Part shown: one piece after another, positions 1 through 64,000 of the stretch
How the letters are laid out: every line of letters starts with the position of its first letter
Position numbering within the stretch: the first letter of the stretch is position 1
Assembly (NCBI GenBank): GCA_944324155.1
Contig: CALUVF010000081.1
Location: 31 to 64,030, forward strand
Direction: 5' to 3'
DNA: 64,000 nt
From: an uncultured Erysipelotrichaceae bacterium
GTDB taxonomy: Bacteria; Bacillota_I; Bacilli_A; Erysipelotrichales; Erysipelotrichaceae
The notes under the pieces: model-generated
What the model was told of the DNA's origin: nothing
Seen by the model: the letters and a program-made list of their open reading frames with translations, nothing else
The model's database searches: none
Program-made: the position numbers and the translations under genes

Positions 1-33
1 TCGTGCATCAAACCTTTGAGGCCTTTGAATAGT

Positions 34-426
34 ATGTGCGTATTCTGCGAGATAATAAAGGGCAATATCCCTTCTAGCAAGGTCTATGAAGACGATAGAG
101 TCTTAGCGATCTTAGATCTTAGCCAGACCACCAAAGGTCATACCTTAGTGATGCCTAAGAAGCATTACGAAGATCTTAGTGCGATCCCAAGCGATGAATT
201 AATGGATCTGATGTCGAAGGTCCAAATGATTGCCAAACACCTTGAAAAGGTTTTAAATGCCAAAGGCTATAATATCCTGATCAATAAAGGCGAAGTCGCG
301 GGACAGACGATGATGCATCTACATGTCCACATCATACCGCGCTATAGCGAAGATGATACGATCAAGATCGAATTTAGTGAAAACAAATTCGATCTAAACA
401 GCCTATCAAAAAAAGTCAAGTTATAA
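34..426 (+). CDS. HIT-family (histidine triad) nucleotide-binding protein
   Basis: ORF 16-426. Histidine triad 'HLHVHIIP' and N-terminal 'CVFCEIIKG' are typical of HIT/Hint proteins. ATG at 34 preferred over TTG at 16. Confidence 0.85.
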   Translation: MCVFCEIIKGNIPSSKVYEDDRVLAILDLSQTTKGHTLVMPKKHYEDLSAIPSDELMDLMSKVQMIAKHLEKVLNAKGYNILINKGEVAGQTMMHLHVHIIPRYSEDDTIKIEFSENKFDLNSLSKKVKL

Positions 427-470
427 AAACTTGGCTTTTTTATCGCCTAAATCAAAAACCCCTTAAGGGC

Positions 471-1406
471 TTAATCGTGCTTATAGAAACTGCGGTTCTC
501 TAAGGCAAACAATTTAGGAGTAAACTCCCCTTCTTTGATCTGATCCAAAGCTTTTGTGATCGTATTGATACGAGCATCGATATTATCGATCAGATAGAGA
601 AGTTCCGCTTCAAGAGTCATGGGTCTGACAGGCGAGCCAAATTCTAGCTGTCCGTGATGCGCCAAAACCATATGTCTTAAGATCAGGGCTTCTTTAGCTT
701 CTGATAACTTGAGATCATCGATCACTTCTGTTAGCTTGGCATGTAAGATCGAGATATGTCCCAAAAGCTTGCCTTTGGTCGTATATTCAGTAACAATCGG
801 TGAAGACAGTTCTTCGATCTTACCAAGGTCATGTAAGATTATGCCAGCACACAGATAATCGTAATCGACCTGCGGGTAAATCTCAGTGATCGCCTTAGCC
901 ACCTCTAACATGCCTTTGACATGCGTAGCTAATCCTCCGATAAAAGAGTGATGGATCTTAGAGGCCGCCGGGTATTCATAGAAAGCTTCGCCATACTCAT
1001 TTAAGACGGCTACTGTGATCTTGGCAATGATCGGATTTTTGATGCGATTGATCGCTTCTGATAAAGCACTTCTCAATTCTTCTTTTTTGATCGGCGATTT
1101 AAAAATAAAATCGCTCTTATTGATCTCACTTTGGATCAAAGGCAAGACCTTGGCGATCTTTAATTGCAGGTTTTGACGATATTTGATGACGTCAAATTCA
1201 AACTCAAAGACCTTCCCTACTTCCATCTCTTTAGCGATCTCAGGTTTGACATCCCAGATCTTAGCTTCGATATCTTTGGAATCATCTTGTAATATAAGAC
1301 TTAGATAAGGTGCCCCGGAATTAGTCGTTCCTTTTGTCAAACCAGCGACCAAAAGAGGCATCTCAAGATGTTCGCCTTCTTTAAAATCCGCAACTTTTTT
1401 ATTCAT
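471..1406 (-). CDS. yhaM: 3'-5' exoribonuclease YhaM-like (OB-fold + HD domain)
   Basis: 311 aa. N-terminal OB-fold region and C-terminal HD motif 'ILHDLGK ... HH'. Start overlaps the stop of the upstream gene (ATGAATAA). Confidence 0.8.
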   Translation of the reverse strand: MNKKVADFKEGEHLEMPLLVAGLTKGTTNSGAPYLSLILQDDSKDIEAKIWDVKPEIAKEMEVGKVFEFEFDVIKYRQNLQLKIAKVLPLIQSEINKSDFIFKSPIKKEELRSALSEAINRIKNPIIAKITVAVLNEYGEAFYEYPAASKIHHSFIGGLATHVKGMLEVAKAITEIYPQVDYDYLCAGIILHDLGKIEELSSPIVTEYTTKGKLLGHISILHAKLTEVIDDLKLSEAKEALILRHMVLAHHGQLEFGSPVRPMTLEAELLYLIDNIDARINTITKALDQIKEGEFTPKLFALENRSFYKHD

Positions 1407-3390
1407 CTTTCCACCTCATTTCATTCAATATCGTATAGATATTATCACTAGTATAACCCTTAGAGGCCAGATAGTGATAGACGCGATTTCTAAGATCTGT
1501 CCCTGATAGTTTTTTAGCATAGCGATCTTTGGCCTTTTTAGCGTCTTTACGAAGGTTTTCGATCTCATTGAAACTAGCATCGCTGAAATCGAGTTCGTTT
1601 ATTACGCTATCGATTATCGTGCTAGAAAAGCCTTCCTCATATAGTTTTCTTTTAAGCATCATCTTTTGCATGCGCAAAGAGCGCGAACGATAATTGTTTT
1701 GATATTTTTCAGCTAGTTTATAAGCTTTCTTAAACTCTCTATCATCATCTTTATTCATGACCTTTTCGATCGTCTTGACACTTACACCATCTTTTCTTAA
1801 GGCATTTGAGATATGCTTATAAGAAAATAATTTTGCCTCAAAACTTTCGACTTTGTTTTTGGCATAGGACTCATCGTTTAAAAGTCCGAGCTTTTCTAAA
1901 CGATCGATCAAGGCATTGATCTCTTTAATCGGCATTTGAGGATACTTTTTTTGAATAAGGTCATACATCTGCTTGATAGTATAGTCTTTGCGTGCTATAG
2001 CTTTAAGACAAGCCACATAAGCCAAGATGCCAGCTTCCTTAGACTTTAAAAGATCATAGGTCGCATTAGAAATACTTTCGCCCTTGCGAAGGCCCTCGTT
2101 TAGAAAATCATCTAAGGAAACGACCAGATCTTCTTTTTCTTTATAGCCGTTTTCTAATTTGAGCTTAACATAGTCGTTATATAAACGGACATCTTTTAAA
2201 AGGTAGTAATCATGAAATTCACTCATAGCACTATTATATACATTCATGACTTTTCTAACAAAGGTATCGGCATCATATTCTTTAGCTAGTGTCAGACCCT
2301 TTTCTTTCATCTCTTCGCGTTTTGCCTTATCTAATGACCATAACTTTTCCACCTTTTGATACAGTTCTTTTTCGTCATCAAAATAAAAACCGTTCTCTTC
2401 TTCAAACAAGAGATCTTTAACACATTCATCGCGGCGGGCAAAGATGATATTGCCACTAGCCATGGCTTCTAGATAGGTCATGCCCTGGGTTTCACTTGTA
2501 GAAGCGCTGATAAAGGCATCGGCGGCATGATAGTAGCTTGGCACTTCGCTAAAAGGCTTTTTGCCGACAAAGATCGCGACATCGCCAAGTTCTAATTCTT
2601 TGGCCATATCTTTTAGGTTATCTTCATCTGGTCCCCCACCTACGATCACAAGCTTGGCAGGCAGTTTTTTATCTTTGGCGATCTTCATCATCTTCAAAAG
2701 CATGTCGATCGATTTTTCCTGCGCGATCCGGCCTACAAAAAGCAGCATCAATTCATTATCTTTGACATGGCATTCCTTTCTGATCATAGCCACCTTGGAA
2801 TGATCAGAGTGGACACGGTCAAAGCGGTCTAATTCAATACCGGTAGGAATGATCTCAGCTTTGACACCCATGCCATAGCTGGATTTTAAAAGATCGTAGG
2901 TCTTTTTAGAAGGAACGATCATTCTTAAACAGTGTTTGCCAAGATATTTGGTCCAGTTGATGACGACCTTTTTGGCAATTTTATCAAACGAGTCACTATT
3001 AAAGATGTTGATGTAGTGGGTATAGTCTTCATAAGTCGTATGATAGGTCCGCACTAAGGGAAGATGCAAAGATTCAGCGCACATCTGCCCAAAGATCCCA
3101 ACGCCAAATTCGGTATGCAGGTGAATGAGATCAAGATCCAATTTCCTAATTTCATCGATCATTAAAGGGTGTATGGGCGAAGTTAAAGCATAGCCATAGA
3201 GCTTTTTAACTTCGATCCCTGGAAGCCTGATGATGTTGCCGTCTCTTTCGACTTTCAATAAGCCCTTATGGGTACATATGACAAAAACCTCATGTCCGAG
3301 TTGACTGAGTTTTTTTCTGAGCAGTTCAACTGATGTCACGACGCCATTGACATCAGGTAGATAGGTATCTGAAAATAATCCGATCCGCAT
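1399..3390 (-). CDS. GT4 glycosyltransferase (monoglucosyl-diacylglycerol synthase-like) fused to a C-terminal RecX domain
   Basis: 663 aa. Residues 1 to about 390 are GT4 ('MRIGLFSDTYLPDVNGV', 'ETQGMTYLEAMASG'). Residues about 395-663 align by eye along the whole length with long Bacillus-type RecX ('LIDRLEKLGLLNDESYA', 'LRKDGVSVKTIEKV', 'YEEGFSSTIIDSVI', 'LASKGYTSDNIYTIL'). No stop at the junction (about nt 2208). Confidence 0.8.
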   Translation of the reverse strand: MRIGLFSDTYLPDVNGVVTSVELLRKKLSQLGHEVFVICTHKGLLKVERDGNIIRLPGIEVKKLYGYALTSPIHPLMIDEIRKLDLDLIHLHTEFGVGIFGQMCAESLHLPLVRTYHTTYEDYTHYINIFNSDSFDKIAKKVVINWTKYLGKHCLRMIVPSKKTYDLLKSSYGMGVKAEIIPTGIELDRFDRVHSDHSKVAMIRKECHVKDNELMLLFVGRIAQEKSIDMLLKMMKIAKDKKLPAKLVIVGGGPDEDNLKDMAKELELGDVAIFVGKKPFSEVPSYYHAADAFISASTSETQGMTYLEAMASGNIIFARRDECVKDLLFEEENGFYFDDEKELYQKVEKLWSLDKAKREEMKEKGLTLAKEYDADTFVRKVMNVYNSAMSEFHDYYLLKDVRLYNDYVKLKLENGYKEKEDLVVSLDDFLNEGLRKGESISNATYDLLKSKEAGILAYVACLKAIARKDYTIKQMYDLIQKKYPQMPIKEINALIDRLEKLGLLNDESYAKNKVESFEAKLFSYKHISNALRKDGVSVKTIEKVMNKDDDREFKKAYKLAEKYQNNYRSRSLRMQKMMLKRKLYEEGFSSTIIDSVINELDFSDASFNEIENLRKDAKKAKDRYAKKLSGTDLRNRVYHYLASKGYTSDNIYTILNEMRWKDE

Positions 3391-3403
3391 AAAATAACCC
3401 CCT

Positions 3404-4423
3404 TTAGCGCTTGAGCCTTAGATAAGCAAAACAGCCCGCACCAATAAACATTACCAGATAGAAAGTTAAAAAACGCCACAAAAGCATAGCTCCGCTGACG
3501 ATATTAGTTCCAAACAGGTTGCCAAACATCAAAACAAAGATAGCCTCGGCCCCGCCACTGGCCCCAGGAATTGGTATTAATCCGGTAGCGATCGAGACAA
3601 AAGAGCCCATGGCGATCGAATTTAAGAATAATTCAAAAGAAAGCGGTACTCCTAAGGCCAAAAAAACCACATAGGGAATGGCGTAATAGACCAGTAGTCT
3701 TATGACGCACAAAAGACCGCATTTAATGATAACGCCTTTATTGTGACGAAGCTTTTCTGCTTCGCTGCGAAATTTTTCAAGTTGGACCTCAATTGAGGCG
3801 ATCGTTTTTTCGGGATCCTTTACAAGATGAACGCGATGTCCTAAATATACCCCTTTGTTTTTGATCCATTCATGCAGGCGCTTAAACTTCGCTAAACCAT
3901 AGATAAAGAAAATAATGGCCGTATTTAAAGCAAAACCAATGAGCACAACCGCAAAAAGATTAGAAAAATTGGAATAAAAATACGGGAATTTAATAATGAT
4001 AAAAAACAAAGAAACCAAAGTCAGAACACTTTGATAAATAATGAACTCTAACCACAAAACACTGCCTGAATCCCCGATATCAACCCCTTGCTTCTTATAG
4101 ACATAGATCTGAGCGATCTGACCGCCGCTGGCTGAAGGTGTTAAACCATGAAATAAAGAAGCCACAAAAGAATTGAGGAAACCCTGACTGGCACGATATT
4201 CAGGGTGCGTGATATTGGTGAGGACCTTTAAACATAGACCGACCATAAATTGCCAGACAAATACTAAAAACAAGGCCAATAAAAGAATCCAAGGATCGGC
4301 CGAAGCGATGGTATTTAAGATCACATCGGGATCATCTTTTAAAACAAGCCACAAGACAAAGGCACCGATCGCAATGATAAAACCTAAATTGACAAAGGTA
4401 TTAGAGAAAATCTTTTTAATCAT
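3404..4423 (-). CDS. flippase-like / LPG_synthase_TM (UPF0104) family polytopic membrane protein
   Basis: 339 aa with multiple hydrophobic helices. Sandwiched between and overlapping (ATGA) two glycolipid-type GT4 genes. Confidence 0.55.
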   Translation of the reverse strand: MIKKIFSNTFVNLGFIIAIGAFVLWLVLKDDPDVILNTIASADPWILLLALFLVFVWQFMVGLCLKVLTNITHPEYRASQGFLNSFVASLFHGLTPSASGGQIAQIYVYKKQGVDIGDSGSVLWLEFIIYQSVLTLVSLFFIIIKFPYFYSNFSNLFAVVLIGFALNTAIIFFIYGLAKFKRLHEWIKNKGVYLGHRVHLVKDPEKTIASIEVQLEKFRSEAEKLRHNKGVIIKCGLLCVIRLLVYYAIPYVVFLALGVPLSFELFLNSIAMGSFVSIATGLIPIPGASGGAEAIFVLMFGNLFGTNIVSGAMLLWRFLTFYLVMFIGAGCFAYLRLKR

Positions 4424-5424
4424 AACTTTTGATAGACCCTTTCATATACTGTCTTTAATTGTTTGCCGATCTCTTCGATCGAACGTGACTTGGCCACTTC
4501 ATAACCTCCTTCAGTGGTCGAGGGGAGCTCTTTTTTTAAGCAAGCATCAATCAAACGGATAAAATCTTCCTTGGTTTTACCCATATAGCAATTTTCTTTA
4601 TCCTTTAACCAACCTTCAAAAGCCCCAATATCGCGCACGATAACCTGCTGTTTTGAAGCCAGGGCCTCTAAGACGACGATGCCTTCGGTCTCTTCATAAG
4701 ACGGGAAAAAGAAACAATCGCTGGCCAAATAGGCCCCTTCAATGATCGCGCCTTTAACATAACCGGGCATTATGACATTTAAGGGCAGATCTTCTAAAGC
4801 TTTATTGATGACCGGAGGTAAAGATATCTTAGGTGTAGTGCCAAACCAGATGAATTTATACTCTGGCAAGGCCCTGGCCACCTCGAAGAAATCCAAGATC
4901 CCCTTTCTTTCAAAAAGCATGCCGACCCCTAAGACGATCTTGTCATCTCTTGAAAGCGAGAAGTAGCGATAAAAGGCTTCAACCTTATCTTTGTCATATA
5001 CAAAGCGTCCTAAATCGATGCCATTGCTTATAGGGGTAATGGGAAGTTCAATGCCATAAGAATGCAAAAGGCTCTTGGCATAAGGCGTTGGGGTGATAAT
5101 CTCGTCGGCGCTTGAATAAAGCGAGATCAAATGATTTTTGACAAAAGGTGCCAGCTGGTTAGAGAACATAAAGGAGTTACGAAAATCCTCTTCCGTAGAA
5201 TGAGCATGATAAATAACTGCCCGATGATGGCGGCGGGCATTTTCGACCATCGCTTTGGAATTTAAAAGCGTCGTATTAATATGTAAGATATCGTAGTCAT
5301 CTAAGGGATTTAAAGTGTAATCAATACCAGCACTCTCGCAAGCCATGATCTGATGGCGGCGGGCTCGGCCAATCCCTGAAATCGATAAAACTTTTTCACT
5401 TTCAAAATATAACAATACTTTCAT
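4420..5424 (-). CDS. GT4 glycosyltransferase (diglucosyl-diacylglycerol synthase / CpoA-like)
   Basis: 334 aa. GT4 C-terminal motif 'PSYEETEGIVVLEALAS'. Size and context match the second glucolipid synthase of mollicutes and streptococci. Confidence 0.7.
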   Translation of the reverse strand: MKVLLYFESEKVLSISGIGRARRHQIMACESAGIDYTLNPLDDYDILHINTTLLNSKAMVENARRHHRAVIYHAHSTEEDFRNSFMFSNQLAPFVKNHLISLYSSADEIITPTPYAKSLLHSYGIELPITPISNGIDLGRFVYDKDKVEAFYRYFSLSRDDKIVLGVGMLFERKGILDFFEVARALPEYKFIWFGTTPKISLPPVINKALEDLPLNVIMPGYVKGAIIEGAYLASDCFFFPSYEETEGIVVLEALASKQQVIVRDIGAFEGWLKDKENCYMGKTKEDFIRLIDACLKKELPSTTEGGYEVAKSRSIEEIGKQLKTVYERVYQKL

Positions 5425-5430
5425 GTGTCC

Positions 5431-5439
5431 ATTTTACCA
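5431..5439 (-). promoter_or_regulatory. extended -10 promoter TGGTAAAAT placed 6 nt upstream of the ATG (predicted leaderless mRNA)
   Basis: Minus-strand reading: catGGTAAAAT-ggacac-ATG, with TG at -15/-14. No Shine-Dalgarno is possible in the 6-nt spacer. Confidence 0.55.
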
Positions 5440-5471
5440 TGTAAATGTAAAATAAAAACATACAAAAACCT

Positions 5472-5504
5472 TACAAAACAAAAACAGGCCTTTTTTAAGC
5501 CTGC
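5472..5504 (-). terminator. rho-independent terminator after pyk
   Basis: Minus strand: CAGGC-ttaaaaaag-GCCTG followed by TTTTTGTTTTG. Short GC-rich stem. Confidence 0.5.
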
Positions 5505-5512
5505 TTAATGTC

Positions 5513-6928
5513 TTATTTTACTTCAACGATCTTCATCATATTGGCACTGCCTTCACCCGTAGGATAGCCAGCCGAGATGATGATGAGCTGTCCGGGCTTT
5601 AAACCATTGGCCTTGGCAACCGCACTGGCCAGTTCATCGTCATTGGTCATTTCGTTTTGGACCTTAGAGAAGATCGGGTGAACGCCCCAATAGACTTCTA
5701 GTTTAGACTGCGTCGATTTTGAGAAAGTCACAGCATAGATCGGACAGCTTGGACGATACTTAGAAAGTCTTCGTGCCGTCGTACCACCTTGTGTAAAGAC
5801 CACGATCGCCCCAATATCTAAAGTTAGAGTCGCATCAGAAATAGATATACCGATCGCATCTTGAACGGTCTTGTCATTATATTGTTTTAAAACTTCTAAG
5901 TTATTGCGATAAGGAATGATCTTTTCGGTCGCCTCAATGATCTTGGACATCGTAGCTACTGCTTCGACGGGATAATCACCAGCGGCGCTTTCAGCCGACA
6001 ACATGACCGCATCACTGCCATCTAAGACGGCATTGGCCACATCGCTGGCTTCCGCCCTGGTGCAACGTGGGTTGGCGGTCATTGAATCTAGCATATGAGT
6101 AGCGGTGATTACAGCTTTGCCATGACGATTAGCGGCATGAATGATCTGTTTTTGATAGATTGGGACAAAGGCCGTTTCTACTTCGACCCCGAGGTCACCT
6201 CTTGCGACCATAACGCCATCAGCTGCTTCTAAGATCTCTTCGATATTGTCAAAACCTTCTTGGTTTTCGATCTTAGCGATAATATTGATCTTGGGTTTGC
6301 CCATTTCGGCCAAAATAGCACGGATAGCATTGACATCTTCGGCTCTTCTGACAAAAGATGCGGCAATATAATCGACATTGTGTTCACAACCAAAGCGAAT
6401 ATCGGCATCATCTTTTTCCGAGATAAAAGGCATCGAAAGCTTTACACCTGGAACATTGCAGCCCTTCCTTGAAGAAAGCGGACCATTGACCTCAACCTTA
6501 CAGGTCAATTCTTCGCCGTTATTGGCAAGGATCGCTAAACGCATCTTGCCATCGTTGATGAGGATATAATTTCCAGCCTTGACATCATCAAAAAGCTCTG
6601 GGCATTGGATATGGAAACGCTCGTGGGTACCGATGATCTTTTCTTTGGTGATCGTGACGGTATCGCCGATCTTATATTCCTCTTTGTCGTTGGCAAAATC
6701 CCCTAAACGGATCTCTGGTCCCTTGGTGTCAAGCATTACCCCAAGATTGATGTGGTTTTCTTTTTCGACCTGATGGATAAGCTTAATCCTTTTTTCGTGT
6801 TCTTCATAAGAACCGTGTGAAAAGTTTAAACGCACGATATTCATTCCGGCTTTCGCCATCTTTAATAGCGTATCATAGTTATCGCTGGCTGGACCTAAGG
6901 TACAGACAATTTTAGTTTGTTTATTCAT
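5513..6928 (-). CDS. pyk: pyruvate kinase
   Basis: 'KIVCTLGPAS', 'NFSHG', 'MVARGDLGVE' motifs. ATG at 6928 (MNKQTK) has AAGGGAG about 12 nt upstream. The longer ORF start at 6940 is GTG, abutting that RBS. Confidence 0.95.
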   Translation of the reverse strand: MNKQTKIVCTLGPASDNYDTLLKMAKAGMNIVRLNFSHGSYEEHEKRIKLIHQVEKENHINLGVMLDTKGPEIRLGDFANDKEEYKIGDTVTITKEKIIGTHERFHIQCPELFDDVKAGNYILINDGKMRLAILANNGEELTCKVEVNGPLSSRKGCNVPGVKLSMPFISEKDDADIRFGCEHNVDYIAASFVRRAEDVNAIRAILAEMGKPKINIIAKIENQEGFDNIEEILEAADGVMVARGDLGVEVETAFVPIYQKQIIHAANRHGKAVITATHMLDSMTANPRCTRAEASDVANAVLDGSDAVMLSAESAAGDYPVEAVATMSKIIEATEKIIPYRNNLEVLKQYNDKTVQDAIGISISDATLTLDIGAIVVFTQGGTTARRLSKYRPSCPIYAVTFSKSTQSKLEVYWGVHPIFSKVQNEMTNDDELASAVAKANGLKPGQLIIISAGYPTGEGSANMMKIVEVK

Positions 6929-6952
6929 CTTGTAAAACACTCCCTTTAAACT

Positions 6953-7912
6953 TTATACTAAGCGATCAAATAAACGATATAGATGTTTGCGTGAAGATTT
7001 AGGCATCGCCAAAGCTTCTTCAATTGGGAAAGAGACGATTTCATTCTCTTTGATGCCGACACAATGTCCGCCAACGTTAGAAACAAGCAGGTCAACTGCT
7101 TTTTGACCCATTAGCGAAGCTAAGACACGATCATTAGGTGTTGGTGAACCACCCCTTTGAATATGTCCTAAAACAGTAGCCCGACCGCTAAATCCGGTGG
7201 AAGCCGAGATCTTGCGAGCTAAAGCTTCGACATCACAGATCTTTTCCGAGATCACGACGATCGCGTGGTTTTTACCAAGATTGTCTAGATAACGTAAGCG
7301 ATCAAGGATATCTTCTTCATCATAACCGGTCTCCGGGGATACAACGATCTCCGCCCCGCAGGAAAGACCGGAATAGACTGCCAGATCACCACAATGATTG
7401 CCCATGACTTCCACGACACTGCAACGATGGTGCGAGCTTGACGTATCACGAAGTTTATCCACTGCTTCAACTACGGTATTTAAGGCTGTATCAAAGCCAA
7501 TCGTCTGATCTGTTCCTGGAATATCGTTATCGATCGTACCAGGCAAACCGATACAATTGATCCCTTTGTCGGTCAAAGATTTAGCACCGCGATAAGAGCC
7601 ATCGCCACCAATGACGACCAGCGCATCGATCTCATGTTTCTTTAAGATCTCGCAAGCCTTGTCTTGAACACTGGGATCTTTAAATTCCGGCAAACGGGCA
7701 CTGCCTAAAATCGTTCCGCCGCGCGATAAGATATCCGAGACATCGCTTTTTTCAAAAGGACGCATGCGGTCTTCGATCAATCCAAGGTAACCATCCTGGA
7801 TCCCGAAGACATCAATCCCATTGCCTAATGCACAACGTGTTACCGCTCTAATAGCAGCATTCATACCCGGGGAATCGCCACCCGATGTCAAAATCCCAAT
7901 CTTTCGTATCAT
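6953..7912 (-). CDS. pfkA: ATP-dependent 6-phosphofructokinase
   Basis: '[18 protein letters not shown]', 'GGDGS', 'PGTIDND' motifs. pfkA-pyk arrangement as in Bacillus. Confidence 0.95.
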
Positions 7913-7972
7913 ATCATTTACCTCCTGCTTATTTTAGCACATTATAATTTAGATATAAGGGTATATTTTAGC

Positions 7973-7986
7973 TGTAAGCGCTTAAT
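7973..7986. promoter_or_regulatory. candidate cre (CcpA operator) upstream of pfkA-pyk
   Basis: TGTAAGCGCTTAAT matches the cre consensus TGWAANCGNTNWCA at 12/14 positions. It lies about 27 nt upstream of a TATAAT (-10, minus strand, 7941-7946). Confidence 0.45.
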
Positions 7987-7988
7987 AC

Positions 7989-8912
7989 TTAAAATTGTCG
8001 CCGATCCCTACCACCGATCGCGATCGGATCGCATAATTTCTCGATCCTTTCTAAGAGCCTTTGGGCATTGAGCTCATTGATCGATGCATTACCGCCCTTT
8101 GTATTTCCATAATTAATCTTTAGGGTATTGAGGTCATTATTGGAAGAAATAAGTGTGCACAAAGCGTTTTCTAAGCGATAGTCAAATAAGCTAAACAAGA
8201 TGTCGTCGCGTCCAAAAGAGCTAGCACTTTCCGTGCCCAGATCATCTAAGATCAAATAAGGGACCTTGCATAACGATGAAAACAGTTTATTATATGCTTC
8301 ACGATCACTTATATATAAGGTCCTTAGTTCATTTATCAAACGCCCATACTTGCAAAAAGCCACCTTCTCATTATTTTTGGCTAAAGAGTTAGCTAAGGCT
8401 ATCAAAAGATAAGTTTTTCCAACCCCAAAAGGACCATAAATAAAGAGCCCCTTATTTCTTTCTTTCATAAAGATCTTTTTTAAAAGTACATATAAGACCT
8501 TGGAGTTTTCAGATTCAAAGTCGATCGTTTTAGAATCAAGGCTTAGATCATCAAAAGATGAGGCAATATCACGGACAATAAAGTTCTTATAGAAAGCCTG
8601 AGAGAATTTTTTGCGTTTTAAAAACGAGCAATCGCTATAAATAAGGCGTACATGATGATCATCAAGCACTTCAAGATCAAGCGCGCGGCCCTTTAGTTCA
8701 TATGGGCAACGTTCAAGACCCTGACAATTAAGACATAGTTTACTTTTATCCGCGAAGGTCTTTAAAGCATTTAATTCATATACCTCATTTAACTTTAGAG
8801 AGTGTTTATCTAAAAATTCCTGGACCGCCGTTTCCTTTTCTAACTCTTTAATAAGTTTATTGCGCTTTTTTTGATATTCCTTTTCATCTTGGATAAAGTC
8901 TTTAAATTCCAT
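7989..8912 (-). CDS. dnaI: primosomal helicase loader DnaI
   Basis: 307 aa. Cys-rich N-domain ('CLNCQGLERCP') and AAA+ Walker A 'GPFGVGKTYLL'. Downstream of a dnaB-like gene, as in Bacillus. Confidence 0.85.
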   Translation of the reverse strand: MEFKDFIQDEKEYQKKRNKLIKELEKETAVQEFLDKHSLKLNEVYELNALKTFADKSKLCLNCQGLERCPYELKGRALDLEVLDDHHVRLIYSDCSFLKRKKFSQAFYKNFIVRDIASSFDDLSLDSKTIDFESENSKVLYVLLKKIFMKERNKGLFIYGPFGVGKTYLLIALANSLAKNNEKVAFCKYGRLINELRTLYISDREAYNKLFSSLCKVPYLILDDLGTESASSFGRDDILFSLFDYRLENALCTLISSNNDLNTLKINYGNTKGGNASINELNAQRLLERIEKLCDPIAIGGRDRRQF

Positions 8913-8920
8913 ATGACCCC

Positions 8921-10081
8921 CTATTTTGGCAAATATTTATCAAAGTCGTCATCATCTAACATCAAACCGGAATTATCGATTGTATAGTCTGGTTTGATGA
9001 GACTATCTTTCTTAAGGTTTCCTTTTTGTTGAAGACGTTTTTGTCTTTCACTTAGGTATTCCTTGGCTTGCTCGATCGTATCGATCCCAAGACGATGCCA
9101 ATTAGCTGCGATCGCCTTGATGAAGTTCGGATTTAATTCACCGTGGTTTTCTAAAAAGACATACTCTAAAAGAAAGTTGATCACAGGAACTTTTAAGTAA
9201 TATTCATTGCTTAAGGAAGCGATCAATTTATAATCTGAGATCGTGAGTTCCTTATTGTTTTGCAGTTGTTTTAAGAAGTTTGTACAGGGCTTTTCGTAAG
9301 GATCTTGTGAATTTGTAAGATTAAAGTGCTTGCCTTTAGAAATATAATAGAGCAAGCGTCCCTTGTTTAGTTTTGGATTAAGACAAGGAAAGCCGTTTTC
9401 GTCTTTATCATAGTCGATCGCATCGACGACATATTTGCCCATGTCCTCCAAAGAGACACCAAAAGAGCGTCCGGTGCGGGCAATAAACTCTAGGACATCT
9501 TTATTTTTTAAATCATTCGGTAATGCGATCTTATCGATCAAACGCTTTATATCAAAGCCTTCCACATCAAGTTCTTCTAAGTTGACTTTTTTGATGTTCT
9601 GGTATTTCTTTTCTTGAGACTTATTCCATTTATTCAAATGCGCATACTCTAAGATATGTGAAACATTCTTATAACCCTTATGTTTACTACTTGAAGTCCT
9701 TAATTCATATAGACGCTTATAGCTTCTGGCATCAATAGCTCCTAAAAGCATTCTCGATAAGATGTCATGACGCATAAAGTCTTCTAAGCTTAGAGGTTTT
9801 ACAAGTTCAAATATATAGCTGTCATCTTTTTGATAAGTTAAGACTAAGCCGACTTCTTCAAGCTTATGCAGACCTTTTTCAAAGCGATCGATCGAAAGAT
9901 CGAGATAATTTAAAAGGTTGTGAAGCTTTACAAAGTTGATATTTAGATCATAGACCAAGGCCAAATAGATCGCTAAAGCTTCTTCTTTGACTAAAGGGTA
10001 ATATAAAAGATATAGCCTTTTGGTATCGCCATTTTCTAATTCGATCTTATTTTCAACAAGGTATTTATCATCACCTAGCAT
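8921..10081 (-). CDS. dnaB: replication initiation and membrane attachment protein (DnaB/DnaD-domain family)
   Basis: 386 aa. C-terminal DnaB_2-type region ('FIKAIAANWHRLGIDTIEQAKEYL'). Position immediately upstream of dnaI. Confidence 0.7.
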   Translation of the reverse strand: MLGDDKYLVENKIELENGDTKRLYLLYYPLVKEEALAIYLALVYDLNINFVKLHNLLNYLDLSIDRFEKGLHKLEEVGLVLTYQKDDSYIFELVKPLSLEDFMRHDILSRMLLGAIDARSYKRLYELRTSSSKHKGYKNVSHILEYAHLNKWNKSQEKKYQNIKKVNLEELDVEGFDIKRLIDKIALPNDLKNKDVLEFIARTGRSFGVSLEDMGKYVVDAIDYDKDENGFPCLNPKLNKGRLLYYISKGKHFNLTNSQDPYEKPCTNFLKQLQNNKELTISDYKLIASLSNEYYLKVPVINFLLEYVFLENHGELNPNFIKAIAANWHRLGIDTIEQAKEYLSERQKRLQQKGNLKKDSLIKPDYTIDNSGLMLDDDDFDKYLPK

Positions 10082-10639
10082 CTAAAGTATCTCCTTTAAC
10101 CATTTTTCGACCGAGAGCTTTAATGTGTCTAGATCTAAACTATTATCGATCACATAATCAGCTCTCTTAAGTTTTTTTTCAACACTCATTTGATTATCTA
10201 AGCGCCTTAAAGCCTCTTCTTTTTCAAGTCCGCGATCTAAAAGTCTTTCAAGAGCGATCTCGTCACTAGTATATACTAAAAGGGCATGATCAAAATAGCG
10301 ATCAAAGCCACTTTCATATAAAAGTGGTACCTCCACAAATAAAGGATCATCTTTCTTCTTTAGAATCTCATCTAATATTAAAGGATGCATTAAAGAGTTT
10401 AGCGTATCTAAAGCTTTTTTATCCTTAAAGACAATATCAGACAAAGCCTTACGATCAACTTCCCTATCATTGACGCATTCTTTAAAATGTATTTTTATCA
10501 ATTCATAGCCTTTATTAGGGTATTTTAAAAGCTCAGCGTTGATCTTGTCGCAGGAATAGCATTTATAGCCTTTTTCTTCTAAAATTTTTAAAACGGTACT
10601 CTTGCCCGACCCAATACTTCCGGTAATGGCGATCTTCAT
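10082..10639 (-). CDS. coaE: dephospho-CoA kinase
   Basis: 'MKIAITGSIGSGKST' P-loop at the N-terminus. ATG at 10639 overlaps the mutM stop (ATGA). The longer ORF start at 10666 lies inside mutM. Confidence 0.9.
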   Translation of the reverse strand: MKIAITGSIGSGKSTVLKILEEKGYKCYSCDKINAELLKYPNKGYELIKIHFKECVNDREVDRKALSDIVFKDKKALDTLNSLMHPLILDEILKKKDDPLFVEVPLLYESGFDRYFDHALLVYTSDEIALERLLDRGLEKEEALRRLDNQMSVEKKLKRADYVIDNSLDLDTLKLSVEKWLKEIL

Positions 10640-11451
10640 TTCTTGAGCCTCTGACATTTCGGGCACAAATAAGTCCCTCTTGAAGCGACCCGTTTTTTTA
10701 TGATCTTGCTACCACACACTGGACACATCTGCCCTTCTTTCGTGTGGACCCGCAAATTCATTTGAAAGCGCCCACTTACCCCCAGTGATGAAGTATAGGA
10801 ACGGATTGTGGTGCCACCTGCCTCAATGGCCTTTGACAAGATTTCTTTGGTAAAAAAGACAAGCTTTTTAATATCCTTAGGATTTAATTTTAAAGTCCTC
10901 TCCTCGGGGTGGATCTTAGCACTAAACAAGATCTCATCAGCATAAATATTGCCAATGCCCGCCACAAAGCTTTGATCTAATAATAAGGCTTTGATCTGTT
11001 TATGATTATTTTTTAAATATTTCAGGGCATATTCTTCATTAAAGTCATCACTTAAGGGCTCTTGCCCCAAACCTTTAATCTCTTCATCAGAGAGTTCTCT
11101 TAATTCCATTCGTCCAAATTTGCGGGTATCGTCATAGCGCAGATCCATAAGGCTTTCAAAATGAAAAATGACATGGGTGTGCTTAAAGATCGGTTCACTT
11201 CTTTTTTGGACGAAGTATTTACCCTCCATGCGCAAATGCGAGATAAGGGCCACATCGTCAAGTTCAAAAATCAGATATTTGCCACGTCTTTTAAACTTTC
11301 TGAAAGTCTGACCAATCAGTCTTTTTTTAAAGACCTCAGGGTCGCCTTTAATAATGGGGGCATATAAAATATCGATATCTTGGATCTTTTCGCCTTTAAT
11401 AAGATTTTCTAAAGTCGCTTTGACAGTTTCTACTTCTGGTAATTCTGGCAT
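10636..11451 (-). CDS. mutM: formamidopyrimidine-DNA glycosylase
   Basis: N-terminal 'MPELPEVETV' and C-terminal zinc finger 'CPVCGSKI...CPKCQ'. Confidence 0.9.
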   Translation of the reverse strand: MPELPEVETVKATLENLIKGEKIQDIDILYAPIIKGDPEVFKKRLIGQTFRKFKRRGKYLIFELDDVALISHLRMEGKYFVQKRSEPIFKHTHVIFHFESLMDLRYDDTRKFGRMELRELSDEEIKGLGQEPLSDDFNEEYALKYLKNNHKQIKALLLDQSFVAGIGNIYADEILFSAKIHPEERTLKLNPKDIKKLVFFTKEILSKAIEAGGTTIRSYTSSLGVSGRFQMNLRVHTKEGQMCPVCGSKIIKKRVASRGTYLCPKCQRLKK

Positions 11452-11463
11452 TTTCTTCTCCTA

Positions 11464-14037
11464 TTAGGCATCATACCATGAATATGCATAACTTATTGAA
11501 TTATCCAAAAGGACATCAAGCTTATAAGCATTTTTCATCTCTTCATCAATAAGCTTCAGCATTACTTCTTTTTCACTTAAGGGGACATCGAAGATCAATT
11601 CGTCATGGATCTGTAAGACCATCTTGGACTTTAGTCCCATCTCTTTAATTTTTTTATTGATCTTGATCATCGCCACTTTGATAAGATCAGCCGCTGACCC
11701 TTGGATCCTAGAATTCATGGCCGCTCTTTTGCCAAACTCGCGAAGCATGTAATTCTTATCGTTGATCTCTTTGATATAGCGTCTTCTTTTCATCATAGTC
11801 GTGACATAGCCCTTTTCCTTGCAAAAAGCGATCGAAGTATCAAGGAAAGCCTTGATATTGGGATAGGTCACAAAATAGGTATCGATATAATGTCTGGCTT
11901 CTTGTAGGCTCAGGCCAGCCTGTTTAGCCAAACCAAAATCACTGATGCCGTAAATCACCCCAAAATTGATCGCCTTGGCCTTGCGCCTTAGGGCATCATT
12001 TACCTCATCATGTGTGACGTTAAAGATGTCCATGGCCGTCTTGGTATGGATATCGATGTGTTTATTGAAGGCTTCGATCATCTTCTCTTCGTGTGAAAGA
12101 GCACTTAAGATCCTAAGCTCGATCTGCGAATAGTCGCTGCTGATGAGAATATGATCTTGATCGCTGGCTAAAAAGGCCTTACGAATGACCTTGCCCTCTT
12201 CATCGCGCACCGAAATGTTTTGAAGATTGGGATCATAGCTCGATAGACGTCCGGTCTGCGTAATAGTTTGCGAGAAGACCGTATGGATACGCTCGTCTTC
12301 TTTGATGTAGCGCAAAAGACCTTCGACATATGAACTTTCGATCTTGGAAAATTTGCGGCAACTGATCAGTTTATCAATGATCGGGTGATATTTTAAAAGA
12401 TCGCTTAGATATTCGATCGAGGTTGAACGCTTTTTGTTGGGAGGGAGTCCTAGCTCATCAAATAGCACGCTCGCTAATTGTTTAGGTGAATTAATGTTAA
12501 ATTCGTGCCCGGCCAATTCATAGATCTCGCTGATTAAATCCGCAATTCGTGCACTGTTTTCTTCCCCGATTTTTTCAAGGATCTTGGCATCACAATGGAT
12601 GCCATTTTTTTCAACATCATATAAGACATATAAAAGCGGTAATTCAACTTCATGATAAAGAGATAGGACCTCTTCTTCTTTAAGCATTTCATCGATCTTT
12701 TTAGAAACTTCTAAAAGTCCTAAGGCAATTTCACAAGAGCGTTTGCATTCAAGGACTGCATCGATCATCTTCGGTTTTTTGACCGTACCATAGACGTCTT
12801 GTAAAGGAACGATGTCATTTAGCTTAAACTCTAAAAAGATCTTATCGAGATCATCAAGATAATTATTCTTAAGGAATGTCATAAGCATAAGATCATCAAA
12901 ATAGCCCAGCTCGATCTTTTTGTTGTCAAGGGCATGCTTGGCCCATTTGAGATCATAAGTAAATTTCTTAAGATCACTTTTTAAATAATCAAGGGTCGCT
13001 TGGTCTTTTAAAAGATCTTCATAGGGTAAATATTCGGCCCTGCCATCTAAGGCAATGGCAAGACCATAGATATTGGCATCATAATAGCTGAAGTGGTCAC
13101 TGTCAAAATAAATGACGGCTTTTTCTTTTAAAAGATCCTCTGAAATATGATCGACACGTTTATAACTAGCGAGATTATCGACACTTTGCTTATTTTTAAA
13201 CTTTAAAGAATACATTTCATAGCGCTCATAAAAGTCGTTGACCTTCTCATAATCGAGATCTAATTTAAAGGTCTTTAGATCTTCTTTTATCTCTACATCG
13301 GTCTTGATCGTGGCTAAGATCTTTGATTTAAAGCAGGAATCTTTGCCGGCGATCAGCTTATCTTTAACTTTTCCCTTGATCTCATCGAGATGTTTGTAGA
13401 GATTTTCAACATTGTCGTATTGGGCTAAAAACTTTTCGGCCGTCTTGGGACCGATTCCTTCGACCCCTTTGATATTATCGCTGGAATCACCCATTAAAGC
13501 CTTTAGATCAATAACTTGTTTAGGACTAAGTCCATAAGTTTCTTTTAAGGCTTTTTGATCCATCATCTGCATGTCGCTAAGCCCCTTTTTCATAAGATAG
13601 ACCCTTGTCGTATCATCAATAAGCTGTAATAAATCGCGATCAGAAGTTAAGATATCGACCTGGACATCTTGGTATTTTTTGGACAGTGATCCGATGATAT
13701 CATCCGCCTCGATTTCATCGTATTCTAAATATGGGATATGAAAAGCGTCTAAGTATTCGCGAACGATCTTAAACTGAGGCACTAATTCTTCGGGAGCGCT
13801 TTTGCGCGTTCCCTTATAGTCTTTATCGATATCATGGCGGAAATTGTGCTTGCCTTTATCAAAAGCTACGACCAGGTACTCCGGGTGCGTGAGCTTTAAA
13901 GCTTTATTTAACATATTGGCAAAGGCGAAAACGGCATTGGTATAAATACCATCGCTCGTCTTTAACATCTGCCCGTAACATGTTGCATAATAAGCTCTAA
14001 AAAGCATTGAATTTCCATCAATCAAGAGCATTTTCAT
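11464..14037 (-). CDS. polA: DNA polymerase I
   Basis: 857 aa. 5'-nuclease N-domain ('LLIDGNSMLFRAYYA') and pol motifs 'DYSQIELR', 'RRKAKAINFGVIYG', 'QIHDELIF'. Confidence 0.95.
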   Translation of the reverse strand: MKMLLIDGNSMLFRAYYATCYGQMLKTSDGIYTNAVFAFANMLNKALKLTHPEYLVVAFDKGKHNFRHDIDKDYKGTRKSAPEELVPQFKIVREYLDAFHIPYLEYDEIEADDIIGSLSKKYQDVQVDILTSDRDLLQLIDDTTRVYLMKKGLSDMQMMDQKALKETYGLSPKQVIDLKALMGDSSDNIKGVEGIGPKTAEKFLAQYDNVENLYKHLDEIKGKVKDKLIAGKDSCFKSKILATIKTDVEIKEDLKTFKLDLDYEKVNDFYERYEMYSLKFKNKQSVDNLASYKRVDHISEDLLKEKAVIYFDSDHFSYYDANIYGLAIALDGRAEYLPYEDLLKDQATLDYLKSDLKKFTYDLKWAKHALDNKKIELGYFDDLMLMTFLKNNYLDDLDKIFLEFKLNDIVPLQDVYGTVKKPKMIDAVLECKRSCEIALGLLEVSKKIDEMLKEEEVLSLYHEVELPLLYVLYDVEKNGIHCDAKILEKIGEENSARIADLISEIYELAGHEFNINSPKQLASVLFDELGLPPNKKRSTSIEYLSDLLKYHPIIDKLISCRKFSKIESSYVEGLLRYIKEDERIHTVFSQTITQTGRLSSYDPNLQNISVRDEEGKVIRKAFLASDQDHILISSDYSQIELRILSALSHEEKMIEAFNKHIDIHTKTAMDIFNVTHDEVNDALRRKAKAINFGVIYGISDFGLAKQAGLSLQEARHYIDTYFVTYPNIKAFLDTSIAFCKEKGYVTTMMKRRRYIKEINDKNYMLREFGKRAAMNSRIQGSAADLIKVAMIKINKKIKEMGLKSKMVLQIHDELIFDVPLSEKEVMLKLIDEEMKNAYKLDVLLDNSISYAYSWYDA

Positions 14038-15025
14038 CTTGCGTTACCTCCTCGATCGACTGTGCTGCCATATTTTCTAAAACGCTGAGATTTTCATACA
14101 TCAGACTCAAATAATCGGAGTTATTTTCAAGCTGTGACAAAGTCAAGCTAGAACAGTTATTCAAATTCACCCGAGTGAGCCCTAACTCATCTTCTAACTC
14201 ATTAAAAAGTTCCCGCATCTCTTGAGTCATATTAGGCTCATAGGCAATATATTTAACATCGTCTTCGATAATACGCTTTTTAATGACCTCTAATTCTTTG
14301 TCGCTTGGCAAGGAGCCGTATTTTGATAAGCAAATTGGATAGACCTGGAAGCCATACGCTTTTTGCCAATTGCCGAAGCTTGCGGACATCGTGACAAATT
14401 TGATTGTCGTATTTTCCTTCCTCAATTCACTGACCAGATTTTGATAAGCCGCATCAAGCGATGTCAGATCACTTTCAAGTTTTTCGTAATTCTCTTTGAA
14501 GCGATCGGCCTCTTCGACATAATTCTTAGACAAAAGATCATAAATGTCGCTGGCCATCGAAAGCATACCGATGGGATCGATCCAGATAAAAAGATCGTTT
14601 TCGGTCGTGTCGATCTTATCAAAAAGCTCCGAATTATAATAAGGACCTTCGACGTATGATTCATTGCCGTCAATATAGACAAGCGTATAGCGCTCAAATT
14701 TATAGATGGCATTGACCCTAGAAAGGTCGATCACATTGACACCGCTGTCCTTAATTTCTTCATCATAAAGATCAAGATATGGCTCTAATTCACCAATGTG
14801 GAAAAAATAAGTCGAATCATCTAAGATCTCCTTATAATTATCTTTAATTTTAGCCACCTGGGCAAGATCGTCGCTTTGTATGGTCTCTATATCGATGATC
14901 CCGTCAGTTAGACGCTCTAAAAGATAACCGATCGGATAGACGGTATAAGCTAAAGTCGTTTTAAGACTGCTGCAGCCTGAAAGCGTCAAGAGGAATACTA
15001 TACATACTAAAAATATTTTTTTCAT
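14018..15025 (-). CDS. metal (Zn/Mn)-type ABC substrate-binding lipoprotein (ZnuA/TroA-like), orphan
   Basis: Lipobox 'LTLSGC'. Family-9 SBP-like 'AYTVYPIGYLLERL'. No permease or ATPase genes adjacent. 3' end overlaps the polA start by 20 nt. Confidence 0.6.
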   Translation of the reverse strand: MKKIFLVCIVFLLTLSGCSSLKTTLAYTVYPIGYLLERLTDGIIDIETIQSDDLAQVAKIKDNYKEILDDSTYFFHIGELEPYLDLYDEEIKDSGVNVIDLSRVNAIYKFERYTLVYIDGNESYVEGPYYNSELFDKIDTTENDLFIWIDPIGMLSMASDIYDLLSKNYVEEADRFKENYEKLESDLTSLDAAYQNLVSELRKENTTIKFVTMSASFGNWQKAYGFQVYPICLSKYGSLPSDKELEVIKKRIIEDDVKYIAYEPNMTQEMRELFNELEDELGLTRVNLNNCSSLTLSQLENNSDYLSLMYENLSVLENMAAQSIEEVTQDENALD

Positions 15026-15034
15026 ACACTATTA

Positions 15035-15658
15035 TTATATCGTTTTTTTATCAACCCGCTTTTTAAAATGCGCATAGTAAATTGGATTACCCATTTCACG
15101 GAAGCGTTTTTCATAATTTGAGATCGGGCTATTTTCTTCTAATTCAAGATCGAGGGAAAGGTCTAAAAGATAGAAATCGAAATGCGAAAATTCTTTGAGT
15201 GTGAATTCAAAAAGCTGACGATTATCGCTTTTAAAGACGATCTCGCCTTCATCTTTAAGGATCTTCTCGTATTTTTGGATAAAATCGCGATAGGTTAAGC
15301 GACGCTTGTATTGCCTTTTTTTAGGCCAAGGATCTGAAAACAATAAAACAAGGGTATCGACATTGTGATCAAAATATTCGTCGACATTTTTAGCGTCGTC
15401 CATGATGATCCTTAAATTATCAAGTTCTAGTTCCTGCGCCTTTAAAACGGCGTGCGCAACACAAAGATCGACCTTCTCAAAGCCAATATAATCAATTTTC
15501 GGATTATTCTTGGCACTTTGCGTGATAAAATCGCCCATTCCCATGCCGATCTCTAAAACGGTCTTAGGACCAAGCTCGAGGGGCTGGCGCTTTTTAATAA
15601 TATATTTATTTTCATTTTCTAAAAAGGGTGTGACCCATTTTTTCTTTCGCATGCGCAT
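15035..15658 (-). CDS. trmB: tRNA (guanine46-N7)-methyltransferase
   Basis: 207 aa. SAM-binding 'LEIGMGMGDF' and 'FSDPWPKKR' motifs. Confidence 0.85.
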   Translation of the reverse strand: MRMRKKKWVTPFLENENKYIIKKRQPLELGPKTVLEIGMGMGDFITQSAKNNPKIDYIGFEKVDLCVAHAVLKAQELELDNLRIIMDDAKNVDEYFDHNVDTLVLLFSDPWPKKRQYKRRLTYRDFIQKYEKILKDEGEIVFKSDNRQLFEFTLKEFSHFDFYLLDLSLDLELEENSPISNYEKRFREMGNPIYYAHFKKRVDKKTI

Positions 15659-15720
15659 AATAAAAAACTCCTTTAAATAAGCTTTTTAATAATAGCATAT
15701 TTCAGGAGTTTCTTTGATTC

Positions 15721-17898
15721 TTATTTTCTTCTAAAAATTCTTTTTTCGCCCTTAGGTTCGTTTTTATGTTCGCCCCTATCTTCTTCGCGAGGTCTTTCGG
15801 GCTTTGGTAAAAGATCTTTAGCCGAGACATTGACGCGACCCTTGTCATCGATTTCAGTGACGACAACACGGATCGTATCCCCGATCTTTAGTACATCTTC
15901 TGGCTTTTCAACTCTTTCATGGGCGATCTTTGATACATGCAATAAGGCATCCGTACCTGCAAAAAGCTCCACAAAGGCGCCAAACTTTTCAAGACGGACG
16001 ACCTTGGCTTCATAGATCTCACCGACCTTGGCTTCTCTGATGATGTTTTCGATCATCGCCTTAGCCTTATTGATGGCTTCTCTATCCATATGATAGATGA
16101 CACAGTTACCATCGTCATCGATATCGATCTTGACATCATCACACTCCGCAATGATCTGATTGATCATCTTGCCGCCCGTACCGATGACATCGCGGATCTT
16201 ATCGACCGGAATAGTGATCTTATCAAGTTTTGGAGCATATTTAGAGACATCCGGGCGTGGGGCTGAGATGGTCCTCATCATATTTTCAAGGATCTCTAAA
16301 CGTCCTTCTTTAGCTTGGGCTAAAGCTTCTTCGAAGATGGCTTTTGAGATACCTTTGATCTTGATATCCATCTGTAAAGCGGTAATACCCTCTTTTGTAC
16401 CAGCGACCTTAAAGTCCATGTCGCCATAGTGATCTTCCATACCTTGGATATCGGTCAAGATCGTGTAGTGTTCACCATATGTGATAAGACCCATGGCAAC
16501 TCCGGCAACCGGAGCTTTGATTGGGACTCCGGCAGCCATCAAAGACATCGTGCCTGCGCAGATCGAAGCTTGTGAAGAAGAGCCGTTTGACTCTAATACT
16601 TCAGCCACCGTTCTGACACAATACGGGAACTCTTCTTGTGATGGCATGACTTGGGCCAGAGCTCTTTCGCCAAGTGCGCCATGACCAATCTCACGACGGC
16701 CGGGGGAGCCCATGCGTCCCACTTCGCCGACGCTGTATGGCGGGAAGTTGTATTGATGCATAAAGGGTTTTTCTTCTACTTCTGTTAAGTCATCAATTAT
16801 TTGGTTATCACCTAGTGGACCTAAGGTTGTAACCGATAAGACCTGAGTTTCACCACGCGTGAACATGGCGCTGCCATGAACTCGTGGTAATAGATCGACT
16901 TGAGAATCTAGAGGTCTTAATTCATTGACCTTGCGACCATCAGGACGGATCTTTTCAACACTAATCAAACGGCGGACTTCATCAGCCACGATTTGTGTGC
17001 AATATTCACTGACTTGCTTAAGAGCCTTGTCTTTAGCCTTGTCATTCTCGTAAGTCAGCTCATTAAAGTGCTCTTGCATCTTTTCGGTTATCGCATCGAT
17101 CTTACCATAGCGCTCTAATTTTCCTTCGATCGCTACAGCTTTCTTTAATTCTTCAGCACCGTTTGCATCGACATATTCAATGATGGCATCTTCGATCTTA
17201 TAGAGCGTAACTTCCATCTTTTCCTTGCCACACTTATTAATGATCTCTTCTTCCCAGGCGCACATCTTCTTAATCGCTTCATGGCCAAACATCAAAGCTC
17301 CCAGCATCAATTCTTCGCTGACTTCCTTGGCACCGGCTTCGACCATATTGATGGCATCTTTTGTACCAGCGACAGTTAAATTGATTAAAGAGCGTTCCAT
17401 ATCAGCGGTGCTTGGATTGATGACATATTCCCCATCAACATATCCGACATGTACGCCAGCGATCGGTCCATCAAAAGGGATATTTGAAATGCCTAAGGCT
17501 AAAGAAGACCCTAGCATTGCCGCAACTTGCGCGCTGCAGTCGACATCGGAAGACAATACGGTATTGACGACCTGGACTTCATTTCTAAACCCTTCTGGGA
17601 ATAAGGGACGGATCGGACGGTCGATCAAGCGAGCCGAGAGTGTTGCATGCTCGCTGGGTCTTCCCTCACGTCTTAAGAAACCTCCCGGAATCTTTCCAAC
17701 GGAATACAATTTTTCCTCAAATAATACCGTCAATGGGAAAAAATCCGTATCTTTTGCGACACTAGAAGCTGTCGCTGTCGATAATACGACGGTATCCTCA
17801 AAGCGGACCAGGACTGACCCGCCAGCTTGTTTAGCGATTTCACCGGTCTCAACAGTAAACTTGCGACCATAGAAATCTAATGTGAATACTTCTTTCAT
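15721..17898 (-). CDS. pnp: polyribonucleotide nucleotidyltransferase (PNPase)
   Basis: 725 aa with two RNase PH domains, KH and S1 domains ('[20 protein letters not shown]'). Confidence 0.95.
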
Positions 17899-17934
17899 CT
17901 TAACTTAAATTTCCTTCTTTTCTTTAACTGCATA

Positions 17935-17943
17935 ATTATAACA
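17935..17943 (-). promoter_or_regulatory. extended -10 (TGTTATAAT) promoter for pnp
   Basis: Minus strand tttTGtTATAATtatgc, about 35 nt upstream of the ATG. RBS GAAGGAAA follows. Confidence 0.55.
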
Positions 17944-17979
17944 AAAAAACCTTAATAATAGTAAAAAATTCGCTGTTCA

Positions 17980-18008
17980 TTGATTTTTGAAAATGAGGCT
18001 AATATAAT
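17980..18008 (+). promoter_or_regulatory. sigma-A-type promoter of the MATE gene
   Basis: TTGATT (17980-17985), 17-nt spacer, TATAAT (18003-18008). AAGGAGG RBS at 18025-18031. Confidence 0.75.
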
Positions 18009-18036
18009 GGTTAAAGTTCATAAAAAGGAGGTAGAC

Positions 18037-19380
18037 ATGACCATTTCAAACAACATCACGCAAGGATCGATCATCAAACCATTGTTGTGGTTTTTCTTTC
18101 CGATTTTGATCGGTACCTTCTTTCAACAGCTTTACAATACTGTCGATGCCTTAATCGTCGGCAATTTTTTAGGTAAAGAAGCCTTAGCGGCAGTGGGCGG
18201 GACGACTTCGACCTATTTAAACCTCTACATCGGTTTCTTTGTAGGCCTTAGTGCCGGGGCGACTGTCTTGATTTCGCAATACTTTGGCTCAAATGATCAT
18301 AAAGCCATAAATAAAACTGTTCATACTGCCATTACTTTGGCAGTTGTCTTGGGTATAATTTTGACGATCATTGGCATGTTTACCGCCCGAAGCTCCCTGC
18401 TTCTTTTAAATGTGCCATTAGAAATACTAGATCTCTCGCTTGAATATATCTATGTCTATTTTATCGGCATGACGATCGTTTTGATCTACAACATGGGTTG
18501 TGCCATCTTAAGGGCGGTCGGCGATTCAAAGCGTCCCCTATACTTTTTGATCGTCTCTTGCATCGTCAACATAATCCTTGATATCTTATTTGTCTACATC
18601 TTTAATATGGGCGTGATGGGAGCCGCCATAGCGACTGTCATCGCTCAGTTAGTATCTACGATCCTTGTCATCTTGGCTTTGATGAAAAGTGAAGGCCCCT
18701 TGCATTTTTCTTTCAGACAGCTAACATTCGATCTAAGCATAGTCAAAGATATTATCAAGATCGGTCTTCCTGCCGCTATCGAATCGGTCTTATATTCCCT
18801 GTCAAATCTTTTGATAGCTTGGCGAATCAATGACTTTGGAGTCGATGTGATCGCTGCCAATACCGCCTATGGAAAGATCGATGCGATCTTTTGGATGGCT
18901 TTACAAGCTTTTAATATCTCGATCACGACCTTCGTTGGGCAAAATTATGGCGCTCAAAAAATGGACCGGGTCAAAAAAGGCATCAATCGTTGGCTTTTGT
19001 TAGCCCTTGGCGTCTCGCTTTCGCTTTCGCTTATCATGTGTTTGTTCGCGCCGAATCTTCTTTCGATCTTTAATTCTGATGCCGAAGTTATCAAGATCGG
19101 ACAAAACATCATCATGTGGATCGCCCCCTTTTGGTTTACTTATGTTCCTGTTGAGATCATCGCAGGGGGGCTTAGAGGTATGGGCAACACTCTGATACCG
19201 ACGATCATTACGGCCCTTGGCATAATTTTAGTAAGGCTTGCATGGATCTTGTTTATGAATGATCTAAGTCTTGGCATGGTCTTTAGCATCTACCCGATCT
19301 CCTGGTCGATCACCAGCGTCGTCTTCATGATCTATTACTATAGTGGCTTATACAAACGCCATGTAAGAGTCTTGGCCTAA
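18037..19380 (+). CDS. MATE-family efflux transporter
   Basis: About 12 TM helices. 'LLWFFFPILIGTFFQQLYNTVDALIVGNFLGKEALAAVG' is a typical MATE N-terminus. ATG at 18037 has a canonical RBS; the 17980 start lies in the promoter. Confidence 0.85.
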   Translation: MTISNNITQGSIIKPLLWFFFPILIGTFFQQLYNTVDALIVGNFLGKEALAAVGGTTSTYLNLYIGFFVGLSAGATVLISQYFGSNDHKAINKTVHTAITLAVVLGIILTIIGMFTARSSLLLLNVPLEILDLSLEYIYVYFIGMTIVLIYNMGCAILRAVGDSKRPLYFLIVSCIVNIILDILFVYIFNMGVMGAAIATVIAQLVSTILVILALMKSEGPLHFSFRQLTFDLSIVKDIIKIGLPAAIESVLYSLSNLLIAWRINDFGVDVIAANTAYGKIDAIFWMALQAFNISITTFVGQNYGAQKMDRVKKGINRWLLLALGVSLSLSLIMCLFAPNLLSIFNSDAEVIKIGQNIIMWIAPFWFTYVPVEIIAGGLRGMGNTLIPTIITALGIILVRLAWILFMNDLSLGMVFSIYPISWSITSVVFMIYYYSGLYKRHVRVLA

Positions 19381-19382
19381 AT

Positions 19383-19414
19383 AAAAACTTACGCCTTAAA
19401 CGTAAGTTTTTTTA
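19383..19414. terminator. bidirectional rho-independent terminator (MATE / yebC)
   Basis: AAAACTTACG-ccttaaa-CGTAAGTTTTTTT. A-tract and T-tract flank a 7-10 bp stem between convergent genes. Confidence 0.8.
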
Positions 19415-19421
19415 TACCTCA

Positions 19422-20144
19422 TTAGTCTTCGATGACGTTATGGAAGATCTCTTGGACATCTTCAACATCGTTCAAAAGTCTCAGCAAGCGATCCCACAAT
19501 TCTTTTTCTTCAGGATCTTCAAGCTTGACATACTCATGTGGAAGCATCTTAATCGCCAAAGTCGAAAACTCAACATCAGGAATCATTGCTTCAATGCACT
19601 CTTGGGCTTTATGAAGATCGCTGGGGTCGGCATAGACCGTCATCTGCCCTTCTTCACACTCGATATCTGAAACATTGACATCGGCATTGATCAATTCTTC
19701 CAGCATTTTATCTTCATCTTCATAAGGGAAGGATAAAACTGCCAGATTGTCATAATTGAATGAAACGGACCCTTTGACCCCCAACTTGCAATGCGACTTA
19801 TTGAAACATTGATTCATGGCGGCGACCGTCCGGTTGGAATTATCGGTCAAACAATCGATAATGATCGTTGCCCCGCTTGGGCCAATACCTTCGTAACGCA
19901 AAGAATCATAATTCTCAGTTGACCCACCCTTGGCCTTTTCGATCGCTCTTTTAATGACATCAGCTGGAACCTGATTAGCTTTAGCTTCAGCGATCTTTCT
20001 TTTTAAGGTCAAGTTCATCTCAGGGTCAGGAACTCCGCTTTTTGCGGCGATGTATAGTTCCTTTCCATATCTTGAATAAAGTTTAGATTTCATAGCAGCA
20101 GTCTTCGCCATAGACGCTGCGCGCACTTCATGTGCTCTTCCCAT
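19422..20144 (-). CDS. yebC: YebC/PmpR-family DNA-binding regulator
   Basis: 240 aa. 'MGRAHEVRAASMAKT...' and overall YebC-family sequence. Confidence 0.9.
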   Translation of the reverse strand: MGRAHEVRAASMAKTAAMKSKLYSRYGKELYIAAKSGVPDPEMNLTLKRKIAEAKANQVPADVIKRAIEKAKGGSTENYDSLRYEGIGPSGATIIIDCLTDNSNRTVAAMNQCFNKSHCKLGVKGSVSFNYDNLAVLSFPYEDEDKMLEELINADVNVSDIECEEGQMTVYADPSDLHKAQECIEAMIPDVEFSTLAIKMLPHEYVKLEDPEEKELWDRLLRLLNDVEDVQEIFHNVIED

Positions 20145-20210
20145 TTATTTCACCTCTTTTTTCAACTCTAGCATTATACAATAAAAACTATTTCAGGCGC
20201 AAATAAAGCA

Positions 20211-20250
20211 GATAAAAAGAGCTCTAAGTTAAAACCTTGAGCTCTTTTAA
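20211..20250 (-). terminator. rho-independent terminator after ptsI
   Basis: AAAAGAGCTC ... GAGCTCTTTT, a 10-bp inverted repeat followed (minus strand) by TTTTTATC. Confidence 0.8.
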
Positions 20251-20261
20251 AAGATATAAAA

Positions 20262-21968
20262 CTATTTGCCTAAGCGCGATTTGACAAGTTCAACGACTTC
20301 TTCCATCGTTTCTTTGTCTAAAGCTTCGTTAGCTAATTCTTCCATCTCCTTTTTAGAAAGTGAATTGATCATCTTTCTAGCCGGCAAGATCGAAGTAGCA
20401 CTCATCGAGAATTCATCAAGACCTAGTCCTAACAAGACAGGAGCTGCTAGGGTATCGCCAGCCATCTCGCCACACATACCACACCATTTACCATGCTTAT
20501 GAGCTCCGTCAATTGCGCTCTTAATTAGTCTTAAAAGCGACGGATTCAAAGGCTGATAGAGGTATGAGACCTTTTCGCTCATGCGGTCGGCAGCCATCGA
20601 ATATTGAATAAGGTCGTTGGTACCGATCGAGAAGAAATCCGCATATTCCGCAAACTTGTCAGCCAAGACAGCGCTTGAGGGGATCTCGACCATCATACCG
20701 ACCTCAATATCTTCAGAAACTGCAACTCCTTCAGAAATAAGTTTAGTTTTCTCTTCTTCGTAAATACCTTTGGCTTCCTTAAATTCATTGATCGTTGCGA
20801 TCATTGGGAACATGATGGCCAGTTTTCCATAAACCGAGGCCCTTAAAAGCGCTCTTAATTGAGTACGGAAGATATCTTTGCGATCAAGACACAAACGAAT
20901 AGCGCGATAACCCAAGAAAGGATTCATCTCTTCGGGGAAAGTAAAGTATTTGAGGCGCTTATCGCCACCGATATCTAAAGTACGAACGACGACTTTCTTG
21001 CCTTTCATGCCTTCTAAGACAGCTTTATAAGCCTCGAATTGATCATCTTCAGATGGGAAATCGTTTTCGGAATCCATGTATAAGAATTCCGTACGGTATA
21101 GACCGACTGCTTCCCCACCGTTATTTAGGACACCTTCAACATCTTTCGGTGTACCGATATTGCCAGCAATATCAACTTTATGACCATCGGTTGTGATCGT
21201 CTCTTGATCGACAAGGACCTTTAAGGCTTCTCTTTCTTTTAAGAATTCATCACGTTTTTTAGTATATTCTTCAATTTCCTCAGCACTGGGCTTAGTGATG
21301 ACCTTACCATCAAGGGCGTCAAGAATAAGCATATCACCATCTTTAACTTCGTCCATGATGCCTTTGACACCGACTACTGCTGGAATTTCCAAAGAACGGG
21401 CCATAATGGCCGAATGCGAGGTACGGCCACCGATCTGGGTACCGAATCCTAAGCAATACTTCTTATTGAGCTGGGCGGTATCACTGGGTGTAAGATCTTC
21501 ACCGATAATGACGACCTCTTCATCGATCGCTCCAAGATCAGGAATCGATAGACCTAGAATATTGCAAAGCAAGCGATAACTGACATCTTTGACATCGGCC
21601 GCTCTTTCTTTGAAATAGTCATTACCCATTCCTTCAAACATCGCGATCATACTGTCAGAGACCGTCTTAGTCGCTTTGTCGGCATTTTCACCGTTTTTAA
21701 TAGCGTCTTCGATCTGACTCTTTAATTCTGGATCATTAGCCATCATTAAATGAGCATCAAAGATCGCTAATTCATCTTCTGATAAACTTTGGGCAGCTCT
21801 TGATTTGACCTTTTCGATATCGGCGATCGTCTTAGTGATCGATCTTTCAAAAAGTGCGAGCTCGTCCTCTGTATTGCCCTTTTCTTCCTTCAGGACAATC
21901 TTAGGTTGTTCAAGCTTGTAAGCCCTACCAATCGCAATTCCGCTTGATGCAGCAATTCCCTTTAGCAT
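20262..21968 (-). CDS. ptsI: phosphoenolpyruvate-protein phosphotransferase (PTS enzyme I)
   Basis: 568 aa. Active-site '[13 protein letters not shown]' and 'GMCGEMAGD' motifs. Confidence 0.95.
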
Positions 21969-22054
21969 TTTCTATATCTCCTTATCTAAAAAATTTAATT
22001 TTGCAGATGTTTTTCTGCTCTAAATGTATTTTACTATTATTTTTATTTCACTTC

Positions 22055-22083
22055 AATAAAATAAAGGGTCAAACGACCCTTTA
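22055..22083 (-). terminator. rho-independent terminator after the 103-aa gene
   Basis: AAAGGGTC-aaac-GACCCTTT, 8-bp stem with 4-nt loop. T-rich tail on the minus strand. Overlaps the stop codon. Confidence 0.75.
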
Positions 22084-22392
22084 CAAGTGAAGCAAACGCA
22101 CGTATTCATGATATGCGATCTTGCGTTTGCGACGATAGACACTGGGAGAAAAATATTCCATATACCATTTCCCCTTTTGGCCTAAGATCACTTCGTGGTA
22201 GATGATGGTCCTTTCCATCTGGTCCAGAAACGATACGGTATTCTCCATCATCTGCATCATCTTAGTGATTCTTTTGATCTCATCTTTAGAACGCGGATTG
22301 AGTCCATTCATATTATCCGCGATCATCTTTGAGAAATCGCGATAAGCAAGCGCCAGAATCTGAACACATTTTTGATCATCAAGTCCTAACAT
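22081..22392 (-). CDS. hypothetical small protein, possible sigma-70 region-4/ArpU-like HTH at the C-terminus
   Basis: 103 aa. The C-terminal 'ERTIIYHEVILGQKGKWYMEYFSPSVYRRKRKIAYHEYVRLL' resembles region-4-type HTH proteins. The call is weak. Confidence 0.4.
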   Translation of the reverse strand: MLGLDDQKCVQILALAYRDFSKMIADNMNGLNPRSKDEIKRITKMMQMMENTVSFLDQMERTIIYHEVILGQKGKWYMEYFSPSVYRRKRKIAYHEYVRLLHL

Positions 22393-22436
22393 TTTGTTTC
22401 CTATCCTTTCCTAGCAGGATAAGAAGGAGTTATGAA

Positions 22437-22973
22437 TCAAAGTTGTTCGTCGACTTCGATCAAGCCATAGTTGCCGTCGAGGCGTTTGTAGACTACAGCC
22501 ATCTTATCGGAATCCACATCACGATAGATAAAGAAAGAGTGTGATAACATCTCCATACGCATGATGGCTTCATCAAGCGTCATATCTTCAGCGGCGATCT
22601 CTTTAGTACGGACCAAGACCTCATCTTTTTCGGTTTCACTTTGGGAAACATCGATGAAGCTTTCGGCCAAAGAATCTTTGTGGCGACGCGATAAGCGGGT
22701 TTTTTGACGTCTGATCTGATCTTCCAGTTTATCGATCGCAAGATCTACGGCCGCATAGAAATCTTCATGAATGACCTCGGCCCGCAAAATACCGACCTTG
22801 GAAGGAATGGTGATCTCAACTTTCTGGGCATTGGGGTAAACTTTGGCGACCACCCGGGCAGTGGTGTTTTCGTCAATCAGAAGATATTTGTTCAAAAAGG
22901 AGAGCTTGGTCTCAATGCGATGGCGCATACCCTCAGTAATAGTTACATTATCTCCATATATCTCGAATTTCAT
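22437..22973 (-). CDS. hpf: ribosome hibernation-promoting factor (long HPF)
   Basis: 178 aa. N-terminal S30AE/YfiA domain ('ITIPSKVGILRAEV') plus the C-terminal dimerisation domain of long HPFs. Confidence 0.9.
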   Translation of the reverse strand: MKFEIYGDNVTITEGMRHRIETKLSFLNKYLLIDENTTARVVAKVYPNAQKVEITIPSKVGILRAEVIHEDFYAAVDLAIDKLEDQIRRQKTRLSRRHKDSLAESFIDVSQSETEKDEVLVRTKEIAAEDMTLDEAIMRMEMLSHSFFIYRDVDSDKMAVVYKRLDGNYGLIEVDEQL

Positions 22974-23058
22974 ATTTATTTCCTCCTTTCGATATATATG
23001 TTTAAAAGAAAAGAATAAATTCTTTCTCTTATTGTAAGCCTGCTATCTTCCTAATCCC

Positions 23059-23067
23059 ATTATAACA
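23059..23067 (-). promoter_or_regulatory. extended -10 (TGTTATAAT) promoter for hpf
   Basis: Minus strand gaTGtTATAATggg, immediately after the rimO stop. About 85-nt leader ending in AAAGGAGG. Confidence 0.55.
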
Positions 23068-23070
23068 TCA

Positions 23071-24363
23071 CTAATCGACAATTTCGCCTAAAAAATCATA
23101 ATCTTGAACTTTTGTAAGACGACACTTGTAAAATTCCCCGATCTTGAGGCTTTGGGCTGAGGTAATCAATACTTCGCTGTCAACGCCATCAGGCGCCATG
23201 AACCATGTGCGGGCGTGATAGTATTCTCCATCATAAGAATCGATCACGACATCAAAAATCTTATCTATATACCGCTGATTTAAAGACTTAAGGATCGCCT
23301 TTTGTTTATTCATTAAAAGATCAAGTCTTAAAAGGGCGACATCTTCAGGGACTTGTTTATCCATCTCATAACCCTTGGTCCCCTCTTCTTTTGAATAAGT
23401 AAAGGCCCCTAAGGCATCAAAACGGTTGCGGTCAACATATTTTAGGGTATCTTTAAAAGTCTCGTCGCTCTCATGAGGAAAGCCAATGATCAAAGTTGTG
23501 CGGATAAAGGCATCTTTAAACATCGCTCGGATAGTAGCAATACGCTCTTCAATGAGTTTTACGCTGCCCCGGCGATTCATGAGCTTTAATAGTGAGTCAT
23601 TACCATATTGCGTAGGTATATCAAAATATGGGACAACTTTATCAAGGCTGGCCATGGTCTTTAATAGATCATCATCGATCTCATCGGGATACATATAAAG
23701 TAGTCTAATCCATTTAAAGGGAAGCTTATTTAAAGCGACCAAAAGTTCTTTAAGATGACTATGGCCATCAAAATCTAGACCATAGGAGGTCGTATCTTGG
23801 GCGATGACATCTAATTCCTTAATGCCCATACCAGAAAGCATCTCAGCTTCTTTGATAAGATTATCCATCTCAAATGATCGAAGGTCATGACGAATCAAAG
23901 GGATCGCACAATATGCGCAACGGTTATTACAGCCTTCGGCGATCTTTAAATAGGCATGGGAACCATGATTAATAAGCTTGCGTTTTAGGCCATATTCAGA
24001 GTTTACCTCGATATCTAATTCTTCCCTTAAGATCTTCGGCAATTCATTGTATGAGCTGATCCTTACAAGGCAATCAATCTCGGGCATCTCTTTTTTAAGA
24101 TCATCATAATAGCGCTCTGCCAGACAGCCTGTGACGATCAGTTTTTTAAGACGGCCCTTAGTCTTATATTCAGCCATCTCAAGGATCGTATCGATCGCCT
24201 CCTTTTTGGCACTTAAGATAAAACCGCAGGTATTGATCACGATTACATCACAGTGCTTAGGATTGCTTTCAAAAGAGATCTTCTCATTTTCTAAAAGACC
24301 CAAGATATATTCACTATCTACCAAATTCTTGGCACAGCCCAAGGAAATAAAACCTAATTTCAT
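23071..24363 (-). CDS. rimO: ribosomal protein S12 methylthiotransferase RimO (MiaB-family radical SAM)
   Basis: 'MKLGFISLGCAKN' UPF0004 domain, radical-SAM 'CNNRCAYC', C-terminal TRAM domain. ATG at 24363 overlaps the upstream stop (ATGA). Confidence 0.8.
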   Translation of the reverse strand: MKLGFISLGCAKNLVDSEYILGLLENEKISFESNPKHCDVIVINTCGFILSAKKEAIDTILEMAEYKTKGRLKKLIVTGCLAERYYDDLKKEMPEIDCLVRISSYNELPKILREELDIEVNSEYGLKRKLINHGSHAYLKIAEGCNNRCAYCAIPLIRHDLRSFEMDNLIKEAEMLSGMGIKELDVIAQDTTSYGLDFDGHSHLKELLVALNKLPFKWIRLLYMYPDEIDDDLLKTMASLDKVVPYFDIPTQYGNDSLLKLMNRRGSVKLIEERIATIRAMFKDAFIRTTLIIGFPHESDETFKDTLKYVDRNRFDALGAFTYSKEEGTKGYEMDKQVPEDVALLRLDLLMNKQKAILKSLNQRYIDKIFDVVIDSYDGEYYHARTWFMAPDGVDSEVLITSAQSLKIGEFYKCRLTKVQDYDFLGEIVD

Positions 24364-24857
24364 ACTCTTTTCACCCTCTTGATACATTCTTTAGCGATTA
24401 AACCTGTCAAAACCCCTGTAGCGATCGATGAAAGAGCTAAGATCGGGAATAAGACAAAGACATTGACTTGATCGTATAAAAAGATAACTACTAAGACCTG
24501 GCCTAAGGAATGGGCGATCGCTGAAATGATCGACATAAAGATAAAGGAGGTCTTTAGTTTATGACAAAGCGATATTGCCAAAGTCGACAATAAGACACCG
24601 GAAAAACTGATCATAAAGGCCGAGCCAAAGATCACTCCTCTTAAAAGAGAACCGATCGTGACGCGAATCAGGGCGACAAAGAACAGTTCGCGATAAGAGA
24701 ATAATTCGATCGTAATAAGCGAGATGATGTTGGCCAAACCAAAACGGATCCCAAATTGAATCGGTGGGATAAAGGCGCTTTCAAAAAGATTGATGACGAT
24801 CGCCAAGGCACTGAGCAGTGCAATATAAGATATCTTGCGAGTCTTATTCATCGACAA
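24360..24857 (-). CDS. Gx transporter family membrane protein (Hpre_diP_synt_I-like)
   Basis: 165 aa, 4-5 TM helices. 'ISYIALLSALAIVINLFE' type N-terminus. Paired with a NusG_II-domain gene, as is commonly seen. Confidence 0.6.
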   Translation of the reverse strand: MSMNKTRKISYIALLSALAIVINLFESAFIPPIQFGIRFGLANIISLITIELFSYRELFFVALIRVTIGSLLRGVIFGSAFMISFSGVLLSTLAISLCHKLKTSFIFMSIISAIAHSLGQVLVVIFLYDQVNVFVLFPILALSSIATGVLTGLIAKECIKRVKRV

Positions 24858-25191
24858 CCTCTACCATGATCCCATTGGGGATACAGATAATCGGGGTATA
24901 GACACCAAGCGATGGCATCCAACCGAAATTTACGCAGTCTTGATTTGGGCAATCGACATCAGTGGCATGATAGTGCCCGTCTTTTACTTCCACATGAAAA
25001 AACCCGTTTGGTACTTCAAACTCATAATAGGCATCTTCATTTACATCAAAGCGCAACAAAACCTCCCCACTTTCAAGGTCCTTAACTTCAGCATAGGTGT
25101 GTGCTTGGTTTTTGATTAAAAAGTTATAGGCTAAATAAAAGACAGCCAAAAGGGCGATTATCCCAATGATGATGATCTCTTTTTTCTTCAC
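24844..25191 (-). CDS. NusG domain II-containing membrane-anchored protein
   Basis: 115 aa. N-terminal TM helix, then 'CPNQDCVNFGWM...IICIPNGIMVEV', characteristic of the NusG_II (DUF1312) family. Confidence 0.6.
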   Translation of the reverse strand: MKKKEIIIIGIIALLAVFYLAYNFLIKNQAHTYAEVKDLESGEVLLRFDVNEDAYYEFEVPNGFFHVEVKDGHYHATDVDCPNQDCVNFGWMPSLGVYTPIICIPNGIMVEVVDE

Positions 25192-26516
25192 ATCTTTTCC
25201 CTCGCCTTTTGACGATAGCGCTCTTTGCGCTCCTCTTTGATCTTTTGACGGATAAATTCGCGGCGCCTTTTCTTTTGGATCGCCTTGATCATTTCGTTCT
25301 TCTTTTTCTTGTAGCCGGGTTTGACTTTTTCTTTCTTGCGGGTCAAAGCTTTGGCCAAGGCTTTTTCTTCAGCCGCTTGTCTTTTTAGATAGTTGCTGCG
25401 CTTGGTATCATCTTTAAATTCACCATTTTTAAAGGTCTTGTTCAGAAAATTAATACCTCTTTCACGCAAGGCCTTGATACTTTGGGCGTCTTCTTCATGA
25501 TATAGAGCGATGCAAAGACCTTGGCGCCCGCTTCTTCCCGTACGTCCCGAGCGATGGATATAGTATTCAAGATCATAAGGGAAACCCAATGATATGACAT
25601 GGCTGACACCATCGATGTCAATACCTCTGGCCGCGACATCACTGCAGACGATATAGGTATAGTCCTTGTGCTTTAAAAAGCGCAGAGCCTGGACCCTGGA
25701 GCGGGCGTTTAGCCCGCCGTGGATCTCTAATATGCGATAGTCATTCTCACGTAAGGTGCGGGCAACTTCTTGACATTCTTCGCGCGTATTTCCAAAGATC
25801 ATACAGACATAAGGGTTAAGACTAGGCAAGATCTTTAAAAGCATTTGGCTATAAGACAAATGCTTGCAGTTCACAAGATAGTGATCGATCTTGGGGGCAA
25901 ACTTGGTCTCATCTTTGACCTCGATGATCTGAGTGTTGCCTAAATACTTTTTGATGAAGGGCTCGAGATTCTTATTTAGGGTCGCACTAAAACCTAAGAT
26001 CTGCACATCATCTTTCATTTTTGATAAAACGGCATCAATATCATTTAAAAAGCCGAATTCCAAAGTCATATCAGCTTCATCTACTACAAACATTCGGATT
26101 TTATCGACCCTTAAACGGCCACTTAAAAAGAGATCTTTGATCTTTCCTGGAGTACCGATGACGATCTGAACGCCTTCAAGATTCATTCTCTCAAAGTCTT
26201 GCCCTGAAGTGATAAGCTTGACGCTAAGATCTGTAAAGACCTTTGACATCAATTTGGCCTTATCATAGATCTGCAAAGCCAATTCCTTGCTGGGGCAAGA
26301 TATCATGACTTGAAGATTGTGATCTAAAGGATCGATCATTTCCATGATTGGGAGAAGATAAGCATGAGTCTTACCGGTTCCAGTCGGGGCGATCGCCATG
26401 ACATTTTGTCCTTTAATAATCTTATTCAGACAAAGACGTTGTACTTTCGTCAATTCTTTAAAGTGGTTTAATTCCAAAAACTTTAGAGTTGTATCTTTAA
26501 ATTTATAACTTGTCAT
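25188..26516 (-). CDS. DEAD-box ATP-dependent RNA helicase
   Basis: Q-motif, 'APTGTGKT', 'VDEAD', 'SAT', 'HRSGRTGR' motifs. Lys/Arg-rich C-terminal tail. Confidence 0.9.
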   Translation of the reverse strand: MTSYKFKDTTLKFLELNHFKELTKVQRLCLNKIIKGQNVMAIAPTGTGKTHAYLLPIMEMIDPLDHNLQVMISCPSKELALQIYDKAKLMSKVFTDLSVKLITSGQDFERMNLEGVQIVIGTPGKIKDLFLSGRLRVDKIRMFVVDEADMTLEFGFLNDIDAVLSKMKDDVQILGFSATLNKNLEPFIKKYLGNTQIIEVKDETKFAPKIDHYLVNCKHLSYSQMLLKILPSLNPYVCMIFGNTREECQEVARTLRENDYRILEIHGGLNARSRVQALRFLKHKDYTYIVCSDVAARGIDIDGVSHVISLGFPYDLEYYIHRSGRTGRSGRQGLCIALYHEEDAQSIKALRERGINFLNKTFKNGEFKDDTKRSNYLKRQAAEEKALAKALTRKKEKVKPGYKKKKNEMIKAIQKKRRREFIRQKIKEERKERYRQKAREKM

Positions 26517-26522
26517 AGCTAG

Positions 26523-26531
26523 ATTATACCA
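26523..26531 (-). promoter_or_regulatory. extended -10 TGGTATAAT placed 6 nt upstream of the helicase ATG (predicted leaderless)
   Basis: Minus strand ttaTGgTATAAT-ctagct-ATG. No room for an SD. Confidence 0.6.
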
Positions 26532-26552
26532 TAAACCAAAAAATAAAATTAA

Positions 26553-26561
26553 TGTTAGAAT
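26553..26561 (+). promoter_or_regulatory. extended -10 TGTTAGAAT placed 6 nt upstream of the ispH ATG (predicted leaderless)
   Basis: aaTGtTAGAAT-taggac-ATG. Back-to-back with the divergent helicase promoter in a 51-nt intergenic region. Confidence 0.6.
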
Positions 26562-26567
26562 TAGGAC

Positions 26568-27479
26568 ATGAAAATAAAAAGAGTTATACCCAGTGGATTC
26601 TGCAAAGGAGTTGTAAGAGCGATCGATATTGCCCTAAAAGCCCAAAAGACCTACAGTGATAAAAAGATCTATATCTTAGGCATGATCGTTCACAACCGTT
26701 TTATCACCGACGCGCTTTATCAAAAAGGCATCATCAGTCTAGATACGACTGGAAAATCCAAAAGTGAGCTGATCGCTTCGATCGATGACGGGGTTATTAT
26801 ATTCAGTGCTCATGGAAGCGATGCCAAATTGATTAAGCAAGCCAAAGACCAAGGACTTATCGCAATCGATGCGACCTGCATCGATGTGATCAAGACACAA
26901 GATCTCATCAAGGACTATCTTAAAAAGGGCTATGAGGTCATCTATATCGGCAAAGAAAAACACCCTGAAGCCGAAGCGGTCCTTAGTATTTCAGAAAAAA
27001 TCCATCTCATCAAAGATCTTAAAGATATTAAAAATCTACAATTAGAAACAGAAAAGATCATGGTGACCAACCAGACTACCATGTCGATCTATGAAACAGA
27101 GGCTTTAATTAAAGAAATTTTAAATAAATATCCTAAAGCTTTGATCGAAGATGAGATATGTTCAGCCACTTCTATGCGTCAAAGAGCTATTTTAGATTTA
27201 AAGGATTGCGATCTACTCTATATCGTCGGTGACCCCTTAAGCAATAATACCGAAAAATTAAGGGCGATCGGCCTTGAAGCCGGAATTAAAAAAGTGCGCA
27301 AGATCCAAAGCGCACACGATATACAAGCTATTGATTTAAATGACTCTTTAAACATCTATGTCACAGCCGGGGCCTCAACCCCTAAGTATCTGATCGATCA
27401 GGTATTTAAAAGCTTGGAATGTTTCAAAAATAACGGCTATCTCTTAGATGAAGAAATTGATGTAAAAGAAATCCTTTAG
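26568..27479 (+). CDS. ispH: 4-hydroxy-3-methylbut-2-enyl diphosphate reductase (IspH/LytB)
   Basis: 303 aa. 'GFCKGVVRAIDIA' N-terminus and conserved Cys positions of IspH. Confidence 0.9.
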   Translation: MKIKRVIPSGFCKGVVRAIDIALKAQKTYSDKKIYILGMIVHNRFITDALYQKGIISLDTTGKSKSELIASIDDGVIIFSAHGSDAKLIKQAKDQGLIAIDATCIDVIKTQDLIKDYLKKGYEVIYIGKEKHPEAEAVLSISEKIHLIKDLKDIKNLQLETEKIMVTNQTTMSIYETEALIKEILNKYPKALIEDEICSATSMRQRAILDLKDCDLLYIVGDPLSNNTEKLRAIGLEAGIKKVRKIQSAHDIQAIDLNDSLNIYVTAGASTPKYLIDQVFKSLECFKNNGYLLDEEIDVKEIL

Positions 27480-29095
27480 CGTTTCAAAAGACCTCTAACA
27501 TATGACCTGAGGTCTTTTTTAAACAACAATTTAAAAAATCCCAGATAATCGCTCACTAAAACATAGATCAAAAGTGACATCATACCAAAGACACCTAAGA
27601 TCAGAAGGCATAACAGGCGGCTGTTATAGTTAAAGGGTAAAAGATAGCTTAAAAAGAAGGGCAAGCAAGATAACAGCGACACACCCAACATAATAATGAT
27701 GCGTTTAAACAAAAGACTAAAATCGATATTAAAGTTTTGATAAAAAGTCCAAATATCTAGAGCTATCATGACAAGTCCCGAGATAATGGCCGAAAAAATC
27801 ATACCATAAGCACCCCACAAATAGACCATGACAAAGAAGGCAAGGAGTTTGACAAATGATCCAATGATCGTGATATAAATCATTTTTTTCTTTAGATTAA
27901 GGGTGATCGCCATCGATGAGCAGATCTGACCGATGGTATCGATGAGCGCAACAGCCATGTAGATCTGCATCATATGGGCTCCTAGGTCAATGTTTTCGCC
28001 GCCATACATGATATAGTAGATCGGTCTTACATAGACGATCATCCACAAAATGATCGGTAAAAGGATAAATAAAACTGTATTGAAGATCTCGTTGATCTGC
28101 TTGTTGAGCAAATGAAAATCCTGTTTTTCTAATGTCTCTACGAGATAAGGGACAAGCCCAGCCCCAAAACCCGTCGCCAAGACCATGGGGATCGAAGCCA
28201 GTTTCGTACAGTTGACCCGAATGATCCCAAATGAAAGCATCATATCTTCATATCCATAACCCACAGAAGTCGAAAAATCAATAAAGAAAGTGGAATCAAT
28301 GAAGCTTGGCACAAGTCCCAAAAGCGCAACCAAAAGATAGGGCAAGCCCAAGCTCAAAAGTTCAATAAAGACATCTTTCCCACCACGTCCTTCGCGGGCA
28401 TTTTGCGCCAAGATCTTCACATCGTGATCGATCTTGCGACCGGAAATCAAAAGATAGACGATCGCAAAAAGAGCACCGATTGCCGCCGCTAAGACCGCCA
28501 TATAGATCGCGTAAATATTGTCAAGACTAAAGACCTTTACACAGACAAAACCTAAGACAACGATCGAAGCGACCCTTAAAAGTTGTTCTAAAACCTGTGA
28601 GGCCGCATATTGATTGAGCATCTTTAAACCCTGATAGTAGCCGCGATAAGCGCTTAAAAGCGGGACCAAGACAAGCGATATTGCCAAGATCATAAAAAGA
28701 TTGTGCAAGGTCTCGATATCTTCGCTTGAAGCCATTGATCCTAAGACCTGTGAAGCGATCGGGTTTGAAAAAAGGACAAAGACCACAGCAATCACAAAAC
28801 CACTCACTAAAAGCAAGGAAGTACCAATCTTTTTAACTAGAAGCATGGTCCGATAATCTTCCCGGCTGTAATATTTAGCTACTAAGGCTGCGATCGCAAA
28901 AGGAATGCCGGCACTTGATATCCTAAGCAAGATATCATAGTAAGTATAGGTGATAGAATAAAAGGCCATATTGGCATCGCCTGCCAATTCATTCAGCGGT
29001 ACGACATACAAAAGACCTAAGACCTTGGATAAGAAGACCCCAAAAGTAGAAGCCAAAGCTCCCGTAATCAATGATTGTTTCATGGTCTTACTCAT
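27476..29095 (-). CDS. MOP-superfamily oligosaccharide/polysaccharide flippase (YtgP/MurJ-like)
   Basis: 539 aa, about 14 TM helices. N-terminal 'ALASTFGVFLSKVLGLLYVVPL' is typical of the polysaccharide-biosynthesis-protein family. Confidence 0.7.
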   Translation of the reverse strand: MSKTMKQSLITGALASTFGVFLSKVLGLLYVVPLNELAGDANMAFYSITYTYYDILLRISSAGIPFAIAALVAKYYSREDYRTMLLVKKIGTSLLLVSGFVIAVVFVLFSNPIASQVLGSMASSEDIETLHNLFMILAISLVLVPLLSAYRGYYQGLKMLNQYAASQVLEQLLRVASIVVLGFVCVKVFSLDNIYAIYMAVLAAAIGALFAIVYLLISGRKIDHDVKILAQNAREGRGGKDVFIELLSLGLPYLLVALLGLVPSFIDSTFFIDFSTSVGYGYEDMMLSFGIIRVNCTKLASIPMVLATGFGAGLVPYLVETLEKQDFHLLNKQINEIFNTVLFILLPIILWMIVYVRPIYYIMYGGENIDLGAHMMQIYMAVALIDTIGQICSSMAITLNLKKKMIYITIIGSFVKLLAFFVMVYLWGAYGMIFSAIISGLVMIALDIWTFYQNFNIDFSLLFKRIIIMLGVSLLSCLPFFLSYLLPFNYNSRLLCLLILGVFGMMSLLIYVLVSDYLGFFKLLFKKDLRSYVRGLLKR

Positions 29096-29588
29096 CTATA
29101 TTCACCTCGTTGCTTGATAGTAGTAAATATTCCATACTACGATTAGTGAGTTCCTTGTCATACCACTCGATTAATAGCTTCACCTCAAAAGATTTTGTAT
29201 CACTAAGGCCAGACAAGACCAGACCCTTGACATAACCATCTTCCTTTTTTTCTTGGTTGGGAATAAAAGTATAGTCGATCGTATCAAAGATCCCAATGGA
29301 GGGTTGCATCTCATTTTCAAGATCGCTATTTTCAAGATAAGCCAAGGCAATCACATCATACATGGCGATCCGCGCCCCATCAATAAAAACATAATATCGA
29401 TAAGTTCCATCGTCTAACTCTGCCACTTCTAAAGAGGCATCAAAATATTCGGAAGAAGTATTAAAGCTCGTATTAGTAACAAGTTGCGTCAAAAGCTCAT
29501 TATAACGTCCATAGGCGATCTCTTCTTGATTGCCCTTTTGACAGCCGACAAGCAACAGGCACAACAAAATAATCAATATTTTTTTCAT
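29088..29588 (-). CDS. lipoprotein, function unknown
   Basis: Start at 'MKKILIILLCLLLVGC' (lipobox), 1 nt after the tyrS stop. The longer ORF start (29630) lies inside tyrS. Confidence 0.6.
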   Translation of the reverse strand: MKKILIILLCLLLVGCQKGNQEEIAYGRYNELLTQLVTNTSFNTSSEYFDASLEVAELDDGTYRYYVFIDGARIAMYDVIALAYLENSDLENEMQPSIGIFDTIDYTFIPNQEKKEDGYVKGLVLSGLSDTKSFEVKLLIEWYDKELTNRSMEYLLLSSNEVNIDE

Positions 29589-29589
29589 C

Positions 29590-30819
29590 TTACTTATCAA
29601 ACTGTAAGACATACCAATTCTTTTTGCCACGGCGTAAGACTGCTAATTCTTCACCAAAGGCTTCCTTTTTTAAAATAGCTAAATTGAAATCATTTATTTT
29701 TAGGCCATTTAAAGAAATACTGTTACCTTTAATTAGATCACGCGCCTCGCGTTTAGACTTGCACGCTCCGCACAAAACTAAGGCATCACATACATTGACA
29801 CCATCTTCGATCGTCACATGTGGTGCATCTAAAAGACCAGCTTTAATGTCTTCGACCTTCATATCTTTGATATCGCCACTAAACAAGGTCTTTGTGATCC
29901 TTAAGACATCTTCATAGGCTTCTTCGCCATGCAAGAAAATCGTGATCTCTTTAGCTAGGGCCTTATGGGCATCGCGATGTTCAGGGTGTTCTAAGTGTTG
30001 TTTTTCTAAAGATTCGATCTCATCTTTTGATAAGAAAGTAAAGATCTTAAGATAGTCAATGACCTTTTCATCTTCCACATTAAGCAAGAACTGATACATT
30101 GCATAGGGCGAAGTCTTATCTTTATCAAGCCACATGGCATTGCCTTCGGACTTTCCGAATTTATTGCCAGCCTTATCAGTTACAAGTGGCATCGTAAAGG
30201 CATAGGCCTCAACTCCTTCTTTCTTGCGGATTAGATCGACACCAGCTGTTATATTGCCCCATTGATCGCTTCCGGCGACCTGCATTAGGCAATGATGGCT
30301 CTTGTATAAATGGTAAAAGTCATAGGCTTGCAAAAGCATATAAGAGAATTCAGTAAAGGTAATGCCTGTTTCAAGACGTCTTCTGATAATATCCTTATCA
30401 AGCATGTAGTTGACATTGAAATATTTACCAGTGTCTCTTAAAAAATCCAAAAGATTCAGATCTTTGGTCCAATCATAGTTATCGACGATTTCAAAGCCGA
30501 ATAGTTTTTCAACCTGTTTTTTAAGTCCATTAATATTATGTTCTAAGGTCGCCTCATCTAGCATCTGTCTCTCGCCACTGGGTTTGGGATCACCAATCCT
30601 TCCAGTCGCCCCGCCAATAAGAAGGATCGGATGATGACCGCCTTCTTTTAAACGCTTGGCGATCAGGAAACTAGAAAGGTGGCCAAGATGCAGGCTATCA
30701 CCAGTCGGATCAGTTCCAATATAAAAGGTCAGACCTCCCTCATTTATTTTATCTTCGATTTCCGGGCTCGTCATATCTTTGACAAGGCCGCGCCACTTTA
30801 ATTCATCAAATAATTTCAT
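29590..30819 (-). CDS. tyrS: tyrosine-tRNA ligase
   Basis: Class I 'HLGH' and 'KFGKS' signatures. C-terminal S4 domain. Confidence 0.95.
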   Translation of the reverse strand: MKLFDELKWRGLVKDMTSPEIEDKINEGGLTFYIGTDPTGDSLHLGHLSSFLIAKRLKEGGHHPILLIGGATGRIGDPKPSGERQMLDEATLEHNINGLKKQVEKLFGFEIVDNYDWTKDLNLLDFLRDTGKYFNVNYMLDKDIIRRRLETGITFTEFSYMLLQAYDFYHLYKSHHCLMQVAGSDQWGNITAGVDLIRKKEGVEAYAFTMPLVTDKAGNKFGKSEGNAMWLDKDKTSPYAMYQFLLNVEDEKVIDYLKIFTFLSKDEIESLEKQHLEHPEHRDAHKALAKEITIFLHGEEAYEDVLRITKTLFSGDIKDMKVEDIKAGLLDAPHVTIEDGVNVCDALVLCGACKSKREARDLIKGNSISLNGLKINDFNLAILKKEAFGEELAVLRRGKKNWYVLQFDK

Positions 30820-30838
30820 ATCTATACCTCACCCCAAA

Positions 30839-30844
30839 ATTATA
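30839..30844 (-). promoter_or_regulatory. -10 element (TATAAT) for tyrS
   Basis: Minus strand ctttgatTATAATtttggggtgaggtatagatATG. About 19-nt leader with a GGTGAGG RBS. The -35 is weak. Confidence 0.45.
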
Positions 30845-30871
30845 ATCAAAGTTGCTAAATAAATAAAGCTT

Positions 30872-30899
30872 GAAAAAAAGATGGTCGCCCATCTTTTTA
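30872..30899 (-). terminator. rho-independent terminator after ccpA
   Basis: Minus strand AGATGG-gcga-CCATCT followed by TTTTTTT. Confidence 0.85.
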
Positions 30900-31916
30900 G
30901 TAAATCTTAGTCGTTTGCCGATTAGTGAAGAGATATTTTAGACATTTTTCTTTATCGGCTATCTCCTCGGCGTCCAGCATCTTGGTCAAAAGACGCATCG
31001 ATACCGCCCCCAGATCATATGAAGGGATCGAGAAAGAAGAAATCTGCGGGCGCATCATCGAATTGTATTTAGTATCGATGACACCTACGATCTCCATCTC
31101 GTCAGGTACCCTGATACCGTTTTCTCTGGCAGCATTTAAAACAGCCATCGCTTGTGAATCGCGGTTAGCGATCACAAGTTGATGTTTATGATCTAGAAAA
31201 TAGTCTTTCAAATAGTGGAAAGTCGTGTGGTAGTTCTTGGGCTTGCGGATCTCATTATCAAACTTTAGATCATGTTCCTTAAAGGCTCTTCTTGCCCCCT
31301 CTAACATCATCGAAGTGGTGTTGATATTGCGATGGTCGCCAACCACCGCGATATCACTGATGCCGTTAGAGAGATATTTGCTGCAAAGTTCATAGATTGC
31401 CTTTTCAATATCGACAAAAACCGAACAGATATTGTCGCTGGAAACGCGGTTTGAAATGACGACAATCGGGATATTGTATTGTCTAAGCAATGAGATCGAA
31501 CGGTCCGTAATGCGGTCGCTATAGACGATCACGCCATCGACCCGTGACTTAATGACATCATCGACGATGCTTTCAACATCGGTGATGCCTTCGTTGATCG
31601 TATGAAGCATGATGTTGTATTTATAGATCTTCGCAACATCTAAAAGCCCGTTGATGACTTGACCGACATAACTGAAACTGGCCTCAGGAACGATCAGTCC
31701 GACACTTGTAGTCTTAGAAAGTGCCAAGCCCTGGGCAATCGCATTGGGCTTATAGCCCAGCCGTGAAATAGCATCTTCGACCTTGCGCCTGGTTGGCTCT
31801 TTGACAACCTCTGAACCATTGATGACTCTTGAGACCGTCGCTAAAGAGACATCAGCTTCCTTGGCTACTTCATAGATCGTGACCCGTCTACTTTTCTTCC
31901 GGTTTGTTTGTGTCAT
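30897..31916 (-). CDS. ccpA: catabolite control protein A (LacI family)
   Basis: HTH 'TIYEVAKEADVSLATVSRVING'. 'IAKIYKYNIML' and 'DLGAVSMRLLTKML' closely parallel Bacillus CcpA. Synteny with ytxG/H-like genes. Confidence 0.8.
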   Translation of the reverse strand: MTQTNRKKSRRVTIYEVAKEADVSLATVSRVINGSEVVKEPTRRKVEDAISRLGYKPNAIAQGLALSKTTSVGLIVPEASFSYVGQVINGLLDVAKIYKYNIMLHTINEGITDVESIVDDVIKSRVDGVIVYSDRITDRSISLLRQYNIPIVVISNRVSSDNICSVFVDIEKAIYELCSKYLSNGISDIAVVGDHRNINTTSMMLEGARRAFKEHDLKFDNEIRKPKNYHTTFHYLKDYFLDHKHQLVIANRDSQAMAVLNAARENGIRVPDEMEIVGVIDTKYNSMMRPQISSFSIPSYDLGAVSMRLLTKMLDAEEIADKEKCLKYLFTNRQTTKIY

Positions 31917-32613
31917 CTCTTTCTTCCTTATCTTCCGGTCTTAGCCAATTGCGCAGGGCATCGACCGCCTTTTGAGCTACATCGATCGTTACATCTTTAG
32001 CCTTTTCGACCTTTTCATTTACTTCAGGTTTAGCCATGAATTCATCAATACCACTTTTTACTGAATCAAATAATTCGCTAGCCTTAGAAGCAACATTCTC
32101 ATAGGTCTTTTTAACCTTTTCGTTAGACATTACCTCTTCTGCCTTATCGACCACTGCGTCTTTGATATCGCCCAAAGTCTTGCCAGCCTTATCAAGAGTC
32201 TCTTGAACCTGAGGCGAATCTTTTACTTCATTAAATTTTTTGATGGCTTTATCACCAAGATTTTTTAAGGAATCCGAGGCATTAGAGAGACCTTCCTTGA
32301 CCTGGGGAGAATCTTTGATCTCATTGATTTTTTTAAGTGTCGCATTTGCCAGATCTTTGGACTTGGTCTTGACGAATTCGAGCGTCTTTTTAAGTTCCTC
32401 TGAATCTTTGATATTGGCAGCAGTGACTTTTAATTTAGCGATGGTCTTCTCAAAAAGATCGACCGTCCGATTTTTGATTTCGGTCGCCTTTTGTTTCAGA
32501 TCCTTGTCTTCGATATCATCGGTAGCCTTTGAGATCTCCTCGATCTTGCGTTTCATCTCTTCGACCGTCGATTCAACAGATTCTTCTAATTCTTTTCTTT
32601 CTTTCTCGTCCAT
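31888..32613 (-). CDS. Lys/Glu-rich helical-repeat protein (YtxH/LEA-like)
   Basis: 241 aa, strongly alpha-helical and charged. Internal 31-aa tandem repeat. Located where Bacillus has ytxH. Confidence 0.45.
   Translation of the reverse strand: MDEKERKELEESVESTVEEMKRKIEEISKATDDIEDKDLKQKATEIKNRTVDLFEKTIAKLKVTAANIKDSEELKKTLEFVKTKSKDLANATLKKINEIKDSPQVKEGLSNASDSLKNLGDKAIKKFNEVKDSPQVQETLDKAGKTLGDIKDAVVDKAEEVMSNEKVKKTYENVASKASELFDSVKSGIDEFMAKPEVNEKVEKAKDVTIDVAQKAVDALRNWLRPEDKEERDDTNKPEEK
32155..32340 (-). repeat. in-frame tandem duplication (2 x 31 codons) inside the helical-repeat gene
   Basis: 'TLKKINEIKDSPQVKEGLSNASDSLKNLGDK' versus 'AIKKFNEVKDSPQVQETLDKAGKTLGDIKDA'. The DNA copies are visibly similar. 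Confidence 0.7.
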
Positions 32614-32615
32614 GA

Positions 32616-33026
32616 TTACACCTCCTTATTATTCTTTAATTCATCACGGATATCGCCTACTTGCGTTTCGGCCTTCTTATTCTTCTTAAAGGACATCGAA
32701 GAAAGCTTGTCCTTTATAGCTTTAGAATTCTTGACAAGATAGTCACGCGACTGTTTAAACGCCACAACACCGGCATCGTGCACTTTATCGACCGTCTCAG
32801 AAAGCTTGACAGCCGTCGAAAGCGGGGCTTGCAGTTTTTCAATACTCTTATCAACTAGATCGATCGAATGTTCAGCTTTATCAATCGTCTTTTCAAAACG
32901 CTTGACAAGGACGCACAGACGATAGACAAAAACGATCAAAAATATCAAAAGGATACATAGGATTACCGGTATCAATAAGTCGGCAACATAAGAACTCGAT
33001 GTCATAAACTGATCCATATAATTCAT
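32616..33026 (-). CDS. DUF948 (YtxG-like) membrane-anchored general-stress-type protein
   Basis: 136 aa. One N-terminal TM helix followed by a long helical region. Position upstream of the ytxH-like gene. Confidence 0.55.
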   Translation of the reverse strand: MNYMDQFMTSSSYVADLLIPVILCILLIFLIVFVYRLCVLVKRFEKTIDKAEHSIDLVDKSIEKLQAPLSTAVKLSETVDKVHDAGVVAFKQSRDYLVKNSKAIKDKLSSMSFKKNKKAETQVGDIRDELKNNKEV

Positions 33027-33037
33027 CTCCTACGTCT

Positions 33038-33046
33038 ATTCTAACA
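33038..33046 (-). promoter_or_regulatory. extended -10 TGTTAGAAT upstream of the ytxG-like gene
   Basis: Minus strand aaaTGtTAGAATagacgtaggagATG, with 11 nt to the first ATG (very short leader). Confidence 0.5.
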
Positions 33047-33084
33047 TTTATGAAAAGATTTTCAATAATAATGATAACGCTTAA

Positions 33085-33615
33085 TTAATTATTTAGAGCG
33101 ATCTCGATCAAACGGGCATCTAAACACAAAAGTATGGCAATGGTGATAATAGCCAAAAGATCATTCAGATCACATTCATCTTTTAAGATGTGGAAGTGGT
33201 AAATGAAATTGCCCCTAAACAAGAGATCAAATTCGACAAAGTCTTCTTCTTCATAGACTTCATATCCCGAAAAATCCGCGTGATCATTATTTATGGCATA
33301 TGAAAAAGTTGGCAGATCACTGCTTAAAGCTTCATTATCATAGTGATAGATCAAGGCTTCTTTACTTTTAGCAAGACTGGCTTCTAGTTCTCTAAAAGAT
33401 ACATCCCTTAAAGCCAGTGTATAAGTACAGCCTTTAATTTCATCATCCTCATAAAGACAAAAGATCATATCATCGGCATTATAGTTATCTTTATCAAATA
33501 CGCTAGTCGGCTTAAGCTTGTTTAAGACAGCGACCAGTTTTTGAGTCACTACTTTTTTATTTTTACCGAGCACTTTGATCGTCGTCTTGTTTAAAAGATA
33601 ATCTGGTGTTTTCAT
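33085..33615 (-). CDS. hypothetical protein
   Basis: 176-aa ORF with an AAGGAGAA RBS. Acidic, with a hydrophobic C-terminal segment 'LLAIITIAILLCL'. No family recognised. Confidence 0.5.
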   Translation of the reverse strand: MKTPDYLLNKTTIKVLGKNKKVVTQKLVAVLNKLKPTSVFDKDNYNADDMIFCLYEDDEIKGCTYTLALRDVSFRELEASLAKSKEALIYHYDNEALSSDLPTFSYAINNDHADFSGYEVYEEEDFVEFDLLFRGNFIYHFHILKDECDLNDLLAIITIAILLCLDARLIEIALNN

Positions 33616-33631
33616 ACTCCGGTTCTCCTTT

Positions 33632-33660
33632 TTAAAAAAGGCTCCAAGCGAGCCTTAAAA
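33632..33660 (-). terminator. rho-independent terminator after the 177-aa gene
   Basis: Minus strand AAGGCTC-gcttg-GAGCCTT followed by TTTTTT. Confidence 0.8.
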
Positions 33661-34194
33661 TCAATCTTCCTTTAAGAGGTCGTCCAAAGAATAGTTTTCA
33701 AAATCATTTGCAGATTTTGTTTCTTTGATCGTCACACTAGCTTGTTTTAGATCCTCTTCTTTATCGGCTTCGATGGCACCATAGATTGGCGATAGGATCG
33801 TTCCGATCTTACTTTTGGTCGTATTTTGCCCAGTGATATTGGGGGCAGTAAATTTAGGGTGTGATCCCTTTGATTCAATAATACCAAAGATCGGGCTTAG
33901 TGCTGGCTGTGACTCGTACTTATAATCTTTGTCATACTCTACTTTGCGGATCGATTTTTTAGGCGTGACGTCGATCGAAATATGCGAAACGCTTTTGCGT
34001 GACAAGACATCATTCTCTTTCACATTTTTAACAACTTCCTTTTTAGGTTCGCTATAAGTAATCGGCGCTACTTTCTTGACCTCCTTCACAGGTGTTTTGA
34101 TTTCGCTTGTCTTTGATACGATATTAGGAATATCGATCTTTTCTTCTTTTTCTTCTTCAATCGGCTCAAAAATGAGATCCATAATCTTTTTCAT
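33661..34194 (-). CDS. hypothetical Lys/Glu-rich protein with repeated SPI[FY]G motif
   Basis: 177 aa, predicted disordered. 'ALSPIFGIIESKG' and 'ILSPIYGAIEADKE'. Acidic C-terminus 'YSLDDLLKED'. Confidence 0.5.
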   Translation of the reverse strand: MKKIMDLIFEPIEEEKEEKIDIPNIVSKTSEIKTPVKEVKKVAPITYSEPKKEVVKNVKENDVLSRKSVSHISIDVTPKKSIRKVEYDKDYKYESQPALSPIFGIIESKGSHPKFTAPNITGQNTTKSKIGTILSPIYGAIEADKEEDLKQASVTIKETKSANDFENYSLDDLLKED

Positions 34195-34212
34195 ACAAAT
34201 ACCCCTTTTTAT

Positions 34213-34845
34213 CTAATTTTCAGCGATCAAATCTTCTAGACGTCCATCTTGTGGGACGACGATCTGGAAAAGATCAAGCTGTTCTTTCTCGTAGTCAATG
34301 ATCGGTCGATTCGACATCGTCTTAACGACCTCCTTTTCATCTACAACCACATTATTAGCCATTTTGAGCATTATTGCAAGAACATCTCCTAAATAGTTAG
34401 ATCTCATCGTAGCATGAAAGCTGACATAGTCCGTATTGAGATTCAAAAGGTAAGAATCATCAATTTGATAAAGACGCACTTCATAACTTTGACCATCGTG
34501 GATAAAGCCGTAACTATAAATCATGTAGGCATCATCATAGATCTGTGTATCAAGATGCGCAAAGCTTGGATAATAGGCTTTGTTGATAATCTGGCTGACA
34601 TTGAGGCTCATCGCAAAGGTAATACCCTTATAAGACAAGATGTCATAGGTATATTGGGTATCTAGGACACTTACCATGCGTGGCAGATAATAAGAATAGA
34701 GATCTTTGTGATGATTGGCTTTCTTATAAAGGGCTGAGCTTTGAAAGGCTTTTGTCTTGGCAAAGAGCGATGACTTAGGATCCCCAATATTTTGACAGGC
34801 CACTAAAAGACATGACAGCACTACTACTAAAAAAGCTTTTCTCAT
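34213..34845 (-). CDS. lipoprotein, function unknown
   Basis: Signal peptide plus lipobox 'LLVAC'. 210 aa. Confidence 0.6.
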   Translation of the reverse strand: MRKAFLVVVLSCLLVACQNIGDPKSSLFAKTKAFQSSALYKKANHHKDLYSYYLPRMVSVLDTQYTYDILSYKGITFAMSLNVSQIINKAYYPSFAHLDTQIYDDAYMIYSYGFIHDGQSYEVRLYQIDDSYLLNLNTDYVSFHATMRSNYLGDVLAIMLKMANNVVVDEKEVVKTMSNRPIIDYEKEQLDLFQIVVPQDGRLEDLIAEN

Positions 34846-34878
34846 GTGAATATATTACCATAAAAATGAGGGCAAAAA

Positions 34879-35283
34879 TTACTCTTTGATTTTCTTACAG
34901 CTAAAGCCCGCACTTTTTAAAAGCTCGATGCTTCGATCAAGATGAAAATATGAACCATCTCTATAATCATCGATCCTAAAGACCGTCATGATCTCATCTT
35001 TTGACATCTTTTCAAGTTCATATTCAAAATACACATAGAGAAATTCACCATCAAAACGGTAATCCTTTAGATCCTTAACGTATTCTTTGATGATCTCTTC
35101 ATCGATATCTTCGATCTTGATGCGGACTTCTTCTTTATAATTCTTAATATGTTTAAAATCATATCCAAGTGTGATCCTTGTCAAAAAGGGGTCTTTATCA
35201 AGTTCACAATAGACATGCCCTGTATTATGACAAGCACTTAGTACAACAGATAAAACTAGAACGCTTACGAGTCTTTTAAACAT
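34879..35283 (-). CDS. lipoprotein, function unknown
   Basis: Signal peptide plus lipobox 'VLSAC'. 134 aa. Confidence 0.6.
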   Translation of the reverse strand: MFKRLVSVLVLSVVLSACHNTGHVYCELDKDPFLTRITLGYDFKHIKNYKEEVRIKIEDIDEEIIKEYVKDLKDYRFDGEFLYVYFEYELEKMSKDEIMTVFRIDDYRDGSYFHLDRSIELLKSAGFSCKKIKE

Positions 35284-35972
35284 GAGAAATAGGATTTAAA
35301 ACGAGCGTTTTCATTAAAGCTTAACTTTGCATTTTCATCATAACTTTTAGAAGTGATTGCCAAAGAGAGATCACCGAGTCTTATAGCTTCATTAATTATC
35401 GGAATATATGCATCCTTTAACTCAAGGCAAAGACCAGCGACCTTAGAACTTGTATCATTAAGGGAAATGTCCTTAAAGCTTTCATCATATAGCGTGACGA
35501 TCTTAACATTTTGAAAAAGCAAGTCGGAAATGATTCTTTCCTGATTGATCGTCAAATAGATATCGACTCTCATGCCTTTTGTTAAACTATTAGGCACGAC
35601 GCTCAAATTGCTGCTCAATAGATCAAAATGGGTCATTTCTAAAAGGCGGTGGTTACTATCGCGTCCCTCCCCTTTTTCATTGACCTGATCCTTTAAAAAG
35701 AAAGATCCCTTGGCGATCCTTAAATCTAGGGCCACAGAAGAGCCAATCAAGCGCTCTTTATTCAAGATCACTTCTTCTAAAACATAGGAACTAGGCATTT
35801 GAATAGCTTCTAAATCCTCCTCTTGGATCAAGTGATTGGCTTCTAGATTATGGCTGGCAATATAAACTGTAATAAGATCGAGCTTTAAATTGTGGTAAAT
35901 ATGGGCAAAGCCAAAACAAAGCAATAAAAGGACAATACTTAAAACAATAATCAGTACATACTTTTTATACAT
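35265..35972 (-). CDS. membrane-anchored SAF-domain protein (CpaB/RcpC-like N-terminal module)
   Basis: N-terminal TM helix, then 'VYIASHNLEANHLIQEEDLEAIQMPSSYV...IGSSVALDLRIAKGSFF', typical of SAF domains. Confidence 0.5.
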   Translation of the reverse strand: MYKKYVLIIVLSIVLLLLCFGFAHIYHNLKLDLITVYIASHNLEANHLIQEEDLEAIQMPSSYVLEEVILNKERLIGSSVALDLRIAKGSFFLKDQVNEKGEGRDSNHRLLEMTHFDLLSSNLSVVPNSLTKGMRVDIYLTINQERIISDLLFQNVKIVTLYDESFKDISLNDTSSKVAGLCLELKDAYIPIINEAIRLGDLSLAITSKSYDENAKLSFNENARFKSYFSCLKDS

Positions 35973-36019
35973 AAATTCACCTCACTTGATTATTGTGAGG
36001 TTAATCATTTTATCCTAAT

Positions 36020-36046
36020 AAAAAGCCATCTTTTGATAAGATGACT
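36020..36046 (-). terminator. rho-independent terminator after rnfB
   Basis: Minus strand CATCTT-atcaa-AAGATG followed by GCTTTTTATT. AT-rich 6-bp stem. Confidence 0.5.
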
Positions 36047-36054
36047 CTTTTTTC

Positions 36055-36363
36055 TTAGATTGATTTAACTTTTAGTGTCTCACCATCGGGTCCAGGGGTC
36101 GAATTCAAGTAATCGACGATCTTGGCCCTTTGATCGCTCTTGCAAGGACGACAGTTGACTGTATCGGTCTCCTTATTGACCAAAGCTGCTGCCAAGCCAC
36201 TGCAACCCGGATAGCCACAGCTCCCACAGTTATATCCTGGAAGCATTGCAGTAACCGTAGCTTCTCTCTCATCGCCCTTAACTTCAAAGACCTTAGAAGC
36301 AACAGCCAAGACAAAGCCTAAGATACAGCCCACCACAAGCATGACAATAAAGGAATTAAGCAT
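36055..36363 (-). CDS. rnfB: RnfB, minimal form (TM anchor + N-terminal Fe-S domain only)
   Basis: 'MLNSFIVMLVVGCILGFVLAVASKVF...LPGYNCGSCGYPGCSGLAAAL' matches the RnfB N-terminus. No ferredoxin-type CxxCxxCxxxCP repeats. ATG at 36363 overlaps the upstream stop (ATGCTTAA). Confidence 0.75.
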   Translation of the reverse strand: MLNSFIVMLVVGCILGFVLAVASKVFEVKGDEREATVTAMLPGYNCGSCGYPGCSGLAAALVNKETDTVNCRPCKSDQRAKIVDYLNSTPGPDGETLKVKSI

Positions 36364-36547
36364 TTTCTTTTTCTCCTTCTTTATGATGCGGGTGATGAGG
36401 ACAGGTCGCAAGGCGACAGCCCTCACAATCCGCTAATAGATTTTCGCAACCTTCGGGTTTAGGCGTCTTTTGATTGAGGTAAAAGCCAATCGCAAAGATA
36501 GCGCCTAAACCTACAAACAAAAGGATCGCAACGATAATCGAAGGCAT
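36356..36547 (-). CDS. small Cys/His-rich single-pass membrane protein embedded in the rnf operon
   Basis: 63 aa: TM helix plus 'GCENLLADCEGCRLATCPHHPHH'. Start overlaps the rnfA stop (TAATG) and stop overlaps the rnfB start. Confidence 0.5.
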   Translation of the reverse strand: MPSIIVAILLFVGLGAIFAIGFYLNQKTPKPEGCENLLADCEGCRLATCPHHPHHKEGEKENA

Positions 36548-37119
36548 TAGACGATACCAGCTAAGCCGCTAAATGCTAAAGCCATCAAAGCTGCCACAAC
36601 AAGCGCAACCGGATTACCTTTCCAAGAGCTGGTCGTATCAGCCGAATCGAGGCGCTCTCTTAAACAAGAGAATAACACCAGTACCAGCATGAAACCGGCT
36701 GGAACCGAGATCGAATTGACGATCGTCTCGATAAGATTGTAGTTTTGGGTGATATTGTCTTGCGCGACGAATAAGACGACACAATTCGTTGTGATTAACG
36801 GCAAGTAAATACCTAAAGACTTATAAAGCGAAGCACTGTACTTCTTGATGAACATTTCAGTAAATTGAACAAATGCGGCGATAACTAGGATAAAAGAGAT
36901 GAGCTGCATATATTCAATGCCGAAAGGCACAAGCACTAATTTGTATAGGGCAAAGGTCAAAAGCGAAGCACCGAAAATAACGAAGATGACCGCCAAGCCC
37001 ATACCAACTGCACTCTTGGCGCTTTTAGAAACACCAAGGAAAGGACAGATGCCTAAAAACTGTGTTAAGACGACGTTATTGATAAGGATCGCCGCCAAGG
37101 CCATTGATAATAATTCCAT
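36547..37119 (-). CDS. rnfA: Rnf complex subunit A
   Basis: 190 aa, 6 TM helices. 'NNVVLTQFLGICPFLGVS' signature. Confidence 0.9.
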   Translation of the reverse strand: MELLSMALAAILINNVVLTQFLGICPFLGVSKSAKSAVGMGLAVIFVIFGASLLTFALYKLVLVPFGIEYMQLISFILVIAAFVQFTEMFIKKYSASLYKSLGIYLPLITTNCVVLFVAQDNITQNYNLIETIVNSISVPAGFMLVLVLFSCLRERLDSADTTSSWKGNPVALVVAALMALAFSGLAGIV

Positions 37120-37766
37120 TATTTTTTAGCCTCCTTTTCTTTTTTGGCAGAATGTTGTTTGATCCAGGCAAAAAGAGCTGCAAAACATGAGAATGTCAAG
37201 AAAGCACCAACACTTCCCGAGAACAACGAAATAGTGTAAGGAGCTAAAGCCTCAATGCTGAAACCAAATAAGATCTGTGTCGCATCAAAGGGATTGTAGA
37301 ATGAGATACCGCCCGTAGCGATAAGTTCACGAACGACACTAATCAAAACCAAAGCGAAAGTATAACCAAGACCCATGCCAAGACCATCAATAGCGCTGGC
37401 CCCGATAGGATTCTTGGATGCAAAAGCCTCAGCTCTACCCAAGATAATGCAGTTGACGACGATCAAGCCCAAGAAGACGCCTAAAGAGTTATAAAGCTCT
37501 GGCATAAAGGCATGAACGACCATTTCAACAATCGAGACAAGAGTTGCGATAATAACGATATAAACCGGAATTCTGATCTCATCAGGAGTGATCTTGCGGA
37601 TCGCGCTGACTAAGATATTAGAACAGATAAGGACGATCGTTACACACATGCCCATACCGATCGCATTATTGAGCGAAGTTGAGATCGCCAGCGAACTACA
37701 AAGACCTAAATATAGACCAAAGACTGGATTTTCTTTGATAAAACCGTTTTTAAAATTTTGCCACAT
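37119..37766 (-). CDS. rnfE: Rnf complex subunit E
   Basis: 215 aa. 'ENPVFGLYLGLCSSLAIS...NAIGMG' signature. Confidence 0.9.
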   Translation of the reverse strand: MWQNFKNGFIKENPVFGLYLGLCSSLAISTSLNNAIGMGMCVTIVLICSNILVSAIRKITPDEIRIPVYIVIIATLVSIVEMVVHAFMPELYNSLGVFLGLIVVNCIILGRAEAFASKNPIGASAIDGLGMGLGYTFALVLISVVRELIATGGISFYNPFDATQILFGFSIEALAPYTISLFSGSVGAFLTFSCFAALFAWIKQHSAKKEKEAKK

Positions 37767-37778
37767 CTTCTAGTCCTC

Positions 37779-38294
37779 CTAACCGATCAGCTCGCTGATC
37801 ATCGCTTGCGTTGATGTAATAGCAGCTTGAACCGCACTTGAAGTAACAGTCGCACCGCTTAAAAGATCAACCTTTTCATCTAAAGTCTTACCGACAAAAG
37901 CGCTATCGATATTGCTTTGTTCAAAGACCTTCGTACCAAATCCGTCTGTTTCTTGTTGTTGAATGGTCACAACCCCTGTGATCGTACCTTCGTTATCAAA
38001 GCCGATCAATAATTGGATCGGGGTTGAAGAATTATAACCGGTCGTTTCAATACGAGCGGCATAACCTTGACCACTGACTTCAAAAGCAGACTGTACATAT
38101 CCACCCTCGTCGCTTGCTCCTTCAAGCGGCACAAATTCTGCACCGGGGAATAAAACTTCGAGGTTTTCTTTTTCGCTGGCTAATAGACGTTCGGTGATGA
38201 TCGGCTCGGTAACCGAGTTGACAGCACCGATCAATAACCCGCTCAAAGCAGCAATAATACCTAAAAAGATAACTAATTTAACTGTTTTATTCAT
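37779..38294 (-). CDS. rnfG: Rnf complex subunit G (FMN-binding)
   Basis: 171 aa. N-terminal TM helix, FMN_bind domain, flavinylation motif 'DLLSGATVTS'. Confidence 0.85.
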   Translation of the reverse strand: MNKTVKLVIFLGIIAALSGLLIGAVNSVTEPIITERLLASEKENLEVLFPGAEFVPLEGASDEGGYVQSAFEVSGQGYAARIETTGYNSSTPIQLLIGFDNEGTITGVVTIQQQETDGFGTKVFEQSNIDSAFVGKTLDEKVDLLSGATVTSSAVQAAITSTQAMISELIG

Positions 38295-38302
38295 GTTACC
38301 CC

Positions 38303-40150
38303 CTATTTAGCTGCACTTAAAGCTGCTTGTGCAGCTGCGGCAACTGATTCGCTGGTATAAGTAGCAGCACTGATGAGATCAGCTGAATCGTCTAAGGTCT
38401 TACCGACATAAGAGTCCAGATAGCTTTGATCTTGACACTTGTCACCAAAGCCCACTGTGTCACCAAAGGTCGAGAAGACGATAGAAGCAATCGCACCATC
38501 GCTTACTGTTATATCAAATTCATTGCGGCTGTATGTATGTCCAGAAGCTGAAGCCACGCCATCAGGATCGACCAGACCAAAACCGCGGACCGTTACATGA
38601 TATGAACCATCGCCATTGTCACTGACTTCGGCGCGATAAGTGCTAAGATCGTCACTTAAAGCGATCTCGCCACCCTTGGCGTAAGCTACGCCGCCATTTA
38701 AGGCAAGTTTAGCCGCCGCAATCGCTGATTCGCTGGTATAAGTGGCGCCACTTACGCAGTTTACTTCACCATCAAGACCGGTGTCGATGAATTGACCAAG
38801 GAAGTTATCTTCTAAGCACTCATCACCAAAGCCGACTGTATCGCCAAAGGTCGTGAACTCAAATTCGGTGATCGTTTGAGTATCAGGATCAACCGTAATG
38901 GTAAATTCATTGCGTGAATAAGTATGACCGCTGCTAGAAGCTACGCCATCTGGATCTAATAAGCCAAAGCCACGAACACTGATGACATAAGTGTTGCCAT
39001 CTTGTGAGACAAGCTCAGCTTTATAATCGCCATAATCGCCATCGATCGCCATCGTTTCACCTGATGGAACATTGATCGAACGGTAGCTTTCAGCTGGCGT
39101 TAAGCTAAGACCCATTAGGCCGATCGCAATAACACCGACCAAAATACTGCCAATAGCAGAATATAATAATTTCTTTTCAAAAAGAACTTGTTTGCCGTCA
39201 AAGAATTTATCGATGACCGGAGTAAAGATATTAGCTAATAAAATTGAATATAAGACACCTTCTGGTAAATTAGCCATATAGTGGATCAGCATCGTAAAGA
39301 TCGCTGCTAAAACCGCAAAGACGATGCGTCCAGTACGAGTGTTGGGATTGGTGACAGGATCTGTCAGCATAAAGACCGCCCCAAAAGCTGCCCCACCGGT
39401 CGCGATCGAGAAGATGGCATATTCAAGACCAGCCCCATGGCTTAGACCGACTACTAGCGAACCCAAGAAAATAACACCTAAATAGGTAACTGGGACACGC
39501 CAGTCAATGACTTCGCGCCAAGCGAGATAGACGCCGACCAAAAGGATCAAAAGGGTCGATGTTTCACCGATCGCACCATTATAGGTACCAAGCAACATCC
39601 CGCCGATTCCGCCGAAATCGCTTAAGAAAGAGCTCAGGTTCTCACCAGCTAAAAGCCAGCCTGAAGAAGCGATTGTTTGAGTTGGGGTAGCAGTCGTCAC
39701 AAGATCGGCGCTGATGCTTCCAGCAAAGCTTGCAAAGATGATCGCACGACCTACTGCTGCCGGGTTAAAGACATTTTGTCCAAAACCGCCAAACACAAGC
39801 TTCGCAAAGAAGATTGCGATAAAGGTCGCTACACCAATAGCATATGGTTCCATATTAACCGGGACCATCAAAGTTAAAATAATAGCTGTTACCCAGCCAA
39901 AGGAATGGCTGATATATTTGATGACGTTTTCCTTATGTGCTAAAGCCCACAATCCTTCTGTAATCAAGGCAGTGATGATCGATGTAGCCATCAAGATTAA
40001 GGCATTGACCAAATAGTCCATGCCTAAGCGATAGGCATTGTAAAGACCAAAAGCGTAAACGACAAGAAGACCGATGGTCAGATGCATCATGATCCCACTG
40101 GTCGAAAGTTTTTGACGAAGATGTGGTGCTGCTGAATATTTAAATTCCAT
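38303..40150 (-). CDS. rnfD: Rnf complex subunit D fused to an extra TM helix and two tandem FMN-binding domains
   Basis: RnfD core ('FNPAAVGR', 'DLVTTATP', 'FMLTDPVT') up to about residue 325. This is followed by the helix 'LLYSAIGSILVGVIAIGLMGLSL' and two FMN_bind-like modules ending in 'VSGATYTS' and 'ISAATYTS'. ATG at 40150 has GGAGGA 6 nt upstream. Confidence 0.9.
   Translation of the reverse strand: MEFKYSAAPHLRQKLSTSGIMMHLTIGLLVVYAFGLYNAYRLGMDYLVNALILMATSIITALITEGLWALAHKENVIKYISHSFGWVTAIILTLMVPVNMEPYAIGVATFIAIFFAKLVFGGFGQNVFNPAAVGRAIIFASFAGSISADLVTTATPTQTIASSGWLLAGENLSSFLSDFGGIGGMLLGTYNGAIGETSTLLILLVGVYLAWREVIDWRVPVTYLGVIFLGSLVVGLSHGAGLEYAIFSIATGGAAFGAVFMLTDPVTNPNTRTGRIVFAVLAAIFTMLIHYMANLPEGVLYSILLANIFTPVIDKFFDGKQVLFEKKLLYSAIGSILVGVIAIGLMGLSLTPAESYRSINVPSGETMAIDGDYGDYKAELVSQDGNTYVISVRGFGLLDPDGVASSSGHTYSRNEFTITVDPDTQTITEFEFTTFGDTVGFGDECLEDNFLGQFIDTGLDGEVNCVSGATYTSESAIAAAKLALNGGVAYAKGGEIALSDDLSTYRAEVSDNGDGSYHVTVRGFGLVDPDGVASASGHTYSRNEFDITVSDGAIASIVFSTFGDTVGFGDKCQDQSYLDSYVGKTLDDSADLISAATYTSESVAAAAQAALSAAK
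38315..39061 (-). repeat. diverged in-frame tandem duplication encoding two FMN_bind-like modules
   Basis: Copy 1 at 38699-39061 and copy 2 at 38315-38668. The protein copies align over about 115 residues ('VRGFGLLDPDGVASSSGHTYSRNEF' versus 'VRGFGLVDPDGVASASGHTYSRNEF'). Confidence 0.85.
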
Positions 40151-40162
40151 GTGCATTCCTCC

Positions 40163-41452
40163 CTACTTCTTTACGCGCAAAGCCATCAAGCGTTTCGCCT
40201 TACGCACATTCTCTGTAACTTCGATCTTAGATGGACAGATATATGTACACATACCGCATTCAATGCAATCCATCGGACGAAGCTTTTCTAAACGATCGAC
40301 ATCATTAGCTTTTAGAGCATTTGAGATGTTGACTGGCTCAAGGCCGCTGGGGCAATGCTCAACACATTGACCGCAACGCAGACACTTTAAGCTTTCAACT
40401 GGCTTATAAGCCAAGATCGTTAAAGCATTAGTTGATGAAGCGACAACTACCTCATCCTTAATGACGCTAGTGCCCATCATTGGACCCCCTGCAATTAAAG
40501 AAACCGTCTCGCTGGTATAGCCACCACAAGCTTCAACTAAGGCGCTAAAAGGCGTACCAACTCGGCATCTTACGTTATGAGGCTCTTTGATCGCATCGCC
40601 TGATACGGTAACGATCTTTTCGACGATCGGCATACCTGATGTCATAGCCTCGCCTAGCATAATGGCCGTCGTAGCATTGGATACGATACAGTTTACTTCG
40701 ATCGGCAAACGATCATAACGTTTGTGGATCAATTCATAGACTAATGTCCTTTCCCAACCCATTGGATAGACATCTGGAACAGGACATACTTCGATCCCCT
40801 TATCATCTTTAAAGAGATCTTGTAAAACCGGAATCAGATCCTTCTTGCTGACTTTGATGCCAACCATACATTTCTTGGCTTTAGAAGCCTTAAACATTGC
40901 CTTGACACCTAAATGGAACAAGTCTTTGTTTAAGCCCATACCCTGAGCATCAGATGTGATGTATGGTTCACATTCAACGGCGTTGATAATCAAAGTTTCA
41001 CACTTGTCAGTGTTGTATTTGACATAAGTTGGGAAACCGGCTCCGCCGCAGCCAACAAGACCTTTTTCTTTCATGAAATCGATGATCTTTTCAGCGCTGG
41101 CTTCTTCTAAAGACAGAGTCGAAAGACCTTCGGCTTTAGTATATTGGCCATCGTTTTCGATCACCAAATGATCAGCTGGCTTTAAATTACTTCCCATGCG
41201 CTTTTCGATTCCTAGAACTTTACCGGAAACCGACGCAAAAACCGGCACATAGAAATGATCATTGCGCAAAGCGACGACATCGCCGACTTTAACGCTGTCA
41301 TTTTCTTTGACTTTAACTTCGATCTTAGCATTGCCCATCGTGATCGGGATATAAACCTTTTCAAGCTTAGGCAAACTTAAGATCTCGTTATGTGCTGTCA
41401 ATTCTTTGTGCCCATTGATATGCTTGCGCATTGGTCCAATCAAAAATGACAT
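40163..41452 (-). CDS. rnfC: Rnf complex subunit C
   Basis: 429 aa. 'GCGGAGFPT' NADH/FMN site. Two 4Fe-4S motifs, 'CLRCGQCVEHCP' and 'CIECGMCTYICP'. Confidence 0.9.
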   Translation of the reverse strand: MSFLIGPMRKHINGHKELTAHNEILSLPKLEKVYIPITMGNAKIEVKVKENDSVKVGDVVALRNDHFYVPVFASVSGKVLGIEKRMGSNLKPADHLVIENDGQYTKAEGLSTLSLEEASAEKIIDFMKEKGLVGCGGAGFPTYVKYNTDKCETLIINAVECEPYITSDAQGMGLNKDLFHLGVKAMFKASKAKKCMVGIKVSKKDLIPVLQDLFKDDKGIEVCPVPDVYPMGWERTLVYELIHKRYDRLPIEVNCIVSNATTAIMLGEAMTSGMPIVEKIVTVSGDAIKEPHNVRCRVGTPFSALVEACGGYTSETVSLIAGGPMMGTSVIKDEVVVASSTNALTILAYKPVESLKCLRCGQCVEHCPSGLEPVNISNALKANDVDRLEKLRPMDCIECGMCTYICPSKIEVTENVRKAKRLMALRVKK

Positions 41453-41485
41453 ACTTACCCTCCTTAAGTAATAATAAGCCCTAAT

Positions 41486-41494
41486 ATTTTAGCA
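41486..41494 (-). promoter_or_regulatory. extended -10 (TGCTAAAAT) promoter of the rnf operon
   Basis: Minus strand attgTGcTAAAATattagggc. About 30-nt leader with an AAGGAGGG RBS. Confidence 0.55.
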
Positions 41495-41510
41495 CAATTC
41501 TTTTAGCCTA

Positions 41511-41519
41511 TGCTAGAAT
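41511..41519 (+). promoter_or_regulatory. extended -10 TGCTAGAAT placed 6 nt upstream of the apbE ATG (predicted leaderless)
   Basis: taTGcTAGAAT-attggc-ATG. No SD present. Confidence 0.6.
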
Positions 41520-41525
41520 ATTGGC

Positions 41526-42662
41526 ATGAAAAAGATACAAGTTCTAGGCATTTGCCTATTAGTTTGCCTTTTGGTGGGCTGTAACAGTAAAACCAATCTC
41601 ACTCAATACTCTAAAACAGAATTGGATTGTGGTTTTGACACCATTTGCTCATTGAATGCTTTTTCTAAAAGTGAAGAAGAATTCGATGAATATTTTAATA
41701 CCATGGTGGAAGAGTTCCGTTATTATCACAAGCTCTTTGACATCTACCACAACTACGAAGGCCTCAACAACATCAAGACGATCAATGACAACGCTGGAAT
41801 TAAGGCGATCGAAGTTGACCCTGTCATCATTGAACTCATCGACCTTTCTAAAGCGATCTATGATCTCTCTGGCGGTGCCTTCGATATAAGTGATGGAGCA
41901 CTTTTAAAAGTTTGGCACAATTATCGTGATGCAGGCAAAGATCTAAACGCCAATGGCGAATATGGGGATATCCCCGAAAATAGTGAGCTAGAAGAAGCCT
42001 CTTTACATCATGGTTTTGATAAAATCGAGATCGACTACAAGGCAAATACCGTCTATATTAATGATCCCGACGTATCATTAGATGTCGGCGGGGTCGCCAA
42101 AGGGTTTGCCGTCGAAAAAGTCGCTATGACTTTAAAGGAAATGGGTATCTCTAATGCTGCCGTCAATGCCGGTGGCAATCAGCGTCTAATCGATGGCAAA
42201 GCCGATGGCACAGGCTGGAATGTCGGGATTCAAGACCCACGGGCCGCTTCGATAGCAGGAGTTGTGACCAATTCAAATATCGCCATCATCCCTGATCAAA
42301 AAGATGTGGCCGTCGTTACTTCCGGGGACTATCAAAATTATTACATTGCCAAAGGTGATCTTGTCTATTCACATATCATCGATCCCCATACCCTCTTCCC
42401 AGCTGATAAATATAACTCCGTCACCATTGTCTGCAAAGACTCAGGACTAGCCGATTGTCTATCTACCTCGCTTTTTGTAATGGACTATGAAGAAGGCCTT
42501 GAATTCATCGACAAGATCAATGAAGCGTATGATGATGATATCGTGGTCATCTGGGTCTCTAATGAGATACTTGATGATAGCAGTATTAAATCGATCTCAG
42601 AAGAAACCCAATACATTACAGTTACGGATAATTTCAAAGATAAGCTCATCACAAGCGAATAA
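41526..42662 (+). CDS. apbE: FAD:protein FMN transferase (ApbE) lipoprotein
   Basis: Lipobox 'LLVGC'. 'FDISDGALLKVW', 'LDVGGVAKGFAVEKV', 'VTSGDYQNYY' are ApbE-family motifs. Confidence 0.9.
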   Translation: MKKIQVLGICLLVCLLVGCNSKTNLTQYSKTELDCGFDTICSLNAFSKSEEEFDEYFNTMVEEFRYYHKLFDIYHNYEGLNNIKTINDNAGIKAIEVDPVIIELIDLSKAIYDLSGGAFDISDGALLKVWHNYRDAGKDLNANGEYGDIPENSELEEASLHHGFDKIEIDYKANTVYINDPDVSLDVGGVAKGFAVEKVAMTLKEMGISNAAVNAGGNQRLIDGKADGTGWNVGIQDPRAASIAGVVTNSNIAIIPDQKDVAVVTSGDYQNYYIAKGDLVYSHIIDPHTLFPADKYNSVTIVCKDSGLADCLSTSLFVMDYEEGLEFIDKINEAYDDDIVVIWVSNEILDDSSIKSISEETQYITVTDNFKDKLITSE

Positions 42663-42668
42663 CCAAAT

Positions 42669-42706
42669 AAAAAGCTATGGGAATTAAGGTCTCATAGCTT
42701 TTTTGT
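42669..42706. terminator. bidirectional rho-independent terminator (apbE / pgi)
   Basis: AAAAGCTATGGG-aattaaggt-CTCATAGCTTTTTT between convergent genes. Confidence 0.85.
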
Positions 42707-42707
42707 T

Positions 42708-43979
42708 TTATTCCTTGCCTAATAATTTAAACATCTTCTTTTTATAGACTTCTACACCCGGCTGATTAAAGGGATTGATGCCAAGTAAGTAGCAAGACAT
42801 GCCGCAAGCCTTGAAGAAGAAATAGATCATATAGCCAAAGCTAAAGGCTGAATTATCTTCAAGATGGATCAGGATATTTGGCACATTGCCATCTTCTTCA
42901 TGAGCACTCAAAGTTCCCTTCATTGCCATCTCATTGACCCACGAGAGCTTCTTGCCAGCGAGATAGTTCATCTTGTCAAAATCAACTTCTTCATGAGGGA
43001 AAGTGATATCTTCACTCATCTTGTCAAACCACAAAAGCGTCTCAAACAAGCATTTTTGACCCTCTTGGATAAATTGGCCTAAAGAGTGCAGATCCGTTGA
43101 GAAGCAGGCGCTAGTTGGAAGAAGGCCCTTGCCCTCTTTCCCTTCACTTTCGCCAAATAACTGTTTCCACCATTCAGCGATGCTGGTCATTTGTAATTCA
43201 TAGGTCACAAACATCTCACTCTTATAGCCCATCTCATCTAAGATCCGACGTGCCACAGCATATTTATAGGCTTCATTAGAGCTAAGATCCGGGTCCTTAA
43301 GATCTTCATAAGCTTTTTTCGACCCTTCTAATACGACAGTGGGATCAATTCCGACAAAGGCTAGACAAAGTAAGCCAACAGCTGTAAAGACACTGTAGCG
43401 TCCACCGATATCATCGGGAATGACAAAGGTCTCATAGCCCTCTTTTAAAGCCAATTCCTTAAGGGTACCCCTTTTAGCGTCGGTCGTCGCAATGATGCGC
43501 TCTTTAGCTTTATCTTGATACTTGCTTTCAACTAATTCTTTAAAGATCCTGAAAGAAACCGAGGTCTCCGTGGTCGTTCCCGACTTGGAGATGACATTTA
43601 AGACGAGCTCTTTATCTTTTACATAGTCATAGACCTGCTTTAAGTAAGTGGCGCTAAAGGTGTTGCCGATAAAGATGACTTCTGGCCCGTTTTTAGGATA
43701 TAGGCCGTTGATCATCTCGATCGCTGCGCGAGCTCCTAAATATGAACCACCGATCCCACAGACCAAAAGTACATCGGTCTGATCTTTTAATTTTGCAGCG
43801 ACTTCTTTAATCCTTGCGACCTCTTCTTTGTCATAATTATTAGGCCACGTGACCCACCCGACAAAGTCATTGCCCTGGCCGCTTTTTTCGTGCAACCACT
43901 TATGGGCCTCATTGACTGCCTCTTGATAAGAAGCGATATCTTTAGTTAGTTTCGCATGACTTAAATCAACTCTCATCAT
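42708..43979 (-). CDS. pgi: glucose-6-phosphate isomerase
   Basis: 423 aa, Firmicutes-type PGI. 'GIGGSYLGA', 'ISKSGTTTE', 'GGRYSVFTAVGLL'. Confidence 0.95.
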   Translation of the reverse strand: MMRVDLSHAKLTKDIASYQEAVNEAHKWLHEKSGQGNDFVGWVTWPNNYDKEEVARIKEVAAKLKDQTDVLLVCGIGGSYLGARAAIEMINGLYPKNGPEVIFIGNTFSATYLKQVYDYVKDKELVLNVISKSGTTTETSVSFRIFKELVESKYQDKAKERIIATTDAKRGTLKELALKEGYETFVIPDDIGGRYSVFTAVGLLCLAFVGIDPTVVLEGSKKAYEDLKDPDLSSNEAYKYAVARRILDEMGYKSEMFVTYELQMTSIAEWWKQLFGESEGKEGKGLLPTSACFSTDLHSLGQFIQEGQKCLFETLLWFDKMSEDITFPHEEVDFDKMNYLAGKKLSWVNEMAMKGTLSAHEEDGNVPNILIHLEDNSAFSFGYMIYFFFKACGMSCYLLGINPFNQPGVEVYKKKMFKLLGKE

Positions 43980-44343
43980 TTCTCTTTTCTCCTTCTAATA
44001 TCCATTTTGGTAAAGCTTCACTCAAAGATCTAAAACCGATTTCATCGCTTGGTAAACCCTCGAAATGCACTCTCTTTCTCGCCTTGCGGCCATTGGGGTG
44101 CAAGGCCTTAAAAGAAAGGCGCAACTGTCGATGTTTATAGTCGACATCGATAACTTTGACCATGATATAGTCGTTGACATTGACAAAATTAGCGACATTG
44201 CGCACAAAACCACTTGAGAGCTCTGAAATATGGATTAATCCCGTAACACCATCGCTAAAGGAAACAAAAGCCCCATAAGGTTTGATGCCCGAAACTCTGC
44301 CATATACGATCATTCCCGGTTTGTAGTCATTAATCTCACTCAT
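43966..44343 (-). CDS. S1 RNA-binding domain protein (YugI/GSP13/CvfD-like)
   Basis: 125 aa. 'GMIVYGRVSGIKPYGAFVSFSDGVTGLIHISE' S1 motif. Confidence 0.8.
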   Translation of the reverse strand: MSEINDYKPGMIVYGRVSGIKPYGAFVSFSDGVTGLIHISELSSGFVRNVANFVNVNDYIMVKVIDVDYKHRQLRLSFKALHPNGRKARKRVHFEGLPSDEIGFRSLSEALPKWILEGEKRNDES

Positions 44344-44349
44344 GTTTTG

Positions 44350-44358
44350 ATTATATCA
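44350..44358 (-). promoter_or_regulatory. extended -10 TGATATAAT placed 6 nt upstream of the S1-protein ATG (predicted leaderless)
   Basis: Minus strand cgTGaTATAAT-caaaac-ATG. Confidence 0.6.
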
Positions 44359-44371
44359 CGAGGGAAGAAAG

Positions 44372-44848
44372 ATGTGTTATACTTTAAAGCGTAATATGTT
44401 TAGTTCAATGTACCCTTTTTGGTCCTTCGTGATCGCCGTCTTAGTGGCCCAGGGCATCAAGCCCTTCTTCGCCATCAAAAGCCAAAAAGGTTTAAACTGG
44501 CGACTAGTGACAGCTTCAGGTGGTATGCCCTCTTCGCATACAGCTGGGGTCTTTTCCTTGTGTTTAGCGGTCGGTATTCAAGAATCTTTTGATTCAACTG
44601 CCTTTGCGATCTGTTTGGCCTTTGGTCTCATCGTCGCTTATGACGCTGCCAATGTACGTTACTATGCTGGCAAAAATATCCAATTGACCAAAAGTATCCT
44701 TGAAGATCTCAAGTCCAAAAACGAGATCGTGATCGATGAGCCGATTTATGAAGAGCCGATCAAAGAAGTCTTGGGACATAAGTGGTCCGAGGTCTTCGTA
44801 GGTGGAATTTTAGGCATGATAGTTGCTTTGATCCTCTATTTTATTTAA
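44372..44848 (+). CDS. divergent PAP2-family membrane protein (YuiD/DUF212-like)
   Basis: 'SGGMPSSHTA', 'YDAANVRYYAG', 'LGHKWSEVFVGGILG' parallel Bacillus YuiD. GAGGGA RBS 7 nt before the ATG at 44372. Confidence 0.75.
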   Translation: MCYTLKRNMFSSMYPFWSFVIAVLVAQGIKPFFAIKSQKGLNWRLVTASGGMPSSHTAGVFSLCLAVGIQESFDSTAFAICLAFGLIVAYDAANVRYYAGKNIQLTKSILEDLKSKNEIVIDEPIYEEPIKEVLGHKWSEVFVGGILGMIVALILYFI

Positions 44849-44858
44849 GATATATGCT

Positions 44859-45107
44859 ATGGAAGAAAAAATTGAACAGGTAAAACAAGCGATCGAAAAG
44901 ATTCGACCTTATATCCAAAGAGATGGTGGTGACGTCACCTTTGAAAGACTTGAAGATGATATCGTCTATGTCAGGGTCCATGGGGCATGCCTAGGCTGTA
45001 GCGCCTTAGATCTGACGATCAAAGACGGGATTGAGGCCATCATTCTTGATGAAGTCCCCGGCATCAAAGAGGTACGTCTAGACGAAAATATCGATTACTT
45101 ATTTTAA
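44859..45107 (+). CDS. NifU-like (Nfu C-terminal domain) Fe-S cluster protein
   Basis: 82 aa. 'IRPYIQRDGGDV...GACLGCS' CxxC motif. Confidence 0.8.
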   Translation: MEEKIEQVKQAIEKIRPYIQRDGGDVTFERLEDDIVYVRVHGACLGCSALDLTIKDGIEAIILDEVPGIKEVRLDENIDYLF

Positions 45108-45129
45108 GACCCCTAAAGGTCTTTTTTTA
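45106..45129 (+). terminator. rho-independent terminator after the nifU-like gene
   Basis: AAGACC-cctaaa-GGTCTT followed by TTTTT. Confidence 0.7.
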
Positions 45130-45130
45130 T

Positions 45131-45160
45131 TAAAAAGCTGCACCTTTTTAGATGCAGCCC
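45131..45160 (-). terminator. rho-independent terminator after rubrerythrin
   Basis: Minus strand GCTGCA-tctaaaaagg-TGCAGC followed by TTTTTAAT. Confidence 0.65.
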
Positions 45161-45164
45161 TCTT

Positions 45165-45707
45165 TTAATAATTTTCGTGATATAGCTCGAAGTAAGCACG
45201 GGCATGGTGGCATACCGGGCATTCTTCAGGAGCGTTTTTACCCTTGTGGATATGTCCACAGTTGCGGCAGATCCAAACGGTCTCTTCAGGACGATCAAAA
45301 ACCACACCATCTTCAATATTCTTAAGAAGTTTCAAGTAGCGCTCTTCATGATGTTTTTCGATCGCGCCGACCCCTTCCATTTGATCGGCAATCTCATCAA
45401 AGCCTTCTTCTCTGGCTTCTTTGGCCATGCGATCATACATGTCAGTCCACTCAAAGTTTTCGCCACTAGCGGCATCTTTTAAATTCTGGGCGGTAGTTGG
45501 CACAGCTCCACCATGCAGATGCTTAAACCAAAGTTCGGCGTGTTCCTTTTCATTGGCTGCCGTATCTAAAAAATACTGTGCGATCTGCTCATAGCCTTCT
45601 TTTTTAGCCTTAGAAGCATAGAAAGTGTACTTGTTGCGGGCTTGAGATTCGCCAGCAAAAGCTTCTTGCAAGTTCTTTTCAGTCTTTGTTCCTTTTAAAT
45701 CTTTCAT
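45165..45707 (-). CDS. rbr: rubrerythrin
   Basis: Diiron four-helix domain ('ESQARNKY', 'EKEHAELW') plus a C-terminal rubredoxin-like 'CRNCGH...CPVCHH'. Confidence 0.9.
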
Positions 45708-45736
45708 TTTACCCTCCTTGATTTTAGGAAAATCAG

Positions 45737-45767
45737 TGTTTCACTACTTTAAATAAGTGGTGAAACA
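45737..45767. promoter_or_regulatory. 8-bp inverted repeat TGTTTCAC-N15-GTGAAACA in the rubrerythrin leader region (candidate operator or hairpin)
   Basis: Arms at 45737-45744 and 45760-45767. Lies between the putative rbr -10 (45784-45792) and the rbr RBS. Confidence 0.35.
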
Positions 45768-46221
45768 TTTTTACTATAGTTATATTCTACCACGCCTTAT
45801 AGCAATTTGTTTTGATATCTTTCAACTTCTTGCCTATGATGTTTTTAATTGGCATCTTTTAGCTATCTTTAGCTTAAGCAAGAGTGATCTAAAGGAAGAG
45901 ATCTTTGAGATAAAGGATCTGCTTCTTTATCTATTTTCAAGCTTGATTATATTTAAGCCTAAGCTTGATTATTTAAATTTATTAATTCTGCTCCTTTTAA
46001 GCATAGCGGTCCTTTTAGAAAAGATGGGCGATGGCGACTTATATCTCATAGCGATATTTAGTCTTTATATCAACTTTGAGGTCCTCAGTATGGCTTTACT
46101 CTTCGCCTCTTTTATGGCCCTTTCCTATATCGCTTTTAAAAGAGTCAAGCGTCTAAGTTTTGGTCCTTATCTCTTGCTTGGTTTTTATCTAGCTCAAAGT
46201 AGAATTTGGAATATGTATTGA
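45757..46221 (+). CDS. minimal A24 (prepilin peptidase)-like membrane protein, possibly degenerate
   Basis: 154 aa. 'ICFDIFQ' and 'MGDGDLYLIAIF' resemble the two catalytic Asp motifs, and 'LSFGPYLLLG' the conserved C-terminus. There is no in-frame ATG near the 5' end (only GTG at 45757/45760) and no RBS. Confidence 0.4.
   Translation: MVKHFYYSYILPRLIAICFDIFQLLAYDVFNWHLLAIFSLSKSDLKEEIFEIKDLLLYLFSSLIIFKPKLDYLNLLILLLLSIAVLLEKMGDGDLYLIAIFSLYINFEVLSMALLFASFMALSYIAFKRVKRLSFGPYLLLGFYLAQSRIWNMY
45784..45792 (-). promoter_or_regulatory. extended -10 (TGGTAGAAT) candidate promoter for rubrerythrin
   Basis: Minus strand cgTGgTAGAATataac. About 75-nt leader with an AAGGAGGG RBS. Confidence 0.45.
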
Positions 46222-47581
46222 GCTTTGATTCTACACCATATTTAAGATTGTGAGCAATCAAGATCGAACGCGACAAAGAAAGGCCAATGCCGCTGCCGAT
46301 CCTTTGTCTTTTATGTTCCTTATCAACACGATAGTAACGCTCCCAGATCTTATCAAGATCCTCCTTCTTAATGCCATCGCCATTATCATAGACATAGACC
46401 TCGAAATGATCGCCCAGATCTTTAGCTCCCAGTTCAATATAGGGCATTTCTTTTTGATTGTAATTAAGAGCGTTGTTTAAAAAGTTATAAAGAACTTGTT
46501 TAATGCGTCTTTCATCTAGCATGACAAGGACATCTTCTTTTAATAAGACCAGTTTAAATTCCACCTTGGCATTTTTAAAATAGGCCTCATATTGGCTGGA
46601 TACTTCTTTTAAAAGAGCGTTAAGGCTCACTTTGGTTTTTGTGATCTTCAAATGCCCTTCTTCATTTTTCGAAAGATCCAAAAGATCATCGACCAAAGAA
46701 GACAGTCGTTTAGCTTCTGAGATAATGACCTCGATATTTTGATTATTCTTTTCATCATCAAAATCGCGCATCATCTCACCATAGCCAACGATCATCGTCA
46801 AAGGAGTCCTTAGATCATGCGAGACATTAGCTAAAAGCTCCTTGCGGGCTTTAGTTACTTCATTGATCTTGGCACAAGAGGTGATCATGGTTTTGTTTAA
46901 TTCCTGATATTCGCGAATGTTAGAGTTAAGCCCTTCGCCATCATAGGTGCCATTTGGAAGATTGACGGCCTCTTTTTTGATCTTGCTTAGGGGTCTGACC
47001 ATAAAGCGCGACAAAATGAAGGCCAAGACAACCGCCGCCAGAATGACAAATAAAGCTACAAAAAATAAAAGTGAGCGAAGGGTGCTGGTGGTTGCGTTGA
47101 CTGGCGTAATGAGCGAGCCGACCATCACAAGGACGTTATAGTCATTCACATGGGCGATCGAAGATAAGATATAGTATTCATCGCTGGCTACATCGGGAAT
47201 GTTGAGACTGAAATTTTGAAACAAGTGTTCCCCGTTTTCTAAAAGAGTGGTCTCATAAATATATGAGAGATCACTCTGGCTTAAGGCATTCAAAGCACAG
47301 GCGGCATTTTCGCCATAGCTTTGCAAGATCTTGCTTCCGGTCTCGATGCGGATGCAGACTTCGTTTGACACCTGGACACTCTCGATAATCTCACGGACAT
47401 CATTAGTCTCAATTCCCATCTTGATACTGTCTTTGATCTCTTCCATCTCTTTGATCTTGTTGCGCTTATAAAAATCATCTAAAAAATTGACCTGGAAGAG
47501 ATAGATCACTGCGATGACGATAATGACAAAACCCACCATAAAAATGGTAAGTAAGGTTCTTAAATCAAGACTCTTTTTCAA
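46145..47581 (-). CDS. sensor histidine kinase (two TM helices, HAMP, HisKA, HATPase_c)
   Basis: 478 aa. H-box 'SHDLRTPLT'; N, G1 and G2 boxes ('NALNYN', 'DNGDGI', 'GSGIGLS'). Confidence 0.85.
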   Translation of the reverse strand: MKKSLDLRTLLTIFMVGFVIIVIAVIYLFQVNFLDDFYKRNKIKEMEEIKDSIKMGIETNDVREIIESVQVSNEVCIRIETGSKILQSYGENAACALNALSQSDLSYIYETTLLENGEHLFQNFSLNIPDVASDEYYILSSIAHVNDYNVLVMVGSLITPVNATTSTLRSLLFFVALFVILAAVVLAFILSRFMVRPLSKIKKEAVNLPNGTYDGEGLNSNIREYQELNKTMITSCAKINEVTKARKELLANVSHDLRTPLTMIVGYGEMMRDFDDEKNNQNIEVIISEAKRLSSLVDDLLDLSKNEEGHLKITKTKVSLNALLKEVSSQYEAYFKNAKVEFKLVLLKEDVLVMLDERRIKQVLYNFLNNALNYNQKEMPYIELGAKDLGDHFEVYVYDNGDGIKKEDLDKIWERYYRVDKEHKRQRIGSGIGLSLSRSILIAHNLKYGVESKLNTYSKFYFELDKNQARDKDQNLDA

Positions 47582-48239
47582 AGCGGTATCCCACCCCTCT
47601 GATAGTCACGATAAAGCTGGCATAAGGCCCTAAGGATTTGCGCAGGAGCTTGATATGAGTATCAAGTGTGCGGTCATCTTTAAAATAGTCATAGCCCCAA
47701 ACTTTTTCAAGAATACTCTCACGCGTTAAGGCCACTCCTTTATTCTGCATGAGATAAAGCAAGAGATCATATTCTTTTAAGGACAAGCTGACTTCCCTGT
47801 CATCGACATAGACACGATGGGCAGTCAGATCGACCTTTAAACCTTTTTGGGTAAGCAAAGAATCACTCTTGCTGGGCTTAGCTCTTTTTAAAACAGCGCG
47901 GACCCGCTTCATGAGTTCATTAGCCGAAAAAGGCTTGACGACATAGTCATCAGCCCCGACATCAAAGCCATAGATACGGTCGTATTCTTCGTTTAAGGCC
48001 GTCAAAAAAATACAAGGGATATCGTCCTTCTCTTTGATCTTGGCATAGGCCTTAAAACCATCAAGGCGTGGCATCATAACGTCCATAATCAAAAGATCGA
48101 CCTTATTTTCTAAAGCGAGCTTTATAGCTTCTTCGCCATCTTTGGCCTCTAAAACTTCATATCCCTCATGTAAGGCATATTTTTTGATGATATTACGGAT
48201 ATTTTCCTCATCATCAGCAATCAAGATCTTCGTTGACAT
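47565..48239 (-). CDS. OmpR-family response regulator
   Basis: Receiver domain 'ILIADDE...DLLIMDVMMPRLDG' plus a winged-helix C-terminus 'IRGVGYRF'. Confidence 0.9.
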   Translation of the reverse strand: MSTKILIADDEENIRNIIKKYALHEGYEVLEAKDGEEAIKLALENKVDLLIMDVMMPRLDGFKAYAKIKEKDDIPCIFLTALNEEYDRIYGFDVGADDYVVKPFSANELMKRVRAVLKRAKPSKSDSLLTQKGLKVDLTAHRVYVDDREVSLSLKEYDLLLYLMQNKGVALTRESILEKVWGYDYFKDDRTLDTHIKLLRKSLGPYASFIVTIRGVGYRFEKES

Positions 48240-48245
48240 ACTGCT

Positions 48246-48251
48246 ATTTTA
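48246..48251 (-). promoter_or_regulatory. -10 element TAAAAT placed 6 nt upstream of the response-regulator ATG (possible leaderless)
   Basis: Minus strand gttTAAAAT-agcagt-ATG. No TG extension and no convincing -35. Confidence 0.4.
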
Positions 48252-48280
48252 AACTACTTATCTGAAAACTAAGTGAAGTT

Positions 48281-49105
48281 TTAATCCAAAGCCAATAAAT
48301 CAGCTACTAGTTCATTTAAGTAGTCTTCCCTGTAATCTTCGATCGCACCCTCATCGGCCATATTAGCCAAAGCATGATCTAAAGGCAGAGCCGCCATCAG
48401 CTTCAGATTGTATTTTTTAGCCAATTCTAAAGATACATCGTTTTTGTAAAGATAGATCTTTTCGTTGCAGTTTGGACATTTGACAAAGGCCATGTTTTCA
48501 ACTAATGACAAGATCTTCGTATTCATCTTGTCGGCCATGACGATCGCTTTAGAGACGACGCTTGAAACTAATTTAGAGGGCGATGTGACCATCACAATCC
48601 CATCAAGTGGCAAGCTTTGACCGACCGTCAAAGCAACATCGCTGGTTCCTGGTGGCATGTCGACGATCAGATAATCAAGATCTAGCCAATAAACCTGATT
48701 ATAAAATTGCTCGACCATGCCCGAAACGATCGGACCGCGCCACAAAACAGGCGTGTCTTCACTTTCCAAAAGCATCGCTGCCGAGACGATCTTGATGCCG
48801 TACTTTTTAGAGGTATTGGGATAGATACCTTTGTCATCGCCATAAGCCATGGCATCGATATCAAACATTTTGGGGATGCTCGGACCAGTGATATCGGCAT
48901 CAAGGATACCGACGCTGAAACCTCTTTTTGAAAGGTCAATCGCCAAAAGCGACGAGATCATGGATTTTCCCACGCCCCCCTTGCCACTTAAGACACCGAT
49001 GATATGTTTGATACGAGTGGAATCCAAGGGCTTTTTGGGTGTAGCTTGTCTATCATTACAATTGTTTTGTGAACAATTGGCGCAATCGTGATTGCATTCG
49101 CTCAT
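48281..49105 (-). CDS. Mrp/NBP35 (ApbC)-family Fe-S cluster carrier ATPase
   Basis: 'GKGGVGKS' deviant Walker A. Cys-rich N-terminus 'CNHDCANCSQNNC'. 'CPNC' motif. Confidence 0.85.
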   Translation of the reverse strand: MSECNHDCANCSQNNCNDRQATPKKPLDSTRIKHIIGVLSGKGGVGKSMISSLLAIDLSKRGFSVGILDADITGPSIPKMFDIDAMAYGDDKGIYPNTSKKYGIKIVSAAMLLESEDTPVLWRGPIVSGMVEQFYNQVYWLDLDYLIVDMPPGTSDVALTVGQSLPLDGIVMVTSPSKLVSSVVSKAIVMADKMNTKILSLVENMAFVKCPNCNEKIYLYKNDVSLELAKKYNLKLMAALPLDHALANMADEGAIEDYREDYLNELVADLLALD

Positions 49106-49200
49106 TGCTGTTTCCTCCTTTTGAACTACCTAAATATAGCATCGAATGTCGATTGATGACAATAAAGACGCTTGATAAGTTATAATGTTGCTTGTCTTAA

Positions 49201-50496
<1,296 letters not shown>

Positions 50497-50527
50497 AAAA
50501 TAGACGGGCTTCATTCCCATCTATTTT
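50497..50527. terminator. bidirectional terminator (purA / dipeptidase)
   Basis: AAAATAGACGGG-cttcatt-CCCATCTATTTT, with one C-A mismatch. Overlaps the dipeptidase stop codon. Confidence 0.65.
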
Positions 50528-51474
50528 AATACCTCCTTATACACCCTTAGGGCATTTTGATAAAAGATCTTAGCCACTTCTTCTTTCTTGAACCCTTCAT
50601 CATATAAGGCTTTTTCAAGTTTCGGAAGATAAGAAGCGTCCTTTAGTTCTAATTCGCCATCAATGCCATCAAAATCACTGCCTAAGGCAATACAGTCGAT
50701 CCCGCCGACTTTTTTTAGATGTTTGATGTGTTTGATCATATCTTCGATCCTTGAGATTTTTGCACCATCTTTTAAAAATGTGGCGCAATAATTGATTCCG
50801 ATGACACCACCTCTTAAAGATAGTGCCTTAATCATCTCATCATCGAGATTGCGCGCTACCCCACACACCTCTCGCGCATTGGAATGCGAGGCTACAAAGG
50901 GTTTAGTGGTGTTGTGATAGACGTCCCAAAAGCCCTTGTCGCCTAAATGCGAGACATCGATGATGATCCCTAACCTTTCCATCTCTTTGATGTAGGCTAG
51001 GCCAAACTCGGTCAAGCCCTTTTCTTTTTCAATGTGATAGATGTCGCCGCCCTTTACATTGGGGTATCCGATGCCGTTAAAGAAATTCCAAGTCAAGGCG
51101 ATCATTCTAACACCTAAGCGATAATAATTTCTAAGCATCGAGAGATCATTAAAGACGACCCCACCATCTTCAAGCGTCAAAAGTAAGGAGATCTTGTGAT
51201 TTTCGTAGTTCTTTTTAATATCCTCAAATCTTAGGACACCTGCAACATCGTCCGGATATTTTTCTAAGACCTCAAAGTATTTATCGACCAGGTTCATGGT
51301 TGTTATTTCTGGTACTTCGAGACCTTCGCGATAGGTAAAAAGAGCTAGATTCTGTAAAAGGTAATGGCCTTTCTTAAGCTTTTCAAGGTCGATCATATAG
51401 GAATTATGATCAAAGTTTCCACCTTCATATAAAAGCCGCGCAATAGTATCGGCGTGTAGATCCACCACTAACAT
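50521..51474 (-). CDS. M19-family membrane dipeptidase
   Basis: 317 aa. 'VVDLHADT' and 'DVSHL ... GSDFDG' metal-ligand motifs of renal-dipeptidase-family enzymes. Confidence 0.8.
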   Translation of the reverse strand: MLVVDLHADTIARLLYEGGNFDHNSYMIDLEKLKKGHYLLQNLALFTYREGLEVPEITTMNLVDKYFEVLEKYPDDVAGVLRFEDIKKNYENHKISLLLTLEDGGVVFNDLSMLRNYYRLGVRMIALTWNFFNGIGYPNVKGGDIYHIEKEKGLTEFGLAYIKEMERLGIIIDVSHLGDKGFWDVYHNTTKPFVASHSNAREVCGVARNLDDEMIKALSLRGGVIGINYCATFLKDGAKISRIEDMIKHIKHLKKVGGIDCIALGSDFDGIDGELELKDASYLPKLEKALYDEGFKKEEVAKIFYQNALRVYKEVLK

Positions 51475-52763
51475 AAACCGACCCTTTTATAGATCTCATC
51501 GACATAGCGTAAATGATAGCGATAATCAAAACACGCGTCGATCTCTTCTTTTGTTAAAAGGGAGCTGATGCGCTCATTTTCAATAAGCAAATCCTTAAAC
51601 ATGATCCCTTCTTCATAAGCCTTAAAGGTCAATGGCTGGATAAGGTCATAAGCTTCTTCACGGCTGAGACCTTTCTCGACAAGTTTATTGACAAAGCGCC
51701 CGGAAAAGATAATGCCCTTTGTCAAATAAATGTTTTCCATCATCTGATCGGGATAGACAATAAGATTATCGATTATATTTGTCATACGCTTTAAAATATA
51801 GTGAATAAGGCTTGTGGCATCAGGGGCGATGATTCTTTCAACACTCGAGTGTGAGATGTCTCTTTCATGCCACAGGGCATTATCATCTAGTGCAGCAAAG
51901 ACATAGGACTTGATGACTCTTGATAGGCCCATGATGTTTTCTGAACCGATCGGATTCTTTTTGTGCGGCATGGCACTGGAACCCTTTTGATTTTTAGAAA
52001 AGTATTCGCTGGCTTCATGGACTTCCGTTCTTTGAAGATGACGGATCTCTAAGGCGATCTTTTCTAGGGTCGTCGCCAAGATTGCCAAGCTTGAAAAATA
52101 CTCGATATGGCGGTCACGCTGCAAGACTTGAGTCGAGATATGGCTCGAGCCCAAATTTAAGATCTTGGCCGTCGCATCTTGGATCCGAGGGCTGAGATTA
52201 GAAAAGGTCCCGACCGCACCTGAGATCTTAATCACTTCGATGTTTTTGGCGGCATGCTTAAAACGCTCGAGATCTCTGTTTAATTCATCATAATATAAGG
52301 CCCATTTAAGCCCAAAAGATGTAATCTCGGCATGGACGCCATGGGTCCTTCCCATACAGGGCGTATCTTTATATTCTAAAGCCTTATTCTTGACGCTTTT
52401 TAAGATCGTCATGATGTCTTCTAAAATAACTTTATTGGCAGCTTGATACATGAGGGCATAAGCACTGTCGACGACATCGGTCGATGTAAGGCCATAATGC
52501 ACCCACTTGCGCTCTTCATTTAAAGATTCTGATACACAGCGCGTAAAAGCGATCACATCATGTTTGGTCTCTTTTTCGATTTCTTTGATCCTGTCAAGCG
52601 AAAAAGAAGCCTTAGTTTTGATCTTTAAAAAATCTTCTAAGGGTATAACACCTTCATCTTTTAAAGCCTCAAGGACCGCCAGTTCGACTTTTAAATAAGC
52701 CTCAAAGCGGCTTTGGTCAGACCAAATGGTATCAAAGGGTGCCAGAGTGTAGCGCTCTATCAT
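51468..52763 (-). CDS. purB: adenylosuccinate lyase
   Basis: 431 aa. 'GLTSTDV' and 'GSSAMPHKKNP' signature loop. Confidence 0.95.
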   Translation of the reverse strand: MIERYTLAPFDTIWSDQSRFEAYLKVELAVLEALKDEGVIPLEDFLKIKTKASFSLDRIKEIEKETKHDVIAFTRCVSESLNEERKWVHYGLTSTDVVDSAYALMYQAANKVILEDIMTILKSVKNKALEYKDTPCMGRTHGVHAEITSFGLKWALYYDELNRDLERFKHAAKNIEVIKISGAVGTFSNLSPRIQDATAKILNLGSSHISTQVLQRDRHIEYFSSLAILATTLEKIALEIRHLQRTEVHEASEYFSKNQKGSSAMPHKKNPIGSENIMGLSRVIKSYVFAALDDNALWHERDISHSSVERIIAPDATSLIHYILKRMTNIIDNLIVYPDQMMENIYLTKGIIFSGRFVNKLVEKGLSREEAYDLIQPLTFKAYEEGIMFKDLLIENERISSLLTKEEIDACFDYRYHLRYVDEIYKRVGLC

Positions 52764-53401
52764 TCAAAAAGATCCTCGCTTTCATTTTTGATTTCTTCGA
52801 TCTTGGGAAGATCGTCTAAAGAGTATAGTTTAAAACTGTCCATAAATTCTTCAGTTACACCATAAAGGATCGGCCGACCGGGAGCTTCGGAACGCCCCAC
52901 TTCTTCGATCAGCCCACGCATGATAAGTTTTCTTAGCATAACTTCAGCGCCTACCCCTCTTAATTCTTCGATCTCAAAACGTGTGATAGGTTGTTTATAT
53001 GCAATGATCGCCAGGGTTTCAAGGGCGCTTTGTGAAAGCGTGTTGGCCTTTGAGGTTTGGAACAACTTTTGAATATAGGGCGAAACAACGGGCTTTGAAA
53101 GGATCTTATAGACCCCGGCATAGGATACAAGCTCGATCCCGTATTCCTTTTGGTCATACCTTCTTTTAAGATGTCTGAGCATTTTTTTAACAGACGCTTC
53201 ATCAAGGTCTAAAAGTGCGGTTAGCTGTCCCAAATGGATCCCATCTTCCCCCACGACATATAAAAGACCTTCTAAGATTGCAAGCTTGTCTTTCTCTTCT
53301 TTTGATAAGGCTTTATAAAGTGGCACTACTTTGCTTTCTCTTCTTTGATAGATGGCTTTTTCTCTTTTATCCATCTCGTATGATGTGATATATTCTTCCA
53401 T
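52760..53401 (-). CDS. scpB: segregation and condensation protein B
   Basis: 213 aa. 'LEGLLYVVGEDG' and 'ALETLAIIAYKQPITRFEIEELRGV' winged-helix repeats. Confidence 0.9.
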   Translation of the reverse strand: MEEYITSYEMDKREKAIYQRRESKVVPLYKALSKEEKDKLAILEGLLYVVGEDGIHLGQLTALLDLDEASVKKMLRHLKRRYDQKEYGIELVSYAGVYKILSKPVVSPYIQKLFQTSKANTLSQSALETLAIIAYKQPITRFEIEELRGVGAEVMLRKLIMRGLIEEVGRSEAPGRPILYGVTEEFMDSFKLYSLDDLPKIEEIKNESEDLFE

Positions 53402-54126
53402 TAACTAAGCTCCTTTTTTAACCAAATCTCGTCATTTTCATCGACTTCAAACGATAAAATATGATTTTTAGCCAAGTCTAAGATCCCTAAAAATGTCACG
53501 ACAAAGTCATGGAGGTTTTCACAATCCTCGACCAGTTTTTTAAAGTTAAAGACCTCATCAAGATCATTGAAGCGCGCTTTGATCATAAGGATACGGTCTT
53601 CGACCGACACTTCCTTCGTTGTCAGCTTGGTCGATAATGGTTTAGAAAGCTGTAAGCGTCGCATGACCTTATTCATAGCCCGCCATAAGTCCTTTACTTC
53701 TCCGCTTAGCTTATCGTCGCTGTCCTTAACAAGACTTTCGGTATCACTGAGGCTCTTGGCATATTGTAACTGTCTTTCAAGATACAATGTCTCTAATTTT
53801 AATGAAGCCTCTTTGTAGCGCTGATATTCTAGTAGACGTCTGACCAATTTCTCTTTAGGATCCTCTTCAAAAGCGCTATCTTCTTCCTCGTTTTCTCTTT
53901 TAGGCAATAATTTCTTGGATTTATATTCCACAAGCATCGCTAGTTCAACTAAATACTCGCTTTCGACCTCGAGTTTTAGATCCATCATTTCATTGATATA
54001 CTTTAAGTATTGATCACATAAACGCTCCATATCTAAGTCAAAGATATCGAGCTTTTCTTCTTTAATCAGATGTAACATGAGATCTAGCGGGCCGCTAAAT
54101 TTCTGAATGCTTGCTTCAAACGCCAT
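53401..54126 (-). CDS. scpA: segregation and condensation protein A (kleisin)
   Basis: 241 aa. 'FSGPLDLMLHLIKEEKLDIFDL' N-terminus. Confidence 0.9.
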   Translation of the reverse strand: MAFEASIQKFSGPLDLMLHLIKEEKLDIFDLDMERLCDQYLKYINEMMDLKLEVESEYLVELAMLVEYKSKKLLPKRENEEEDSAFEEDPKEKLVRRLLEYQRYKEASLKLETLYLERQLQYAKSLSDTESLVKDSDDKLSGEVKDLWRAMNKVMRRLQLSKPLSTKLTTKEVSVEDRILMIKARFNDLDEVFNFKKLVEDCENLHDFVVTFLGILDLAKNHILSFEVDENDEIWLKKELS

Positions 54127-54138
54127 ATAACCTCAACA

Positions 54139-54147
54139 ATTATACCA
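54139..54147 (-). promoter_or_regulatory. extended -10 TGGTATAAT promoter of scpA (12 nt to the ATG; very short leader)
   Basis: Minus strand caTGgTATAATtgttgaggttatATG. Confidence 0.55.
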
Positions 54148-54155
54148 TGATTTTC

Positions 54156-54185
54156 TTGACAGTAATTATCCAGCTTTGTTTAATA
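54156..54185 (+). promoter_or_regulatory. sigma-A-type promoter of rpiB
   Basis: TTGACA (54156-54161), 18-nt spacer, TGtTTAATA (extended -10). RBS GAAAGAAGG precedes the ATG at 54209. Confidence 0.55.
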
Positions 54186-54208
54186 AAAGAAAGAAAGAAG
54201 GTATAGAC

Positions 54209-54652
54209 ATGAAAGTAGTTATCGGAAATGATCATGGGGCAATCCATTTAAAGGAAATACTCAAAAATCACCTCTTAGACAAAGGACATGAAGTAATTGA
54301 TTTGGGTATCAAGGAAGGAGAAAGTGTCGATTATCCAATAAAGGGCAAAGAGATCGCTGAGTATGTCTTAAAGCATGATGTCGCCTTTGGGATCGCTTTA
54401 TGCGGTACTGGTATCGGGATCTCGATCGCCTGCAACAAGATCAAAGGGATCCGTGCGGCTGTTTGTAGCGAGCCTTTCAGCGCTAAAAAAGCCAAAGAGC
54501 ACAACAACGCCAATATCCTTTGCATGGGCGGGCGCGTCGTCGGCGATGAACTTGCGATCATGATCCTAGATGAATATATGAAAGCTTCTTTTGCAGGAGG
54601 AAGGCATCAAAGAAGGGTCGATCTAATTAGCGATATTGAGGCTAAAAACTAG
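54209..54652 (+). CDS. rpiB: ribose-5-phosphate isomerase B
   Basis: 'MKVVIGNDHGA', 'CGTGIGISIACNK', 'HNNANILCMGGR' motifs. The ORF-track start at 54176 lies upstream of the RBS. Confidence 0.9.
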   Translation: MKVVIGNDHGAIHLKEILKNHLLDKGHEVIDLGIKEGESVDYPIKGKEIAEYVLKHDVAFGIALCGTGIGISIACNKIKGIRAAVCSEPFSAKKAKEHNNANILCMGGRVVGDELAIMILDEYMKASFAGGRHQRRVDLISDIEAKN

Positions 54653-54670
54653 GAAATCCCTAGTTTTTTT
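54644..54670. terminator. bidirectional terminator built into the overlapping 3' ends of rpiB and the P-loop kinase gene
   Basis: AAAAACTAGG-aaatc-CCTAGTTTTTTT. Both stop codons lie in the stem arms. Confidence 0.8.
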
Positions 54671-55155
54671 AAATAATTGTCAATCTCTCGATGATTTTTA
54701 AAGCGCTGTTTTTCCCCTTTAAAATCACGATAGATTGTTTCAAATTTTAAAAGATAGTCTCTTTTCCTTCCTTCAAACAAGATCCATTTTAAAAAGTCAT
54801 AGTCAAAATGTTCTTTAGCGCCAAGCGATTCACGGTATTTTCCGCGATTTTTAAAATAGCGTCTTAAGGCATAATAAAGACAAACCAAGCGGTTTAAGTC
54901 GAGAAATAGTAAAACGTCAGCTTCTTTGAAACGCTCTTTGACGATATGGAAGTAATTGCCCTCTACTACCCAAGAGTCATGTTTATCAAAAAACTTTATG
55001 GCTAGCGCTTCTTGGGCCTTTACATCGCGCTCTTTAAAGTCGCCATAGTACTTTAAGGTATCCATATGAAGTAGCGCAATTTTATGATGTTTGCTTAAAA
55101 CTTTGGCCAGGGTCGATTTGCCTGAGGCACTATGTCCGATGATAACGATCTTCAT
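54649..55155 (-). CDS. P-loop NTPase/kinase of the topology-modulation (FlaR)/adenylate-kinase-like family
   Basis: 'MKIVIIGHSASGKSTLAK', 'WVVEGNY', 'FLDLNRLVCLYYALRRYFKNRG'. ATG at 55155 overlaps the GNAT stop (ATGA). Confidence 0.7.
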   Translation of the reverse strand: MKIVIIGHSASGKSTLAKVLSKHHKIALLHMDTLKYYGDFKERDVKAQEALAIKFFDKHDSWVVEGNYFHIVKERFKEADVLLFLDLNRLVCLYYALRRYFKNRGKYRESLGAKEHFDYDFLKWILFEGRKRDYLLKFETIYRDFKGEKQRFKNHREIDNYLKKLGIS

Positions 55156-55673
55156 CTTAGATCGATCCAATATCTTTGAACGATCTTCGTACCCTCAAGT
55201 ATCTCATTTTCTAAGATCCCACCGTTATTGATGATCGATTTGGCCGATCCGATATTATCTTTATCACATACCAACAAGACGCGCTCGATACCTAATTTTT
55301 TGCATTCTTCTAAGCCCAATTTAATCATCTTGGTAGCATAGCCCTTTCTTCTTTCTGTAGGCCTGATACCATCGCCAATGTGACCACCGAATTTTAAAAG
55401 ATAATCATTTAGATAATGGCGAATATTGATCGCTCCGACCATAATATGGCGCTTTTCATCAAGACAGAAGAAAGTTGAAGATGGGACCTTGCCATCTTTA
55501 GGTTCATGATAATCAATGCGATCGCAATAAAACCCAAAATCCTGCCAGTCATTTTTAAAGATAGCGGCGGGCGAAGTGTTGGCGTCAGGATGCAAACTAT
55601 TAAAGGCACTCCACTCCTTTAACATATCAATTATCAGCTCTTTATACTCCATACTGGCTTTTACTAGTTTCAT
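55152..55673 (-). CDS. GNAT-family N-acetyltransferase
   Basis: 173 aa. 'VGAINIRHYL...IRPTERRKGYATKMIKLGLEECKKLG' acetyl-CoA-binding motif A. GGAGG RBS. Confidence 0.7.
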   Translation of the reverse strand: MKLVKASMEYKELIIDMLKEWSAFNSLHPDANTSPAAIFKNDWQDFGFYCDRIDYHEPKDGKVPSSTFFCLDEKRHIMVGAINIRHYLNDYLLKFGGHIGDGIRPTERRKGYATKMIKLGLEECKKLGIERVLLVCDKDNIGSAKSIINNGGILENEILEGTKIVQRYWIDLR

Positions 55674-55676
55674 TTT

Positions 55677-56378
55677 TCAAACCTCCACAATTAATGCCTC
55701 TTCTTTTTCATAGCCTAAACTTTTAATGATCTTTCCTTCTTTAATATAAAAGGCATTGCCATAAGACTTAGGATCTTTACTTAGGGCATTCACGATAAGG
55801 ACATTTTCAAAACCTTTTGCGGCCATCGCATATTCTTCTTCCATCTTTTTAAAGCATTCTAGATCAAAGTTAACATATATCGGCCAAAGCAAGATCCCCT
55901 CTTTTTTAAAGCGCCCAGGGCATACAAACATATCGCCACAAAGCGCAATAGTAAATTTCTTATCGTCAAGCATAAAACTCCTGACGCTTTCGCCCTCACT
56001 ATAATGATTATCGGTTTTTGTATACTCTTTCCATTGTTTTGATATACGCCGATAATTATTGATGATCGCTCCTTTATTGATAGTCAGGTAGGAAGAATAG
56101 ATCTTTTCATCACACTTTTCAAAATATCCGAAGCTTATTGCCATATCATATTCTTTAGATAGATCTTTAATTTCTGTAATGTATTTAGAACTTAAAGAAA
56201 CAGCTATCTTCTTATCGTGATCATAATCCCAATTTAAGGCGTCGAAACCTTGTAAAAAGCTCTCAGAAAAACAAAGCATATCAAGATTACTATATCTTTT
56301 CATAGCCCTTTTGATCTTATTAAAGTTGAATGTTAAGTCACCATTTTTAAATTCTGCGACAACCAAAGCGACCTTCAT
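55677..56378 (-). CDS. carbon-nitrogen hydrolase (nitrilase-superfamily) protein
   Basis: 233 aa. Candidate E-K-C triad contexts 'LCFSESFLQGF', 'YRRISKQW', 'IALCGDMF'. Confidence 0.65.
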   Translation of the reverse strand: MKVALVVAEFKNGDLTFNFNKIKRAMKRYSNLDMLCFSESFLQGFDALNWDYDHDKKIAVSLSSKYITEIKDLSKEYDMAISFGYFEKCDEKIYSSYLTINKGAIINNYRRISKQWKEYTKTDNHYSEGESVRSFMLDDKKFTIALCGDMFVCPGRFKKEGILLWPIYVNFDLECFKKMEEEYAMAAKGFENVLIVNALSKDPKSYGNAFYIKEGKIIKSLGYEKEEALIVEV

Positions 56379-56390
56379 AAGACAAGTTTA

Positions 56391-56906
56391 TCAGAAAGCA
56401 CTAAAATTTAAATATTCTGTTTTTAAAAAATCATTGACGATCTTCTCTAGGATCTCTTCATAAGCTATCACTCGCTCCTTAAAGACCATATACAAAGGCA
56501 TCGGTTCTAGATCTAGCCTTTTAATATTTAGGATAGCTCTTTTCTTTTTTGGGTCGATCGTTTCTATTTTGACGAGATCTAAATAGGGCATCACCCTTTG
56601 CATATCGCAAATTAGGGCATCATATTTCTTTATATCTTTAAAGTCATAGTTTTCATAGACATTATCAAGATAAAGATGAAAGAAATGGCCAAGGCTAAAA
56701 TTGTCGCGTGTTTTAACTTTTAAAAGAAAGGTCTTAAGATCGCATAGTCCCTCGGCGGTATTTTTAAAATGAAGTTTTAAAAACAGTTTTTCATCATCTA
56801 AAACATCAGGATAGGCTGATCCCAAAAACAAGTCTCTTAAATCTTGAATATTTAATTTTTCCCCTAAAATCAGAGCGAGATTTAAATGAGTCGAAAGTTT
56901 GGGCAT
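56391..56906 (-). CDS. hypothetical protein (weak resemblance to metal-dependent hydrolase / Zn-phospholipase-C-like His/Asp pattern)
   Basis: 171 aa. 'STHLNLA', 'GSAYPD', 'LGHFFHLYLD'. GAAGGGA RBS. Function not recognised. Confidence 0.45.
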   Translation of the reverse strand: MPKLSTHLNLALILGEKLNIQDLRDLFLGSAYPDVLDDEKLFLKLHFKNTAEGLCDLKTFLLKVKTRDNFSLGHFFHLYLDNVYENYDFKDIKKYDALICDMQRVMPYLDLVKIETIDPKKKRAILNIKRLDLEPMPLYMVFKERVIAYEEILEKIVNDFLKTEYLNFSAF

Positions 56907-56907
56907 G

Positions 56908-57744
56908 TTATTTCCCTTCTAAAAAATTCTTGATATTTTGATAAGCGATCTTATGAATCTCTTCATCATTAAAATTACAATAATCTAATATCTTCATATA
57001 GTCATCATATACCTCTTCGCTGCTTATGATCCGACTAAATGGCCAATTACTCGCAAAGACCAAGCGGTCGATCTTAAAACTTCTAAGGATCTCATTGGTC
57101 TTTTTTAAGCCGAAGGTCTTGGCATAATCTGGAAGGACCGCCGACATATCGACATAACAATTTAGATGCAGTAGTTCTTCAAACTCTAAATAACCCATAT
57201 GCGAGACCATCATTTTTAATTTTGGATACCTTTTTAAGACCCTTCGGATCTTAGAAACCGAACACAGATCATCATTCGCATCAGGATAAGAGTGAACACA
57301 GACACATATACCCCTATTTTGTGCATATTCCAAAAGTGGTCTGTTATAGTCGCTGTCGATGGGAAAGCCCGAGTTGGTCGGGTGTAATTTAAGGCCATCA
57401 AAGCCATACTTTTCGATTGCTTCTTCAACATATTTAAGGCTGTCTGAGGCTGTGTTAAAGGGATCGATGTCAGCGAAGATATAAAAGCGATCCGGATATT
57501 CTTTTTTAAACTTTAAAAGATTCTCATGGACCTCCCTAACCTTGAATTGCATCGCCAAATAGATCGGATCATTAAAAGGCATGATCACAGCTTTTTCGAT
57601 ATTATAGCGCTCCATGATTTCAAGATAAGTTTCTAATTTCGCTTTAGAATAAGCGTCCTTAAATCCAGGCTGAGCTTTATGGATCTCATCGGGGACAAGA
57701 TGGATATGTCCATCGATCTTTTTAACACTTTTCCAACCTAACAT
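56908..57744 (-). CDS. amidohydrolase-2 (TIM-barrel metal-dependent hydrolase) family protein
   Basis: 278 aa. 'IDGHIHLVP', 'KLHP', 'VCVHS', 'MVSHMG', 'FASNWPF' ligand pattern. GAAGGAGAAGG RBS. Overlaps the radical-SAM stop. Confidence 0.7.
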   Translation of the reverse strand: MLGWKSVKKIDGHIHLVPDEIHKAQPGFKDAYSKAKLETYLEIMERYNIEKAVIMPFNDPIYLAMQFKVREVHENLLKFKKEYPDRFYIFADIDPFNTASDSLKYVEEAIEKYGFDGLKLHPTNSGFPIDSDYNRPLLEYAQNRGICVCVHSYPDANDDLCSVSKIRRVLKRYPKLKMMVSHMGYLEFEELLHLNCYVDMSAVLPDYAKTFGLKKTNEILRSFKIDRLVFASNWPFSRIISSEEVYDDYMKILDYCNFNDEEIHKIAYQNIKNFLEGK

Positions 57745-58841
57745 ACGCCTTCTCCTTCATAATTATCCATTAAAGCCATGATCCCAGCGATCTTGTTGGG
57801 ATAGACATAGTTGTTTGATGATGGGCTTAGATGTCTTTCTTTAACGGCGTCTAGGATATCGGGATAATGGATCTTAGAGCTTTCGTAATAATTATCTTCG
57901 GCCACTATGATCGCCTTTAATATATCGTCAGTATCGAGCTTTTTGATATTTCCTAAAAGTTTCAGATTAATGCCGGTATTTCCTAAATAGAAATTTAAGT
58001 TTTGATCGATATGGAAAAAGGCAGTATATTTACTTTCAAGTTCTTTTTGAACCATTGAATAATCGAGATTTTTGATGATGTTTTCTTCATTAAAGAGTGA
58101 TACCTTAGCTTTTAGATCCGTGGTGTCGATAGCTAATGCATCTAAAAAAGGAACGATCTTTTGATAATCATCTTTATCACATCGGATCTTTTGATATTTC
58201 TTAAGCCTAGATAAAGGCAGGTAGTCACAAATGACTGGCAAGATGTGATCATAGCGGATCTTTTTTAAAACTATTGAAAGCTCATCTAATTCTTTGACCA
58301 TTTCTTTATTAAAAATCAAAGAGATCCAGACCTCTAAGCCCATATCTTTAAAGAGATTAGCAGCTTCGATCAAAGAATCGAGGGCACCTTCTTTAAAGAC
58401 GATCGCATCATGTATCTTGTTAGGGCCATGGATCGCAAGAGAGACATCTAGCCAGTTATTTTCTTTTAAAATTTCGATGATCTGATCTTTTCGCTTCTCA
58501 TTTAAAAAGGCGATCCCAGTCGTTGATCCATGGTGAAAATAATTGTCTTTGACATGAGATTTGACATAGTCTAAGATCTCTAAACAAGCCGGGTGATTAT
58601 AGAGCTCATTATCTAAAGTAAAACTGATCCTATCCTTCAGAACTTCAAAAACACCTTGAAGCTTATCAAGGCAAAGTTTGAAATCATCTAAGTTCATAAT
58701 CTTGCCCCTTCCGCCATCGACATAGCAGTGCAGACAAGATGTATTGCAACCAGCTACTAAAATATCAATATTATAGTCCATAACTGTCTTTATTCTAGCA
58801 TATGCACCTGGTTTTGAAATTGTTAAGTTAAGTTGACACAT
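57738..58841 (-). CDS. radical SAM enzyme, unassigned subfamily
   Basis: CX3CX2C 'GCNTSCLHCY' near the N-terminus. No Cys-rich SPASM-type C-terminus seen. Alternative start is M21 at 58781, preceded by TGCTAGAAT-N10. Confidence 0.7.
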   Translation of the reverse strand: MCQLNLTISKPGAYARIKTVMDYNIDILVAGCNTSCLHCYVDGGRGKIMNLDDFKLCLDKLQGVFEVLKDRISFTLDNELYNHPACLEILDYVKSHVKDNYFHHGSTTGIAFLNEKRKDQIIEILKENNWLDVSLAIHGPNKIHDAIVFKEGALDSLIEAANLFKDMGLEVWISLIFNKEMVKELDELSIVLKKIRYDHILPVICDYLPLSRLKKYQKIRCDKDDYQKIVPFLDALAIDTTDLKAKVSLFNEENIIKNLDYSMVQKELESKYTAFFHIDQNLNFYLGNTGINLKLLGNIKKLDTDDILKAIIVAEDNYYESSKIHYPDILDAVKERHLSPSSNNYVYPNKIAGIMALMDNYEGEGVC

Positions 58842-58910
58842 TTACAAGTAGGGTTGATAGAAATTATATGGGTGATACTTTACAATATAGTTAGAAAGAG
58901 AGGGAAATTC

Positions 58911-59600
58911 ATGAACATCTCTGATCGAATCCTAGAACAAAGAAAAATCAAAGGAATGTCGCAAAGCGAACTAGCTGATGCGATCGGTGTGTCAAGACAA
59001 TCGGTATCAAAATGGGAAAGCGAACAGTCTTTGCCAGATATGGACAAGATCATCTTGATGAGCGATCTGTTTGGTGTTACGACCGATTATCTCTTAAAAG
59101 GAATCGAAGCAGAAAAGAAAGAAGCATCGTCCTTAAAGATCGACCCCCTAATCTTTGTCATCATTGCCTCGGCCTTTTCGTTTGTGAGCGTTATTTATTT
59201 CCTTTTTTCAGATGAAAGAAAAGATTTTTGGGTCTTGTTGTGCTTAATTGTAAGCCTGGCTATCTATTTTATTGGCCTAGTCATCACCAAAAACAGCACC
59301 CGTGTAAACAAGTTGTTTTGGACGATCAATATCTGGCCGATCGCCTTTTCTGGTTTTCAAGTAATTTGTTCCTTTATAAGTTATAACGTCTCTTATGGAA
59401 TACTTCGCTATTGGCCAATGTTATATTTACCACAAAAAACTTATCTTGAATATAGTCCTTACAATATTAATTACAGCAAATTAAAAGGACAATACGATAA
59501 AGCTTTGGGACTTTTTATAATACTTTGGATCTTTTATTTAGTTTTATGTATAGGGGTGGAATTTATAATAAATAGAAAATCTAAAAAGAGCCTCTCCTGA
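58911..59600 (+). CDS. XRE-family HTH regulator with C-terminal multi-pass membrane domain
   Basis: 'ILEQRKIKGMSQSELADAIGVSRQSVSKWESEQSLPDMDKIILMSDLFGVTTDYLL' plus 4-5 hydrophobic helices. ATG at 58911 with a GAGAGGG RBS. The ORF-track TTG start at 58833 is rejected. Confidence 0.8.
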   Translation: MNISDRILEQRKIKGMSQSELADAIGVSRQSVSKWESEQSLPDMDKIILMSDLFGVTTDYLLKGIEAEKKEASSLKIDPLIFVIIASAFSFVSVIYFLFSDERKDFWVLLCLIVSLAIYFIGLVITKNSTRVNKLFWTINIWPIAFSGFQVICSFISYNVSYGILRYWPMLYLPQKTYLEYSPYNINYSKLKGQYDKALGLFIILWIFYLVLCIGVEFIINRKSKKSLS

Positions 59601-59640
59601 TTTTTAAAGACAGTCAAGTTTTAAATTGTTCTCCTTAAAC

Positions 59641-59668
59641 AAACCATCAAAAGCCTTGATGGTTTTTA
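59641..59668. terminator. rho-independent terminator between the convergent HTH and GNAT genes
   Basis: AAACCATCAA-aagcc-TTGATGGTTT followed by TTAT. Confidence 0.8.
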
Positions 59669-60145
59669 TCAGGCAACCGCGATCCTAATAGCCTCTTCTC
59701 TATCGTTTCCTGCAAGGCAATCATAAAAGCGTTTGGCCTCTTCGTTTGTGGCGGTTAGAATGATGAGTTCTGTAATCCCCTTCTTTTTTAGATCACTTAA
59801 AAGTGCTTTGACCATCAATTGGGCCACACCTTTTCTTCTTTGGCTTTTTAATACAGCGATCCAATCAAGATAAGCACTTTCGATAAGTCCGTTATATCTT
59901 GTGACGATCAAAGAGGCATCAAGTCTTCCAATGACTTTATCATCGATTAAGGCAATGTAAGATAAGGCCGTGTTAAATGAGGGGTCAGAAAAACTTGACA
60001 CGATCTGTCTTTTATAATCTTCGTTAATTTGGGTGAAATAGGTATCAGGCTCTTCTTTACGGAGCTCTTTTTCAAAAGCTATCAGCTTATCTAACTCATC
60101 TATCTCAAATCTTTTAACTTTCATAAAATTCCTTGATATATTCAT
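59669..60145 (-). CDS. GNAT-family N-acetyltransferase
   Basis: 158 aa. 'WIAVLKSQRRKGVAQLMVKALLSDLKKKG' motif A. Alternative start is M8 at 60124; either start overlaps the upstream kinase gene. Confidence 0.75.
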   Translation of the reverse strand: MNISRNFMKVKRFEIDELDKLIAFEKELRKEEPDTYFTQINEDYKRQIVSSFSDPSFNTALSYIALIDDKVIGRLDASLIVTRYNGLIESAYLDWIAVLKSQRRKGVAQLMVKALLSDLKKKGITELIILTATNEEAKRFYDCLAGNDREEAIRIAVA

Positions 60146-60599
60146 CTGCTTCTTGATGCGATCTAAAAATATAAATTCTTTTATCTTGATATCTATTTAG
60201 AAGTTCATAGATAGGTTTGGTATCAAAATTTTCTATGAACTTTATAAAGTCCGGATCGAGTTCTTCTTCGATCCAAGGCATATCCAAACGTTTAGTTTTA
60301 AGACGTTTTTTCACGCCTTCGATACATTTATCTTTAGGAAGATCTAAGAAAAAGATCGTATCGGCGTGCCGTATTCTTTCATTCATCGTTGAAAAATAGT
60401 TGCCATCAATGATCCACTCTTCTTTACCTAAAACATCAGCGAGTCGTTTCTTAAATTCTTCCTTAGATACAGTGGTCTTATCTTTACGCCAATAGATGAG
60501 ATCAAGATGATATAAAGGTAACCCTGTTGTCTTTGATAGTCCTCTCGCAAAGGTGGACTTGCCCGAGCCAGGCGAGCCGATGATCAATACTTTTTTCAT
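60114..60599 (-). CDS. P-loop NTPase/kinase of the topology-modulation (FlaR)/adenylate-kinase-like family (paralogue of 54649-55155)
   Basis: 'MKKVLIIGSPGSGKSTFAR', 'WIIDGNY', 'IFFLDLPKDKCIEGVKKRLK'. ATG at 60599 preferred over 60647, which lies inside the MBL gene. Confidence 0.7.
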   Translation of the reverse strand: MKKVLIIGSPGSGKSTFARGLSKTTGLPLYHLDLIYWRKDKTTVSKEEFKKRLADVLGKEEWIIDGNYFSTMNERIRHADTIFFLDLPKDKCIEGVKKRLKTKRLDMPWIEEELDPDFIKFIENFDTKPIYELLNRYQDKRIYIFRSHQEADEYIKEFYES

Positions 60600-60601
60600 A
60601 T

Positions 60602-61270
60602 CTAATAATAAAACTTGGTTCCCTTTTCTCCTTGATAAGTAAGGCAAGGCATAGCGGTCGTCTTTTCGCCTTTTAGCTTCCCTTCTTTTAAAGCGATTGC
60701 ATCTAAAAGATTCTTTTCGATATATGAACCATCGATGGGATAATCATGATGACTAGGGAGGATCACTTTGATCTTATCTTTGATCTTTAAAAGCTTTTCT
60801 TGACTTTTGATATAGGCGTCAAGATCGCGATGTTCCCCAAACATGAAGATCGGACCTTCCCTTTGGATCGAATCGCCGGAAATCAAAAGCCCTTTCTCTT
60901 TATCAAAGAAAGCGATGCTGCCCCTGGTGTGACCAGGGATCTCTAAGACAGTAAATTCATAAGTTCCGACTTTAAGGACATCGTCTTCTTTTAAAGGATA
61001 CTTTCTGATGTTGGGATCTAAAAGCTCAAAATCCTTTTCATGTAAGAAACATTCCTTAAAATAGATCGCTCCTTCGCTATGATCCTTATCGCCATGGGTG
61101 AGAACTAATTTAAGAGGTTTATCAGTTATCTTTTTAACTTCATCTAAAATGTGATCTTTTTCAAAAAGGGCATCGATCAAAAGAGCCTCGCCTTTACCTC
61201 TTATTAAAAAAGCGCGCACCATGTCACTATCAATAACAAATAAGTCCTCATATAACTCTTTTGTTTCCAT
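60602..61270 (-). CDS. MBL-fold metallo-hydrolase
   Basis: 222 aa. 'LVLTHGDKDH' (variant HxHxDH), 'PGHTRGS', 'LPSHHD'. Confidence 0.8.
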   Translation of the reverse strand: METKELYEDLFVIDSDMVRAFLIRGKGEALLIDALFEKDHILDEVKKITDKPLKLVLTHGDKDHSEGAIYFKECFLHEKDFELLDPNIRKYPLKEDDVLKVGTYEFTVLEIPGHTRGSIAFFDKEKGLLISGDSIQREGPIFMFGEHRDLDAYIKSQEKLLKIKDKIKVILPSHHDYPIDGSYIEKNLLDAIALKEGKLKGEKTTAMPCLTYQGEKGTKFYY

Positions 61271-61287
61271 GTTAGCTCCTTATAAAT

Positions 61288-61314
61288 TTGGGCACGTTAA
61301 AACGTGCCCTTTTC
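61288..61314. terminator. stem-loop terminator downstream of leuS
   Basis: GGGCACGT-taaa-ACGTGCCC. The T-tract is on the plus-strand side and only AAATTT on the leuS side, so orientation is ambiguous. Confidence 0.6.
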
Positions 61315-63711
61315 TTAAATTACGATATTGATGATCTCAGACTTGATCACGAAGTGTTTCTTGATGGTCTGGCCATCGGTGTATTTTTTGACATTTTCTT
61401 GATCTAGAGCCAAGGCATAGAGCTTTTCGTCTTCCAGACCGCTTTGGGCCATGAATTTAGCTCGAACCTTGCCATTGATCTGAACGACGATCTCTATTTC
61501 ATCAAGTTTGATCTTGCTTTCATCATAGCTTGGCCACTTACGGTAAGCCAGATCACTTAAGCCTGTCAAGCGCTCGTAGATCTCATTGCCCAGATGTGGT
61601 GCAAAACATGAAAACATCTGGACAAAATTGATCGCATATTCGCGATAGACCTTTTTGGTCTTATAACATTCATTGATAAAGATCATCATTTGAGAAATAG
61701 CCGTATTGAGATTTAAGGAATCGATGTCGCTTGTGACCTTTTTAACCGTATAGTTATAGACATAGTCCAAAGAATGATCGTTAGTGTCTTTTAAACAATC
61801 ACTCATTTCGATAAACAGGCGCCAGACGCGATCCAACCAGCGTTTGGTCCCTTCGATTCCCTGTGTAGACCAGGGCTTATCAGCTTCTAAAGGCCCCATA
61901 AACATCTCATAGACCCTTAAGGCGTCAGCCCCGTAATCTCGGACGATATCGTTGGGATTGACGACGAATTCCGGATAGCGCTTGCCCATTTTAATGCCAT
62001 TGGCACCAAGGATATAGCCTTGATGTACTAAACGTTTAAAAGGCTCCTTGGTGGGGACAAGACCCTGGTCATAGAGGAAGTTGTTCCACATTCTTGAATA
62101 CAAGAGATGACCGACAGCGTGTTCTGGACCGCCGACATACAGGTCGACTGGCATCCAATGTTTTAAAAGCTCATAGTCGGCAAAACGATCGCTGTTATGG
62201 GGATCAATATATCTTAAAAAGTACCAGCTTGAACCAGCCGAGCCCGGCATTGTCGAAGTCTCGCGCTGTCCCTTTTTTCCATGATAGATGACATTTACCC
62301 AATCCGTGGCCTTATCAAGCGGAGCACCAGTCTTAGAAGGACCATAGTCATCTAACATCGGCAAAATTAAAGGCAGATCTTTTTCATCTAGTACCCCGAT
62401 CGTACCATCTTCATAGTGGATCACCGGGATCGGTTCGCCCCAATATCTCTGACGGGCAAAGATCCACTCTCTTAAACGGTAGTTGGTATGGGCTTCACCC
62501 ACTCCTTTTTCTTTAAGCCAAGCGATCATCTTAGCGATCGCCTCTTTTTTATCAAGACCGTCTAAGAAGCCGGAATTGATATGTTTGCCATCGCCTATGA
62601 AAGCTTCTTGAGCGATATCACCGCCTTCTAAAACCGGAATGATCGGGATATCAAATTTCTTGGCAAAGGCATAGTCTCTTTCATCATGGGCTGGGACAGC
62701 CATGATGGCCCCGGTACCATAGCTCATAAGGACATAGTCAGAGATCCAAATCGGGATCGCCTTATCATTTACCGGGTTGATCGCATAAGCTCCGGTAAAG
62801 ACCCCCGTCTTATCTTTATTTAACTCAGTTCTTTCAAGTTCTGACTTAGAGGCGCACTCTTTTTGATAAGCTTTCACCTTTTCAGATTGCATAGGATCAG
62901 TGATCTTATCGACTAAGGGGTGTTCAGGCGATAAGACACAATATGTCGCACCAAACAAGGTATCAGGACGAGTAGTATAAACTATAAACTCTTCATCGTG
63001 ATCCTTGATCTTAAAAGTGACGTGTGCCCCTGTTGACTTACCGATCCAGTTGCGTTGGATCTCCTTAGTGCTCTCTGGCCAGTCGAGATCATCGAGGTTC
63101 TCTAAAAGACGCTCCGCATATTTGGGGATATCGATGATCCACTGGCGCATGTTTTTCCTGACGACTGGATAGCCACCGCGTTCCGATTTGCCGTCGATGA
63201 CTTCATCATTGGCCAAGACCGTCCCTAATTCTTCACACCAGTTGACCGGCATCTCGACACATTTGGCAAGACCAGCCTTATACAGTTCGATGAAGATCCA
63301 CTGGGTCCACTTATAATACTCTGGATCTGATGTGATGACTTCTTTGGACCAGTCATAAGAAAAACCTAAGGACTTTAATTGTTCTGTGAAAGTTTCAATG
63401 TTTTTCATGGTAAAGCCATCGGGGTGATTGCCGGTTTGAATGGCATACTGCTCCGCTGGCAAACCAAAGGCATCATATCCCATGGGGTGCAATACATTGT
63501 AGCCCTCCATACGTTTTTTACGTGCAACGATATCCGTAGCCGTATATCCTTCGGGGTGTCCGGCATGGAGCCCGACCCCGCTGGGATAAGGAAACATATC
63601 TAAGACATAGTATTTTGGTTTGGAAAAATCATAGACATCAGTTTTAAAGGTCTCGTTTTCTTCCCAAAATTTCTGCCACTTTTTTTCAATCTCATGAAAG
63701 TTATAACTCAT
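61315..63711 (-). CDS. leuS: leucine-tRNA ligase
   Basis: 798 aa. '[12 protein letters not shown]' (HIGH-type) and 'KMGKR' (KMSKS-type) signatures. CP1 editing domain. Confidence 0.95.
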
Positions 63712-63734
63712 AATTTATCCCTCTTTTTGTTACC

Positions 63735-63762
63735 TATCTATGATAAGAGTTTTGGCTGTCAA
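63735..63762 (-). promoter_or_regulatory. candidate sigma-A promoter of leuS
   Basis: Minus strand TTGACA (63757-63762), 16-nt spacer, TAGATA (63735-63740). Short leader with a GAGGG RBS, too short for a T-box. Confidence 0.5.
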
Positions 63763-63824
63763 ATTCAATATCTGAAAAAATTTACATTCTTATTAAGAAA
63801 TATTTTCAAATTGTGATAGTTGTG

Positions 63825-63838
63825 TGAAAACGCTTTCG
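63825..63838. promoter_or_regulatory. candidate cre (CcpA operator) upstream of the last plus-strand gene
   Basis: TGAAAACGCTTTCG matches TGWAANCGNTNWCA at 13/14 positions. It ends 10 nt upstream of a TATAAT at 63849-63854. Confidence 0.5.
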
Positions 63839-63881
63839 TATTAAGTGCTATAATAAAAAAGTGTTTAAGGGGGATATGTTT

Positions 63882-64000
63882 ATGAATGTTTTATTGACAT
63901 CACCTAATTTTCCATTAAATTTTTATAATTTTGCCCGCGCCTTAAAAGAAAAAGGCGTAACGGTCTTAGCGATCGGCTATGCACCTTATGAAAGCCTAAG
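63882..64000 (+). CDS. 5' fragment of a gene running off the window (N-terminus resembles ATP-grasp / carboxylate-amine-ligase-type proteins)
   Basis: AAGGGGG RBS 8 nt before the ATG at 63882. 'MNVLLTSPNFPLNFYNFARALKEKGVTVLAIGYAPYESL' stays open to the window end. The family call is from memory of similar N-termini only. Confidence 0.4.
   Translation, partial: MNVLLTSPNFPLNFYNFARALKEKGVTVLAIGYAPYESL

Follow-up and report, generated by a model that had tools for sequence, protein, structure and literature searches.

The window, by which we mean the whole 64,000-nt stretch of DNA that was analysed, comes from an Erysipelotrichaceae bacterium that is a relative of the mollicutes and not itself a mollicute. 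Among its genes are those for pyruvate kinase and leucyl-tRNA synthetase (Table 1); the pyruvate kinase product on record is 471 aa long, and its real start therefore lies about four codons inside the tabulated ORF. Throughout the window the tetranucleotide GATC is over-represented, with 834 sites by exact count, or one per 76.7 nt at a G+C content of 40.6%, and in all 32 of the 32 2-kb bins the observed/expected ratio (O/E) lies between 2.6 and 5.1. This is a property of the genome and not of a local element, as the first-pass annotation had supposed: the source genome, a MAG of 153 contigs that is 96% complete, contains 14,890 sites in 1.31 Mb (O/E 3.13), and GATC ranks first of 256 tetranucleotides by over-representation. 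The hand counts in that annotation (9 sites in 1-420, 10 in 481-900, 6 in 40141-40680, 8 in 56101-56640 and 4 in 8001-8032) are exact, but the enrichment of 4-5-fold that it drew from them is too high, because the counted stretches are denser than the window average; the mononucleotide expectation gives 3.61-fold.

Table 1. Features of the window and the evidence by which each was placed
Feature	Coordinates	Strand	Basis and use
GATC excess	1..64000		Exact counts, Markov models, sliding bins, whole-genome count
Pyruvate kinase gene	5513..6940	-	Pfam; homologues; route to strain sets for the polymorphism test
Burst of four GATC in 32 nt	8001..8032		Count
Lower-GC accessory block, 35-39% G+C, GATC O/E 3.7-4.5	54001..60000		2-kb bins
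leuS (leucyl-tRNA synthetase)	61315..63711	-	Pfam; marker for placement in the family, for fetching relatives and for the tree

Full counting does not bring the ratio for the window near 1-1.5. A first-order Markov model gives an O/E of 2.45, and the value of 1.30 from a second-order model is over-conservative because 40% of GAT trinucleotides sit within GATC; GAT without a following C is only about 1.19-fold enriched. The CGATCG context, noted earlier as frequent, is enriched 6.4-fold in the genome, and together with GCGATC it heads the 6-mers by enrichment (6.4-6.6-fold). Spacing of the sites is near-Poisson genome-wide, with a gap CV of 1.07 and short gaps no commoner than chance would give, and bursts such as the one in Table 1 are therefore expected at this density. 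The lower-GC accessory block keeps the full excess, as had been remarked, and is therefore either a long resident or derived from a GATC-rich relative.

Nor is the excess a by-product of a preference for GAT and ATC codons. In ORFs, 13,115 GATC sites are observed, compared with 7,152±56 in shuffles that preserve both amino acids and codon usage, a ratio of 1.84 that is again the highest of 256 words. The word occurs in all three codon phases, as first described, each of which tops its shuffles, and the excess extends to all four positions of GATC; the phase nnG-ATC is dominant, with 8,965 of the 13,115 coding sites (68%) and the largest excess over shuffles (2.26-fold). Lysine preceding an ATC codon is encoded by AAG in 91% of cases versus 40% elsewhere, and the same position raises GAG to 88% (elsewhere 23-29%), ACG to 77% (about 20%) and CCG to 71% (15-18%), whereas codon-context counts reveal no general preference for G ahead of other A-starting codons. 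Leucine following GAT is CTN in 84% of cases versus 58-69% following other NAT codons, and GGA is used ahead of TCN in 28% versus 14%. Of the words one letter away, the transition neighbours AATC and GATT are depleted (O/E 0.75, or 0.54 under a first-order Markov model; AATC reaches 0.58 relative to the shuffles), and at synonymous sites their depletion is about 1.8 times that of the transversion neighbours, which are also reduced. At four-fold sites, C and T drop as well in favour of G.

Outside genes the signal is far weaker. Intergenic GATC is present, as the first-pass annotation reported, but its excess is small, with 127 sites in 33.7 kb of strict non-coding DNA compared with 94±10 in shuffles and a rank of 51 among 256 words by O/E. 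The non-coding O/E is 1.26-1.35 and the outer-position odds ratio is 1.45, compared with 2.4-6 at synonymous sites; among all 16 4-bp palindromes, that outer-position odds ratio is the highest. The weakness of the non-coding excess speaks against a uniform DNA-level force, because such a force should be no weaker there, unless short intergenic DNA is under heavy constraint, and the stronger effect in the nnG-ATC phase than in the other phases likewise counts against it.

GATC richness is a trait of lineages, and even within a genus of the Erysipelotrichaceae it switches on and off. With a cut-off of denser than one site per 128 nt, 87 of 401 species in the family are rich, and the distribution inside genera is bimodal, at about 1/70-1/100 nt or 1/350-1/750 nt. 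Relatives fetched through leuS (n=80 loci) range in GATC O/E from 0.05 to 4.3, many species of the family strongly avoiding the word (O/E down to 0.05), and in the leuS tree the clade of 15 genomes that includes that of the window consists of nine rich, five poor and one intermediate. The G x ATC odds ratio, 4.3 here, is 0.14 in a congeneric GATC-poor species. Conservation of GATC positions between rich species is only moderate (408 shared versus 322 expected), and shared ancestry is partly responsible. Among relatives GATC O/E tracks G+C (Spearman 0.73), rich relatives have 2-4 times as many CpG-containing words as poor ones, and the densities of GATC and CTAG are anti-correlated (r=-0.63); the largest rich/poor difference of any word, by far, is that of GATC (5.6-fold).

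The Dam-like G6mATC or GAT5mC methylation to which the excess was initially linked finds no support in gene content. Profile searches of the genome gave zero matches to PF02086 (the D12 Dam class), PF04556, PF02976, PF06044, PF01555, PF00145 (C5) and PF03852 (Vsr), and a motif scan of every ORF of at least 150 aa returned only PrmC, a small RNA-methylase-like protein and a PglX-like protein. The 96%-complete MAG is without a gene for Dam, C5, N4/N6, Sau3AI/MutH, DpnII, DpnI or Vsr, so that none of the dam- or dcm-like methyltransferases or MutH-, DpnII- or MboI-like genes named in the first-pass annotation was matched, and such enzymes were likewise missing from seven further rich genomes searched. 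Across the 401 species, the association between GATC richness and Dam-class methyltransferases is negative (Mann-Whitney p=6.5e-7): not one of the 87 rich species, even among those with a completeness of 90% or more, has a strong D12/Dam-class match, and 5 of the 87 have any match. Missing methyltransferase genes are no proof of absence, because MAGs often lose mobile islands. In the family, PF02976 matches 5 of 41 relatives; four of these matches are frames of about 470-510 aa typical of Sau3AI-type restriction enzymes (one confirmed by NCBIfam), and the lone match in a rich genome is among the four. A Sau3AI-type R-M system with Vsr is present in one rich relative, on an island that is GATC-poor between rich flanks and therefore a recent arrival; another rich species has a 494-aa PF01555 methyltransferase, whose gene is an insertion that neither a sister rich species nor the present genome contains. 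DpnII cassettes occur in poor or intermediate genomes.

Judged by these gene inventories, the GATC excess has no connection with Dam or Dcm, nor with any known enzyme that restricts, modifies or repairs DNA at GATC. A Dam/MutH/SeqA methyl-directed system finds no support, the genome having neither a D12 nor a MutH-type match, and nor does GATC-specific R-M (DpnII/MboI, Sau3AI, DpnI), whose genes are absent and whose site is enriched 3.1-3.6-fold instead of depleted. With a Dcm/Vsr-type drive only the depletion of AATC and GATT fits; C5 and Vsr are missing, and transversion neighbours fall too.

Polymorphism was examined in two GATC-rich relatives, the window's own species having no strains on record; the pyruvate kinase gene served to reach strain sets of GATC-rich relatives, through homologues and strain contigs. 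Among rare SNPs of Faecalitalea cylindroides, 41 remove a GATC and 7 create one, versus 999:960 for other 2-GC words (p=1.2e-6), a loss bias that was replicated in two regions; in the second rich species, losses and gains are 20:5 versus 394:415 for other words (p=0.002). By losses minus gains, GATC ranks first of 256 words in both. Variants that lose GATC are rarer at higher frequency (5/43 versus 105/396, p=0.04), synonymous C>T changes occur at the same rate at GATC as at other sites, and just 3 of 12 GATC-creating SNPs derive from GATT or AATC. Because losses far exceed gains while other 4-mers are balanced, GATC abundance lies above its mutational equilibrium and is held there by a fixation bias. 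The data thus point to fixation bias, whether selection or drive, as what maintains GATC in these two relatives, rather than mutational or repair bias; of the earlier suggestion of positive selection or repair bias, the need for a directional force survives and the repair half is disfavoured.

Several other explanations have to be weighed against a DNA-level force. The dominance of nnG-ATC and the weak non-coding excess are consistent with a codon-pair preference in translation, whereby nnG-AUC would be favoured in decoding and GATC would be a by-product of codon-junction habits and of preferred GAT and ATC codons. Such an origin is unlikely. Genome-wide the G x ATC odds ratio stands at 4.33, compared with 2.1 (CI 1.1-4.0) for 23 genes of ribosomal proteins and elongation factors, and an excess that is weaker in highly expressed genes argues against translational selection; synonymous choices in phases 0 and 1 respond too, G is not generally preferred before A-starting codons, GATC leads the non-coding palindromes, a species of the same genus lies at the opposite extreme, and the word is palindromic and a classic restriction/modification site. 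It is also improbable that methylation lies hidden, with a methyltransferase encoded on an unbinned mobile island or belonging to an unrecognised family, and dense methylated sites selected for a methyl-dependent function like that of Dam/SeqA/MutH or DmtA/DmtC-HIP1. Islands do get lost from MAGs, rich relatives with a Sau3AI-type system or a PF01555 enzyme exist, and the abundance of HIP1 accompanies GATC and CGATCG methyltransferases, its transformation effect being methylation-dependent (PMC4390886, PMC13756078). However, six family searches and the motif scan gave no candidate in this genome, nor did searches of the seven others, and strong D12 matches are absent from every rich species; the Sau3AI island is a newcomer, the PF01555 gene is an insertion, and the lack of a C>T hotspot at GATC argues against GAT5mC.

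A VSP-like or other context-specific process that turns near-GATC words, especially GATT and AATC, into GATC without selection would account for the depletion of those two words and for the steeper loss of transition neighbours, and E. coli Dcm/Vsr, acting on CCWGG, is a precedent for repair drive. We consider a process of this kind very unlikely here, since the genome has neither Vsr nor a C5 methyltransferase, a transition-only process is incapable of making four-fold sites lose both C and T to G, in the two rich species rare SNPs that remove GATC outnumber those that make it 4-6-fold, and GATT and AATC are the source of so few creating events. The excess might instead be the decaying leftover of a past force, or a rider on a shift in genome signature (higher G+C, no CpG deficit, a CTAG deficit), possibly through GC-biased gene conversion; the correlations with G+C, CpG-containing words and CTAG are in keeping with such a shift, and decay too would yield more losses than gains. 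This seems quite unlikely, because rich density is steady over many species of a genus with saturated synonymous sites, loss variants are skewed toward low frequency, and the polymorphism ratio of about 5.6 fits the equilibrium codon-context odds ratio of 4-6, as expected at mutation-selection balance; moreover, GATC shows by far the largest rich/poor difference, and the effect is specific to the 4-mer and not to third-position G or C.

The explanation towards which we lean, with somewhat better than even confidence, is that GATC is a short 'highly iterated palindrome', subject to a weak per-site, DNA-level force that favours GATC over every one-letter neighbour. The force would act on DNA itself, not on protein or codon usage, with a strength on the order of a fixation bias e^S of 4-6, and would sustain about 15,000 sites in the 1.3-Mb genome, far beyond what mutation alone would hold. 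The sites are presumably unmethylated, and a putative dimeric sequence-specific factor may read them, with a benefit or transmission advantage that sums per site. In the preferred form of this explanation, GATC would be a 'self' word in DNA uptake or homologous recombination, in the manner of USS/DUS, Chi and HIP1. Such a role could not coexist with Dam/DpnII-type systems, and this would account for both the mutual exclusion and the bimodality.

HIP1 (GCGATCGC), the highly iterated palindrome 1 of cyanobacteria, is known together with related HIPs (Elhai 2015, PMC4390886; Xu et al. 2018, PMC5861425; Rodriguez-Cruz et al. 2026, PMC13756078); methylation-dependent enhancement of transformation and a role in DNA uptake have been proposed for it, and its function is still debated (PMC13756078). 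HIP1 and the word studied here have in common a palindrome with a GATC core, over-represented genome-wide, inside genes and in all frames, that varies by lineage and whose excess goes past codon usage; in both, upkeep appears to depend on selection and not on neutral replenishment, judged here by the SNPs of two relatives (41:7 and 20:5). The differences are as considerable. The unit here is the bare 4-mer, GCGATCGC itself occurring just 109 times in the genome; the excess is 3-4-fold, compared with 15-300-fold for the HIP1 8-mer, and the density is about one site per 80 nt, compared with about one per kb. HIP1 has a 10-90-kb periodicity, whereas GATC here is near-Poisson at the scales testable in a 153-contig MAG. 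The cognate orphan methyltransferases of HIP1, DmtA and DmtC, have no counterpart found here, where Dam is anti-correlated with richness, and the host is a gut member of the Erysipelotrichaceae (Bacillota), not a cyanobacterium.

In subcluster B3 mycobacteriophages, GATC and GGATCC are over-represented genome-wide, the cause being left unexplained (Siranosian et al. 2015, PMC4841201); there, too, GATC is in about fourfold excess, and the hosts are without Dam (PMC4841201). Those phages are enriched in GGATCC, whereas the present genome is cellular and depleted of it (O/E 0.72). In the Dam/MutH/SeqA system of Gammaproteobacteria the 4-bp word is again a dense mark, read by proteins throughout the genome, but Dam and MutH are absent here, and in this family Dam accompanies GATC poverty. 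In E. coli K-12, which bears Dam, the GATC count is near expectation. Restriction avoidance (DpnII/MboI/Sau3AI) concerns the same word, which many family members avoid; this genome, without such genes, has the opposite sign. The USS of Pasteurellaceae, the DUS of Neisseriaceae and Chi are short, genome-wide and partly intragenic words that accumulate through a per-site transmission or repair advantage, but they are 5-12 nt long, non-palindromic and orientation-dependent.

A broader reading, which we offer tentatively and hold to be doubtful as a whole, would make unmethylated GATC the 4-bp 'self' word of many Erysipelotrichaceae, with the competence or recombination machinery as candidate readers: a minimal equivalent, among Firmicutes, of USS/DUS, Chi or HIP1, spreading through a per-site transmission or repair advantage. 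The word and Dam/DpnII-type systems would exclude each other, and a lineage that acquired or lost the reader, or took in a GATC R-M system, would switch between a GATC-rich and a GATC-purged state. If true, this switch would impede gene flow from one sister species of gut and rumen to another. We know of no precedent for a 4-bp uptake or recombination signal. As to the candidate machinery, a comGA-GB-GC-GF operon of competence pseudopilus genes lies at C95:10626-13731 of the genome, where it was located by tblastn with F. cylindroides proteins at 27-36% identity.

An exact recount reproduced the hand counts of the first-pass annotation and gave 834 GATC sites in the window, or one per 76.7 nt at a G+C content of 40.6%. 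Relative to base composition the observed/expected ratio (O/E) is 3.61; first- and second-order Markov models give 2.45 and 1.30, respectively, and the second-order value understates the effect, since many GAT trinucleotides themselves lie inside GATC (14,890 of 37,191 across the genome) and GAT without a following C is, by arithmetic on the genome counts, only about 1.19-fold enriched. All 32 of the 2-kb bins of the window have an O/E between 2.6 and 5.1, including those of the lower-GC block at 54-60 kb, where the signal had been said to persist. The excess is also genome-wide, as had been proposed: in the source metagenome-assembled genome (MAG), which comprises 1.31 Mb in 153 contigs, is 96% complete and includes the window as contig C81, the 14,890 GATC sites yield an O/E of 3.13, the highest of the 256 tetranucleotides. 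A set of contigs with O/E of 0-0.7 and G+C of 26-60% (C144, of 9.9 kb and 44% GC, C146, C145, C143 and others in the series C133-C148), together with two gene-sized segments elsewhere (see table), probably derive from foreign islands, phages or plasmids, or from contamination of the bin.

Within genes, the excess goes well beyond codon usage. Synonymous codons were permuted among positions of the same amino acid within each of 1,090 non-overlapping long open reading frames (ORFs), which cover 83% of the genome, and against 7,152±56 GATC in the shuffled ORFs the real ones contain 13,115. Each of the three codon phases in which GATC had initially been noted exceeds the shuffles (nnG-ATC, 8,965 versus 3,972; GAT-Cnn, 3,722 versus 2,857; nGA-TCn, 428 versus 323), and the observed/shuffled ratio of 1.84 ranks first among all 4-mers, with AATC (0.58) among the most depleted. 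Before ATC, lysine is encoded by AAG in 91% of cases versus 40% elsewhere, glutamate by GAG in 88% versus 23-29%, threonine by ACG in 77% versus about 20%, and proline by CCG in 71% versus 15-18%; codon context tables for the genome reveal no such preference for G before other codons that start with A. At four-fold sites the preference for third-position G when ATC comes next (the G x ATC odds ratio) is 3-6, and the three other bases all drop before ATC, the transition partner about 1.8-fold more. Similarly, leucine is CTN in 84% of cases after GAT versus 58-69% after AAT, CAT or TAT, and GGA before TCN stands at 28% versus 14%. Because codon choice shifts in several phases, the favored unit is the GATC word itself, at all four positions, and the synonymous shuffles and context tables rule out a by-product of codon usage. 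A longer true motif was also rejected, since flank preferences are weak and the 8-mer GCGATCGC of the cyanobacterial highly iterated palindrome 1 (HIP1) is rare (n=109 in the genome); CGATCG and GCGATC are enriched 6.4-6.6-fold across the genome, and GGATCC is depleted (O/E 0.72) amid the GATC excess. Spacing is near random, with near-exponential gaps (CV 1.07) and a variance/mean ratio of 1.18-1.59 (1.18 per 500 nt), arguing against regular spacing or density homeostasis.

The window's LeuRS shares 64-78% identity with those of gut and rumen Erysipelotrichaceae, both MAGs and isolates, and GATC O/E over loci of 80 relatives spans 0.05 to 4.3. In the LeuRS tree the window falls inside a well-supported clade of 15 genomes, nine of high GATC density (rich), five of low density (poor) and one intermediate, among which are sisters with O/E of 3.87 and 0.10; Faecalitalea and Faecalicoccus contain rich genomes too. 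For a survey of the family, site density was taken as the square root of count/(31 x bases) for the pattern GATCN{0,30}GATC, an estimator that returned 1/89 nt for the source genome versus a true 1/88 nt, and species denser than 1/128 nt, corresponding to O/E of at least 2 whatever the G+C, were called rich. This threshold is exceeded by 87 of 401 species, 47 of them denser than 1/100 nt, and is reached by 6 of 352 genomes sampled outside the family in the same class. Density is bimodal within genera: eight species of the window's genus lie at 1/70-1/95 and three at 1/342-1/740, and another genus has 13 species at 1/74-1/121 and 23 at 1/242-1/751. A poor species of the window's genus, judged on composition only from 96 kb of a MAG made up of many 2-kb contigs, has an O/E of 0.65 and a G x ATC odds ratio of 0.14, a 30-fold swing from the source genome. 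Positions of GATC in rich species are moderately conserved (408 shared versus 322 expected, partly through shared ancestry), and it seems that the number of sites rather than particular sites matters. Across loci L001-L080 of relatives, CpG-containing 4-mers (CGGA, TCGA, CCGA, CCGG) are 2-4 times more numerous, and CTAG three times less so, in rich relatives than in their poor sisters.

With no strains of the window's own species on record, tests of single-nucleotide polymorphisms (SNPs) used two rich relatives. A variant counted as rare when no more than 3 of 10 strains had the minor allele, and the majority allele set its polarity; three further species were left out, their strains being too few or too similar. 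Among 500 rare SNPs in 22.4 kb from ten strains of Faecalitalea cylindroides (O/E 2.4), 27 destroy and 5 create a GATC, which thereby has the largest excess of losses over gains among the 256 words, and a further 9.3 kb from a partly different strain set adds 14 losses and 2 gains, for a total of 41:7 versus 999:960 for other 4-mers with two G/C (Fisher p=1.2e-6). The second rich species (O/E 3.3-3.9), whose pyruvate kinase is 78% identical to that of the window, has 20 losses and 5 gains versus 394:415 for other words (p=0.002), GATC again ranking first, and a poor control species has 0 losses and 2 gains, the right direction at low power. Thus, in the two rich relatives mutation erodes GATC about five times faster than it creates it. 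Synonymous C>T and G>A rates at GATC (10.3% and 8.6%) match those at the remaining synonymous C/G (8.3-9.2%), which shows GATC to be neither an m5C deamination hotspot nor shielded from mutation, and GATC-destroying variants are scarcer at higher frequency (5/43 versus 105/396, p=0.04). The rich density is stable over many species with saturated synonymous sites, and the loss/gain ratio, at about 5.6 times that of other words, falls within the 4-6 range of the codon-context odds ratio, the agreement that mutation-selection balance predicts for S of about 1.6. From the outrunning of gains by losses, the stable density and the match of ratios, we conclude that GATC is maintained by fixation bias, be it selection or transmission drive. 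The first-pass annotation had offered positive selection or a mutational or repair bias; what stands, on the evidence of these relatives, is a fixation bias, and with it a mutational origin, very-short-patch-like or otherwise, becomes less likely.

Pfam searches of the source genome gave no match to Dam (PF02086), C5 (PF00145) or N4/N6 (PF01555) methyltransferases, nor to MutH/Sau3AI (PF02976), DpnI (PF06044), DpnII (PF04556) or Vsr (PF03852), and the same families are absent from seven other rich genomes. When every ORF of 150 aa or more was scanned for amino-methyltransferase and C5 motifs, the sole hits were PrmC, a PglX-like protein on a low-GATC contig and a small RNA-methylase-like protein. 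Known GATC enzymes were rejected as the cause, since none of the seven Pfam families goes with richness, Dam having been followed in the 401 species as well as in the 41 genomes used for the other six. A strong D12 match occurs in 0 of 87 rich species and any D12 match in 5 of 87, versus 16% and 27% of the poorest class (Mann-Whitney p=6.5e-7, 401 species); DpnII cassettes occur in poor or intermediate genomes. With the enzymes absent and no D12-type enrichment in rich species, the Dam-like or GAT5mC methylation link first suggested is therefore unsupported by gene content. One rich relative does carry a Sau3AI+Vsr island (see table). GATC is scarce within the island but abundant in its flanks, which marks the island as recently acquired rather than as the cause of richness; apparently, a genome whose sites lie one per 70 nt has only just gained a GATC-cutting restriction-modification system. 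The C5 methylases of F. cylindroides are 23-27% identical to the Sau3AI-type methylase and unrelated to it.

Locations of features in the window, in contigs of the source MAG (C-numbers, except C17) and in loci of relatives (L-numbers)
Feature	Location	Strand	Observation
Pyruvate kinase ORF	window, 5513-6940	-	475 aa as listed from GTG 6940; identical product on record 471 aa
Segments without GATC excess	C46:5799-6860; C80:9149-10168
comGA-GB-GC-GF competence pseudopilus operon	C95:10626-13731
comG adjoining leuS in F. cylindroides and Faecalicoccus	L014:6289-9758; L133:6188-9634		comGA split in two on one Faecalicoccus contig
Island of rich relative G005 (its contig C17)	L085:5400-9000		Vsr, Sau3AI-family endonuclease (NF040973, 564 bits), dcm-type methylase; O/E 0.6-2 within flanks at 3-4.6
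Low-GC defence island, F. cylindroides ATCC 27803	L086:1-9527		two C5 methylases, Vsr, McrB-like ATPase, QatA-like protein
494-aa PF01555 (N4/N6) methyltransferase, one rich species	L145:2608-4092		inserted between DAGK and DUF937 genes; truncated in one strain (L149); missing at the equivalent site in sister rich species (L151-L160 compared)
Variable genes of poor species CAG:762	L125:15287-16594; L127:21749-22391; L128:21761-22391		one strain with an extra Eco57I-type methyltransferase gene; two strains with an IS605 OrfB/TnpB element at the locus end

Because the word is a 4-bp palindrome, its reader would be expected to be a dimeric, sequence-specific DNA protein like those of restriction, modification or repair; no such reader was found. 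The preferred, though unproven, reading is that unmethylated GATC would be a 'self' word read in DNA uptake or recombination, every site contributing a small advantage; the source genome has a competence pseudopilus operon. Such a role would be incompatible with Dam/DpnII systems, and from this, if the reading holds, the Dam anticorrelation and the bimodality would follow.

Among rival explanations, a codon-pair preference would place the signal in coding DNA, where it is strongest. In strict non-coding DNA (no open stretch of at least 70 codons in any frame; 259 segments, 33.7 kb, 32% G+C) there are 127 GATC versus 94±10 shuffled, with a first-order Markov O/E of 1.75 and an outer-position odds ratio of 1.45, the highest among the 16 4-bp palindromes. 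The intergenic excess reported at the outset is therefore present but small, and not equal to the coding signal; this weakness remains the main point without explanation. Translational selection was rejected, for in 23 ribosomal-protein and elongation-factor genes the effect is weaker, the opposite of its prediction (G x ATC odds ratio 2.1, CI 1.1-4.0, versus 4.33 genome-wide; density 1/108 versus 1/78 nt). A hidden methylation system has to be set beside the empty enzyme searches and the ordinary synonymous C>T and G>A rates; a repair bias has the excess of losses over gains against it. Finally, the word could be a relic or side effect of a general shift in composition: richness rises with G+C (Spearman 0.73) and is accompanied by lack of a CpG deficit and by CTAG poverty (r=-0.63), such that the entire oligonucleotide signature differs between rich and poor genomes, beyond GATC. 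Against a relic or side effect stand the stable rich density, the agreement of the loss/gain and codon-context ratios, the scarcity of loss variants at higher frequency and the specificity of the effect for the 4-mer.

Palindromes of four bases are as a rule either neutral or removed by restriction. Here one of them is actively maintained at a density of about one per 80 nt, in over one fifth of the species that make up a major family of the gut and rumen; the trait flips between sister species, and searches for the known methyltransferase, restriction and Vsr families connected with GATC came back empty. If selection or drive is responsible, some factor reads unmethylated GATC genome-wide; its identity would bear on the HIP1 question, now 30 years old, and F. 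cylindroides is a cultivable organism for tests. The nearest parallel on record is HIP1 of cyanobacteria, which selection maintains (PMC5861425) and for which a methylation-dependent role in DNA uptake and transformation has been proposed (PMC13756078). In comparison, the highly iterated palindrome described here is shrunk to four bases, has no cognate methyltransferase that could be found and belongs to a gut Firmicute family. A published parallel for the GATC excess is the unexplained four-fold excess of GATC/GGATCC in subcluster B3 mycobacteriophages (PMC4841201), in which GGATCC is in excess rather than depleted. Literature searches turned up no previous description of such an excess of GATC in Erysipelotrichaceae or elsewhere in the Firmicutes. 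In practical terms, GATC density is a cheap, strong and sharp marker for binning and for foreign DNA in rich genomes, and methods based on MboI, DpnII or Sau3AI (Hi-C, RAD) would meet about four times more cuts there than expected.

Other words are strongly avoided in both window and genome, namely ACGT (O/E 0.25-0.29; 0.43 versus synonymous shuffles, the lowest 4-mer), GTAC (O/E 0.28-0.31) and CGTA, and the avoidance of ACGT and GTAC suggests restriction pressure, past or present. The true start of the window's pyruvate kinase is probably four codons downstream of the listed GTG.

Follow-up and report, generated by a model that had tools for sequence, protein, structure and literature searches.

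The window analysed here is a stretch of 64,000 nucleotides from an uncultured Erysipelotrichaceae bacterium (assembly GCA_944324155.1; positions 31 to 64,030 of the forward strand of contig CALUVF010000081.1). Close to its start, an operon read from the minus strand lies between two terminators, and carries a single open reading frame in which a glycolipid-type glycosyltransferase (GT) runs into a RecX protein:

5482..5506, minus strand: terminator after pyk, the upstream boundary of the operon.
4420..5424, minus strand: GT4 glycosyltransferase of the IagA/BgsA type (glycolipid anchor or DGlcDAG-synthase type), 476 bits against a cut-off of 460.
3404..4423, minus strand: flippase-like membrane protein (LPG_synthase_TM / TIGR00374), from Pfam and NCBIfam matches.
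1399..3390, minus strand: fused mgs::recX ORF, one open frame of 663 aa, with its stop codon at 1399-1401.
471..1406, minus strand: yhaM (3'-5' exoribonuclease, 311 aa), from its ORF and a profile match.
456..472, minus strand: terminator after yhaM, the downstream boundary of the operon.

The genes are tightly packed. Those for the IagA/BgsA-type GT4 and the flippase-like protein overlap by 4 nt; the fused ORF begins at the ATG at 3390, behind a strong Shine-Dalgarno (SD) sequence, AAGGGGG, located 7 nt 5' of it; and the yhaM ATG lies within an 8-nt overlap with the end of the fused ORF, its own SD (GAGGTGG) being embedded in the last RecX codons (MRWK). A preceding sequence-only reading had proposed a glycolipid operon here, with a second GT4 at 4420-5424 and a flippase-like gene at 3404-4423, and within it an in-frame fusion of a glucolipid synthase-like GT4 N-terminus to a RecX C-terminus. 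Profile matches to the neighbours bear out the former; the latter is confirmed by the single 663-aa frame and by Pfam and NCBIfam searches, in which both halves are matched as assigned. The RecX span given in that reading, nt 1402-2208, is extended to 1402-2226 because the junction methionine is residue 389 rather than 397. The features within the fused ORF are as follows:

2227..3390, minus strand: residues 1-388, GT4 half (GT-B fold) resembling alpha-monoglucosyl-diacylglycerol synthases, from Pfam and NCBIfam matches and AlphaFold.
2467..2493, minus strand: EX7E catalytic motif, E300...E308 ('SETQGMTYLEA'), invariant in 52 fused orthologues.
2233..2261, minus strand: promoter-like TTGTTA-17-TATAAT, which ends 6 nt before ATG389, in leaderless geometry.
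2224..2226, minus strand: junction Met389 ('MSEF'), putative vestigial recX start region, from its position relative to the recX starts of unfused sister lineages.
1402..2226, minus strand: residues 389-663, complete long-type RecX half, from NCBIfam PRK14135, Pfam RecX_HTH1/HTH2/HTH3 and a RecX-only model.
2068..2208, minus strand: residues 395-441, N-terminal beta-domain of long RecX, from AlphaFold; its fold matches are weak and of small-beta-barrel type (Mop/OB-like).
1420..1977, minus strand: residues 472-657, helical repeat body of RecX, with four three-helix bundles that include Pfam HTH1, HTH2 and HTH3.

In the GT half, Pfam Glyco_transf_4 covers residues 14-189 (96 bits) and Glycos_transf_1 residues 205-365 (113 bits), and the NCBIfam alpha-MGlcDAG synthase profile NF049988 aligns residues 1-391 with profile positions 1-390 of 398 (E = 1.7e-79). 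The family that matches best over this span is that of Acholeplasma laidlawii alMGS and Enterococcus faecalis BgsB, with which the fused protein shares the GT4 GT-B fold, the EX7E motif, and an operon partner of the BgsA/IagA type; BgsB, a homologue of alMGS, synthesises MGlcDAG (PMC3083329). These free enzymes end in a short C-terminal tail where the fused protein instead carries RecX. The specificity for sugar and lipid is putative. The score of 268 bits does not reach the equivalog cut-off of 400; unfused sister mgs genes likewise fall under this cut-off, at 225-303 bits, and the next best family scores 83 bits. The GR...EK and GGGP motifs are, like EX7E, invariant in the aligned fused orthologues, and AlphaFold models this half as a GT-B fold, for which MshA, BshA, PimA, PimB' and WaaG are the best matches in the PDB. 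As these motifs are retained, as the genome has no other mgs-like gene, and as the partner glycosyltransferase of the pathway is encoded alongside, we infer that the GT half still makes monoglucosyl-diacylglycerol.

The RecX half aligns over residues 409-659 with positions 22-264 of 267 in the NCBIfam long RecX profile PRK14135 (E = 5e-26). Its 92 bits do not reach the equivalog cut-off of 240, a very strict threshold passed by 0 of 300 class genomes, in which free RecX proteins score 120-208 bits. Pfam RecX_HTH1 (42.7 bits) and RecX_HTH3 (48.5 bits) exceed the gathering score of 26, whereas RecX_HTH2 (16.9 bits) is sub-threshold here, yet positioned as expected; across the 24 RecX halves that were aligned, HTH3 is present in all 24, HTH1 in 23 and HTH2 in 20. 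The profile search proposed earlier as a test of RecX homology in the C-terminal part thus returned RecX, in PRK14135 as in Pfam HTH1 and HTH3, and the sequence also matches the PDB RecX entry 3e3v (E = 5e-8). In a Foldseek search with a RecX-only AlphaFold model (pLDDT 93.2), the top six PDB matches are all RecX, including 3d5l (E = 1e-9), 3e3v (TMt 0.82), 3dfg and 3c1d (TMt 0.81), and no non-RecX match falls under E = 0.01. When the whole-protein model is searched, the top 50 matches are all GT4 enzymes, and the RecX-only model is required to retrieve the RecX fold. Three helical repeats had been recognized by eye; the repeats stand, although the model resolves four three-helix bundles, preceded by a small beta-domain at the N-terminus. 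This architecture is shared with Bacillus subtilis RecX (YfhG, 264 aa; PMC3527212, PMC5587729), which is a free protein, whereas the N-terminus of the fused RecX is covalently continuous with a 388-aa GT4 and has neither a start codon nor an SD of its own. The short Escherichia coli RecX (166 aa; PDB 3c1d) has the three-helix-repeat fold in common (TM-score 0.81, normalised to the target), and lacks the beta-domain and the fourth bundle. Its gene lies downstream of recA and is co-transcribed with it, while the fused gene instead keeps company with lipid and RNase genes.

A search for a separate recX elsewhere in the genome, also suggested by the sequence-only reading, found none: the fused copy is the sole RecX, as in B. 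subtilis alongside RecA (here 533 bits), and DprA is also encoded. Residues D506, L531, G587 and G645, which are common to free RecX proteins, are invariant in the fused orthologues. RecX identity divided by GT identity gives 0.74 for a fused pair and 0.71 for an unfused one, which points to unchanged relative divergence, and in lineages that have secondarily lost the GT, RecX and yhaM are kept, with a stand-alone RecX in some. Taken with the fold, these observations lead us to infer that the C-terminal half continues to act as the RecX of the cell and to modulate RecA filaments; in B. subtilis, RecX modulates RecA (PMC3527212). A search for SOS (Cheo) boxes gave 21 matches at two mismatches against 18.3 expected, none of them convincing near the operon, and a LexA profile search gave weak, sub-threshold matches only.

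Conservation of the fusion in relatives had been left as a point to check, and proves to be extensive. In 189 of 201 sampled Erysipelotrichales genomes, representing 84 genera and three families, the protein is matched at E <= 2e-89 with the score expected of a fused ORF, and all 150 matches listed in full lie in one frame of 625-849 aa, the alignment beginning at residue 1 (at 2 in one match) and reaching at least residue 648. The same combination of Pfam domains recurs in over 120 protein clusters with lengths of about 650-672 aa. Fused ORFs also occur in complete genomes of cultured strains, and cultured isolates with the fusion include Erysipelothrix tonsillarum, Bulleidia extructa, Amedibacillus dolichus, Faecalicoccus pleomorphus and Thomasclavelia saccharogumia. 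Among the RecX matches listed from a class-wide sample of 300 genomes, all 23 that belong to the Erysipelotrichales have frames of 658-683 aa, while all those from other orders are stand-alone, in frames of 233-317 aa. On this comparative record the fusion is genuine, ancient, and order-wide, so that in nearly all Erysipelotrichales, as in this gut bacterium, the only RecX is the C-terminal part of a glycolipid enzyme. Some related loci with match spans of 2.6-2.9 kb were considered as insertions or splits and set aside, as there the match had taken in the upstream BgsA-type GT4 and the fused ORF is unbroken. In database records the fused proteins go by one of two names, 'RecX family transcriptional regulator' or 'glycosyltransferase', and the family thus presents a systematic annotation problem. 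In the literature searched, covering RecX with glycosyltransferase fusion, RecX with Erysipelotrichaceae, and MGlcDAG synthase, we found no match to the fused protein, and hence no published description or test of it; the only paper joining RecX and Erysipelotrichaceae proved irrelevant.

The junction is equally gapless in all 23 orthologues aligned, which represent three families, and in the AlphaFold model the last GT helix (374-393) runs directly into the RecX beta-domain at a pLDDT of 84-93, with no low-confidence linker; a peptide that would span it in the fused protein is VMNVYNSAMSEFHDYYLLK. The initial observation that neither a stop codon nor a ribosome-binding site marks the junction holds, as the frame is open throughout and there is no SD motif before ATG389, whereas the fused-ORF and yhaM starts both have strong ones. 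Methionine at position 389 is confined to the window and a 73%-identical relative; nearly all other fused orthologues have L, I, V or Y.

How the two genes came to share a frame is suggested by their unfused relatives. In 'Mycoplasma sp. P36-A1' (NZ_CP168083.1), and in several genera of a small-genome Bacilli lineage known from metagenome-assembled genomes (e.g., JAYFOJ010000002.1, CAMJEC010000003.1), a flippase-like gene, mgs, recX and yhaM follow one another on one strand with mgs and recX separate, i.e., the same genes in the same order and orientation as in the fused operon, and with overlaps between neighbours. In both lineages recX is in the +1 frame and starts directly after a conserved 'VY' that ends the last mgs helix, 23-86 nt ahead of the mgs stop; it has its own ATG or GTG and, in one lineage, a GGAGG SD. 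As Met389 falls within some 2-3 codons of these recX starts, its surroundings may be read as a vestigial recX start. The fusion therefore probably arose by the merging of two overlapping neighbours into one frame. The ancestral array would have been (bgsA), flippase-like gene, mgs, recX and yhaM, with recX beginning inside the last mgs codons, just after the 'VY' of the final GT helix; a small indel in the overlap, in the common ancestor of the Erysipelotrichales, would then have brought recX into frame with mgs, with the loss of the 8-28-aa mgs tail, and would have made the start and SD of recX redundant. The idea entertained in the sequence-only reading, that a stop codon separating two neighbouring genes was lost recently, thus fits in part. 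An origin from adjacent mgs and recX genes agrees with their separate state in two sister lineages, and a gene merger is upheld; the event is not recent, given its presence across the order, and simple stop-codon loss would not suffice, because the precursors overlap in different frames and an indel is needed.

From these data it is likely, if short of assured, that the ORF at 1399..3390 encodes one bifunctional protein in which both ancestral activities are kept. The GT4 half would act at the cytoplasmic membrane face, making monoglucosyl-diacylglycerol as substrate for the adjacent BgsA/IagA-type enzyme, and RecX would be produced 1:1 with a peripheral membrane enzyme and be physically attached to it. 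Provided that the GT half acts as its characterised relatives do, the fusion most likely places RecX on a membrane-surface enzyme. This tether may be neutral, or may be useful in holding a potent RecA inhibitor close to the membrane and away from the bulk nucleoid; in model bacteria the membrane zone holds RecA stores, RecA bundles, and the DNA-uptake machinery. For E. coli, both membrane association of RecA stores and bundles and their interaction with anionic phospholipids are described (PMC6363387); in model bacteria RecX is found with the uptake machinery at the poles, and in competent B. subtilis at both poles and nucleoid (PMC3527212). A point against the bifunctional reading is that the 388-aa N-terminal appendage could hinder entry of RecX into the RecA filament groove. 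A more ambitious proposal, that the tether amounts to spatial control of RecA, with RecX acting only on membrane RecA and sparing nucleoid-bound repair filaments, or that engagement of RecA or DNA by RecX modulates glycolipid synthesis and so couples the envelope to DNA damage, strikes us as doubtful, if worth stating.

Other readings of the locus are less probable. Were the fusion a product of faulty sequencing or assembly, or of a stop codon lost in one strain, the same frame would not be conserved across the order; with the junction gapless in aligned orthologues of three families, 189 of 201 genomes scoring as fused, and nothing found in its favour, such an artefact or recent accident is refuted by the comparative data, and we accord it practically no weight. 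It is also improbable that the ORF yields two proteins, with RecX released by proteolysis or by internal initiation, for example from a leaderless transcript at ATG389. The promoter-like TTGTTA-17-TATAAT in the window has a geometry that fits such a transcript, the ATG is kept in the 73%-identical relative, and the secondary stand-alone RecX of some lineages indicates that RecX can work alone. However, promoter-like motifs occur at chance level (20 matches against 17.6 expected) and this one is not conserved, so that we rejected it as an internal promoter and consider it probably a chance occurrence; position 389 mostly holds another residue in the fused orthologues, no SD precedes it, and the modelled passage from helix to strand is continuous rather than an exposed linker. 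Judged from sequence alone, proteolysis keeps a small probability.

That the RecX half has been neofunctionalised, to serve the glycosyltransferase as an oligomerisation, nucleic-acid-sensing or regulatory module with RecA regulation lost, is very unlikely in our estimation. This idea draws on a study whose title describes double-stranded DNA as stimulating a regulatory enzyme of glycolipid synthesis in A. laidlawii (Vikstrom et al., 2000, J Biol Chem 275:9296; cited in PMC3083329), and on the adjacency of mgs and recX, which is older than their fusion and could hint at a functional link. Against it stand the presence of this one RecX in a genome with RecA, its retention, still coupled to yhaM, in lineages without the whole glycolipid GT, a relative divergence equal to that of free RecX, and the conservation of residues typical of free RecX. 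For the same reasons, namely sole copy alongside RecA, survival of GT loss and an unchanged divergence ratio, the earlier suggestion of a moonlighting RecX fold found no support.

What restrains RecX from shutting down RecA in vivo, and where in the cell RecX acts, are poorly understood. With a bifunctional protein as the preferred reading, a whole bacterial order, common gut commensals and cultured strains included, would constitute a natural experiment in the permanent attachment of RecX to a lipid enzyme of the membrane surface, with natural controls in the sister lineages whose genes are unfused and in the sub-lineages from which the enzyme half has since disappeared. Should the tether have a function, the Erysipelotrichales would provide an example of recombination controlled in space by membrane anchoring; if it is neutral, the fusion would still be a clean, datable case of gene fusion through the frame merging of overlapping genes.

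The ORF at 1399-3390 on the minus strand is a single uninterrupted frame of 663 codons, which opens at an ATG with a strong Shine-Dalgarno sequence (SD; AAGGGGG) 7 nt upstream, and joins a GT4 glycosyltransferase (GT, residues 1-388) to a complete long-type RecX (residues 389-663). Two Pfam domains mark the GT half:

Residues 14-189 of the fused protein, Glyco_transf_4
Residues 205-365 of the fused protein, Glycos_transf_1

Its top NCBIfam family by far is alpha-monoglucosyldiacylglycerol synthase (NF049988; residues 1-391 against profile positions 1-390 of 398, 268 bits), the next family scoring 83 bits. The RecX half aligns with the NCBIfam profile PRK14135 (residues 409-659 against positions 22-264 of 267, E = 5e-26) and exceeds the Pfam gathering scores for RecX_HTH1 and RecX_HTH3, RecX_HTH2 being sub-threshold but correctly positioned; from sequence alone, the fused protein also matches the PDB RecX structure 3e3v (E = 5e-8). 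Both halves fall below the strict NCBIfam equivalog cut-offs, as do their free relatives. In the whole-protein AlphaFold model (pLDDT 87.4), a GT-B fold spans residues 1-393 and resembles MshA, BshA, PimA, PimB' and WaaG; its last helix (374-393) connects to a three-stranded beta-domain (395-441) with no low-confidence linker between them, and a long helix and four three-helix bundles (472-657) come next. When residues 389-663 were modelled separately (pLDDT 93.2), the six best PDB matches were all RecX crystal structures (among them 3d5l, 3e3v, 3dfg and 3c1d; target-normalised TM-scores 0.73-0.82), and no non-RecX match to the PDB fell below E = 0.01. The beta-domain (window 2068-2208) weakly matches small beta-barrels, including MopII, tungstate-binding proteins and RPA OB (E = 0.02-0.4). 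Frame, profiles and models together confirm the in-frame GT4-RecX fusion proposed in the sequence-only reading, which had misplaced the junction: the Met of 'MSEF' is residue 389 (ATG 2226-2224).

The GT and RecX halves both come from well-known families; public records that contain the two together name the protein 'RecX family transcriptional regulator' or 'glycosyltransferase', and a literature search found no published paper on the combination. More than 120 protein clusters of about 650-672 aa share the same GT4 and RecX Pfam set, at identities down to 42%. Within the order, sampled as 201 genomes from 84 genera and three families, 189 genomes carry a match at E <= 2e-89, and all 150 of the matches listed run from residue 1 (residue 2 in one case) to at least residue 648 in a single open frame of 625-849 aa. 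Among the named carriers are cultured Erysipelothrix tonsillarum, Bulleidia extructa, Amedibacillus dolichus, Faecalicoccus pleomorphus, Thomasclavelia saccharogumia, Lactimicrobium massiliense and Absicoccus porci. Among the matches listed for a RecX profile in a class-wide sample, all 23 from this order lie in frames of 658-683 aa, whereas those from other orders all lie in frames of 233-317 aa; together, these distributions indicate that the fusion is a derived trait common to Erysipelotrichales. Conservation of the fused frame throughout the order rules out a sequencing error at the junction, and leaves the chance of an artefact of any kind negligible.

The fusion arose from overlapping neighbours, an arrangement that persists in two lineages outside Erysipelotrichales: a complete genome labelled 'Mycoplasma sp. 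P36-A1', and small-genome Bacilli of several genera from rumen and gut MAGs. In both, a flippase-like gene, mgs, recX and yhaM follow one another on one strand, with gene identities backed by NCBIfam, and the recX start lies inside the 3' end of mgs, in its +1 frame. The P36-A1 recX ATG lies inside the mgs codons for '...VYNNA', 86 nt ahead of the mgs stop; in the small-genome Bacilli a GTG lies 23 nt ahead of that stop, preceded in one genome by GGAGG within the mgs codons 'MEV'. Aligned fused proteins run without gaps from the conserved '...VY' into the RecX beta-domain, and Met389 falls within about 2-3 codons of the unfused recX start sites. In the ancestor of the order, we infer, the loss of 1 nt or the gain of 2 nt within the overlap brought the two genes into one frame, which would have cost the 8-28-residue mgs tail. 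In other sampled families mgs and recX lie on different contigs, or tpi follows mgs, so their adjacency is not universal; in one such genome, from a different family of the class, mgs is directly followed by a short gene for triose-phosphate isomerase in place of recX (L020 3439-5362, genome G205).

Four genes lie between the pyk and yhaM terminators, the fused gene being third:

5506-5482, terminator after pyk
4420-5424, IagA/BgsA-type GT4 (476 bits, exceeding the cut-off of 460)
3404-4423, flippase-like LPG_synthase_TM protein, overlapping the IagA/BgsA-type gene by 4 nt
471-1406, yhaM, its ATG within the end of the fused ORF (8-nt overlap)
472-456, terminator after yhaM

Convergent with yhaM, on the plus strand, is an ordinary-looking HIT-family ORF (histidine triad, 'HLHVHIIPR'; 16-426). 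The yhaM SD, GAGGTGG, is encoded by the final RecX codons (…EMRWKDE), which at 1399-1425 carry both this SD and the overlapping ATG. The C-terminal 'EM.W' (E657, M658) is near-invariant in the fused family, and may owe its conservation partly to doubling as the yhaM ribosome-binding site. A recX-yhaM overlap of 8-47 nt occurs in all fused, unfused and GT-lost lineages examined (related loci L016 2898-4629, L127 4001-5723, L018 2790-4875 and L019 2653-4378), and this coupling is stabler than the mgs-recX link. In B. subtilis, yhaM is part of the SOS-regulated yhaONM operon. Some Erysipelotrichales lack the flippase-like gene here, the BgsA-type GT4 abutting the fused gene (L053 2881-5891; L091 2875-5864), and it is therefore a variable operon member.

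A bifunctional fusion with both ancestral activities is, in our view, the probable state of this protein. The GT half is the sole mgs-like gene in the genome, and across 52 fused orthologues its motifs G220-R221, E225-K226, GGGP 251-254 and E300-x7-E308 do not vary. In E. faecalis, MGlcDAG is the product of the alMGS homologue BgsB, and BgsA turns it into DGlcDAG (PMC3083329); by pathway logic, the GT half would supply the substrate of the adjacent BgsA-type enzyme. The RecX half is likewise the only RecX, in a genome with RecA (533 bits) and DprA (214 bits). The only two LexA-like matches there (C27:31979-32338 and C146:9686-10069) are sub-threshold and confined to the C-terminal peptidase part, scoring 84 and 47 bits where the cut-off is 111, and no Cheo box was found above chance in the window (host genome 1.3 Mb). 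R435, D469, D506, L531, G587, LRN 633-635 and G645 are invariant in the fused family, and D506, L531, G587 and G645 in free sister RecX proteins too. Where the GT was secondarily lost within the order, RecX is the part retained, and its coupling to yhaM persists. One genus encodes a clean RecX of 268 aa; in another sub-lineage the protein has 386 aa and combines a degenerate remnant of the GT, about 110 aa long ('MMRIGFLTNEYP...'), with a complete RecX. This second form (L018 3715-4875, genome G120; four sampled genomes of one genus) takes its remnant from the GT N-terminus and amounts to a naturally occurring deletion derivative of the fusion. In L021 (genome G113, C1:2061335-2063306) stop codons interrupt the N-terminal part of the GT and a 450-aa ORF stays open (residues 216-662), possibly a decaying copy; genome G095 has a similar 436-aa ORF (residues 245-659). 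Identities are 56% (GT) and 40% (RecX) in an unfused pair, and 50% and 37% in a fused pair, by which measure fusion leaves relative RecX/GT divergence unchanged. Sole occurrence, the presence of RecA, shared residues, survival after GT loss and this divergence argue that the RecX half remains an ordinary member of its family, with ordinary constraint on it, and make a neofunctionalised domain unlikely.

Two products from one ORF are also improbable, if marginally less so. Ahead of ATG389 stands a promoter-like TTGTTA-17-TATAAT, its end 6 nt away in leaderless geometry, but such hits occur at chance level (20 found, 17.6 expected), and neither motif nor ATG389 is conserved: apart from the window and its 73%-identical relative, which have Met, residue 389 is L, I, V or Y. 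No SD precedes Met389, while neighbouring gene starts in the same genome have strong ones. A conserved internal restart is thus unlikely.

In the bifunctional protein the GT half probably lies, as its relatives do, on the cytoplasmic surface of the membrane, and RecX would therefore be produced 1:1 with, and tethered to, a membrane-surface enzyme. In B. subtilis, RecA threads are a target of RecX, which in competent cells is found at the poles and on the nucleoid (PMC3527212, PMC5587729); in E. coli, the storage structures and bundles formed by RecA associate with the membrane and interact with its anionic phospholipids (PMC6363387); and the title of Vikstrom et al. 2000 (J Biol Chem 275:9296, in the references of PMC3083329) describes an A. 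laidlawii regulatory glycolipid-synthesising enzyme stimulated by double-stranded DNA. Such a tether may be neutral, a frozen accident left by the translational coupling of two genes, or it may instead be useful; that it has a selected spatial or regulatory role, within the bifunctional reading, we hold to be a minority prospect overall.

Follow-up and report, generated by a model that had tools for sequence, protein, structure and literature searches.

In the flavin-based extracellular electron transfer (EET) chain of Listeria, PplA is a separate lipoprotein that is fed by Ndh2, a quinone and EetA/EetB, and is flavinylated by FmnB. Rnf is usually seen as a closed loop that involves only ferredoxin and NAD+. 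A second electron path from Rnf to extracytosolic acceptors has already been proposed for RNF clusters with a multi-flavinylated RnfG, in passages retrieved from Méheust et al. 2021 (PMC8238504). The two-subunit NQR/RNF-like systems of Actinobacteria and CPR are thought to drive one-way electron flow to an outer FMN_bind protein (PMC8238504, PMC11334425). Tandem FMN_bind domains flavinylated by ApbE also make up SaFMN3 and CbFMN4, secreted proteins that are soluble, stand alone and have no membrane partner defined for them (Tong et al. 2023, PMC10339131); SaFMN3 has been measured at -184 mV (PMC10339131). Finally, FMN-bind2 domains are ~160 aa long, have beta-sheet insertions and pack as a pseudo-symmetric two-flavin unit (Huang et al. 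2024, PMC11334425).

The window analysed here, a stretch of 64,000 nucleotides from an uncultured Erysipelotrichaceae bacterium (assembly GCA_944324155.1, contig CALUVF010000081.1), carries an rnf operon on the minus strand. All six subunit genes are present in the order rnfC-rnfD-rnfG-rnfE-rnfA-rnfB, the same subunits and order as in the canonical Rnf of C. tetanomorphum (7ZC6), A. woodii (9ERI) and A. vinelandii (8AHX); the C, D, G, E and A genes are separated by gaps of at most 12 nt and have strong Pfam matches. RnfC, RnfA/E and RnfG are ordinary. The rnfC gene (40163..41452) encodes the NAD(H)-side subunit (FMN plus 2x[4Fe-4S]) with RnfC_N, Complex1_51K, SLBB and Fer4 dicluster domains, and rnfE (37119..37766) and rnfA (36547..37119) both match PF02508 Rnf-Nqr (E 4.5e-61 and 3.2e-55, respectively). 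The rnfG gene (37779..38294) specifies a TM-anchored FMN subunit of 171 aa with one FMN_bind domain (PF04205, E 5.8e-14; TIGR01947, E 4e-16) and the motif DLLSGAT, in which T149 (codon 37848-37850) is the predicted FMN carrier. Divergent from rnfC on the plus strand is apbE (41526..42662), encoding a lipoprotein FAD:protein FMN transferase (PF02424, E 3.1e-66) whose N-terminus, MKKIQVLGICLLVCLLVGC, is a lipobox. The first-pass annotation of this DNA had reported both the separate RnfG with its DLLSGAT motif and the divergent lipoprotein ApbE, and both are indeed there. An Rfam scan of the window gave no RNA family, and a promoter and terminator scan inside the rnf operon gave nothing over shuffled background.

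The operon departs from solved Rnf complexes in RnfD and RnfB. The rnfD frame (38303..40156, minus strand) is a single continuous ORF of 617 aa, with no stop or frame change at the junction between core and extension; the database start is probably M3, which gives 615 aa, the length that the first-pass annotation had put forward as longer than usual for RnfD. That annotation had also called for a check for a stop or frameshift near the junction; none is seen in the frame, and a hidden one is ruled out by the homologues. Several NCBI and ENA contigs, independent of one another, encode an identical 615-aa protein, and the architecture recurs in orthologues at 89% and ~70% identity, showing that the fusion is not an assembly error; among species representatives the nearest reach 69-72% identity.

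The core (aa 1-325, 39182..40156) has the 10-TM RnfD/NqrB fold. Residues 8-322 match PF03116 NQR2_RnfD_RnfE with E 2e-74 and 251 bits (cut-off 27.7 bits), covering positions 3-293 of the 296 in the profile; the NCBIfam rnfD model TIGR01946 gives E 2e-53, but its 181.9 bits are below the strict cut-off of 207. The core is recovered by phmmer against 7ZC6_D (E 2e-44 over aa 6-319), and in Foldseek it superposes on 7ZC6_D (target-normalised TM-score 0.83), 9ERI_D (0.76) and 8AHX_D (0.74), all with probability 1.00. In the phmmer alignment its acceptor-like motif DLVTTAT(157)P, already picked out in the first-pass annotation, falls on DGVTTATP of 7ZC6_D, and the FMN-bearing residue of C. tetanomorphum RnfD is Thr153. 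T157 (codon 39686-39688), the predicted covalent-FMN site, is invariant across the best 120 database homologues.

Behind the core comes an eleventh transmembrane helix (39101..39169), where canonical RnfD has ten. This segment, LLYSAIGSILVGVIAIGLMGLSL, spans aa 330-352 and has a hydropathy peak of 2.31; AlphaFold models a helix at aa 327-351 with pLDDT >90, so that the additional hydrophobic helix claimed from the letters alone is real. The C-terminus of solved RnfD is cytoplasmic (Vitt 2022, PMC9588780), and one more membrane crossing would therefore put everything that follows outside. Four Lys ahead of the helix, a net charge of -2 behind it, and an extension with a net charge of -30 and a pI of 4.05 agree with this placement. 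From the solved topology, the extra helix and the charge bias together we infer, as the first-pass annotation had, that the extension is extracytosolic, on the outer face with ApbE, RnfG-FMN (T149) and RnfD-FMN (T157).

The extension consists of two FMN_bind modules, module 1 (aa 366-486, 38699..39061) and module 2 (aa 497-617, 38306..38668). PF04205 matches it in two stretches (E 3.4e-17, 63.3 bits, cut-off 22), the first at aa 417-487, and the modules are 52% identical to each other over 120 aa, in keeping with the earlier description of them as two diverged FMN_bind copies of about 120 aa. A module profile matches RnfG (7ZC6_G, E 1e-4), NqrC and, best among solved proteins, domain 1 of CbFMN4 (8P2B, E 6e-7); by structure the nearest set is the same, with a target-normalised TM-score of 0.75 for CbFMN4 domain 1. 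Module 2 also finds the window's own RnfG by BLASTP (E 6e-13). Did the extension arise recently from the neighbouring rnfG? This is not demonstrable, the similarity being confined to the C-terminal half of the domain. At ~120-130 aa the modules are shorter than the ~160-aa FMN-bind2 domains (PMC11334425); a model of the extension by itself has a pTM of 0.68.

Each module has an acceptor motif of the ApbE type, NCVSGAT in module 1 and DLISAAT in module 2, with predicted flavinylation at T472 (codon 38741-38743) and T599 (codon 38360-38362). Measured against D-x-x-[S/T]-G-A-[S/T], each motif deviates once, with N at -6 in module 1 and A at -2 in module 2. A D to A change has a minor effect and G to A keeps ~50% of flavinylation (ApbE review PMC12052999), so both deviations are of kinds compatible with flavinylation. 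Over 162 homologous modules the acceptor column is always T or S (T in 154, S in 8), and the columns around it hold D/N/E at -6, G/S/A at -2 and A at -1. Counting T157 and T149, the covalent-FMN sites predicted for the operon number four, and apbE adjoins it; these sites are the four threonines listed in the first-pass annotation, which had made their conservation in homologues a point to be checked.

Is this architecture a peculiarity of one genome? We surveyed the best 120 database homologues of RnfD and 80 related genome loci, all of Erysipelotrichaceae type. In 116 of the 120 homologues the protein is fused with 1-4 FMN_bind modules (the range over all 120 being 0-4). The helix after the RnfD core is present in 80/80 loci. 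These loci have in common the operon order ApbE/C/D/G/E/A/short B, with ApbE divergent beside rnfC in most of them, and they include the cultured organisms Holdemania filiformis (locus L047) and Anaerorhabdus furcosa. What varies is the number of extra modules and the subunit that bears them, RnfD having 0-3 and/or RnfG 1-4. For instance, H. filiformis has one module on RnfD and a triple RnfG, and Solobacterium has one on RnfD and a quadruple RnfG. Paralogous modules are 29-94% identical, indicating repeated independent duplications. Several loci (L014, L064, L074 and L079, for example) have the extra helix without a module and a single-domain RnfG, which implies that the core complex works without extra flavins. 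An 11-TM RnfD with outer flavin modules is a conserved family trait, and the complex is the Erysipelotrichaceae form of Rnf. The first-pass annotation had noticed neither this spread through the family, nor the shifting of modules between RnfD and RnfG, nor the shortened RnfB.

The second departure is the RnfB subunit (36055..36366, minus strand), which is shortened to ~102 aa and matches PF04060 only. It consists of a TM helix and a single [4Fe-4S] 'FdI' domain in which the motif CxxCx4Cx16C is kept, and its match to the solved RnfB chains, which have 274-333 aa, covers their residues ~11-87. Solved RnfB has 2-7 further [4Fe-4S] clusters in a C-terminal, ferredoxin-accepting domain, whereas RnfB here has one cluster and lacks this ferredoxin-docking poly-cluster domain. 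The domain is likewise absent from the best 120 RnfB homologues (all ~101-102 aa, PF04060 only) and from the related loci, where RnfB is 89-149 aa long. This raises the question of the cytoplasmic donor.

Set beside the systems described above, the locus shares features with several of them. Like the clusters of Méheust et al. it combines an Rnf operon and ApbE with more than the usual two covalent-FMN sites (here predicted) outside the membrane, and the relatives Holdemania and Solobacterium do have a multi-domain RnfG in the same operon. In those clusters, as the retrieved passages describe them, the extra domains are part of RnfG, whereas in the window RnfG has a single domain and the extra ones are on the C-terminus of RnfD via a TM helix. 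A shortened RnfB is not mentioned in the retrieved passages of PMC8238504. The idea of an electron exit is accordingly not new; set against that retrieved text, what is new is the attachment of modules to RnfD and a clade-wide RnfB of ~102 aa without a ferredoxin-docking domain. In the two-subunit systems, too, a membrane protein of the RnfD family carries a fused domain at its C-terminus (PMC8238504, PMC11334425), but there the fused domain is a cytosolic, NAD-binding domain of NqrF type (PF00175), and the RnfD flavinylation site and the other Rnf subunits are missing; here the fusion is an extracytosolic FMN_bind extension, T157 is invariant and the complex is full. With SaFMN3 and CbFMN4 the modules share their tandem arrangement and predicted flavinylation by ApbE, and differ in having a membrane partner, RnfD, built in.

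The comparison with Listeria PplA and FmnB, whose architecture the first-pass annotation had described as welded onto Rnf, holds in that both have a tandem pair of FMN_bind domains outside a membrane of Gram-positive type, beside an ApbE-family lipoprotein, and a role as terminal flavin relay may be proposed by analogy. Beyond analogy it does not go, for the RnfD modules are part of a TM-anchored fusion protein, follow a TM helix and lack both signal peptide and lipobox, and they would be fed by Rnf flavins without a quinone step. No EET genes (Ndh2, EetA/EetB or demethylmenaquinone synthesis) are found among the ~40 window ORFs scanned.

What, then, are the outer flavins for? Taking these observations together, we propose with a probability of roughly 0.55 that T472 and T599, flavinylated by ApbE, are tethered outer flavins that form a third electron port of Rnf, to extracytosolic partners. 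ApbE would attach FMN to both residues, bringing the covalent flavins outside the membrane to four. The tethered flavins would accept electrons from RnfG-FMN or RnfD-FMN and pass them to partners outside the cytosol, and Rnf would gain a port in addition to those for ferredoxin and NAD(H). The partners might be flavinylated reductases of the fumarate, urocanate or cinnamate reductase type, soluble flavins or other oxidants. The electrons may come from NADH via RnfC and RnfD or, alternatively, from a low-potential donor via the one-cluster RnfB and RnfA/E; from either source the path would run downhill to FMN (~-200 mV) and then to such acceptors, and flow through the outer flavins may also run in reverse. 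That the number of modules and their point of attachment, RnfD or RnfG, vary so freely is what one would expect of a modular wire, less so of a catalytic part with a fixed place. The hypothesis of the first-pass annotation, that covalent flavins of this Rnf exchange electrons with an extracytoplasmic partner, is consistent with these features, and an exit of electrons along this route is plausible. With such a relay of outer flavins built in, the closed loop would become a three-port machine, coupling redox carriers in the cytoplasm to extracellular chemistry.

A more specific and more tentative prediction concerns physiology. Erysipelotrichaceae, H. filiformis included, respire with large sets of flavin reductases that carry signal peptides (bioRxiv 10.1101/2022.12.26.521950); that paper makes no mention of Rnf, and its retrieved passages name no membrane electron donor. 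The Erysipelotrichaceae Rnf might be the missing quinone-independent respiratory chain of these 'high-reductase' gut bacteria, of which H. filiformis is an example, although we regard this as distinctly less probable than the port itself. In such a chain Rnf, with its 11-TM RnfD, its RnfB of one cluster and covalent flavins strung in varying number along RnfD and/or RnfG, would oxidise NADH or a low-potential donor, might pump Na+ or H+, and would feed the numerous secreted reductases of the flavin type (for urocanate, cinnamate and related substrates) directly through the outer flavin wire. A literature search on quinones in Erysipelotrichaceae found nothing useful. If the prediction is right, Rnf is a respiratory complex that feeds terminal reductases, beyond its activity as a ferredoxin:NAD+ oxidoreductase. 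To the family that carries this Rnf belong gut bacteria common in humans and animals, which were recently shown to use dozens of secreted flavin reductases to respire metabolites from the diet and the host, and the rnf operon is a concrete candidate that can be tested in the cultured strains H. filiformis DSM 12042 and A. furcosa ATCC 25662.

The extra flavin domains could instead work only within the ordinary ferredoxin:NAD+ cycle, with no external partner: they might be added or alternative shuttles between the RnfA/E iron-sulfur centre and RnfD-FMN, might buffer electrons, or might brace the mobile RnfG structurally. In favour of this, the operon keeps all six Rnf subunits, and the TM helix with module 1 resembles a whole RnfG (Foldseek against 7ZC6_G, 187 columns); RnfG swings between RnfA/E and RnfD (review PMC12174285), so that a tethered second copy could share its job. 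Nor are acceptor genes linked to the operon in any of the 80 loci: no reductase, cytochrome or further FMN_bind gene was found in the window or, in the relatives, up to 10 kb from the operon, and the module HMM detected no additional FMN_bind protein, whether in the window or in the DNA flanking the 80 operons. Yet a separate, canonical RnfG is always present, one such domain suffices in solved Rnf and Nqr cores, and relatives without modules keep the same core. The spread from 0 to ~5 modules per operon, with recent duplications up to 94% identical, fits a wire better. We consider a purely internal role unlikely, at perhaps one chance in four; were it correct, the modules would still be a useful natural variant for understanding the mobile RnfG flavin.

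A protective or scavenging role outside energy metabolism is considerably more doubtful. The outer chain would then bleed electrons, at the surface of a strict anaerobe, to oxygen or another oxidant, or would capture scarce flavin and keep it outside the cell. O2 can serve reduced, multi-flavinylated SaFMN3 as an electron acceptor (PMC10339131), and the rubrerythrin gene nearby (45165-45707) indicates an oxygen-sensitive lifestyle; rubrerythrin, however, is a cytoplasmic protein that many anaerobes have. Sites to which ApbE attaches flavin covalently are typically there for electron transfer and not for storage, and tight conservation within the rnf operon points to energy metabolism. That the long RnfD ORF is an artefact, either a misassembly or lost stop joining rnfD to a separate PplA-like gene or a decaying pseudogene, has practically no probability left, being ruled out by the continuous frame, the identical protein on independent contigs, the many fused orthologues, the same fusion in most of the 80 species-level loci (cultured type strains included) and an AlphaFold model that is confident along the whole length (mean pLDDT 89.8).

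Pfam analysis of the ~40 window ORFs showed only housekeeping genes around the operon, among them pgi, rubrerythrin, a two-component system, LacI, tRNA synthetases, PolA, PNPase and PTS EI. Behind rnfB in ~42/80 loci is a gene for a CpaB-like SAF protein (35265-35972 in the window). It matches TIGR03177 with E 1e-8, below the cut-off, and looks like a part of a Flp/Tad pilus. We considered it as an Rnf component and set it aside as a case of conserved gene order, pgi and an S1 gene on the other side being equally syntenic.

The rnf genes of the window lie on the minus strand in the order rnfC (40163-41452), rnfD with its extension (38303-40156), rnfG (37779-38294), rnfE (37119-37766), rnfA (36547-37119) and rnfB (36055-36366), each with a strong family match. 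The divergent gene at 41526-42662 encodes, as the first-pass annotation had proposed, a lipoprotein ApbE (PF02424, E 3e-66; lipoprotein signal ending in LLVGC). A terminator scan found no terminator-like site above the shuffled background within the rnf operon, and one good terminator 3' of apbE.

The same annotation had described the RnfD as unusually long, with an extra helix and two FMN-binding modules that are diverged copies of each other, and this description holds. The ORF encodes 617 aa (database copies have 615 aa, starting two residues downstream). Pfam searches place NQR2_RnfD_RnfE at aa 8-322 (E 2e-74) and FMN_bind (PF04205) in two stretches of the extension (E 3.4e-17; 63 bits against a cut-off of 22); the core and FMN_bind matches are separated by a hydrophobic segment, LLYSAIGSILVGVIAIGLMGLSL (aa 330-352), which gives the top hydropathy peak of the whole protein. 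Over 120 aa, module 1 (aa 366-486) and module 2 (aa 497-617) share 52% identity. The protein is a genuine RnfD, and both modules are genuine FMN_bind domains. A stop or frameshift at the junction of core and extension had been allowed for; the DNA there is a single frame with no stop, and an assembly artefact as the source of the fusion is excluded.

All four flavinylation-like motifs pointed out earlier were found: DLVTTAT157P in the RnfD core, NCVSGAT472 in module 1, DLISAAT599 in module 2 and DLLSGAT149 in RnfG. The expectation that the acceptors would be conserved was confirmed, T or S occupying this position in 162/162 modules (T 154, S 8). At -6 the modules have D (137), N (15) or E (10); at -2, G (134), S (16) and A (4) were counted, and at -1, A (146). 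The window protein deviates twice: module 1 has N at -6, and module 2 has A at -2. These are the kinds of change tolerated in mutational work, where replacing D by A had only a small effect and replacing G by A still allowed about 50% flavinylation (reviewed in PMC12052999). T157 of the core is invariant in 120/120 homologues, the best in a collection of 5.8 billion proteins.

An AlphaFold2 model of the fusion made with 120 homologues was confident (mean pLDDT 89.8, pTM 0.71). Its core resembles solved RnfD (TM 0.83 to 7ZC6_D, 0.76 to 9ERI_D, 0.74 to 8AHX_D), with NqrB next, and aa 6-319 align in sequence with residues 8-301 of the 310-aa Clostridium tetanomorphum RnfD, including the VTTATP flavinylation site. 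After the core the model predicts a helix (327-351) and two alpha/beta modules, each closing with a long helix that begins at the acceptor threonine, an arrangement shared with RnfG. A 26-module profile matched, among solved structures, domain 1 of the multi-flavinylated protein CbFMN4 (E 6e-7), RnfG (1e-4) and NqrC. Modelled separately (pLDDT 87.1, pTM 0.68), the extension has RnfG, NqrC, CbFMN4-D1 (TMt 0.75) and SaFMN3-D2 as structural neighbours. Because the best match, 7ZC6_G, aligns full-length with its TM anchor included, the extra helix and module 1 are predicted to be built like a second RnfG. Recent descent from the neighbouring rnfG is not demonstrable, since in sequence the modules resemble the RnfG of the window only in the domain's C-terminal half (E 1e-5, 6e-13).

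The C-terminus of solved RnfD is cytoplasmic (Vitt 2022, PMC9588780) and RnfD/NqrB has 10 TM helices (PMC12174285); therefore one further helix must bring the chain outside. Four lysines precede this helix and a net charge of -2 follows it; the 265-aa extension has a net charge of -30 and a pI of 4.05. From the solved structures we infer that the modules are on the outer face, the side on which ApbE acts and the RnfG and RnfD flavins lie.

The architecture, its conservation and the adjacent flavin transferase are established by these results. We propose that ApbE would attach flavin to T472 and T599, and that the tethered flavins may trade electrons with the FMN of RnfG or RnfD and hand them to partners beyond the membrane, which would add a third port to Rnf. 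Méheust et al. (PMC8238504) had already put forward such a route to extracytosolic acceptors for RNF clusters whose RnfG is multi-flavinylated. One multi-flavinylated protein has a measured midpoint of -184 mV (PMC10339131); electrons passing from an NADH or ferredoxin-level donor through such flavins to acceptors of the fumarate type would run downhill. As the main rival explanation, the added domains would work solely within the ordinary ferredoxin:NAD+ cycle, as additional shuttles or a buffer, which agrees with their RnfG-like construction and with the swinging motion known of RnfG.

That rival agrees poorly with how freely the number of modules and their place of attachment vary, and with relatives that have no module. 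Among the best 120 homologues, RnfD has one module in 80, two in 27, three in 8, four in 1 and none in 4. A scan of one genome per species gave 80 loci, every one of Erysipelotrichaceae type, including Holdemania filiformis DSM 12042, H. massiliensis, Anaerorhabdus furcosa ATCC 25662, Longicatena caecimuris, Stecheria intestinalis, [Eubacterium] hominis and many Solobacterium and Thomasclavelia MAGs; the closest species representatives are 69-72% identical. The loci share one layout, in which a divergent ApbE is followed by C, D, G, E, A and a short B. Extra FMN domains are carried by RnfD, by an enlarged RnfG (300-756 aa, up to 4 sites) or by both. Rough motif counts predict 4 covalent flavins per operon in the window, 5 in H. 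filiformis and 6 in some Solobacterium. In a single protein, paralogous modules are 29% to 94% identical, and duplication has therefore been repeated and recent. The hydrophobic helix follows the core in 80/80 loci, including the few module-less ones (RnfD 363-386 aa; loci L014, L026, L027, L030, L064, L074, L076 and L079), which suggests either that modules were lost or that the helix is older than the fusion.

Two Holdemania loci (L047, L037) and three of Solobacterium (L059, L060, L070) have a protein of 413-756 aa with 3-4 predicted sites at the rnfG position besides one RnfD module, giving 5-6 predicted covalent flavins per operon. Loci L042, L052 and L053 encode an RnfD of 677-689 aa with three motif-bearing C-terminal repeats, a more divergent subtype missed by single-sequence phmmer with the window module.

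Compared with the textbook operon, the window operon is an Rnf short of one feature, a full-length RnfB. Its RnfB (~102 aa) has a TM helix and one [4Fe-4S] domain (PF04060 its sole family), and aligns with residues ~11-87 of solved RnfB (274-333 aa), keeping the CxxCx4Cx16C ligands; the C-terminal poly-cluster, ferredoxin-accepting domain present in all solved Rnf complexes is absent, and the cytoplasmic low-potential input is therefore non-canonical. Truncation is clade-wide: the best 120 homologues, one from Faecalibaculum rodentium, are all ~101-102 aa with PF04060 only, and RnfB in the 80 loci is 89-149 aa.

The operon belongs in substance, but not to the letter, with the multi-flavinylated RNF clusters of Méheust et al. 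(PMC8238504), its extras being on RnfD. Listeria PplA/FmnB would be alike in working, yet the window protein is no member, being no lipoprotein and having no quinone step. In NQR/RNF-like two-subunit systems the RnfD-family protein differs in carrying a cytosolic NAD-binding domain and having lost its flavin site. The multi-flavin Rnf idea is published, and the proteins are in databases, some already labelled automatically as RnfD with an FMN-binding domain; as far as we found, there is no description of the attachment to RnfD, the universal 11th helix, the RnfB truncation or a possible link to reductase-rich gut Erysipelotrichaceae.

As for acceptors, Erysipelotrichaceae have large sets of signal-peptide flavin reductases and, tested with H. 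filiformis, respire urocanate and cinnamates (Little et al., bioRxiv 10.1101/2022.12.26.521950, which does not mention Rnf); a search of later literature for a link between Rnf and these reductases found none. Because H. filiformis has the operon (L047), we suggest multi-flavin Rnf as a reasonable candidate donor. No acceptor gene was found among the roughly 40 window ORFs scanned, nor in the 10 kb around the operon in any of the 80 relatives. That the outer flavins are protective, reducing oxidants, is possible but unsupported.

An Rfam scan of positions 1-64000 found no family at gathering score: no tRNA, rRNA, riboswitch or other known RNA. Directly 3' of rnfB on the same strand is a CpaB-like SAF-domain membrane protein gene (35265-35972, minus; TIGR03177 E 1e-8, below cut-off), followed by two short lipoprotein-like ORFs that match no family (34879-35283 and 34213-34845, both minus). 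The SAF gene is in this place in ~42/80 loci, but pgi and the S1 gene on the flanks are just as syntenic, so this may be mere conserved gene order. A rubrerythrin gene (45165-45707, minus) and one for an Mrp/NUBPL-type Fe-S cluster carrier ATPase (48281-49105, minus) lie a few kb from the operon and are consistent with an anaerobic, Fe-S-rich metabolism.
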